The notes under the pieces were generated by a model. It saw only the letters and a program-made list of their open reading frames with translations, searched no databases and was not told the origin of the DNA. From NCBI GenBank assembly GCA_964401235.1, contig CAYNXT010000003.1, forward strand, positions 1-32,562: 32,562 bases of DNA, written 5' to 3'. The stretch is from an uncultured Planctomycetales bacterium (GTDB taxonomy: Bacteria; Omnitrophota; Gorgyraeia; Aquiviventales; Aquiviventaceae). Within the stretch, counting starts at the first letter, position 1, and the number at the start of each line of letters is the position of its first letter. Below are positions 1 to 32,562 of this stretch, piece after piece. Position numbers and translations under genes: made by a program.

Positions 1-1377
1 GCATCGACCGGCGAGGTCAAAGCCGTGAAACTGCTCAGTCTGGCCGGGGCGTACTGGCGCGGCAATGAACACAACGCCCAGTTGCAGCGCATTTACGGCA
101 CCGCCTTTTTGACACGACAAGAACTCGAAGCGTATCTGAAGCGTCTTGAGGAAGCTAAGCGGCGCGACCACCGTCGGCTGGGGACGCAGCTTGAGCTCTT
201 CAGTTTTGAGGAGCTCGCAGGTCCCGGCGTGGTCTTCTACCATCCGAAGGGCGCCCTGGTGCGCTCGCTCATCGAAGACTATCTTCGCGAACAGCATTTA
301 CAACGAGGCTATGAGTTTGTGGTGACTCCCCACATCTTCCGCACCGACATGTGGAAGCGCTCCGGGCACCTGGAGTACTACAAAGACTTCATGTTTTTGT
401 TCGAGGCAGAGGAGCAGCATTTCGGTCTGAAGCCAATGAACTGCCCGGGGCACATCCTGATCTATCAGTCGAAGCTGCGCAGTTATCGCGAGCTGCCGCT
501 GCGATTGTTTGAGCTCGGGACGGTCTATCGCAATGAAAAATCCGGCGTGCTGCACGGGCTGCTGCGCGTGCGAGGCTTTACCCAGGATGATGCGCACCTG
601 TTTCTCCGTGAGGATCAACTGGTGCAGGAAATCGAGCGCATCCTCGAGTTTGCGTTCGACGTGCTGCGCACGTTCGGGTTTACTGACTATGAACTGGAGC
701 TTTCAACCAAACCTGAGAAGTTCATCGGCAGTCCTGAAGCCTGGAAGCATGCCGAGGCGGCCTTGCGTGAGGCGATGACCAATCGCAAACTCGCATTTGT
801 CGTCCATGACGGGGAGGGCGCATTTTACGGCCCCAAGATCGATATCAAAATCAAGGATGCGATTGGGCGCAGCTGGCAGTGCGGGACGATTCAGTGCGAT
901 TTCGCGCTGCCGGAACGCTTCGAGCTTACCTATACGGGAGAGGATGGCAAGCTCCACCGGCCCATCATGGTGCACCGAGCTTTGCTGGGCAGTTTTGAGC
1001 GATTCTTTGGGATGCTGATCGAACACTATGCCGGGGCGCTGCCGCTGTGGCTGGCTCCGGTGCAAGTGGTCGTCGTGCCGATCAGTGATAAAGTGCACGC
1101 CTATGCGAACGACATTGCCACGCTGCTGCGGGCGCAGGGCATTCGAGTGCAGGTGGATGAGCGCAACGAAAAGATGCAGGCAAAAATTCGCGACGCGCAG
1201 TTGCAGCAAGTGCCCTACATGGCAATTGCCGGGGAGCGAGAGGCCGGCGCGAACACGGTGTCCGTGCGTCACAGGCGGCAAGGGGATCTAGGAGCGATGG
1301 AGCTAGAGCGTTTTGCACAGCGGCTGGCGCAGGAGAGCGTTCAGCGGGGAGCAGAACAGGAGGGAATGCCACAGTGA
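1..1377 (+). CDS. thrS: threonyl-tRNA synthetase, C-terminal ~458 aa (5' end lies outside the window)
   Basis: Frame 1 is open from nt 1. Translation shows the class II catalytic core (HIFRTDMWKRSGHLEYYKDFMF, MNCPGHILIY, GFTQDDAHLF, FYGPKIDI) and a C-terminal anticodon-binding domain. It is followed by infC-rpmI-rplT, the canonical neighbourhood. Confidence 0.95.
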   Translation, partial: ASTGEVKAVKLLSLAGAYWRGNEHNAQLQRIYGTAFLTRQELEAYLKRLEEAKRRDHRRLGTQLELFSFEELAGPGVVFYHPKGALVRSLIEDYLREQHLQRGYEFVVTPHIFRTDMWKRSGHLEYYKDFMFLFEAEEQHFGLKPMNCPGHILIYQSKLRSYRELPLRLFELGTVYRNEKSGVLHGLLRVRGFTQDDAHLFLREDQLVQEIERILEFAFDVLRTFGFTDYELELSTKPEKFIGSPEAWKHAEAALREAMTNRKLAFVVHDGEGAFYGPKIDIKIKDAIGRSWQCGTIQCDFALPERFELTYTGEDGKLHRPIMVHRALLGSFERFFGMLIEHYAGALPLWLAPVQVVVVPISDKVHAYANDIATLLRAQGIRVQVDERNEKMQAKIRDAQLQQVPYMAIAGEREAGANTVSVRHRRQGDLGAMELERFAQRLAQESVQRGAEQEGMPQ

Positions 1378-1982
1378 AACAGTTGCGGGTGAATGAACGG
1401 ATTCGCATCAGCCAGGTGCGGGTGATCGGGGACGATGGAGCGCAGTTAGGAGTCATGGTGCCTGCCGACGCGATTCGTCTGGCGCGCGAGAAAGGCCTGG
1501 ATCTTGTCGAGGTCGCACCGCAAACCAATCCGCCGGTCTGCCGCATCATGGACTTCAATAAGTTCCGCTATGAAGAGCAGCGGCGAGAGCGCGAAGCCCG
1601 CAAGAAGCACCACGTGGCGAAGTTAAAAGAGGTGAAATTTAAACCGCACATCGAAGAACACGATTACCAGGTGAAGCTCTCGATGCTCAAGCGATTTTTG
1701 ATGCGCGGCGATCAGGCCAAAGTGACGATGGTCTATCGAGGCCGAGAGATGGCACACACCGAACTGGGGCGCCGGATTCTTGATCGGCTCATTCAAGATC
1801 TAGAGGCCATCAGCAAAGTGGAGCGTACGCCCCTGCTCGACGGACGATTCATGACGATGGTGTTCGGGCCGGATCGCGACAAAATTAAACGAGCGGAGCA
1901 GCGGGAGCGACAGAAAGCTGCGGCTGCAGCGCGAGCGGTCGAAACGGCAAAGGCAGCGCCTGGGGGACAACAGGCTTCTTGA
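1374..1982 (+). CDS. infC: translation initiation factor IF-3
   Basis: N-terminal LRVNERIRISQVRVIGDDGAQLGV and the C-domain KEVKFKPHIEEHDYQVK are typical of IF-3. The GTG start overlaps the thrS stop (GTGA). There is no in-frame ATT/ATG upstream of the conserved N-terminus, so the exact start is uncertain. Confidence 0.9.
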   Translation: MKQLRVNERIRISQVRVIGDDGAQLGVMVPADAIRLAREKGLDLVEVAPQTNPPVCRIMDFNKFRYEEQRREREARKKHHVAKLKEVKFKPHIEEHDYQVKLSMLKRFLMRGDQAKVTMVYRGREMAHTELGRRILDRLIQDLEAISKVERTPLLDGRFMTMVFGPDRDKIKRAEQRERQKAAAAARAVETAKAAPGGQQAS

Positions 1983-1998
1983 GGAGACGTTGCAACAC

Positions 1999-2196
1999 AT
2001 GGGCAAACTGAAAACCGTCAAGGGCGTGAAAGAACGTCTGAAGGTTACCGGAACCGGTAAGCTGGTGGGATTTCGCGCAGGCCGGCGGCATTTGTTGACA
2101 GGCCGCCGCGCAAAACTGAAACGGCATATGCGGCGTCAGCGCGTCGTGGCGGCCGTCGATGCGCGGAAACTCCGCATATTACTGCCGTATGGATAA
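1999..2196 (+). CDS. rpmI: 50S ribosomal protein L35
   Basis: MGKLKTVKGVKERLKVTGTGKL... is basic and about 65 aa. GGAGA at 1983-1987 is 11 nt upstream of ATG 1999. The ORF-track TTG at 1990 is too close to the SD. Confidence 0.9.
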   Translation: MGKLKTVKGVKERLKVTGTGKLVGFRAGRRHLLTGRRAKLKRHMRRQRVVAAVDARKLRILLPYG

Positions 2197-2204
2197 GAAC
2201 ATCG

Positions 2205-2276
2205 TTAATGGCGTTCAGTCGCTCATTCGTGTGCAACCAATGAGCCAATGAACGAATGAGCGACTGAACGCATTCG
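2205..2276. repeat. 8-nt-periodic palindromic array in the rpmI-rplT spacer (perfect 20-bp stem 2211-2230 / 2252-2271)
   Basis: gcgttcagtcgctcattcgt at 2211-2230 is the exact reverse complement of acgaatgagcgactgaacgc at 2252-2271. The right arm reads as octads ccaatgag/ccaatgaa/cgaatgag/cgactgaa/cgcattcg, and the left arm has the complementary ttcagtcg/ctcattcg. No U-tract follows. Confidence 0.85.
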
Positions 2277-2289
2277 GAGGGAGGATGTA

Positions 2290-2637
2290 ATGGCGAAGGT
2301 CAAATGGGCGGTAGCATCACGGCGGCGGCGCAAACGGTTGCTCAAGCAGGCCAAAGGCTACCGTGGCGGTCGACGGCTCCACTTGTTGAAAGCCAAAGAA
2401 ACGGTGATGCGGGCGAAAGCCTACCGCACGCGCGATCGCAGAGCCAAGAAACGAGGATTTCGCAGCCTCTGGATCATGCGGCTCAATGCTGCCGCGCGGG
2501 CTCGCGGCCTGACTTATAGCGGCCTGGTGCACGCGATGAAGAAAGCGAACGTGAAGCTCAATCGCAAGCAGCTCTCCGAGCTGGCTGTGAATGATCAGAG
2601 CGCGTTTGACCAACTCGTGGCGCAAATTTCGAATTAA
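2290..2637 (+). CDS. rplT: 50S ribosomal protein L20
   Basis: MAKVKWAVASRRRRKRLLKQAKGYRGGR... is an L20 hallmark. SD GGAGGGAGG lies 6-8 nt upstream. Confidence 0.95.
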   Translation: MAKVKWAVASRRRRKRLLKQAKGYRGGRRLHLLKAKETVMRAKAYRTRDRRAKKRGFRSLWIMRLNAAARARGLTYSGLVHAMKKANVKLNRKQLSELAVNDQSAFDQLVAQISN

Positions 2638-2642
2638 GTGTA

Positions 2643-2757
2643 GGCCATTTTTTCGGGGGTGACACCGGAGGTCGGGCGCCCATCGCGCGGAGTCCCGCCA
2701 AGGGTGGGACGAGCACTGTGGGCTGCCGCAGGCGGCAGGACCCGCGAAAAAATGGCC
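2643..2757 (+). promoter_or_regulatory. 115-nt predicted structured element closed by a perfect 13-bp long-range stem, in the leader of the permease gene
   Basis: ggccattttttcg (2643-2655) is the exact reverse complement of cgaaaaaatggcc (2745-2757). After one mismatch, three more G-C pairs are possible. Internal hairpins are gtccc/gggac (2692-2710) and ctgccg-cagg-cggcag (2723-2738). I could not match any riboswitch class. Confidence 0.5.
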
Positions 2758-2765
2758 CCTCCCGA

Positions 2766-4706
2766 ATGGCTGACGGACGGTCAATCGATTTTTCCCAAGA
2801 CGATGAATCGCGCGTCGCGGTCGTGGATCGCGGCAGCTTGCATCGTGTCCTCAACGCCCCGCAGCTCTTTGCGATCGGCTACGGCGATGTCGGCTCCTCG
2901 ATCTACTACGCGCTGGGTGTCACGACGCTCTACGCGCTGGGCGCGACCCCCTTAGCGCTCGCGCTCGCCGGCATCGTCTTTTTCTGCACGGTCCTCACCT
3001 ACGCCGAGCTCTCCACCGCCATGCCGGAGTCGGGCGGCTCGTGCAGCTTCGCTCGTCATGCGTTCAACGACCTGGTCTCCTTCATTGCAGGTTGGGCCTT
3101 GCTCCTCGACTACATCGTGACCATCGCGATTTCCGCCTATTCCATCGGTCCCTACCTGAGCAACCTGATTCCCGCGCTCAAAACCACCGTCGGCAATGTT
3201 CCATTTACCCTCATCGCGCTGAGCGCGTTGTTGGGGTTGAATGTTTTGGGAATTAAAGAGTCGACCCGCATCTCGCTCCTGCTGTGCTTGTTTGACATTG
3301 CCACGCAGCTGGCCATCATCACCTTCGGGGTGATTCTGCTCATGCAGATTTTTCAGCCGGAGCAGTTTCTCCACCATCTGCAGCAGTTATGGATTCATCT
3401 GCAGATTGGGGCGAGCGACAATACCTGGTCGCCCACGTGGCCCCAGTTTTGGAAAGGGGTGGGGATGGCGATGGTCGCGTACATTGGGATTGAGTCGATC
3501 TCCCAGCTGGCCGGCGAAGCGCGGCATCCTACACGCACCATTCCACGGGCAATGATCGCAGCCATGGTCACCCTGTTTGTGATGTACTTCGGGGTGTCCA
3601 GCATTGCGTTGACCGCGTTGCATCCCGTTGAGCTCACCACGGCCTATTTGGAAGATCCTCTTGCCGGGATTGCGGCCTCAATGCCATTTGGTCGTGAGTA
3701 TCTCGCACCCTGGGTGGGATTGCTGGGGGCGACGATTCTGTTTGTGGCGGCGAATGCCGGGTTAGTCGGCGCTTCGCGACTCACGTTTGCTATGAGCGAG
3801 CACTTTACGCTCCCGCGCCTCTTCTACCGGCTGCATCCTCGATTTAAGACGCCCTATGTCTCACTGATTGCATTTACGTTGGTCGCCGCAGTCATTGTCA
3901 CGATCGCTCGACACTTGACCCACATCGCCGAGCTCTACAACTTCGGTGCGATGCTTTCCTTTGCACTTGCGCACCTGTCGCTCATGGGGCTTCGCATTCG
4001 ACAACCGGAGCTTGAGCGGCCCTTTAAAGTGGGGTGGAATCTACGGTTCGGACGGGTGGAGTTGCCGTTGACCGCGCTGATTGGGTTGGTGGGAACCGCA
4101 GCCGTCTGGGTGGATGTGATTTTTACCAAGCCGGCCGGGCGCAACTTGGGATTTTTATGGATGGGGGTCGGGCTCGTGACCTACTTTTGGTATCGTCGGG
4201 CCCAGCGATTGCCCGCGGCAGCCCGCGTGGAGATCGAGCGGCTGCAGATGCCGGAGTACCGTCCGGCTAAGATCAAGAAAATCTTGGTCCCAACGACCGG
4301 AGCCCATGCATACGATGCCATTCAGTTCGCCGCCAGGCTCGCAAAGACCCACGGCGCGGAGGTGACCGCACTGCACGTGATCGAGATTCCCCCGTCGCTG
4401 CCATTGGACACGTTTTTTCCAGAGAAACTTTCCGTCGCGGATTCGATCATCGAACAGTCCCAGGCGATTGGGCGCGAGTACGAAGTGCCCGTCGATGCGC
4501 AAGTCAAACAGGCGCGTACCGCAGGAGAGACGATCGTTGAGCTGGCCAAGGAAGGGGGATACGATCTCATCATTCTTGGAGCGTCCCCCCGCGCGCTTTC
4601 CACCGCCCCTGGACGGACGACCTTTGGAACGACCGTGGAACATGTGGTCAGGAATGCACCCTCCCGGGTGTGGATTTTTACTGGGAAGGGATCCAGCAGC
4701 GCATGA
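2766..4706 (+). CDS. APC-superfamily amino acid/polyamine permease fused to a C-terminal universal stress protein (USP) domain
   Basis: LFAIGYGDVGSSIYYALG and about 12 hydrophobic segments match an APC permease. The C-terminus (KILVPTTGAHAYDAIQFAARLA...YDLIILGASPR...VEHVVRNAPSRVWIF) matches UspA. ATG 2766 is preferred over GTG 2718, which lies inside the structured element; the start is uncertain. Confidence 0.85.
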   Translation: MADGRSIDFSQDDESRVAVVDRGSLHRVLNAPQLFAIGYGDVGSSIYYALGVTTLYALGATPLALALAGIVFFCTVLTYAELSTAMPESGGSCSFARHAFNDLVSFIAGWALLLDYIVTIAISAYSIGPYLSNLIPALKTTVGNVPFTLIALSALLGLNVLGIKESTRISLLLCLFDIATQLAIITFGVILLMQIFQPEQFLHHLQQLWIHLQIGASDNTWSPTWPQFWKGVGMAMVAYIGIESISQLAGEARHPTRTIPRAMIAAMVTLFVMYFGVSSIALTALHPVELTTAYLEDPLAGIAASMPFGREYLAPWVGLLGATILFVAANAGLVGASRLTFAMSEHFTLPRLFYRLHPRFKTPYVSLIAFTLVAAVIVTIARHLTHIAELYNFGAMLSFALAHLSLMGLRIRQPELERPFKVGWNLRFGRVELPLTALIGLVGTAAVWVDVIFTKPAGRNLGFLWMGVGLVTYFWYRRAQRLPAAARVEIERLQMPEYRPAKIKKILVPTTGAHAYDAIQFAARLAKTHGAEVTALHVIEIPPSLPLDTFFPEKLSVADSIIEQSQAIGREYEVPVDAQVKQARTAGETIVELAKEGGYDLIILGASPRALSTAPGRTTFGTTVEHVVRNAPSRVWIFTGKGSSSA

Positions 4707-5770
4707 CGCCTGTTGAAGAGTTAGAGCAGCTCTTGCAGCGAGCCGTAACAGCCCTTGAGCAGGCGAGCTCTCCGGAAAGGCTTGCGCAGGTACGCGTAGA
4801 GTTTCTCGGGCGCAAAAGCCGGCTCTCCGAGATCATGAAATCGCTTTCTACCTTACCAGCCCGGGAGCGGGCTGAGGTGGGCAAGCGCGCCAATCAGTTC
4901 AAGCACTCCTTAGAAGCGCAGCTGGCGGTGAAGCGGCAGGCGTTGGCGGGCGGCGGGGGGCAAGGCGAAGCGCTTGACGTGACCTTGCCAGGTCGCGCGG
5001 TCGCGCAAGGCCGGCTCCATCCAATCACCCAAACCCTCCACGCTATTCTCGCGCTCTTCGGGTCGATGGGTTTTGAGATTGTCGAGGGCCCAGAGGCGGA
5101 GTTCGAATATTACAACTTTGATGCGCTGAATATTCCACCAGATCACCCGTCGCGCGAATCATTCGAGACCTTCTTCCTTGACCTGCCTGCGCCGCCGGCG
5201 CGGCAGGCAGGTGTATTCTCGCCGAAGCCAGAGAAAGGGCGCTTGCTTCTGCGCAGCCACACTTCGCCGGTGCAAATCCGCGTCATGGAACAGCGCAAGC
5301 CACCACTGCGCATCATTGTGCCAGGCAAAGTGTACCGTCCAGATCCGCTCGATCCGAGCCACAGCTTCATGTTTCATCAGGTCGAAGGACTCATGGTGGA
5401 TGATCGAACCTCCTTTGCAGATTTGAAAGGGGTGCTGGAGCAGTTCTTAAAGGCGCTTTTCGGACCGGACACTCCTACGCGATTTCGCCCGCACTTTTTT
5501 CCATTCACCGAGCCATCCGCCGAAGTAGATATCGCCTGCAGCGCTTGCCAAGGGAAGGGATGCTCGACGTGCGGGCGTAAAGGCTGGCTTGAGATTATGG
5601 GTTGTGGAATGGTGCATCCCAACGTGCTGCGCGGCGTGAAGTATGATGCGAACCGAATCCAAGGGTTTGCATTTGGTATGGGCGTCGAGCGCATCGCCAT
5701 GCTTAAGCACGGCATCCGCGATATCCGACTCTTTTTCGAAAATGATCTCCGATTCCTTACACAATTCTAA
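4703..5770 (+). CDS. pheS: phenylalanyl-tRNA synthetase alpha subunit
   Basis: N-terminal coiled coil, then HPITQT, NFDALNIPPDHPSRE, LRSHTSPVQIR, FHQVEGL, FPFTEPSAEVD, GFAFGMGVERIAML. ATG 4703 overlaps the upstream stop (ATGA). Confidence 0.95.
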   Translation: MTPVEELEQLLQRAVTALEQASSPERLAQVRVEFLGRKSRLSEIMKSLSTLPARERAEVGKRANQFKHSLEAQLAVKRQALAGGGGQGEALDVTLPGRAVAQGRLHPITQTLHAILALFGSMGFEIVEGPEAEFEYYNFDALNIPPDHPSRESFETFFLDLPAPPARQAGVFSPKPEKGRLLLRSHTSPVQIRVMEQRKPPLRIIVPGKVYRPDPLDPSHSFMFHQVEGLMVDDRTSFADLKGVLEQFLKALFGPDTPTRFRPHFFPFTEPSAEVDIACSACQGKGCSTCGRKGWLEIMGCGMVHPNVLRGVKYDANRIQGFAFGMGVERIAMLKHGIRDIRLFFENDLRFLTQF

Positions 5771-5779
5771 CTCTGCTGT

Positions 5780-5846
5780 AGGCTCTAGGCTCAAGGCTGA
5801 AGGCAATTGCCTCCAGCCTCCAGCCTCCAGCTTTCGGCCAAAGCTG
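5780..5846. repeat. 7-nt-periodic palindromic array plus a 7-bp hairpin filling the pheS-pheT spacer
   Basis: Heptads aggctct aggctca aggctga aggcaat | tgcctcc agcctcc agcctcc agctttc (5780-5835); aggct and agcct are reverse complements. It is followed by cagcttt-cggcc-aaagctg (5828-5846), which ends 2 nt before ATG 5849. Confidence 0.85.
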
Positions 5847-5848
5847 TG

Positions 5849-7909
5849 ATGCGGGTGCCAATAGAGTGGTTAAAGCAGTACGTGACGATTCGGCTCTCGC
5901 CGAAGGCGCTGGCCGAGCGGCTGACGATGGCCGGAATCGCAGTGACCGGGATCGAAGAAATCAATGGCGAGCCGGTCTTCGACCTGGAGGTCACACCGAA
6001 TCGCGCGGACTGCCTTTCGATCATCGGGGTGGCGCGAGAAGTCGCGGCAGTCACGGGACAGCGACTACGATTAGCGTATAGCGTCCAGCGTGTAGCGGAT
6101 AGTAAAAACCTTCGACGAGCCGCGAGCCGCGAGCCGCGAGTTACGATTAAGATTGAGGATCGTACGGGGTGCTCGCGTTACATCGGACGGCTCATCGAAA
6201 GGGTGACGGTCAAACCCTCGCCGGAGTGGATGCAGCGGCGGCTCATCGCCTGCGGGGCTCGTCCCATCAACAACATCGTCGATATCACGAACTATGTGCT
6301 GTTGGAATACGGGCAGCCCGTTCACGCGTTTGATTTCTCGCGCCTCTCGCAGAGCACGCTGCTCGTGCGGCGAGCTCAGCCGAATGAGCCCATCACGACA
6401 CTGGATGGGGTCGCCCGGAAGCTTTCGCCGGATACGCTGGTCATCGCGGATGCCGCTCGGCCCGTGGCAGTGGCCGGCATCATGGGCGGCGTGGGCAGTG
6501 AAGTGACCGATCGGACCACGACGGTCTTATTGGAAAGCGCGCTGTTTGATCCGATTCTTGTGCGTCGCACGGCGCGTAAACTTGGACTGGCCAGTGAGTC
6601 GTCTTATCGGTTTGAACGCGGCGTGGATCCTGCCGGGGTTGAGACCGCCTCGGCTCGCGCCGCCAATCTGATCTGTGAATTGGCCGGTGGTATCCAACGG
6701 CAGGGGCTTGATGTCGGCTCAGCGAAGACGGCCAGGCCGTGGATCTCGGTTGAGCTCTCGCGGCTGAATCGGTGGTTAGGCACGCGCCTGAGTGCTCCAG
6801 CACTTCGCACAGGGCTTGCGCGCTTGTCCTGCCGAGTGGCCTCATCAGGAGCCGGCGAGACGCTTCGCGTCAACCCGCCATCGTTTCGGCGCGACCTCTC
6901 AACCGAAGTTGACATCTATGAAGAAGCCGCGCGGCTCATCGGCTACGACCGCATTCCCTCTACCTTGCCGGCGGGCCCGCTTCTGGGCGGCTCATCAGAG
7001 ACCACCGCGCAGTTCTGGCGGACGCATTCTTTGAAGTGTCTGTGCGCGAGTGTAGGGCTGACCGAGACGATCAATTGGTCGCTGGTCTCAGAAGCTGACC
7101 TGGCTCGTTGCGGCTACTCAAGCGCCCAAGCGGTGCGTTTGGCAAATCCCCTTAGCCAAGATCACGCTTGGTTTCGCCCCGGGTTGCTTATCGGGTTGCT
7201 GCAGACGGTGCGGCGCAATGTGACGCGAGGCGTAAGCGATGTAGCAATTTTTGAAGTCGGAGCCATCATGCCGTTAGAGGAAGTCGCTGAGCGGCTGCAG
7301 CTTGGCATCGCCCTCACCGGTTTTTGGACCCAAGAGTGGCAGACGAAGATCGCATGCGATTTCTTCAGACTGAAAGGGTTGGTAGAGGCACTTCTCGAGC
7401 GCTTGTGTCAGGGGAGCGTGGAATATGTTCCAGCCTCGCATGCCTGGTCAGAGCCTGGACAGGCGGCGACCCTCAGGCTGGGTGGCAGGCCCCTCGGCTC
7501 TCTCGGACAAGTCGCACGGTCCATCACGCACGCGCTGGATATCGAACAAGGAGTCTGGGTGGCGGAACTCTCAGTCGAGGCTATGGGGACCGTCAGAAAA
7601 TCAACCGCGACGATTCACACGCCCACCACGGTTCCAGCGGTGAAGCGGGACCTCTCGCTCTTTGTTGACGCCCGCACGCCGTTTCAGGATCTTGATCGCG
7701 CGATCCGAGAAACCGGCGCACCCATGGCTACTCGGGTCATGCTGATCGATCGCTACACCGGCAAGCAGGTGCCCAGCGGCCAGTGCAGCTTGACGTTTTC
7801 CATCGAATATCGCGACCCTTCCAGGACGCTCACAGCGACCGAGGTCGATGCGGTGCATGAGCGGATTCGTCAGACGCTGGCGACCCGATTTAGGGCGACG
7901 CTGCGGTAG
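5849..7909 (+). CDS. pheT: phenylalanyl-tRNA synthetase beta subunit (short form, 686 aa)
   Basis: MRVPIEWLKQYV..., TPNRADCLSIIGVAREVAA, CSRYIGRLI, B3/4 domain (INNIVDITNYVLLEYGQPVHAFD), B5 and the C-terminal FDX-ACB domain. The ORF-track start 5807 would translate the repeat array. Confidence 0.93.
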   Translation: MRVPIEWLKQYVTIRLSPKALAERLTMAGIAVTGIEEINGEPVFDLEVTPNRADCLSIIGVAREVAAVTGQRLRLAYSVQRVADSKNLRRAASREPRVTIKIEDRTGCSRYIGRLIERVTVKPSPEWMQRRLIACGARPINNIVDITNYVLLEYGQPVHAFDFSRLSQSTLLVRRAQPNEPITTLDGVARKLSPDTLVIADAARPVAVAGIMGGVGSEVTDRTTTVLLESALFDPILVRRTARKLGLASESSYRFERGVDPAGVETASARAANLICELAGGIQRQGLDVGSAKTARPWISVELSRLNRWLGTRLSAPALRTGLARLSCRVASSGAGETLRVNPPSFRRDLSTEVDIYEEAARLIGYDRIPSTLPAGPLLGGSSETTAQFWRTHSLKCLCASVGLTETINWSLVSEADLARCGYSSAQAVRLANPLSQDHAWFRPGLLIGLLQTVRRNVTRGVSDVAIFEVGAIMPLEEVAERLQLGIALTGFWTQEWQTKIACDFFRLKGLVEALLERLCQGSVEYVPASHAWSEPGQAATLRLGGRPLGSLGQVARSITHALDIEQGVWVAELSVEAMGTVRKSTATIHTPTTVPAVKRDLSLFVDARTPFQDLDRAIRETGAPMATRVMLIDRYTGKQVPSGQCSLTFSIEYRDPSRTLTATEVDAVHERIRQTLATRFRATLR
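6072..6140 (+). repeat. heptad-periodic DNA inside the pheT coding sequence
   Basis: tagcgta tagcgtc cagcgtg tagcgga tagtaaa (6072-6106), then gagccgc x3 plus gag (6117-6140). The 21-nt triple repeat is in frame and encodes ..AASREPR... Confidence 0.8.
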
Positions 7910-7926
7910 CGGGCGTTTCACGTAAG

Positions 7927-7935
7927 TGCTATAAT
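7927..7935 (+). promoter_or_regulatory. possible extended -10 promoter element (TGcTATAAT) upstream of cysC
   Basis: tgctataat at 7927-7935 lies in a 54-nt AT-rich spacer after pheT. No good -35 was found. The imperfect inverted repeat ttttctaggaaag follows. Confidence 0.35.
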
Positions 7936-7963
7936 AATTCTTTTCTAGGAAAGAAACATCCTC

Positions 7964-8545
7964 ATGCAAAAAGGCGTGACCTCATGGTTTACCGGCCCCT
8001 CGGGGGCGGGGAAGTCCACGCTGGCAGGGTTGCTTTCTGAAGAGCTGCGCCGCCGCGGGGTCAATGTTGAAATCCTCGACGGGGATGAGGTGCGCACCAA
8101 CCTGAGCAAGGGGTTGGGATTTAGCAAAGAAGATCGTGACACGAACATCAAGCGAATCGGCTATGTCTGCAAGCTGCTCTCGCGCAACGGGGTCGTGGCG
8201 ATTAGCGCAGCCATTTCTCCCTACCGCGAAATCCGCGACTTCAACCGCCAGCAGATCGGTAACTTTGTTGAGATTTATGTCCAGTGTTCGATTGAAGCTC
8301 TCACCAAGCGAGATGTTAAAGGGCTCTATAAGAAAGCCTTGGCTGGCGAAATTCAGCACTTTACCGGCGTCTCCGATCCGTACGAACCCCCCCTGAGCCC
8401 TGAAATTACCGTCGATTCCGAGCGACAGTCCGTCCACGAAAGCCTTCAGACCATCCTCGGGTATCTTGAACAGCACGGCTGGATTCCTGCGGCCGGCGGC
8501 GGCGTTTCCCCAAAAGCCAGCGTCTGCTGCGGGCCTTCGGCGTAA
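7964..8545 (+). CDS. cysC: adenylylsulfate (APS) kinase
   Basis: P-loop [76 protein letters not shown]. Confidence 0.93.
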
Positions 8546-8566
8546 ACTCACTCCCAAGGTTACACC

Positions 8567-9286
8567 ATGAACCAGGACGCACTGTCTCCCCAAAGCATTG
8601 CCGAACTTCATCGGCGCTTTGAAACGGCCCCTCCTCTTGAGAGCCTTCGCTGGGCGGTCGAAACGTTTCGCCCGGATGTCGCACTCACGTCTTCATTCGG
8701 GGCCAAGAGCGCAGGCCTGATCCACATGGCCATTCAGGCGGATCCGACGATCAACATCCGCGTTGTGGACACCGGCCTCTTATTTCCTGAAACCTACCAG
8801 TTCATCGAGGAGCTCACACGGCGATTCAATCTCAACCTCACCATCATCAAGAGCAAGCTCGATGTGCCGAAATTCCTGAAGGAACACGAGGGTCAGCCGG
8901 TCGGGCACCCTGAGTTTTGCTGCAGCAAGCCATGGAAGGTGGAGGCGACTGAGCGCGCCTTGGAAGGGTTGCGCTGTTGGATCACCGGGATCAGCCGCAG
9001 CGATGCTGGCACACGCGCCAAGACGCCAATCGTCGAGGTACTGACAAGCGGCCTGGTCAAAGTCGCTCCGCTGGCGGCGTGGACGCCGAAGCAGCTTCAG
9101 GAGTATATGACCCAGCACGACCTGCCGTACCATCCTCTCTGGGCAAGAGGGTATACCTCGATTGGCTGCTGGCCCTGTACTCAAAAGCCAACCGACCCGA
9201 ACGATCCCCGCTCCGGCCGCTGGGCAGGCCAGGACAAGACCGAATGCGGCATCCACGACATCGGCAAACCACCACCTGAAGAATAG
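8567..9286 (+). CDS. cysH: adenosine 5'-phosphosulfate / PAPS reductase, Fe-S (CC...CxxC) type
   Basis: PAPS_reduct fold (LTSSFGAKSAGLIHMA). Cysteine pairs EFCCSKPWKVE and SIGCWPCT plus the C-terminal KTECGIH. Confidence 0.9.
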   Translation: MNQDALSPQSIAELHRRFETAPPLESLRWAVETFRPDVALTSSFGAKSAGLIHMAIQADPTINIRVVDTGLLFPETYQFIEELTRRFNLNLTIIKSKLDVPKFLKEHEGQPVGHPEFCCSKPWKVEATERALEGLRCWITGISRSDAGTRAKTPIVEVLTSGLVKVAPLAAWTPKQLQEYMTQHDLPYHPLWARGYTSIGCWPCTQKPTDPNDPRSGRWAGQDKTECGIHDIGKPPPEE

Positions 9287-9296
9287 TACACAGGAT

Positions 9297-9370
9297 ATTT
9301 CGGATTGGGAATGTCGAATTGCGAATTGAAAAGGCAAATCCGCAATTCGAAACCCGAAATTCGCAATTTC
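9297..9370. repeat. 7-nt-periodic GAATT-core palindromic array immediately after cysH
   Basis: tcggatt gggaatg tcgaatt gcgaatt gaaaagg caaatcc gcaattc gaaaccc gaaattc gcaattt. aattgcgaatt (9317-9327) is the exact reverse complement of aattcgcaatt (9358-9368), and alternative pairings are possible. Confidence 0.8.
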
Positions 9371-9695
9371 TCTTGCAGTCCCTAATTGCCGGTGCTAAGC
9401 TAACTATTGAGCCCTGCGCTGTGCGTGAGGTTCCAGTCAACGTGAGCCAACACCACGTGACCGGGAATCCAAATTCCGTTGGGGCAGGCATGCCCGGATG
9501 TAACTCAGGGACGCGAATCCCCCTCGGAGAGGGTACCCACCTGTTGAGGAAGGGTTCAACGTGGACGGGACCCACGGCAGACGCGGGGTTGTTTTTGTTC
9601 TTAGCCATAATGCTTGCGGGGCGTCGTTTCGTTAGGCAAGATATTTTTAACCGCAGTCTGTCGAAGGATCGAGACGGATAAAGAGGCAAAGAGGC

Positions 9696-9950
9696 ATGAG
9701 TCGTAGGGTGAAAATTATGATTCAAGGACAAGCGCGCGAAGCTGAGGCCATTGAAGTGCACCAAACCAGCGAGCACTGGAGTCAATATCTTCTCGAAGAT
9801 GGGGCAATTCTGAAATTGAAACCAGTCACAACAGATATTTTCAGGGTTATCGGCGAGTATGATGCGGAAGGAAACCCTGTCTATGTGGTGAAATCTCGAA
9901 ATATCCTCGCTGTTCAATCTCCGGAGCAGCTTCGCAAGCCGGCGGACTAG
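9696..9950 (+). CDS. hypothetical small protein (84 aa), first ORF of the low-GC islet
   Basis: AGAGG lies 9 nt upstream of the ATG. By hand count the ORF is about 48% GC, against high-50s to 60s in the flanking genes. Stop-start gaps to the next two ORFs are 5 and 15 nt. I recognise no family. Confidence 0.55.
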   Translation: MSRRVKIMIQGQAREAEAIEVHQTSEHWSQYLLEDGAILKLKPVTTDIFRVIGEYDAEGNPVYVVKSRNILAVQSPEQLRKPAD

Positions 9951-9955
9951 TACGG

Positions 9956-10417
9956 ATGGAGAGTCTCCGAAACCTTATTGATTCGACCAAGACCGAAATC
10001 CCAGAACCCCTGAGACGATCTATAGGAAAGATCGGACGACGGCAATTGAGATCGAACAGCTGGAAGGTCATTGCCAGCGACAGGGCGACAATTTTCACCA
10101 GCAGCGCGGAGAAGCAACCGAGCATCGGATTCGCAACACTTAGTAATCTGCACGACAACGATACGGTACTCGACTCCATTATCAATATCGTTGGTCAACA
10201 GCTACTGGCAATTCCAGGAGTGCAATCAGTTTACATTGATATTGACAAAGAACTTACTACGCTCAGCGTATGGACTATCTTAGGCCGTGCAGACGAAGTG
10301 AGTCGCAAGCGAGTGTACAAGACGGAGCTAGAACTAATTGATGAATTTCCAGTATTCGTGTTTAATTTTCGAACGACCGACCAAGCGGGCGAAGATACAC
10401 CGAGCTCCGCCGGCTGA
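9956..10417 (+). CDS. hypothetical protein (153 aa), second ORF of the islet
   Basis: Same strand and tightly packed, low GC. The C-terminal half (VQSVYIDIDKELTTLSVWTILGRADEVSRKRVYKTELELIDEFPVFVFNFR) looks like an alternating beta/alpha fold. No catalytic motif was recognised. Confidence 0.55.
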   Translation: MESLRNLIDSTKTEIPEPLRRSIGKIGRRQLRSNSWKVIASDRATIFTSSAEKQPSIGFATLSNLHDNDTVLDSIINIVGQQLLAIPGVQSVYIDIDKELTTLSVWTILGRADEVSRKRVYKTELELIDEFPVFVFNFRTTDQAGEDTPSSAG

Positions 10418-10432
10418 GGAAACGAAGCTTTT

Positions 10433-10753
10433 TTGGACGCCGTGGCGCAGCTCCAGAGCCGATTTCCTGACTGGACGGTCGTCGGAACATTTTATGCGGC
10501 ATTGCATTACGTCGACGCCTATTTTGCGCTCAGGCAGTTTCACCCTCCCACGCATCACCAGCGCAGTGCCTATTTGGCGAGAATGCGAGAAGTGAGGACG
10601 GTCTATCCAGAGTATCGCATGCTTGAGGATATCAGCCGCGACGCACGGTATACGAACCAGCCCATCACACCCGAACACGTTACAAGCAGCGTGCAGACAT
10701 TTCGCAGAATCAAGACGCGCATCCTCCCTCTCCTCCCGACTGCTTCGACTTGA
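10433..10753 (+). CDS. hypothetical all-helical small protein (106 aa), third ORF of the islet
   Basis: TTG start 12 nt after GAGGA. FYAALHYVDAYFALRQFHPPTHHQRSAYLARMREV...SRDARY suggests a helical bundle with conserved-looking H/R residues. The family is unassigned. Confidence 0.5.
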   Translation: MDAVAQLQSRFPDWTVVGTFYAALHYVDAYFALRQFHPPTHHQRSAYLARMREVRTVYPEYRMLEDISRDARYTNQPITPEHVTSSVQTFRRIKTRILPLLPTAST

Positions 10754-10815
10754 ACGTACTCAAACTACCAAACGAGCGCGACTCGCTCGCCAGTCGGCCG
10801 TGACACGACAAGTTC

Positions 10816-12156
10816 ATGGACTTATTTGAATCAGAAAAACCTCAGACGACCACAGCACCTCCGAAGCCGCTTGCCGTGCGGACGCGGCCGAGGACGCTCG
10901 AGGAGTTCGTCGGTCAGCGGCATTTGGTCGGGCCCGGGCAACTCTTGCGACGGGCCATTGAGGCCGACCGGATGACCTCCGTCATCCTCTACGGGCCGCC
11001 TGGCTGTGGGAAGACCGCTCTTGCGCACATCATTGCCCACGTCACCAAGTCGCGCTTTGAGATGCTCAATGCCACCTCAGCCGGGGTTGAGGAGCTGCGC
11101 AAAGCGATCGTACGCGCCAAGGAACAGGTGCGAGCGGACGGCAAGCGCACGATTCTGTTCATCGACGAGATCCACCGCTTCAATAAAGCCCAGCAAGATG
11201 TGCTCATGCCCGATGTGGAGCAGGGCAATCCCATCTTAATCGGTGCGACCACCTTCAATCCGTTTTTTGCCATTGTGCCGGCGCTGGTCTCCCGTTCCAT
11301 CGTCTGCGAGCTCAAACCGCTCTCACCAGAGGATCTCTTGGCGCTCTTGCGCCGGGCGCTGGAAGACAAGGAGCGTGGTTTAGGGACACTACAACTCCTC
11401 GTGGACGAAGACGCCTTACGCCATTTAGCCACGGTGTGTGATGGCGATGCACGCCGAGCACTCAATGGACTGGAAGTCGCTGCCCTGACCACCCCAAAGG
11501 GCACGGATGGCAAGGGGCACGTCACCCTCAAGGACGTCGAAGCCTCCATCCAGAAAAAAGCGGTGGTCTACGATGGAAATGAAGACGCGCACTATGACAC
11601 GATCTCAGCCTTTATCAAATCGATGCGCGGCTCAGACCCGAACGCGACGCTCTACTGGCTCGCGAAGATGCTTTATGCCGGCGAAGATCCGCGTTTTATC
11701 GCGCGACGGATCGTGATTTGCGCGGCGGAAGATGTCGGGAACGCCGATCCACAGGCCCTCGTCGTTGCGACTTCCGCGATGCAGGCCTCCGAGTTTGTGG
11801 GACTGCCAGAGGGGCGCATTCCGCTGGCCCAAGCCGCGGTCTACGTGGCGTGTGCGCCGAAATCCAACGCAGCCTACCTGGGCATCGAAAAAGCGATGAA
11901 AGATGTCGAGTCCGGCCGGAGCTTTGAGGTTCCACAACATTTGAAGGATGCGCACTACTCTGGTGCGAAGAAACTTGGGCGGGGCAAAGGCTACAAATAT
12001 GCCCACGATTATGAGGACCACCACGTGAAGCAGGAGTACTTGCCGGAAGGCGAGCGACCCGTCTATTACGAACCCACGGATCTAGGCTACGAAAAAACCA
12101 TCAAAGCCTGGCTCGAGCAATTGCAAAATCGGGGACAGCCACCGATTTCAAGGTAA
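10816..12156 (+). CDS. rarA: replication-associated recombination protein A (MgsA/WRNIP1-type AAA+ ATPase)
   Basis: RPRTLEEFVGQRHL, Walker A GPPGCGKTALA, ILFIDEIHRFNKAQQD, and the C-terminal MgsA domain (YDTISAFIKSMRGSDPNATLYWLAKML). Confidence 0.95.
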   Translation: MDLFESEKPQTTTAPPKPLAVRTRPRTLEEFVGQRHLVGPGQLLRRAIEADRMTSVILYGPPGCGKTALAHIIAHVTKSRFEMLNATSAGVEELRKAIVRAKEQVRADGKRTILFIDEIHRFNKAQQDVLMPDVEQGNPILIGATTFNPFFAIVPALVSRSIVCELKPLSPEDLLALLRRALEDKERGLGTLQLLVDEDALRHLATVCDGDARRALNGLEVAALTTPKGTDGKGHVTLKDVEASIQKKAVVYDGNEDAHYDTISAFIKSMRGSDPNATLYWLAKMLYAGEDPRFIARRIVICAAEDVGNADPQALVVATSAMQASEFVGLPEGRIPLAQAAVYVACAPKSNAAYLGIEKAMKDVESGRSFEVPQHLKDAHYSGAKKLGRGKGYKYAHDYEDHHVKQEYLPEGERPVYYEPTDLGYEKTIKAWLEQLQNRGQPPISR

Positions 12157-12158
12157 GA

Positions 12159-12374
12159 TTGGATCTTCGGCGACTGGACCAATCCACCGTCCGTCGCGTG
12201 ATCGAGCAGCTCGAGCGAACCCTTTCAGAGAACCCTCAGGCGGGTAGCCCCCTCAGCGGAGAGTTTCATGGATTGTGGAAGCTGCGTGTCGGCGACTATC
12301 GCGTTGTGTATGCTAAGACATCCGACGGCGTCCTGGTGTTGCGGATCAGGCACCGAAAAGATGTGTGTCGCTAA
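12159..12374 (+). CDS. RelE/ParE-superfamily toxin-like ORF, N-terminally truncated, with no antitoxin partner
   Basis: ...NPQAGSPLSGEFHGLWKLRVGDYRVVYAKTSDGVLVLRIRHRKDV matches the RelE/ParE C-terminal core. The only start is a TTG 3 nt after the rarA stop, and the first ~10-15 aa of a normal RelE are missing. Confidence 0.5.
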   Translation: MDLRRLDQSTVRRVIEQLERTLSENPQAGSPLSGEFHGLWKLRVGDYRVVYAKTSDGVLVLRIRHRKDVCR

Positions 12375-12397
12375 TCGCGCTACTTGATATAACCCTA

Positions 12398-12443
12398 CTA
12401 TATTAGTAATCTATATTAGATAATTTAGAATTTTATATTGACA
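12398..12443 (+). promoter_or_regulatory. AT-rich promoter/operator-like region upstream of sat: 13-14-nt direct repeat and a perfect TTGACA
   Basis: ctatattagtaat (12398-12410) and ctatattagataat (12411-12424) are tandem. TTGACA sits at 12438-12443. GC is about 24% over 12391-12460 by hand count. The best -10 at 17-nt spacing (cattct) is weak. Confidence 0.4.
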
Positions 12444-12471
12444 GGTTTGGTCATATATGGCATTCTTGCGA

Positions 12472-12500
12472 GGCCGCTGCAGAAGCGGTCGTTTTTGTTT
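12472..12500 (+). terminator. intrinsic-terminator-like hairpin plus U-tract, 33 nt upstream of sat
   Basis: ggccgc-tgcagaa-gcggtc (6 bp including one G-U) followed by gtttttgttt. It could terminate rarA/relE transcripts or act as a leader attenuator for sat. Confidence 0.45.
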
Positions 12501-12532
12501 GCGAATAGATCATCTAACACCAAAGGTGGCGC

Positions 12533-13705
12533 ATGATTCAGGCACATGGCGGGGCGTTGGTCAATCGGATCGTTGAGGGCAAAGAACGAGAGGCGCTATT
12601 GGGAAAGGCCTCCGCGTTACCCCAACTCGAACTGGATGCCTGGGCTCTTTCTGATATTGAGATGATTAGTATCGGCGGTTTTAGCCCGCTCCACGGCTTT
12701 ATGACGAAAGCCGACTATGAAAGCGTGGTGGTGAACCGGCGGCTCAAGAGCGGGTTGGTCTGGACTATTCCAGTCACATTCGCGGTGAGCCGCGAGCAAG
12801 CCAAGAGCTTGAAGGGCGACATTGCGCTCACGTCAAGCGGAACGGTCGTGGCGATTCTCCATCTCGAGGAAGCTTACACGCCGGACAAAATGCAAGAAGC
12901 GCAGCAGGTGTTGAAGACGACCGACGCTTCCCATCCCGGCGTGAAACGGCTTGAAACCATTGGCGACACCTATCTTGGAGGTCGCGTGAGCGTCGTGAAT
13001 CGGCCCAAGGCCGCCACGTTTCTTCAGTATCGACTCGATCCCCAAGAGACACGGCGCCTCTTTGCCGAGCGCGGGTGGAAGCGCATCGTCGCGTTTCAAA
13101 CCCGCAATCCCATCCATCGAGCGCATGAGTATCTCCAAAAGTGCGCGCTGGAGATGTGCGATGGCATGCTGCTGCACCCGATCGTCGGGGAAACCAAAGG
13201 CGACGATATCTCTGCGGCTGTGCGCATGAAAAGCTACGAGGTGCTGCTGGCCAATTACTATCCGAGGGATCGAGTCCTCCTGGCCGTCAACCCCGCCTCC
13301 ATGCGCTATGCCGGGCCGCGCGAGGCGATCTTTCACGCGCTGATCCGGAAAAACTATTGCTGCACCCACTTCATCGTCGGGCGCTATCATGCCGGGGTCG
13401 GGAAGTTCTACGTGACCTACGACGCGCAGCGGATCTTCGACGACTTCGCGCCGGAGGAGATCGGGATTACCCCGTTGTGCTTTGAGAACACGGCCTACTG
13501 CACAGTGTGCGGCAGCATGGTGTCTAGCAAAACGTGTCCGCATGCCCCTGAGCAGCATGTGAGCCTGAGCGGGACTAAGGTGCGCGAGCTGCTCCTTGCC
13601 GGCACCCCACCGCCTCCTGAAGTATCGCGGGCGGAAGTCGCCGCGGTGCTCATCGAGGCGATGCGTCACTCGGTTGAGCCGGTTAGGTTAGATGAACGGA
13701 CTTAA
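12533..13705 (+). CDS. sat: sulfate adenylyltransferase (ATP sulfurylase), homo-oligomeric Sat type
   Basis: PUA-like N-domain, FQTRNPIHRAHEYL, HPIVGETKGDDI, FIVGRYHAGVG (variant of GRDHAG). SD AGGTGG is upstream. Confidence 0.92.
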   Translation: MIQAHGGALVNRIVEGKEREALLGKASALPQLELDAWALSDIEMISIGGFSPLHGFMTKADYESVVVNRRLKSGLVWTIPVTFAVSREQAKSLKGDIALTSSGTVVAILHLEEAYTPDKMQEAQQVLKTTDASHPGVKRLETIGDTYLGGRVSVVNRPKAATFLQYRLDPQETRRLFAERGWKRIVAFQTRNPIHRAHEYLQKCALEMCDGMLLHPIVGETKGDDISAAVRMKSYEVLLANYYPRDRVLLAVNPASMRYAGPREAIFHALIRKNYCCTHFIVGRYHAGVGKFYVTYDAQRIFDDFAPEEIGITPLCFENTAYCTVCGSMVSSKTCPHAPEQHVSLSGTKVRELLLAGTPPPPEVSRAEVAAVLIEAMRHSVEPVRLDERT

Positions 13706-13735
13706 CGGGTAAACGGGACAACGGGTAAACGGGCA
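13695..13735 (+). repeat. one-armed 8-nt tandem array (AACGGGNN x4 plus a degenerate copy) forming the whole sat-ABC spacer
   Basis: aacggactt aacgggta aacgggac aacgggta aacgggca. It starts inside the last sat codons and ends at the A of ATG 13735. Confidence 0.85.
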
Positions 13736-14574
13736 TGCAGGTTGAGCTTCAACACGTTCACAAATCGTTTCGCCAGAACGGCCGCGCCATCGAGGTGCTC
13801 CAAGACATCAACCTCACCGTTGCCGAAGGAGAGTTTGTGTGTGTCCTGGGCCCGACAGGCTGCGGCAAGAGCACCGTGATCAATCTCGTCGCCGGGCTTG
13901 ACGCGCCCGATACCGGCCGCGTGCTAGTGGATGGCCGGCCAATCAGCGGCCCGGGGCCGAGGCGTATCGTCGTGTTTCAGGACGCCGCGCTGTTTCCTTG
14001 GCTCACGGTCTTAGGCAATGTCGAGTTCGGACTTCGGATGGCGAACGTGCCAAAAAATGAGCGCCGCGTGCAGGCGATGGCCTACATCAAGCTGGTGCAC
14101 CTCTCGAAATTCGCCCATGCGTATCCCCACCAGCTCTCCGGAGGAATGCGCCAGCGCGTGGCCATTGCGCGCGCACTGGTCATGCAACCGGAAATTCTGC
14201 TGATGGACGAACCCTTCGGCGCGCTGGATGCTCAAACGCGCGCCGTCCTACAAGATGAGCTGTTGGATATTTGGCACAAGACACGGTGCTCGATTCTTTT
14301 TGTGACGCACAGTGTGCGCGAAGCGGTTGGATTGGCGGACCGAGTCTATGTGCTGTCTGCGCGGCCGGCGCGCGTGCGCGACATCGAACGCATCGAAGTC
14401 CCTCGGCCGCGGCAGGCCGATGAGCCCCTGCTAGGGGTCTACCAGCGCAAGGTGTTGGTATCACTGGGGGAGGAGATTGAAAAAGTTCTGCGCGAGGAGC
14501 TGGGAGAGTCCGTTCGCTACCCTGAACGGGTGCAGCGGCCGGACGGCGATCGTACACGGGGCATGCACATTTAA
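13735..14574 (+). CDS. ABC transporter ATP-binding protein, nitrate/sulfonate/taurine (NitT/TauT) family
   Basis: Walker A GPTGCGKST, signature LSGGMRQRVAIARAL, Walker B ILLMDEPFGALD. Confidence 0.9.
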   Translation: MQVELQHVHKSFRQNGRAIEVLQDINLTVAEGEFVCVLGPTGCGKSTVINLVAGLDAPDTGRVLVDGRPISGPGPRRIVVFQDAALFPWLTVLGNVEFGLRMANVPKNERRVQAMAYIKLVHLSKFAHAYPHQLSGGMRQRVAIARALVMQPEILLMDEPFGALDAQTRAVLQDELLDIWHKTRCSILFVTHSVREAVGLADRVYVLSARPARVRDIERIEVPRPRQADEPLLGVYQRKVLVSLGEEIEKVLREELGESVRYPERVQRPDGDRTRGMHI

Positions 14575-15593
14575 TGTCTACACGATGGCTCTCCTGGATT
14601 GTATGCGCGATGCTCCTGGCGGGCTGCGGACGCCCGTCTTCTGAAGCGCACGTGCTGCGCGTGGGCTACTTTCCAAACCTTACGCATGCCCAAGCACTCA
14701 TCGGCCTGGCTAACGGATCATTCCAACAGGCCCTGGGCCCGGACGTCACCATCAAAACCTTTGTGATGAACGCCGGTCCTTCAGCCATTGAGGCGCTCTA
14801 TGCCGGAGAGCTCGACTTAAGCTATATCGGTCCTGGCCCGGCGATCAACGGCTATGTGAAGTCAAACGGAGAGGCCTTGCGCGTTGTCTCAGGAACTGCC
14901 AGCGGGGGGGCGGTACTCGTGGTCCGCCAGGATTCCGGCATCAACTCAGCGCAGGACTTCAAGGGCAAGCGGGTGGCAAGCCCGCAGCTTGGCAATACGC
15001 AAGACATCGCGCTGCGCTATTACTTGCAGCAGCAAGGCGTGGCGACTACCGAACAGGGCGGATCGGTGCAGGTCATCCCGATGCAGAACGCCGATATTCT
15101 CACTGGCTTTCTGCGTAAGGAAGTGGACGGCGCCTGGGTGCCTGAACCCTGGGGAGCTCGCTTGGTGCATGAGGCGCAAGGCCGCGTCTTCCTCGATGAG
15201 CGCAGCGTGTGGCCTGGAGGGCTCTTTCCGACAGCCAGCATCATTGTCAGTACGAACGCTCTTGAGGAACGTCCCTTGCTGATCACACAATGGCTGAGGG
15301 CGCACGTCCAGGTGACCGAGTGGATTCAGCGCCATCCCGCTGAGGCGAGGCAACAGGTGAATGCGGAACTCGCGAAACTGACAGGAAAGGCGCTTCCCGA
15401 AGCGGTGTTGCAAGATGCCTGGTCGCGTCTAGCCTTCACGCATGACCCATTGAGGCCTGCTCTGGAGACGGCGGCCGACCACGCCTTCGCGCTCGGATTT
15501 CTTGGAAAACAAAAGCCGGATCTAGTCGATTTGGTGAATCTGACCCTGCTCAATAACGTGCTGCGGGAGCAGCGACTTCCAGAGGTGCAATGA
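14574..15593 (+). CDS. ABC transporter substrate-binding lipoprotein (SsuA/TauA/NrtA-like)
   Basis: Lipobox LLAGC at the N-terminus, a periplasmic-binding fold (VGYFPNLTHAQALIG), and a TAATG overlap with the ATPase gene. Confidence 0.85.
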   Translation: MSTRWLSWIVCAMLLAGCGRPSSEAHVLRVGYFPNLTHAQALIGLANGSFQQALGPDVTIKTFVMNAGPSAIEALYAGELDLSYIGPGPAINGYVKSNGEALRVVSGTASGGAVLVVRQDSGINSAQDFKGKRVASPQLGNTQDIALRYYLQQQGVATTEQGGSVQVIPMQNADILTGFLRKEVDGAWVPEPWGARLVHEAQGRVFLDERSVWPGGLFPTASIIVSTNALEERPLLITQWLRAHVQVTEWIQRHPAEARQQVNAELAKLTGKALPEAVLQDAWSRLAFTHDPLRPALETAADHAFALGFLGKQKPDLVDLVNLTLLNNVLREQRLPEVQ

Positions 15594-16351
15594 GTTCGGC
15601 CATCGCCAGACGGGGACTGTTTTTTCTTGGGCTGCTAGCCCTCTGGCAGTTTCTCTGCATGCTGCGGTGGTGGCCGGAGTTCCTGTTTCCTTCTCCTCTA
15701 CGCGTGTGGGCCGCGTTGGTCGATGGAGTACGCAGCGGAGCGATTCTTCAGGGAATTGCGGTCAGCCTCACCCGTTTGGCCATCGGCTATGGGATCTCGC
15801 TGGCGATTGGTCTGCCGCTTGGGTTGCTGAGCGGCTCCGTGCGATGGGTGAACCAGACGGTGGGTTCGCTGCTGCTGGGATTGCAGACGCTGCCCAGTAT
15901 TTGTTGGCTCCCCTTAGCACTGCTGTGGTTCGGACTCAATGAGCGGGCCATCATTTTTGTCGTCGTGATGGGGGCGGTGCTTTCCATCAGTCTGGCCGCT
16001 GAAGACGGTGTGCAACACACCCCACGGCAGCAGATTCGCGCCGCGCGCAACATGGGGGCGAAAGGCTGGCGGCTGTATCTGCAAGTGATGCTGCCGGCGG
16101 CCCTGCCCGGGATTGTGACAGGGATGAAGCTGGGCTGGTCGTTTGCTTGGCGCGCGCTGATGGCAGGCGAGCTGCTCTACGGCCATGTGGGACTGGGCCA
16201 CTTGCTGATGGTGGGGCGGGAGCTGAATGACATGAGTCAAGTGGTGGCCGTGATGACGGTGATCATTACGCTGGGACTTGTCGTTGATCGACTCTGCTTT
16301 GGGCCTCTAGAGCGCCGAGTGCGCGAGCAGTGGGGCACGGGAACACTCTAA
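15590..16351 (+). CDS. ABC transporter permease (SsuC/TauC-like, BPD_transp_1)
   Basis: About 6 TM segments. EAA-like loop AAEDGVQHTPRQQIRAARNMGAKGWRLYLQVMLPAALP. ATGA overlap with the SBP gene. Confidence 0.88.
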   Translation: MSSAIARRGLFFLGLLALWQFLCMLRWWPEFLFPSPLRVWAALVDGVRSGAILQGIAVSLTRLAIGYGISLAIGLPLGLLSGSVRWVNQTVGSLLLGLQTLPSICWLPLALLWFGLNERAIIFVVVMGAVLSISLAAEDGVQHTPRQQIRAARNMGAKGWRLYLQVMLPAALPGIVTGMKLGWSFAWRALMAGELLYGHVGLGHLLMVGRELNDMSQVVAVMTVIITLGLVVDRLCFGPLERRVREQWGTGTL

Positions 16352-16353
16352 CG

Positions 16354-16749
16354 ATGCGAATTCCCAGAGCCCTCTCTGATGAAATCATGGCGCATTGCCA
16401 GCGGGAATATCCCAAAGAAGCGTGCGGAATTTTGGCAGGACGCGACGACGTGGTCGAACAGGTCTACCCCATGCGTAACGTCGAGAACAGCCCCATCGGC
16501 TACTCGTTGGATCCCAAGGAGCAATTGCAGGTGGAGAAGCACATGCGCGCATCCCAGCAGCGAATGATCGGCATTTATCATTCGCACACCGCCAGCGATG
16601 CGTATCCCTCGCCGGTGGACGTGCGGCTAGCCATCTCTCCAGCTATCTCCTATGTGCTCGTGTCACTCAAGGATCGAGCCGCGCCCATCATGCACAGCTA
16701 TCGAATTGACGGGCAGCAGATTACGCAAGAGGAATTGCAGCGCTCGTAG
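16354..16749 (+). CDS. mec: JAMM/MPN+ metalloprotease (Mec-like sulfur-carrier C-terminal hydrolase)
   Basis: EACGILAG followed by HSHTASDAYPSPVD (H-x-H-x7-S-x2-D JAMM motif). ATG 16354 is preferred over GTG 16330. Confidence 0.88.
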   Translation: MRIPRALSDEIMAHCQREYPKEACGILAGRDDVVEQVYPMRNVENSPIGYSLDPKEQLQVEKHMRASQQRMIGIYHSHTASDAYPSPVDVRLAISPAISYVLVSLKDRAAPIMHSYRIDGQQITQEELQRS

Positions 16750-16776
16750 TATAATGCGGGAGTTTAGACCCCAGTC

Positions 16777-17721
16777 ATGACGCACGCCGTGAAGAATCAC
16801 AAAGTCGCCGAGCACGTTCTGGATCTCATTGGCAATACCCCGATGGTGCGGCTGCAACGGATCGTCGAGCCGCGTATGGCGACCATTCTCGCGAAGCTTG
16901 AATTTTACAATCCCGGCGGCAGTGTGAAGGACCGAATTTGTCTCTCGATGATTGAAGACGCCGAGGCACGCGGGATCCTGAAGTCAGGGGCGACGGTGGT
17001 CGAGTCCACCAGTGGCAATACCGGCATCGGCTTGGCGATGATTTGCGCCATCAGAGACTACAAGGTCATCTTGACCATGCCCGAGACGATGAGTGCGGAG
17101 CGGATTCAAATTCTGAAGCGCTTCGGCGCGGAGTTGGTGCTCACCCCGGCAGGGGAGGGGATGATCGGGGCGGTCAAGCGCGCCGAGCAGATCGTGAAAG
17201 ACACCCCGGGGGCCTTCATGCCGCAGCAGTTTGCCAACCCCGCGAATCCGGAAATCCACCGACGGACCACGGCCCAAGAGATCCTGCGCGCGACCGACGG
17301 TGACCTCGATGCGTTCGTCGCCGGCGTGGGAACTGGGGGCACTATTACCGGGGTTGGTGAAGTGTTGAAAAAGAGAATTGCGCATGTGAGAATCATTGCC
17401 GTGGAGCCCAAAGGCTCGCCGGTGCTCTCCGGCGGTTCGCCAGGGCCGCACATGATTCAAGGCATTGGCGCCGGGTTTGTGCCGCAGGTGCTCAATCGCG
17501 CCGTGATCGATGAGATTGTGACGGTCTCCGATGAGCAGGCCTATGACACCTCCAAACGCTTGGCGCGGGAGGAAGGGCTTTCGGTCGGCATTTCGGCTGG
17601 GGCGGCCTGTTGGGGTGCGCTGAAAATCGCCAAGGAGCTGGGGGCGGGCAAGACCGTCGTGGTCATCTTTCCGGATCTGGGAGAACGCTACTTGAGCCTC
17701 CAACCATTTTTTGAGAGCTGA
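16777..17721 (+). CDS. cysM: PLP-dependent cysteine synthase (CysK/CysM family)
   Basis: LIGNTPMVRL, PLP lysine in NPGGSVKDR, STSGNTGIGLA, GVGTGGTITG. Confidence 0.92.
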   Translation: MTHAVKNHKVAEHVLDLIGNTPMVRLQRIVEPRMATILAKLEFYNPGGSVKDRICLSMIEDAEARGILKSGATVVESTSGNTGIGLAMICAIRDYKVILTMPETMSAERIQILKRFGAELVLTPAGEGMIGAVKRAEQIVKDTPGAFMPQQFANPANPEIHRRTTAQEILRATDGDLDAFVAGVGTGGTITGVGEVLKKRIAHVRIIAVEPKGSPVLSGGSPGPHMIQGIGAGFVPQVLNRAVIDEIVTVSDEQAYDTSKRLAREEGLSVGISAGAACWGALKIAKELGAGKTVVVIFPDLGERYLSLQPFFES

Positions 17722-17723
17722 GA

Positions 17724-17984
17724 ATGGACCAATCGCTGCAAGGGCTTCGGGTGGATCAGTCGCTGGATATCCGATCGATGGAGCGCTCCGTGGCCTATGC
17801 GCAGGCGCTGGAACGGCTGAAACTCATGGCGGAAAACGAGGTCCTGGAACTGCAGCTCGATGAGGGGGATGCGCTCAATACGATTCCCTTTGGCTTGCGC
17901 GCCGATGGCCACGATATTCTGGTGAGCGAACCCGTGAAAGACGGCGTGCGACTCCTCGTGCGCAAACGGTCACTACTAACGTAA
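17724..17984 (+). CDS. TusA/SirA-fold small protein with no cysteine
   Basis: LDIRSMERSVAYAQALERLKL...LELQLDEGDALNTIPFGLRADGHDILV...VRLLVRK aligns with the TusA LDxxGLxCPxP...IRK pattern. The CP active site is replaced (ER), and the 86-aa protein contains no Cys. Confidence 0.6.
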   Translation: MDQSLQGLRVDQSLDIRSMERSVAYAQALERLKLMAENEVLELQLDEGDALNTIPFGLRADGHDILVSEPVKDGVRLLVRKRSLLT

Positions 17985-17995
17985 CAACAATGGAC

Positions 17996-18072
17996 GGTTC
18001 GTGGATCGTCGTTCGTGATTCGTGGTTCGTCAACGCTTCACGATGCACGATTCACGATTGACGAAACGAATG
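17996..18072. repeat. 7-nt-periodic palindromic array spanning the spacer and the start codon of the ThrC-like gene
   Basis: ggttcgt ggatcgt cgttcgt gattcgt ggttcgt | caacgct | tcacgat gcacgat tcacgat tgacgaa acgaATG. The arms are reverse-complementary around the tcgt/acga cores. Confidence 0.85.
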
Positions 18073-19323
18073 AGTTACGTGATCGGTTTGAAGTGTCGAG
18101 AGTGCGGGCGGCTCTACCCGAAAGAGGTGGTGTTCGTCTGCGAATACTGCTTTGGCAGCGTCGAGGTCGATTACGATTATGACGCCATCAAGCGTGTCTT
18201 GACGAAAACCGCCCTTGCGAGCCGGCCGAAATCCCTCTGGCGCTATCGGGAACTCTTGCCGATCGAGGGCGAGCCGACCGTCGGTTTGACGTCGGGCTTT
18301 ACTCCCTTCTTTCGGGCCGAGCGCCTGGCCGAGGCGCTGGGCGTCGAAGAACTGTATATCAAAGACGATTCGGTCAGCCATCCGACGCTCTCATTTAAGG
18401 ACCGCGTGGTATCCGTGGCCCTCACACGGGCCAAGGAGCTTGGCTTCGACACGGTGGCCTGTGCCTCGACGGGCAATTTGGCCAACTCGGTGTCGGCTCA
18501 CGCGGCGCGCGCCGGCTTGAACCGCTACATCTTTATTCCGGCTGACTTAGAAGCGGGAAAGATCGTCGCCTCGCTCATCTATCAGCCGACGCTAGTAGCC
18601 GTTGAGGGAACCTACGATGAAGTCAACCGGCTCTGTGCGGAGATCGGCGCCAAATACCCGTGGGCCTTTGTGAACATCAACATCCGTCCATACTACGCCG
18701 AGGGGTCGAAGACCTATGGCTATGAGATCGTGGAGCAGTTGGGTTGGCGCGCACCAGAGCACATCGTCATCCCGGCCGCCGGGGGCTCGCTGATTACGAA
18801 AATCGCCAAGTCGATGAAAGAGCTCAACCTCCTAGGATTACTTGCCGAGACACCGAAGACCAAGCTGTATGCGGCCCAAGCGACCGGCTGCGCGCCGATC
18901 GTCAATACGATTAAAGCACGCGCCGATATCGTCAAGCCAGTCAAACCGAACACGATTGCCAAGTCACTCGCTATCGGGAATCCCGCCGATGGATTTTACG
19001 CCACAAAAACGGTGCTGGAATCCGGCGGATGGGCCGAATCAACGAGCGATGATGAGATCATCGACGCGATGAAGCTCCTCGCGCAGACCGAAGGGGTGTT
19101 TACGGAAACGGCCGGCGGGGTCACGGTGGCGGCTGCGAAGAAGCTGATTGAGCAGGGCGTTATTCCGCGCAATGAATCTATCGTGATCTGTATCACCGGC
19201 AACGGCCTGAAGACCCAAGAGCCGCTGCTCAACCAGTTGGGGCAGGCGGTGCGGATTAAGCCGAGCCTGGCCTCGTTTGAATCCAGTCTCTCTGGACAGA
19301 TTGCAAAGCTCCCCACACGCTAA
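18070..19323 (+). CDS. thrC: threonine synthase-family PLP enzyme with an N-terminal zinc ribbon
   Basis: CRECG...CEYCFG ribbon, PLP lysine in [20 protein letters not shown]. The true substrate may not be that of threonine synthase (see findings). Confidence 0.85.
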
Positions 19324-19336
19324 ACAGGAGGCGATC

Positions 19337-19618
19337 ATGGCGGTGACAGTTCGAATTCCTACTCCACTCCAGCGGTTGACCAACGGCCAAGGCGAGGTCT
19401 CGTGCGACGGCCAGAATGTCACCGATTTACTGGCGGATTTGGAGCGGCGCTATCCCGGGATCAAGGAGCGCATCTGCGATGAGTCAGGCAAACTGCGCCG
19501 GTTTGTGAATGTGTTCGTGAATGAGGAAGACATCCGATTTTTGCAAGGTGATCAGACCGCCGTAAAGGATGGTGATGAAGTCTCCATTATTCCTGCAATC
19601 GCCGGCGGCGCCTCGTGA
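19337..19618 (+). CDS. cysO: ThiS/MoaD/CysO-family sulfur carrier protein ending ...AGG-AS
   Basis: 93-aa beta-grasp pattern ([13 protein letters not shown]...[33 protein letters not shown]). Strong SD AGGAGG lies 6 nt upstream of ATG 19337. Confidence 0.85.
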
Positions 19619-19626
19619 AATCGAAT

Positions 19627-19656
19627 CGGTGCCAGCTACCGCGGTAGCTGGCACCG
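19627..19656. repeat. perfect 30-nt palindrome between the carrier and E1 genes
   Basis: cggtgccagctaccgcggtagctggcaccg equals its own reverse complement. It is followed directly by GGAGGGA and ATG 19672, with no U-tract. Confidence 0.9.
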
Positions 19657-19671
19657 GAGGGACAGGCAAGG

Positions 19672-20511
19672 ATGAGTCTGACGAAGGACCAAATTGCACG
19701 CTATAGTCGGCAATTGATCTTGCCTGAGGTTGGCGTGAAGGGGCAGGAGCGGCTGCGTGAGGCTTCCGTCCTCTTGATTGGCGCTGGAGGGCTCGGTTCT
19801 CCTGCGGCGCTGTATCTGGCCGCCGCTGGCGTCGGTCGGCTTGGCCTGGTGGATCGAGAGACAGTTGAGCCCAGCAACTTGCACCGCCAAATCCTTCATG
19901 ACACGGCATCACTCGGGCGTCCAAAGAGCGAGTCGGCCCGCGAGCACTTGATCGCATTGAATCCGGATGTGCGCGTGGAGGCGATCCAGGAGCACCTGAG
20001 CGCGGTCAACGCCTTAGCCCTCTTGCAGGACTACGAGGTGGTGTTAGACGGGTCGGATAACTTTCCGACACGGTATCTGGTGAATGACGCATGCGTCTTG
20101 CTGAACAAGCCGTTGGTACATGGGGGCGTCGTGCACCTGCAGGGGCAGGTCCTGACGATCCTGCCGCGAAAGACGGCCTGTCTACGCTGCGTGTTTCCTG
20201 AGCCCCCGGCACCTGAGGCGATTCCGAGTTGCCAAGAGGCCGGGGTGCTGGGGTCAGCGGTGGGGGTGCTCGGCTCGCTCATGGCGCATGAAACCTTACG
20301 ATTGCTGTTGGGGATTGGACAACCGTTGACGAATCGTCTGCTCATCTTTGAAGGGCATACCAGCCGATTTCGTGAGGTGGCATTGAGGCGCGATGTGAGT
20401 TGCGCGGTGTGCGGAGACGCGCCGTCGATTCGAGAGTTACAGATGGGAGACATGGGTCATTGTCGTGAGGAGTCAGAGGAGGCCACATGGCACGCAAGCA
20501 GGTCACGTTGA
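19672..20511 (+). CDS. moeB: MoeB/ThiF/MoeZ-type E1-like adenylyltransferase (no rhodanese domain)
   Basis: YSRQLILPEVGVKGQERL, GAGGLGSP, NLHRQILH. Zn-site cysteines CLRC and CAVC. The protein ends after about 279 aa without a rhodanese module. Confidence 0.9.
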   Translation: MSLTKDQIARYSRQLILPEVGVKGQERLREASVLLIGAGGLGSPAALYLAAAGVGRLGLVDRETVEPSNLHRQILHDTASLGRPKSESAREHLIALNPDVRVEAIQEHLSAVNALALLQDYEVVLDGSDNFPTRYLVNDACVLLNKPLVHGGVVHLQGQVLTILPRKTACLRCVFPEPPAPEAIPSCQEAGVLGSAVGVLGSLMAHETLRLLLGIGQPLTNRLLIFEGHTSRFREVALRRDVSCAVCGDAPSIRELQMGDMGHCREESEEATWHASRSR

Positions 20512-20726
20512 TTTTTCCACAGCATCTTATCAAAGAGCCGGTGATCTACATGATGGCGAAAGAGTATGAGGTCATCCCCAACATCCGTCGAGCCAAAGTC
20601 ACGGAGCAGGTCGGTGAAGTGACGCTGGAGCTCGAAGGCTCTGAGGATGGGCTCAAGAAGGCGGTGGTGTTCCTTGAGAAGAAGGGTATTAAGGTAGAAT
20701 CGGTCATCGGAGACGTGGTTTCCTGA
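20487..20726 (+). CDS. stand-alone NIL-domain (ferredoxin-like fold) protein
   Basis: 79 aa. FPQHLIKEPVIYMMAKEYEVIPNIRRAKV...GEVTLELEGSEDGLKKAVVFLEKKGIKVE resembles the NIL domain of the MetN C-terminus. Strong SD GAGGAGG lies inside the moeB 3' end, with a 25-nt overlap. Confidence 0.65.
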   Translation: MARKQVTLIFPQHLIKEPVIYMMAKEYEVIPNIRRAKVTEQVGEVTLELEGSEDGLKKAVVFLEKKGIKVESVIGDVVS

Positions 20727-20812
20727 ACCACGCTCCTCGTTCTTCTCCACTCGCGTTTGTTCGGGACTATCTGCTCTTAGGCGGAGCCCTCGCCCTGGTC
20801 GGGCAATGGATC

Positions 20813-21940
20813 GTGATTCATGCATGTGCCCATGCCCAGCTAGGCCTGGTTGCGGAAACTATTCTGCCTGGTCTAGCGATTTTCGGAGCTGCCACCCTCT
20901 TGTTATGGGGCGCTGAACTCGCCCAGCTTGAGATTTCTCAGGCACTGGCCTTAGCCTTTCTCGCTCTGGTGGCGGTGCTGCCCGAGTATGCGGTGGATAT
21001 GTACCTGGCGTGGACCGCGGCCAAAGATCCCTCGTATATCGCGTACGCAGCGGCCAATATGACGGGCGCGAATCGTCTCCTCATTGGCATGGGGTGGTCT
21101 GCGGTCTTGTTGGCGGCGTGGATCAGTTACCGCGCAAAGACCATTCAGATCAAGCCTGAGCAGCGCTTGGAAATCATGACCCTGTTTCTTGCGACCTGTT
21201 ACGCGTTTACCTTGCCCTTCAAACGCACGCTTTCCCTCATTGATACCGTCGTCTTCATCGGGCTGTTCATCTTCTACATTCGACGCGCCAGCCAAGGCCA
21301 TGTGGGGGAGCCTGGACTTGCCGGACCGCCAGAGCGTATTGCCTATTTGCCGCGCGTCTGGCGCAGAGTGGCGACCGTGGGTCTATTTCTCGTGCCGGCG
21401 TACGCGATCTTTCTTGCCGCCGAACCGTTTGCCAACGGCCTCCTTCACAATGCCCGGCGCTTAGGGATTGAGGAGTTTGTGTTGATCCAATGGGTAGCCC
21501 CGCTTGCGTCCGAGGCCCCGGAGTTTATTGTGGCCATTATCTTTGCCCTGCGTCATAATCCGACCGCAGGTCTGGGGACGCTCATTTCATCGAAAGTGAA
21601 TCAATGGACGCTGCTCGTGGGGATGCTTCCGTTGGTGTATTCAATTTCCGGGTCGCACATCCAAGCCATGCCGCTGGATGCGCGACAAGTCGAAGAGTTG
21701 TTTCTGACCGCAGCGCAATCCTTGCTCGCCCTGGTCATTTTGGCCAATTTATCCTTCGGATTGTGGGAAGCGCTCCTCTTGTTTGGTCTGTTTGTGCTGC
21801 AGTTTGTGTTTCCTACCCCTGAGGTTCGCATGTGGTTAGGGTATGGCTATCTCGCAATTGCTGCCGGCTATCTGCTCAGCCCAGCATTTCGCCACTCGCT
21901 CCTGAGCCTTTTCCGGTACGGCTGGAAAGGAACGTCATGA
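20813..21940 (+). CDS. CaCA-superfamily cation/Ca2+ exchanger-like membrane protein
   Basis: About 10 TM segments. Two alpha-repeat-like motifs (VAVLPEYAVD and ASEAPEFIVAIIFA). The GTG start is uncertain. Confidence 0.7.
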   Translation: MIHACAHAQLGLVAETILPGLAIFGAATLLLWGAELAQLEISQALALAFLALVAVLPEYAVDMYLAWTAAKDPSYIAYAAANMTGANRLLIGMGWSAVLLAAWISYRAKTIQIKPEQRLEIMTLFLATCYAFTLPFKRTLSLIDTVVFIGLFIFYIRRASQGHVGEPGLAGPPERIAYLPRVWRRVATVGLFLVPAYAIFLAAEPFANGLLHNARRLGIEEFVLIQWVAPLASEAPEFIVAIIFALRHNPTAGLGTLISSKVNQWTLLVGMLPLVYSISGSHIQAMPLDARQVEELFLTAAQSLLALVILANLSFGLWEALLLFGLFVLQFVFPTPEVRMWLGYGYLAIAAGYLLSPAFRHSLLSLFRYGWKGTS

Positions 21941-21954
21941 TGACGGGTTTTTCT

Positions 21955-21982
21955 TTGCGGCATCGACGCTCAGCGGTATAAT
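21955..21982 (+). promoter_or_regulatory. candidate sigma70-type promoter for the alpha-glucan operon
   Basis: ttgcgg (21955-21960), 16 nt, tataat (21977-21982). GGAGG lies 8 nt before ATG 22005. The weak hairpin cgtcatgatgacg plus a T-run just upstream may end the preceding transcript. Confidence 0.45.
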
Positions 21983-22004
21983 ACACCCGTCGGAGGCGCC
22001 CCGC

Positions 22005-23267
22005 ATGCCACGCAAGTCCGCGGCGAAATCACCAACACGACCAGCCGCCAGTCGGCCACCACGCGAATCGTTTGTGTCAAAACTGAAGTCCACTGCGCGC
22101 TCGGTGGCGAAAACCGTGCGCATGTCAGCCCAGCGCCGCAAGCCACCACTCCCTCACCAGTCGGTGAGTGCTAAGGAACCGCCACAGCGTTCCTCTCAAA
22201 AACTTCGACCGATTAAGCGCGTCTCGGTCGTACGGAAGCCGGCACGAGGGCCTACGCGTCGATCGGTTCAACGTCCCGCAGCCACACGTCCAAAACCCTC
22301 GGTTGCGAAGCGTACAGTGGTTCCCCCACCTTCTGCTGCCGTAGCGCGTGGGCCTTCAACGCCAGCTCCCGTGTCGATGGTGAGCGAACGCGCCTCGACG
22401 ACGGCTGAGCCTCGGCCGGCAGCAATCGAAGAGCAATTTTCCATTCCCACCGACTATGGGGATGACCGCATCGTGGTGATGGTGAAGGATCCCTGGTGGA
22501 TCTTTGCGTATTGGGAGATCCAGCCAGGCACAGAACGCGCGGCCAGGGCGCAGCTCCTTCCGCATGAAGTGGCCGGACTGCAAACTGTGCTGCGTGTCTA
22601 CGACGTCACCGGGATTGATTTTCCCGCTCAAAACCCCCTGCGCGTGTTTGATATCAGCCTCTCAGGATTGGCGACAAACTGGTACATCAACACCAATGCC
22701 CCTCATAGTGATTTTGTCGTGGATCTGGGCATTCTCACCAATACAGGACGTTTCATCCTGCTGGTTCGGTCCAACCGGGTTCGCACGCCGCGGGCTGGTC
22801 CGTCGGAGGTCTTGGATGAGGCCTGGATGACGACGAATGAACTGTTCATGAAACTTCTTGGAACCAGCGGCATCGGCATGGGCTCTAGTGTGTCGGGGCG
22901 GGCCTCGCTGTTGCCCCAACAACTGTTTTCCGGCGCATGGGCGCCGTCGTTGGCCGGCGCGACTCGGCAGCCGGTGGTGCGCGGGTTTTGGTACCGGCTG
23001 GAAGCCGATCTGGTGATCCAGGGGGCGACAGAGCCTCAAGCAACCGTGAAGATTCAGGGTCAGCAGGTAGTCGTGCGAAAAGACGGGACGTTCAGCCTCC
23101 GCTTGGCACTTCCCGAGGGCTCACAGACCATCAACATTGAGGTGATCTCTCCGGATGGTCGCCATCTGCGCAGTGCCACACCGATCGTGAGCCTGAGTTG
23201 GGCGAAGAGTCCAACGCCCCCATCGGCCGTGCAGGCCAATGTCAAGAAGTTACGAGGGACTTCCTGA
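22005..23267 (+). CDS. DUF4912-type protein with a ~145-aa basic Pro/Ser/Arg/Lys-rich N-terminal region
   Basis: DYGDDRIVVMVKDPWWIFAYWEI is the motif I associate with DUF4912. The C-terminus looks Ig-like (VIQGATEPQATVKIQGQQVVVRKDGTFSLRLALPEG). The stop overlaps the GH57 start (TGATG). Confidence 0.75.
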   Translation: MPRKSAAKSPTRPAASRPPRESFVSKLKSTARSVAKTVRMSAQRRKPPLPHQSVSAKEPPQRSSQKLRPIKRVSVVRKPARGPTRRSVQRPAATRPKPSVAKRTVVPPPSAAVARGPSTPAPVSMVSERASTTAEPRPAAIEEQFSIPTDYGDDRIVVMVKDPWWIFAYWEIQPGTERAARAQLLPHEVAGLQTVLRVYDVTGIDFPAQNPLRVFDISLSGLATNWYINTNAPHSDFVVDLGILTNTGRFILLVRSNRVRTPRAGPSEVLDEAWMTTNELFMKLLGTSGIGMGSSVSGRASLLPQQLFSGAWAPSLAGATRQPVVRGFWYRLEADLVIQGATEPQATVKIQGQQVVVRKDGTFSLRLALPEGSQTINIEVISPDGRHLRSATPIVSLSWAKSPTPPSAVQANVKKLRGTS

Positions 23268-24856
23268 TGAGCCGCCAAGGGTTTTTGGCGATCATCTTGC
23301 ACACGCATCTGCCATTTGTGCGCCATCCCGAGCATGAAGAGTTTTTAGAGGAGCGCTGGCTCTTTGAAGCGATCACCGAGACCTACCTGCCGCTGCTCGA
23401 GCGCTTTGAGCGATTGGCGAACGACCGCATCCCGTTTCGTCTGACCATGTCGTTTACGCCGACGCTGCTGGCCATGCTGGCAGATCCGCTGCTGCAACAG
23501 CGGTATGTCCGGCATCTCGACCAGCTCATTGAGCTCTCGGCCAAGGAGATCGAGCGCACGCGCTGGATGCCTCCCTTCCATCGTCTGGCTCTCTTTTATC
23601 ATCACCGCTTTACGAGCGCACGTTGGCGGTATGTCGAGCAGTATCGGCGCAACCTCATTCAACCGTTTCGCGAGTTCAGTGAGCGCGGGGATATCGAAGC
23701 AATCGCCTCATGCGCGACACATGGATTCTTACCGCTGATGGATCTGCACCCGTCTGCGGTTCGAGCGCAAATTCGCATTGGCGCCCAAGCCTTTGAACAG
23801 GCCTTTGGGAGGGGACCGGTGGGGTTTTGGCTGCCGGAATGTGGCTACCACCCCGGGCATGATGAATTTCTTCGGGAGCAAGGCATTCGCTATTTTCTCA
23901 CCGATGCGCACGGGGTGTTGTTTGGCTCACCCCGGCCGAAGTACGGCACGTATGCGCCGGCGATGTGCCCCAGCGGGGTCGCGGCGTTCGGACGTGATCT
24001 GGAATCGTCCAAGAGCGTGTGGAGTGCCGAGGAAGGCTACCCCGGCGACTTTGACTATCGCGAGTTCTATCGGGATATCGGGCATGACTTGGAGTACGAC
24101 TATGTGCGGCCCTATCTCAACGGAGATGGTTCGCGCCTCAATACCGGAATTAAATACTACCGGATCACCGGCAAGACCAATGACAAACAACCTTATGATC
24201 CGGATCGAGCCTTAGAAAAGGCCGCTGAGCATGCTGGAAACTTTATATTCAATCGTGAGCAGCAGATTCGGTATCTAGGCTCTGTGATGGACCGCGCGCC
24301 GATCATTATCAGTCCGTATGATGCGGAGCTCTTCGGCCACTGGTGGTTTGAAGGGCCGGATTGGCTGGAGTATTTCTTTCGTAAGGCGCATACCGATCAA
24401 CAGACGTTTGACTTGATCGCTCCTTCGGACTATTTTCAGACCTATTCGACCAACCAAGTCTTGCAGCCCTGCATGTCTACGTGGGGTAACGGCGGCTATA
24501 ACGACGTATGGCTCAACGGAACCAATGACTGGATCTACCGCCACCTACACAAGATGGCCGAACGGATGACAGAAGCCGCCAATACCCATCGTGACCCAGA
24601 TCCGCTTCGCCATCGAGCGCTCAATCAAATGGCGCGCGAGCTCGTCCTTGCTCAGTCATCGGATTGGGCGTTCATTCTTAAAACGCAAACCCATACCGCC
24701 TATGCCTACCGTCGGTTGCATGATCACCTGAGCCGTTTTAGCTATCTCTACGACTCGGTTCGCCAGAACCGCATTGAAGAGGCTCGCCTGAGCGAGGTGG
24801 AATCGAAGGACAACCTGTTTCCGTTCCTCGATTATCGCGTGTATGCCTCCCGTTAG
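23267..24856 (+). CDS. glycoside hydrolase family 57 enzyme (GH57 alpha-glucan branching-enzyme type, with C-terminal DUF1957)
   Basis: FLAIILHTHLPFVRHPEHEEFLEERWLFEAITETYLPLL, WLPECGY, ISPYDAELFGHWWFEGPDWL. Confidence 0.88.
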   Translation: MSRQGFLAIILHTHLPFVRHPEHEEFLEERWLFEAITETYLPLLERFERLANDRIPFRLTMSFTPTLLAMLADPLLQQRYVRHLDQLIELSAKEIERTRWMPPFHRLALFYHHRFTSARWRYVEQYRRNLIQPFREFSERGDIEAIASCATHGFLPLMDLHPSAVRAQIRIGAQAFEQAFGRGPVGFWLPECGYHPGHDEFLREQGIRYFLTDAHGVLFGSPRPKYGTYAPAMCPSGVAAFGRDLESSKSVWSAEEGYPGDFDYREFYRDIGHDLEYDYVRPYLNGDGSRLNTGIKYYRITGKTNDKQPYDPDRALEKAAEHAGNFIFNREQQIRYLGSVMDRAPIIISPYDAELFGHWWFEGPDWLEYFFRKAHTDQQTFDLIAPSDYFQTYSTNQVLQPCMSTWGNGGYNDVWLNGTNDWIYRHLHKMAERMTEAANTHRDPDPLRHRALNQMARELVLAQSSDWAFILKTQTHTAYAYRRLHDHLSRFSYLYDSVRQNRIEEARLSEVESKDNLFPFLDYRVYASR

Positions 24857-24937
24857 CCCGTTAACCTGTTAGCCCGTTTACCCGTTCAGGGCATATAACC
24901 GGCTAACCGGCCAACGGGCTCAACGGGCCAACCGACC
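24849..24937. repeat. 8-nt-periodic palindromic array (CCCGTTNN x5 / AACSGGNN x5) in the GH57-glgA spacer
   Basis: cccgttag cccgttaa cctgttag cccgttta cccgttca | gggcatat | aaccggct aaccggcc aacgggct caacgggcc aaccgacc. It starts in the last GH57 codons and ends 4 nt before ATG 24942. Confidence 0.85.
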
Positions 24938-24941
24938 TACC

Positions 24942-26384
24942 ATGAAGATTTTCTGCATCGCGTCTGAGGTTGAACCCTTTGCCAAAACCGGCGGCCTTGC
25001 AGATGTCGCCGCAGCACTCCCCAAGGCGCTGGCGGCGCGCGGCCATGACGTGCGCCTGGTCATGCCGCTGTATCGCGAAGTGAATCGGCGCGCACTCGGT
25101 GTAACACCGACAGCGCTGCGCGTCTCCGTGGTGATGGGATCTCAGGCGCTTCAAGGCCGTGTCTGGGAGGCCGAGTTTCCGAAGAGCCGGGTGCGAACGT
25201 ACTTCATCGAACAGGCTCCATTCTTTGATCGAGACGGGCTCTACCAGGAGCAGGGGAAGGATCATCCGGATAACCTGGCGCGCTTTAGCTTTTTTTCACA
25301 AGCCGCGCTTCGGCTCCTCCCGCTTCTGGACTGGCGGCCCGACATCGTGCATTGCCATGATTGGCAGACCGCCTTAGCCAGCGCTCATCTTGCCTGGGGT
25401 GCCTTGGGGCGTGAGCCGGCGTTGGCCTCCGTTGGCACCGTCTTCACCATCCACAACCTGGCGTATCAAGGACTGTTTCCAAAGGACCAGTGGGAGCTAA
25501 CCGGGCTGCCCTCGGACGCGTTTGCTCTTGATCGACTTGAATTTCATGGGAAGGTGAGCTGTTTGAAAGGGGGATTGGTGTCGGCTGACGCGCTCACGAC
25601 CGTCAGCCCCACCTATGCCCAGGAGATTCAAACGCGTGAGTTTGGGTGCGGCTTGGATGGAGTGCTGAAGAATCGCCAAAGCGACCTGATGGGCATTCTC
25701 AACGGTATTGATGTGGAGGTGTGGCATCCGCAGATCGATTCGCATCTCTCCGCCACGTATACGGCTGGGCGGCTCGCCGGCAAAACGCAGTGCAAGGCCG
25801 CACTACAGCAATCACAGCGACTCCCTCAACGATCGGACTTGCTCATTGGCATGATCCAGCGGCTGGCGGAGCAAAAGGGAATCGATATCTTCGCGGAGGC
25901 GCTGGAGCGGCTCATGAAGCTGCCGATACAAATCGTGCTGGTGGGAACCGGAGATCCGAAATATCACCAGTTGTTGGCGAAGTATGTCGCTCAATTTCCT
26001 GAGCAGCTCGCATGCAACTTCACCTTTGATCATGCGCTCGCCCACCAAATCGAGGCCGGGGCGGATGCGTTTCTCATGCCGTCGCGCTTTGAGCCGTGCG
26101 GTCTGAATCAAATGTATAGCATGCGCTATGGCACCGTGCCGATTGTGCGTCGCGTCGGCGGGTTAGCCGATACGGTCAATGAGACCACAGGGTTTATGTT
26201 CGAAGAGTATTCTGCTTCGGCCTTGGTTGAAGCAGTCACGCGGGCGGTGAACATGTTTCGCGATCGCGAAGCATGGAAGCGCTTGATGCGCGCCGGCATG
26301 CAGCAAGACTTTTCCTGGTCCCGCTCCGCCCTCGAGTACGAACGCGTCTATGAACGAGTGCTGGCGAAGAGACGAGCGGGATGA
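24942..26384 (+). CDS. glgA: glycogen (starch) synthase, GT5
   Basis: MKIFCIASEVEPFAKTGGLADV, HCHDWQTA, PSRFEPCGLNQMY. Confidence 0.95.
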   Translation: MKIFCIASEVEPFAKTGGLADVAAALPKALAARGHDVRLVMPLYREVNRRALGVTPTALRVSVVMGSQALQGRVWEAEFPKSRVRTYFIEQAPFFDRDGLYQEQGKDHPDNLARFSFFSQAALRLLPLLDWRPDIVHCHDWQTALASAHLAWGALGREPALASVGTVFTIHNLAYQGLFPKDQWELTGLPSDAFALDRLEFHGKVSCLKGGLVSADALTTVSPTYAQEIQTREFGCGLDGVLKNRQSDLMGILNGIDVEVWHPQIDSHLSATYTAGRLAGKTQCKAALQQSQRLPQRSDLLIGMIQRLAEQKGIDIFAEALERLMKLPIQIVLVGTGDPKYHQLLAKYVAQFPEQLACNFTFDHALAHQIEAGADAFLMPSRFEPCGLNQMYSMRYGTVPIVRRVGGLADTVNETTGFMFEEYSASALVEAVTRAVNMFRDREAWKRLMRAGMQQDFSWSRSALEYERVYERVLAKRRAG

Positions 26385-26489
26385 TCCCACGCCCTGCCTC
26401 TAAGCCTTCGGCTGGCGCAACCGCGCCACGTCGGATGTCACAGGCGGTTGCGCGGCCAACCAGGTGTTGGCCAAGGCAGGGCGTGGGAT
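26384..26489 (+). promoter_or_regulatory. 106-nt predicted multi-branch RNA element occupying the glgA-pfkB spacer; the outer 15-bp stem includes the first two nucleotides of the pfkB-family start codon
   Basis: atcccacgccctgcc (26384-26398) is the exact reverse complement of ggcagggcgtgggat (26475-26489). It encloses three hairpins:
- agcc-uucg-ggcu (26403-26413)
- gcgcaaccgc / gcggttgcgc (26415-26424 / 26444-26453)
- ggccaac-caggt-gttggcc (26454-26472). Confidence 0.6.
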
Positions 26490-27423
26490 GATTGCTACCG
26501 TGACTCTGAACCCGTCGCTCGATGAATGGATGGAGCTGCCGGCCTTGCGGGTGGGCACGCTCAATCGAGCCGGGAGCTTTGCGCGCTATCCAGGCGGCAA
26601 GGGTATCAATGTCTCGCGGGTCGTGCATGAGCTTGGAGGACGCACCTGCGCGTTCGGACTCGCAGGTGGAGAGGATGGAGCGATCCTGCGCCATCGCTTG
26701 GATCAGCTTGGCATCCGACATGATTTTGTTGCGGTAGAGGGTTCGACGCGCAACAACTACAAAATTCGCACTCGAGCGCCCCGCGCCCTCACCGAAATCA
26801 ACACCGCCGGCCCGTGGGTTTCCCGGGCCTATCTGCAGACCGTAGCAACGCGAGTCTTGGCCTCTCGACCACGACCTGCGTGCGTGGTGCTCTCCGGGAG
26901 CCTTCCTCCAGGAGTGCCGACGGTAGTGTATCAGCGGTGGATTGACGCATCCCGTCGTCGCAATATCCCCACGGTTTTGGATGCGTCGGGTGCCGCGTTG
27001 CGCCAAGGGGTGCGCGCGCGCCCGTGGCTGATGAAACCCAATCGTGATGAGGCGCAAGAGCTTCTGGGACGGTCCATCAAGACACTTGCGCAAGCGAGCA
27101 AAGCGGTCATCGCGCTGCGCCCTCTAAGCACGATGGTCATCCTCTCACTGGGAAAAGAGGGCGCGTTGATGGCTTCGGCTCTGTATGAGGGGGTGTGGTA
27201 TGGCCGGCCGCCTCAGGTGCGGGTCGATTCTACCGTCGGGGCCGGAGATTCCTTGGTTGGCGGATTTGTGGTGGGGTGGGTGAAGCGTCAGTCGATGCTC
27301 GAAGCGTTTCGACTGGGGATCGCCTGCGGAGCCGCCACCGCCATGACGCCAGGGACTGAATTGTGCCATCGAGCCGATGTCCAGCGTCTGCTGAGTCGGG
27401 TCACACTGTCTCGCATCGCTTGA
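26488..27423 (+). CDS. PfkB-family sugar(-phosphate) kinase (1-phosphofructokinase / tagatose-6-P kinase-like)
   Basis: MIATVTLNPSLD, GGKGINVSRV, and the C-terminal GAGDSLVGGF signature. ATG 26488 is preferred over GTG 26464. Confidence 0.88.
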   Translation: MIATVTLNPSLDEWMELPALRVGTLNRAGSFARYPGGKGINVSRVVHELGGRTCAFGLAGGEDGAILRHRLDQLGIRHDFVAVEGSTRNNYKIRTRAPRALTEINTAGPWVSRAYLQTVATRVLASRPRPACVVLSGSLPPGVPTVVYQRWIDASRRRNIPTVLDASGAALRQGVRARPWLMKPNRDEAQELLGRSIKTLAQASKAVIALRPLSTMVILSLGKEGALMASALYEGVWYGRPPQVRVDSTVGAGDSLVGGFVVGWVKRQSMLEAFRLGIACGAATAMTPGTELCHRADVQRLLSRVTLSRIA

Positions 27424-27486
27424 GCGTAGCTGAGTTGCCCAGAAAACGTAGCCAGGCGTATCGACCTATGATACACTGAACTCGCA

Positions 27487-27768
27487 ATGTCCGTATGGGT
27501 TGTGAGTGGGTTGGTGTGTGCCACAGGTATTGTGGCCTTGCTCATTGGGGGTCTGGTGTGTGGGCTGCGATTTCGGAGCGCGCAACGGACCTTTGAACGA
27601 ACCACCGCGATGTCTCATCGGGTCGATGACGGATGGGAGACGTGGTTCATGGATGGGTTCTCTCGCGTGGCGGTGGGTATGCAGGGCCTGCGCGCATTGG
27701 CTGTTGGGATCGGATGGAGCGTTGCAGGACTGGGACTGATCGGGATCGGGCTTCGGTTACTCCGCTAA
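27487..27768 (+). CDS. hypothetical small membrane protein (93 aa, two hydrophobic segments)
   Basis: N-terminal VWVVSGLVCATGIVALLIGGLVCGL and C-terminal ALAVGIGWSVAGLGLIGIGL look like TM helices. I recognise no homology. Confidence 0.45.
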   Translation: MSVWVVSGLVCATGIVALLIGGLVCGLRFRSAQRTFERTTAMSHRVDDGWETWFMDGFSRVAVGMQGLRALAVGIGWSVAGLGLIGIGLRLLR

Positions 27769-27784
27769 GTTTTTCCTTCCGTTG

Positions 27785-28708
27785 ATGACTCTTCCAAACG
27801 TGTGCGTCGTGGGTGCCGGTTACGTGGGGGCTACCACCGCGCATCTGATCGCCCTGAAACATCTCGCCCACGTGACGCTCATTGATATTGTTGAGGGGCT
27901 CGCCCAGGGGAAGGCCTTGGATATGATGCAATCGTCTCCCCTGGAAGGCTTTCAAGGACGGGTGCATGGCACGACCGATTTTAACGCCATGGCCGAGAGC
28001 CAGCTTGTGATCATCACCGCCGGGCTGGCACGAAAACCCGGCATGTCCCGCGATGAGCTCTTGCAAGCCAATGCCAACATTGTCGGACCGATTGTCGAAC
28101 AGGCTGCACGGGTAGTCCCCCAGGCCGTCCTCATCATTGTCACGAATCCGCTCGATGTGATGGTCGGCCTCGCTCTACAGCGCAGCGGATTTCCTCGGGC
28201 TCGCGTGATGGGGATGGCCGGCGTGCTGGATAGCGCGCGGTTGCGCGCGTTCATCGCTGAGCGGTTACAAGTGCCGCCTCAGTCCGTGCAGGCGATGGTG
28301 CTCGGCTCGCACGGGGATCTGATGGTTCCGCTGAAAAACTCCATCACCGTCAACGGAGAACCCATCGCCAAGCGACTGCCGCCGAAGGAGATCGACCAGC
28401 TCCTCCAGCGGACCAAAGACGGTGGAGCTGAAATCGTCGCATTACTCAAGCAGGGCAGCGCGTTCTACGCGCCGGCAAGCGGTGCGGTGGAAATGGCTGG
28501 AGCGATCTTGCGCGATACGCATGCGGTCTTACCAGTGTGCGCGTGGCTTGAAGGGGAGTACGGATTGCAGGACGTGTGTATCGGCGTCCCGGCCCAGTTA
28601 GGGTCGGCCGGGATTGAACGGGTGGTTGAGATACCGTTGACCCCCGAAGAACAAGCCGCCCTCACCGCCTCGGCGCGCCAAGTCGGAGAGATGCTCAAAG
28701 CGCGATGA
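27785..28708 (+). CDS. mdh: malate dehydrogenase (LDH-like MDH)
   Basis: VVGAGYVGATTAHLIA, ITAGLARKPGMSRDELL, IVTNPLD, GSHGDLMVPL. Confidence 0.93.
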   Translation: MTLPNVCVVGAGYVGATTAHLIALKHLAHVTLIDIVEGLAQGKALDMMQSSPLEGFQGRVHGTTDFNAMAESQLVIITAGLARKPGMSRDELLQANANIVGPIVEQAARVVPQAVLIIVTNPLDVMVGLALQRSGFPRARVMGMAGVLDSARLRAFIAERLQVPPQSVQAMVLGSHGDLMVPLKNSITVNGEPIAKRLPPKEIDQLLQRTKDGGAEIVALLKQGSAFYAPASGAVEMAGAILRDTHAVLPVCAWLEGEYGLQDVCIGVPAQLGSAGIERVVEIPLTPEEQAALTASARQVGEMLKAR

Positions 28709-29865
28709 CGGAGAAGGCTCAGACCATGCCCTCGCAGATTTCCAAAGGGCTCGATGGGGTGATTGCAGATGAGACGCGCATTTCCGAGGTGGATGGACAA
28801 CACTGCCAACTGATTTACCGAGGCTACCACCTGGATGAGCTGATCGGAAAGGCCACGTACGAAGAAGTCAGCTACCTGCTGCTCTACGGCACCCTCCCGA
28901 CTCAAGCGCAATTGGCACCGTGGACCGCGCAGCTTGAAACCAGCCGCGCGCTTGAGCCCAAAGAACAGGCGATTCTGGAGAGTCTGCCGCGCCAAGGTGG
29001 ACCGATGGCCACGTTGCGGACCGTAATGTCTGTGTTGGGCCTCTACGATGCCGAGGCGGAGCAGGGATCGATTGAGGTGATTCAGCACGAGGCAGTTCGG
29101 GCGATTGCGAAGACTAGCACCATCGTCGCTGGCATCGCACGTCTGCGCAAAGGACAGCCGCTACTCGTCCCCCAACCTGGCTTAAGCCACGCCGGCAACT
29201 TCCTCTACCTCTTGCATGGACGAGAGCCAGACCCGGTTGAAGCCAATGCCCTCGATGCCTACTTTATCTTGTTAGCGGATCATGGGTTTAATGCGTCGAC
29301 GTTCACCGCCCGGACTGTGATCTCTACGCAGTCGGACTACTACTCAGCGATCGTCGCGGCCATTGGGTCGTTGCGCGGTCCGCTGCACGGGGCGGCGAAT
29401 CGCAAAGCCATGGAGATGCTCATGGAGATTGGCAGCGTCGAAGGCGTCGCTTCCTACGTGCAAAAGACGCTGGCGGATCACAAGCGGTTCATGGGGTTCG
29501 GCCATCGCGTCTATAAAGGCCCCGATCCTCGTGCCAAGCATCTCAAGGCCTTTGCGCAGCAACTTGGGAAGCGCTCCGGGGATCTGAAGTGGTTTACCAT
29601 CTCCGAACGGCTGCAGGAGGCGGTGTGGCAGGCCAAGCAGCTCTACATCAACGTGGACTTTTACTCCGCCTCACTGCTGCACCACCTCGGCATTCCGACG
29701 GAGCTCTTTACGACCATGTTCGCCTGCGCGCGCATCGCCGGCTGGTCAGCACACGTGATTGAGCAAGCATCCAACAATCGACTCATTCGTCCGCTAGCGC
29801 TCTACACCGGTCCCCGTAACTTGCGCTTCGTTCCGATTGAACAACGCACCCCAGCCTCACCTTAA
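28705..29865 (+). CDS. gltA: citrate synthase (small, type I/archaeal-like; 2-methylcitrate synthase not excluded)
   Basis: GLDGVIADETRISEVDG, HGFNASTF, GPLHGGA-like GPLHGAANR, GFGHRVYKGPDPRA. ATGA overlap with mdh. Confidence 0.9.
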   Translation: MTEKAQTMPSQISKGLDGVIADETRISEVDGQHCQLIYRGYHLDELIGKATYEEVSYLLLYGTLPTQAQLAPWTAQLETSRALEPKEQAILESLPRQGGPMATLRTVMSVLGLYDAEAEQGSIEVIQHEAVRAIAKTSTIVAGIARLRKGQPLLVPQPGLSHAGNFLYLLHGREPDPVEANALDAYFILLADHGFNASTFTARTVISTQSDYYSAIVAAIGSLRGPLHGAANRKAMEMLMEIGSVEGVASYVQKTLADHKRFMGFGHRVYKGPDPRAKHLKAFAQQLGKRSGDLKWFTISERLQEAVWQAKQLYINVDFYSASLLHHLGIPTELFTTMFACARIAGWSAHVIEQASNNRLIRPLALYTGPRNLRFVPIEQRTPASP

Positions 29866-29877
29866 CGGCATGAGGTT

Positions 29878-29949
29878 AGCTTCAAGCTACAGGCTTCAGG
29901 CTGCAACCGTCTTGCTGCAGCTTGCAGCTTGCAGCTTGCAGCCTGGCAG
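29878..29949. repeat. 7-nt-periodic palindromic array filling the gltA-sucC spacer
   Basis: agcttca agctaca ggcttca ggctgca | accgtcttgc | tgcagct tgcagct tgcagct tgcagcc tggcag, then ATG 29950. Confidence 0.9.
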
Positions 29950-31110
29950 ATGAAACTCCACGAATACCAAGCGAAGCGGCTCCTGTCCCCCCTCGGCATT
30001 CCTGTGCCTAGAGGCGTCGTTGCCAAAACCCCCCAAGAAGCTGCCACCGCGTACGAAACCCTCAAGCGTGAGTGTAACGTCAAAGCCCAACTTCATGCCG
30101 GCGGGCGAGGGAAAGCCGGAGGCATTCTCGTGGCGCGCAGCTCGCAAGAGGCTTTTCAGTACGCGGCGGCGTTGCTGGGGCGCCGGCTGGTGACTCAGCA
30201 GACCGGGCCTGAAGGGCTGCCGGTGTCTGCGGTGTTGCTTGATGAGCGCATTGATGTCGCGCGCGAGCTGTACCTGGCGCTGACCATCGACCGGTTTCAC
30301 TCGCAGCCTATAGTTTTGGCCAGCTCGCGCGGCGGCATGGATATTGAAGAGGTGGCGGCGAGTGAGCCCGATGCCATTGCTCGAGAAGCCTTTGACGTCG
30401 AGGAAGGGTTATCCGCAGCCCAACTCGCCCGGATCGCCGATCGCCTGGGGTGCGCAGAGGCTCATGCGGCGATGTGCGCGAGGATCGTGAGCGCGCTCTG
30501 GATCGCGTTTGAGTCGCACGATGCCTCGCTGATCGAAATCAACCCCCTGGTGATGACGACCGATGAGCGGCTCTTGGCACTCGATGCGAAAATGACGCTG
30601 GATGACAACGCCCTATTTCGTCATCCGGATCTGGCGGAGTTGCGGGATGAGAGCCAGGAGCATCCGCTTGAGCTCAAGGCCGCTCGCATCGGGATTTCCT
30701 ATGTGGGGCTCAGTGGCAACATCGGATGCCTGGTCAATGGGGCAGGGTTGGCGATGGCGACGAACGATATCATCACGCTCGTTGGCGGGACTCCGGCCAA
30801 CTTTTTAGACGTCGGTGGCGGCGCGAATGTGGACCAGGTGACGAACGCCTTTGCCATTATTCTGGCCGATCCGCGCGTCAAGGCGGTCCTCGTCAATATT
30901 TTTGGCGGCATCATGCGCTGCGATTGGATCGCCCAGGGACTGCTCAACGCGACACAGCAACTGGAGGTCAAGGTTCCTATTGTCGTGCGGCTGCAGGGCA
31001 CGAATGTCGAGGAAGGGCGTCGACTGCTCACCCAGGCCAAACGGCTCAACTTAATCAGCGTGGATGAGCTTGAGGCCGCCGCCCGCAAGGCGGTGGAGTT
31101 GGCACGATGA
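29950..31110 (+). CDS. sucC: succinyl-CoA synthetase beta subunit
   Basis: [15 protein letters not shown]-grasp, [28 protein letters not shown]. Confidence 0.95.
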
Positions 31111-31973
31111 GCGTGCTGATCGGAAAAGACACCCGCGTGTTGGTGCAGGGCATCACGGGCCAGGCTGGAGCGTTTCACACCGAGAAGATGCTGGAGTATC
31201 ACACGCAGGTTGTTGGTGGAGTCACGCCTGGCAAAGGCGGCTCGCAGGTGCACGGCGTGCCGGTGTTCAATAGCGTGCATGAAGCGGTGCAGGCTACTCG
31301 AGCGAATGCGACCGTCATGTTTGTTCCGGCCAAGTTTGCCTACGCTGCCATCATGGAAGCCCTTGAAGCCAAGATTCCTTTGGTTGTTGTGATCACCGAA
31401 GGGATTCCCACGCTCGACATGGTGCGGATCAAACGCCGCTTGCGCGGGACAACCATCCGACTGATCGGTCCCAACTGCCCAGGACTCATTACGCCTGGCG
31501 CCTGCAAGCTCGGGATCATGCCAGGGGACATCCATAAGCCGGGCGGCATCGGCGTGATCTCCCGTAGCGGCACCCTCACCTACGATGCGGTGTATCAACT
31601 CACCCAGGTAGGGCTGGGGCAATCCACCTGCGTTGGAATTGGCGGCGATCCTGTGATCGGGTCGGGCTTCACGAATCTGCTCGCACTCTTTGAGGCCGAT
31701 CCTCAAACCGACGCCATTGTGCTCATCGGTGAGATTGGGGGGACCGAAGAAGAAGAAGCCGCCGCCTTCATCAAAGCGAAGGTACGCAAACCCGTCTTTG
31801 CCTTCATCGCCGGAAAAATGGCGCCGAAGGAAAAGCGCATGGGGCATGCGGGGGCGATTATCGCCGGAGGCAAAGGGACCGCAACAGAAAAAATCAACGC
31901 GCTGCGCGCTGCCGGTGTGACCATGATTGAGAGTCCTGCCGCAATCGGCCAGACGGTTCGAAACTCTTCATAA
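31107..31973 (+). CDS. sucD: succinyl-CoA synthetase alpha subunit
   Basis: [29 protein letters not shown], and catalytic His in [12 protein letters not shown] overlap with sucC. Confidence 0.95.
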
Positions 31974-32033
31974 ATTTCCTTAGGAACCTGGTAAGACGGC
32001 ATAAAGATCAGGTATGCTCTGATTAGGTGCTAA

Positions 32034-32562
32034 ATGCCGCGTGAACTGCTTGTCGTAGATGACGAACCGAAGATTTGCTTAGCGCTGAAGGCTTTTTTTG
32101 AAGAAAAAGGCTTTCATGTCGTCGTGGCGTCGACCGGCAAATTAGCACTCGAGCAGCTCCCCGGCCATCCGGCCGATGCGGTGTTGCTGGACTTACGGCT
32201 GCAAGACGGCTCGGGCTTGGATGTTCTCTCCCAGATTAAAGCCAAGTTTCCCCATCAGCGCGTGATTATTATTAGCAGCCTCTCAGATCAGGAGACCATT
32301 CAGGAAGCGCTCCACCGCGGTGCGAGCAACTATCTCACCAAACCCTTTGATTTTAGCACCTGTTTCTACGCTGCGATGGGGATTGAAACGGTGGATTTGG
32401 TCGTATTTGAAGCGGATGCGGAGGCGCTGCGCCGAGTGCCGCCGGCGGTGGCGAAACAGTATCACGTGGTGCCGATTCGGCTCACCGATCATACCCTGCA
32501 CCTGGCCATGAACGATCCCTTCGACGTGCAGCGAGTGGATGAACTGAAGATGCTCTTGGCCT
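32034..32562 (+). CDS. response regulator receiver domain fused to a GspE_N/MshEN-like domain (3' end outside the window)
   Basis: Not in the ORF track because it has no stop in the window. My own translation from ATG 32034 gives MPRELLVVDDEPKICLALKAFFEEKGFHVVVA...AVLLDLRLQDGSGLDVL...IIISSLSD...YLTKPF, then EALRRVPPAVAKQYHVVPIRLTDHTLHLAMNDPFDVQRVDELKMLL. Confidence 0.8.
   Translation, partial: MPRELLVVDDEPKICLALKAFFEEKGFHVVVASTGKLALEQLPGHPADAVLLDLRLQDGSGLDVLSQIKAKFPHQRVIIISSLSDQETIQEALHRGASNYLTKPFDFSTCFYAAMGIETVDLVVFEADAEALRRVPPAVAKQYHVVPIRLTDHTLHLAMNDPFDVQRVDELKMLLA

Follow-up and report, generated by a model that had tools for sequence, protein, structure and literature searches.

Each STRR family of cyanobacteria is built on a defined unit, such as CCCCAGT, and STRRs reportedly occur also in the RNase P RNA gene, within helix P12 (Vioque 1997). 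STRR hairpins lie between hupS and hupL (PMC2670836). The repeats of Rehm et al. (2015) comprise GGGAATC/(GGGANTN)n in X. campestris and X. axonopodis and GGGGA(C/T)T in Nostoc PCC 7120, and Xanthomonas carries 70-75 inverted (convergent) pairs of heptamer arrays per genome, which are able to form stem-loops (PMC4692102). Direct TAACTGA heptamers have been described in marine Beggiatoaceae (MacGregor 2015; PMC4679880), and paired tandem repeats in Geobacter metallireducens (TCTCCGTS[Y] x3 pairs, MTYCTGA x5 and GGACCGG x4; PMC2700814).

Analysis of the window, the whole stretch of 32,562 nucleotides, with Tandem Repeats Finder revealed 13 arms of period 7 or 8 at the seven loci where the original prediction had placed periodic arrays (2237-2270, 5775-5831, 9300-9368, 13704-13733, 17996-18064, 24849-24934 and 29879-29942), together with one array inside pheT. 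Reading of the sequence confirmed the repeat units listed for them; units of the window are AGGCTNN, NNGGATT, AACGGGNN, NNTTCGT and AGCTNCA. The count exceeds chance, with a mean of 0.155 such arrays and a maximum of two in 200 first-order Markov random windows. The loci, with the strand where one is assigned and the z score of folding, are as follows.

2205-2276: inverted array of period 8 in the spacer between rpmI and rplT (Tandem Repeats Finder and reading; z = -7.0)
5775-5838: period-7 inverted array, AGGCTNN x4 / NNAGCCT x4, filling the pheS-pheT spacer (z = -3.5)
6072-6140, plus strand: two adjacent period-7 arrays, TAGCGTA x4.4 and CGAGCCG x3.6, inside pheT (Tandem Repeats Finder; z = +0.5)
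9297-9370: period-7 inverted array of the GGATT/GAATT core family (Tandem Repeats Finder and reading; z = -2.8)
9408-9593, plus strand: 6S RNA gene, given for context and outside the repeat class (Rfam RF00013, 78.4 bits)
13695-13735, plus strand: one-armed period-8 array, AACGGGNN x4 (Tandem Repeats Finder and reading; z = -0.03)
17996-18072: period-7 inverted array, NNTTCGT x5 / ACGATNN x4, in the spacer between the tusA-like and ThrC-like genes (z = -2.2)
24849-24937: period-8 inverted array, CCCGTTNN x5 / AACSGGNN x5, in the GH57-glgA spacer (z = -4.5)
29878-29949: period-7 inverted array, AGCTNCA x4 / TGCAGCT x4, in the spacer between the citrate synthase gene and sucC (z = -2.1)

Every window array with at least three copies had a period of 7 (nine arms) or 8 (four arms), and none had any other period; in 391 kb of close relatives the counts were 68 for period 7, four for period 6 and five for period 9. 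Seven was also the commonest period across 1.2 Mb from many phyla, which agrees with the excess of heptanucleotide simple sequence repeats (SSRs) already published, as quoted in PMC4679880 and PMC4692102. The window arrays resemble long-SSR heptamer arrays in unit length (7 nt, range 6-9), in copy number (at least three to four) and in exceeding chance. Seven of the eight loci were non-coding, a class that makes up 8.6% of the window (binomial P = 2.5e-7), and they lay close to or across the upstream stop codon, as do Xanthomonas- and Nostoc-type heptamer arrays. The distance from stop codon to array start ranged from -10 to +18 nt, and the sat and GH57 stop codons fell within the first repeat units of their arrays. 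Most arrays, as had been proposed, were paired with a reverse-complement arm, giving six two-armed loci of the eight that are able to form a stem-loop, and the window and the relatives' loci combined held 38 distinct inverted pairs.

The two-armed loci showed both perfect and interrupted helices. The array at 2205-2276, between the rpmI stop codon (2184-2186, read from the sequence) and rplT, forms a 20-bp stem free of mismatches, in which about 2211-2230 pair with 2252-2271; two additional unpaired units, CCAATGAG and CCAATGAA, lie in its loop, and the rplT Shine-Dalgarno (SD) sequence GGAGGGAGG is intact downstream of it. The hairpin at 5775-5838 consists of 5-bp blocks with 2x2 internal loops between them. 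The 3' arm at 17996-18072 extends to the ATG of the ThrC-like gene, the first unit at 24849-24937 contains the GH57 stop codon TAG, and the array at 29878-29949 ends at the sucC ATG. All six two-armed loci folded into long hairpins and did so better than dinucleotide shuffles. The one-armed array at 13695-13735, which showed no such difference, overlaps the sat stop codon, ends at the ABC ATPase ATG and has the same unit as arm 2 of 24849-24937. GC-rich hairpins are present in other short spacers of the window as well.

Two placements departed from the spacer pattern. The array at 9297-9370 follows the cysH stop codon (9286) and precedes, by about 3 nt, a promoter-like motif that is conserved in relatives (cTTGCA-N17-TGCTAaGCT at about 9373-9402); the gap beyond, taken originally as non-coding, in fact contains the gene for 6S RNA, which has a promoter of its own. 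The arrays at 6072-6140 are translated in frame as a variable PheT linker (amino acids 75-98), and folding showed no complementarity between their arms and no hairpin. The same linker carries in-frame arrays in six of 11 clade genomes and also in two Acidobacteriota.

Comparison of the orthologous junctions in 15-25 syntenic relatives revealed arrays with other units, plain hairpins, one-arm remnants or nothing at the same positions. Arrays were present at two of nine pheS-pheT junctions, the others having the stop/start overlap TGATG, which is the ancestral state, and at five of 15 tusA-thrC, three of 10 GH57-glgA and two of 13 sat-abcA junctions. The low occupancy and the differing units mark the arrays as dispensable and turning over.

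Two other readings were rejected. Independent assemblies carry identical arrays, which argues against an assembly artefact, and this identity, together with an unchanged copy number of (GAATGCG)4.6 at 95.8% identity, also argues against phase-variation (contingency) SSRs.

On balance, we judge the loci to be long SSR hairpins, of one kind with the STRR heptamers and the inverted GGGAATC arrays of Xanthomonas, that originate at the DNA level and are tolerated where the sequence is unconstrained. A 7-nt, less often 8-nt, unit would be amplified in tandem on the DNA, presumably by replication slippage, and a reverse-complement arm would arise adjacent to the first. Each arm would then be homogenised alone, so that complementarity persists in a shared core of 4-6 nt and the remaining 2-3 positions drift, and the 'beaded' helix would be a by-product of this process rather than a selected shape. 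Such elements would emerge, be replaced and decay episodically, settling where sequence is free to vary, in the short stretch that separates a stop codon from the following start and in one variable protein linker. Once transcribed, a two-armed array would form a self-contained hairpin, and its probable tolerance would rest on local folding, which leaves the upstream stop near the downstream start, at 7-42 nt through the base of the stem compared with 78-103 nt along the RNA. By analogy with REP/BIME elements, it may act as a 3' exonuclease barrier or processing site; any effect on the mRNA would be at most REP-like.

The pattern of mismatches bears on this reading. The periodic mismatches between arms, noted in the original prediction, are real, and they are systematic: at 5780 arm 2 always has CC and arm 1 is variable, and at 17996 arm 1 reads TTCGT and arm 2 ACGAT, so that separate homogenisation of each arm leaves a T-T mismatch in every block. 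These mismatches indicate that the arms are not co-adjusted. Against this reading, slippage does not account for the first appearance of a 70-90-nt element in a -1 nt junction, nor does the model account for the position of the GT-rich arm, which is the 5' arm in 24 of 32 two-armed arrays.

Unlikely, in our assessment, is that the arrays are selected RNA elements, that is, intercistronic hairpins serving as RNase III/E sites, 3'-exonuclease barriers or coupling devices that determine how strongly adjacent cistrons are expressed relative to each other. Their stability, with z scores down to -7, would fit such a role, as would their position at most 18 nt from both stop and start, which brings the two together at the base of the stem, and the GC-rich hairpins of the other short spacers. 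Many relatives have some hairpin, array or plain, at the same junctions, and this repeated occupation could mean that a hairpin is selected for at these sites, not just tolerated. At tusA-thrC and GH57-glgA, arrays of the GGATT family persist among genomes that are only about 80% identical in DNA, which fits maintenance and counts against the long-SSR reading. Transcript stability or translational coupling has been proposed for STRR (PMC2670836), and the Xanthomonas repeats are transcribed.

Against selection on RNA shape, the sense strand had no folding advantage (sense better in 13 arrays and antisense in eight, p = 0.35), the antisense strand folds better at 24849, and the arms are mismatched systematically. 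Most orthologous junctions lack an array, the pheS-pheT junction being ancestrally a stop/start overlap, and predicted start-codon accessibility was similar for array-preceded and other genes (0.49 and 0.40). Upstream and downstream arms did not differ in homogeneity (14 versus 13). Arrays occurred in 21 co-directional, three divergent and three convergent spacers against a base rate of 67/16/17%, classes that outside the window are approximate, like the 'in CDS' labels, since the relatives' genes were called heuristically as longest ORFs. The supposed preference for same-strand spacers thus disappears, and within the window it is uninformative since all genes are on the plus strand. The lack of folding, homogeneity and co-directional bias, together with the placements before the 6S promoter and inside pheT, indicates that the arrays are indifferent to the transcription unit. 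Resemblance to intrinsic terminators also found no support: none of the arrays was among the terminator-like sites (a GC-rich stem followed by a U run), and a weakly T-rich stretch follows 9297-9370 only.

A still less probable explanation is mobility: the arrays would be non-autonomous elements akin to REPIN/MITE or to the SDR of cyanobacteria, and a hairpin-recognising enzyme supplied in trans would copy them from junction to junction. This explanation draws on the recurrence of units; the impression of a private unit at nearly all loci was not sustained. The GGATT/AATCC core occurs at 9297 and at several loci in the relatives' sequences L083, L091, L094, L113 and L137, the AACGGG core at two window loci, and the AGGCT core both at 5780 and at L083:16560, which share units and the apex aggcaattgcct at different junctions. 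Such families, one of them with an identical apex, point to copying or mobility and are not predicted by purely local slippage. Array density among syntenic relatives ranges from 0 to 7 per 10 kb. Whole elements can be replaced at one site: L094 and L095, which are 95.8% identical in DNA, have unrelated hairpin elements at sat-abcA that overwrite the last sat codons. In L086 an unrelated palindrome substitutes for the apex of an array, and L094 contains a 120-nt hairpin insert between duplicated copies of ATAAGGAG.

On the other side, many units were found only once in the sample, terminal sequences are not conserved across families, and there is no general target-site duplication. The combination of terminal inverted repeats with a target-site duplication that marks MITEs was not found at the arrays; the longest word shared by the flanks averaged 4.76 nt compared with 4.39 nt in the null, an excess driven by one locus, and duplications were isolated (the L094 insert and TAATGGCG in the window).

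We consider it very improbable that the arrays act on DNA, as cruciforms, G-quadruplexes or periodic protein-binding sites that affect supercoiling, replication or transcription. All measured properties are strand-symmetric, the heptamers of Xanthomonas and Nostoc form G-quadruplexes in vitro (PMC4692102), and the paired tandem repeats of G. metallireducens are annotated as putative global regulator sites (PMC2700814). The one-armed array includes a canonical G-quadruplex motif (13707-13733, G3+N1-7 x4), and a scan of both strands of the window gave no other, but this potential is found at only one of eight loci, the other units having no G3 runs. Further, the units vary too widely from locus to locus to suit a single sequence-specific protein, no protein is known to bind them, and periods of 7-8 bp mismatch the helical repeat.

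The original prediction, that the arrays are standby or structural platforms enabling SD-independent initiation of the downstream gene, rightly noted that five of six array-preceded genes have no SD and that the arrays end 0-16 nt from the next ATG, but it is barely credible given that rplT has an array yet retains its SD, array-less orthologues are equally SD-less and arrays also lie before a promoter or within coding sequence. SD-less starts are normal in this lineage with or without an array, and the proposed link fails for this reason. A strong SD preceded one of six array-preceded genes and four of 22 others in the window, cysC, cysH, mgsA and tusA being among the genes that have neither a strong SD nor an array; among ThrC orthologues, the motif was found in none of six with an array and in four of 24 without (Fisher p = 0.56). 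There is thus no support for arrays standing in for SD sequences.

Comparison with known systems favours the long-SSR hairpin reading. REP/BIME/REPIN elements of enterobacteria and pseudomonads are likewise short, abundant, extragenic hairpins, often between co-transcribed genes and polymorphic for presence between relatives, and their mRNA-stabilising role is a plausible functional analogy (PMC3116915; PMC3733652). REPs differ in being single imperfect palindromes with a genome-wide consensus, a RAYT transposase and no internal 7-nt periodicity; the window arrays, in contrast to GTAG-/CGTC-tagged palindromes, are periodic and have no common terminal consensus. The TAACTGA arrays of Beggiatoaceae (PMC4679880) similarly comprise two to six heptamers immediately ahead of start codons, most commonly with 1 nt between array and codon; some run into the 3' end of the preceding ORF and a few lie within ORFs, but they have a single unit, are almost always direct (1 inverted in 170) and are specific for gene orientation. 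The Geobacter repeats (PMC2700814) share three to five tandem units of 7-9 nt, the TCTCCGTS[Y] sites being mostly opposite-strand pairs with a variable gap and the GGACCGG elements occurring between and within genes, but they belong to families with a fixed consensus, for which the annotation is putative regulator sites.

Closer still are the STRR of heterocystous cyanobacteria, aptly invoked as a precedent, which like the window arrays have 7-bp tandem units dispersed intergenically and hairpins within operons, in their case including hupS-hupL and nif. Among closely related strains the spacers are described as 'highly variable but structured' (PMC2670836). STRR are known only from cyanobacteria, whereas the window arrays have other units and an Omnitrophota-related host, the nearest genomes being labelled Candidatus Omnitrophota; we found the same architecture in Omnitrophota, Acidobacteriota/Chloracidobacterium, Syntrophobacterales, Verrucomicrobiae and unclassified MAG loci.

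The closest published architecture, closer than STRR, is that of the inverted GGGAATC arrays of Xanthomonas (PMC4692102). Both sets are tandem heptamers with a conserved core and variable positions. The Xanthomonas arrays prefer about four units, are about 90% intergenic, mostly between aligned ORFs, lie at most 50 bp from a stop codon or overlap it, and are stable between related genomes. Xanthomonas belongs to another phylum, and each of its genomes is dominated by a single G-rich unit with G-quadruplex potential, whereas a genome of the window lineage holds numerous unit families, period-8 ones among them, with such potential at one locus only, and its arrays, unlike those of Xanthomonas, usually fill the entire spacer up to the next start codon. 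The repeat class is thus already known from cyanobacteria and Xanthomonas and is found here in an Omnitrophota-related lineage.

Tandem Repeats Finder (TRF) analysis of the window revealed period-7 or period-8 arrays (tandem runs of 7- or 8-nt units, each run forming one arm) at all seven loci of the original prediction, with the units it had described visible in the raw sequence. TRF also uncovered a pair of heptamer arrays inside pheT that is read in frame and forms no hairpin.

Arrays in the window
2205-2276, between rpmI and rplT, with a stem of 20 perfect base pairs
5780, between pheS and pheT
6072-6140, inside pheT
9297-9370, between cysH and the 6S RNA gene
13695-13735, between sat and the ABC transporter ATPase gene, one arm
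17996, between tusA and thrC
24849, between the GH57 gene and glgA
29878, between the citrate synthase gene and sucC

The window contains 13 arms, compared to a mean of 0.155 arrays (maximum 2) in 200 random windows having its dinucleotide statistics, and among periods from 4 to 12 only 7 and 8 reach three copies. Non-coding sequence makes up 8.6% of the window and contains seven of the eight array loci (P = 2.5e-7). As had been claimed, the second arm is the reverse complement of the first at six loci, and each of the six is more stably folded than its shuffled controls (z from −2.1 to −7.0); folding of the one-armed array at 13695 did not exceed that of shuffled controls (z = −0.03). An Rfam search matched the arrays to no known RNA family, 6S RNA being its sole find in the window. 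At 5780, the variable dinucleotide of the unit is CT, CA, GA or AT in arm 1 and always CC in arm 2, and at 17996 most units read TTCGT in arm 1 and ACGAT in arm 2, giving an identical T-T mismatch in each block. Thus, the "beaded" helix reflects separate homogenization of the two arms.

The one-armed AACGGGNN array (13707-13733, + strand) is the sole canonical G-quadruplex motif (G3+N1-7 x4) on either strand of the 32.5 kb, and it ends one base short of the ABC transporter ATPase ATG. At rpmI-rplT, the 8-mer TAATGGCG occurs directly before the array (2207-2214) and again at the rplT start codon (2287-2294), the two copies enclosing the array plus the Shine-Dalgarno (SD) sequence; this pair, an isolated case, may be a duplication made as the element arose.

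Gene order of the window, from Pfam scans except where stated
First part, + strand: thrS, infC, rplT, permease, pheS, pheT, cysC, cysH, two small ORFs
Second part, + strand: mgsA, sat, ABC transporter genes, JAB protein, cysK/M, TusA-like, ThrC-like
Third part, + strand: ThiF/MoeB, Na/Ca exchanger, DUF4912, GH57, glgA, pfkB, mdh, citrate synthase, sucC, sucD
Read from the sequence alone, outside the Pfam scans, + strand: rpmI, between infC and rplT; ThiS-like cysO, between the ThrC-like gene and ThiF/MoeB

The cluster at 16330-20511, encoding JAB (Mec-like), CysK/M, TusA-like, ThrC-like, a small ThiS-like CysO and ThiF/MoeB, is conserved in order across relatives and resembles the Mycobacterium sulfur-carrier-protein route to cysteine. 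Upstream of sat lies an AT-rich island (12370-12500; window GC 59%) with a direct repeat of 13-14 nt (CTATATTAGATAAT x2) and a TTGACA hexamer, followed by a hairpin that resembles a terminator and has a T run (12472-12499). This island is a candidate regulatory region of the genes for sulfate assimilation. Directly 5' of the ThiF/MoeB SD is a GC-rich hairpin of 13 perfect base pairs (cggtgccagctaccgcggtagctggcaccg, 19627-19656), and non-periodic GC-rich hairpins also occur in other short spacers (2638-2717, 26385-26463).

The 409-nt gap following the array at 9297-9370, previously described as non-coding, is not empty: it includes a 6S RNA gene at 9408-9593 (Rfam, 78.4 bits). A promoter-like motif upstream of this gene (TTGCA/TTGAC, 17 nt, then TGCTAGCCT) is conserved in 15 relatives; the window version, cTTGCA-N17-TGCTAaGCT, begins about three bases past the end of the array, and motif and gene together span 9373-9593. 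This array therefore follows cysH and precedes a promoter, rather than lying within an operon. As in the window, 6S follows cysH in several relatives.

Among species-representative genomes, the best PheT matches were MAGs labelled Candidatus Omnitrophota/Omnitrophica (60%, 58% and 46% identity). Scanning metagenomes with the ThrC-like protein gave 80 loci, of which many have 80-90% protein identity; their gene order is that of the window. These loci and 80 PheT loci drawn from many phyla formed the comparison and control set (L numbers below). Close relatives (391 kb) contained 68 period-7 arrays, compared to counts of 4, 9 and 5 for periods 6, 8 and 9, and in a sample of diverse phyla (1.2 Mb) period 7 was again the commonest. 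Loci labelled Omnitrophota, Acidobacteriota/Chloracidobacterium, Syntrophobacterales, Verrucomicrobiae and unclassified MAGs carried inverted 7/8-mer pairs with units of their own. Among the syntenic relatives of the window (some 15-25 genomes), array density ranged from 0 to 7 per 10 kb; L083/84 and L091 are array-rich, and L081, L085 and L105 are array-poor.

This wider sample altered the view that the loci share a design but not a sequence, an impression attributable to the small sample of the original prediction, since core families recur between loci and genomes. The GGATT/AATCC core of 9297-9370 is also found at three or four L083 loci, two L091 loci, and in L094, L113 and L137. The AGGCT core is found at window 5780 (pheS-pheT) and at L083:16560 (glgA-pfkB), different junctions at which the units nevertheless follow one order, AGGCTCT-AGGCTCR, and the apex is aggcaattgcct in both, and an AACGGG core links window loci 13704 and 24849. 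The units are several dispersed families, like the STRRs of cyanobacteria.

Comparison of orthologous sites revealed that occupancy is patchy and that the units usually differ from genome to genome.

Array occupancy at orthologous sites
PheT linker, in frame: arrays in 6/11 genomes
tusA-thrC junction: arrays in 5/15 genomes
abc-JAB junction: arrays in 4/10 genomes
GH57-glgA junction: arrays in 3/10 genomes
cysO-thiF junction: arrays in 3/15 genomes
pheS-pheT junction: arrays in 2/9 genomes
sat-abcA junction: arrays in 2/13 genomes

Elsewhere, an orthologous junction contains the remnant of a single arm, an ordinary hairpin without periodicity, or just a few bases. The common pheS-pheT state among relatives is the overlap TGATG, indicating that the 78-nt spacer of the window is an insertion into a coupled junction. 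Even L094 and L095 (95.8% DNA identity) carry unrelated hairpin elements at sat-abcA (L094:4300-4380 versus L095:1905-2060), a plain palindrome in one genome and an AGTCCAT/ATGGACT array in the other, and their last Sat codons and C-terminal residues differ in line with these elements. Between ThrC and cysO, L094 contains a hairpin insert of 120 nt with a duplicated ATAAGGAG (the SD) on its flanks (L094:9150-9265 versus L095:6845-6865), and in L086 an unrelated palindrome replaces the apex of a GGATT array. Nevertheless, the arrays show no hypervariability: independent assemblies have identical arrays, and the copy number of (GAATGCG)4.6 is the same in L094 and L095.

Palindromes of the type cctgcctg...caggcagg, which occurred four times in 2 Mb, may represent a separate REP-like family.

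Copies of cctgcctg...caggcagg
Window 5182-5211, inside pheS
L086:33-74, apex of the GGATT array
L100:10019-10051
L100:12925-12949

The site found occupied most often is the variable PheT linker (~aa 65-100, joining the N-terminal domain to the B3/4 domain), which is encoded by in-frame heptamer arrays in those six clade genomes and in two Acidobacteriota. Units differ in each genome, and most of these arrays lack a hairpin. A one-unit slip there would shift the frame of an essential gene, and the frame survives only changes of three units.

PheT-linker arrays
Window 6072-6140
L091:1928-1962
L098:1166-1240
L099:1962-2047
L004:7516-7546
L005:10234-10306
L026:10201-10253
L048:10201-10226

In sum, the arrays are probably a DNA-level repeat class defined by a strict 7 (or 8)-nt period and dispersed unit families. 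We propose that they are gained, replaced and lost by decay episodically, that they occupy any site tolerating arbitrary sequence, including an in-frame protein linker, and that they are indifferent to strand and transcription unit. Where a stop and a start codon adjoin, two-armed arrays would be kept because no insertion does less harm there than a self-contained hairpin; in predicted folds, the stop-to-start distance is 7-42 nt via the stem base and 78-103 nt otherwise. On this reading, an influence on mRNA decay or processing like that of REP elements is plausible. The original prediction described a real feature and sensed the correct precedent, but over-read its mechanism.

That the arrays are primarily selected RNA elements appears unlikely. 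The folding of two-armed loci would be compatible with such a role, yet the suggested selection on RNA shape was not borne out for the sense strand, which had no MFE advantage among 21 co-directional arrays (better in 13, worse in 8, p = 0.35). Arrays in the window fold equally well or better in antisense (at 24849, −54.6 versus −43.6 kcal/mol in sense), and predicted start-codon accessibility showed no clear difference between array-preceded and other genes (0.49 versus 0.40). The proposed preference for same-strand spacers, uninformative in the window because all of its genes are on one strand, was not found in the larger set, where 21 co-directional, 3 divergent and 3 convergent spacers are in line with the base rate of 67, 16 and 17%. 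Arrays as terminators were rejected, as none qualified in a terminator scan and none is followed by a T run.

Among 38 two-armed arrays from the window and comparison loci, the GT-rich arm was the 5' one 24 times, against 8 times for the AC-rich arm (binomial p = 0.007, although the arrays are not independent). This polarity is identical on both strands and so is not explained by the direction of transcription or replication. Upstream and downstream arms were equally homogeneous (14 versus 13). As the two arms share descent and each is homogenized internally, counts of covarying pairs in orthologous arrays would not tell selection from origin.

A mobile REPIN- or MITE-like element, which would fit the recurrence of families at different junctions, is a still weaker candidate; target-site duplications gave a marginal result driven by one locus. 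An ATG spotted by eye in the left flank of five arrays was dropped as probable chance. A DNA-level role is very improbable. Least credible is SD replacement, as the claimed link to SD-less starts failed both in the window, where strong SDs precede 1/6 array-preceded genes (rplT) versus 4/22 others (cysC, cysH, mgsA and the TusA-like gene lack one although not array-preceded), and in ThrC orthologues with reliable starts (SD motif in 0/6 with an array versus 4/24 without, p = 0.56); SD-poor starts are simply typical of this lineage.

More speculatively, and with a low probability of being correct, the arrays could be products of an active enzyme-driven process common to several phyla. The enzyme, a polymerase, transposase or reverse transcriptase that targets hairpins and has a 7-nt "ruler", would insert tandem cassettes that are self-complementary into junctions and one PheT linker, overwriting earlier cassettes. 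Such a process would explain why Omnitrophota, Acidobacteriota, cyanobacteria and Xanthomonas have one period in common, as well as the 5' bias of the GT-rich arm, the sharp contrast in array load between sister genomes and the replacement of whole elements at one site. If so, the enzyme could be sought in the syntenic clade, which includes both array-rich and array-poor members, and a presence/absence comparison could indicate it.

Although the window offers little that is new in kind, it shows that this architecture is abundant in uncultured Omnitrophota-related bacteria and Acidobacteriota. The 15-25 syntenic genomes, with 0-7 arrays per 10 kb, constitute a natural experiment, since arrays have entered, re-entered or spared their stop/start junctions and one protein linker read in frame; they could separate mutational origin from selected RNA function, making the question of origin testable. 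For annotation, arrays can overwrite the final codons of a gene and provide its stop codon, and they can mislead start-codon calling.

Heptamer arrays have been on record in cyanobacteria since about 1990, and later work listed them as the most frequent of the long simple-sequence repeats in bacteria. We did not find such arrays described in Omnitrophota or Acidobacteriota in the literature covered, which was incomplete and does not prove absence. The cyanobacterial precedent named in the original prediction is apt: the hupS-hupL spacer contains hairpins made of STRR heptamers, for which roles in stability or translational coupling were proposed (PMC2670836), and Jackman and Mulligan refer in their title to "highly variable but structured intergenic regions" of the nif cluster (cited in PMC2670836). 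TAACTGA direct repeats in Beggiatoaceae end at start codons (PMC4679880), and Geobacter metallireducens has paired tandem 7-9-mers (PMC2700814). The closest published architecture is the Xanthomonas (GGGANTN)n repeat, which prefers about four units with variable positions within the unit and forms 70-75 inverted array pairs per genome capable of stem-loops; about 90% of these arrays are intergenic, lying ≤50 bp from or overlapping a stop codon, mostly between aligned ORFs, and they are transcribed (PMC4692102). The window arrays differ from these known systems in host phylum, in the number of unit families per genome, in their share of octamers, in G-quadruplex potential (at one locus alone) and in filling whole junctions.
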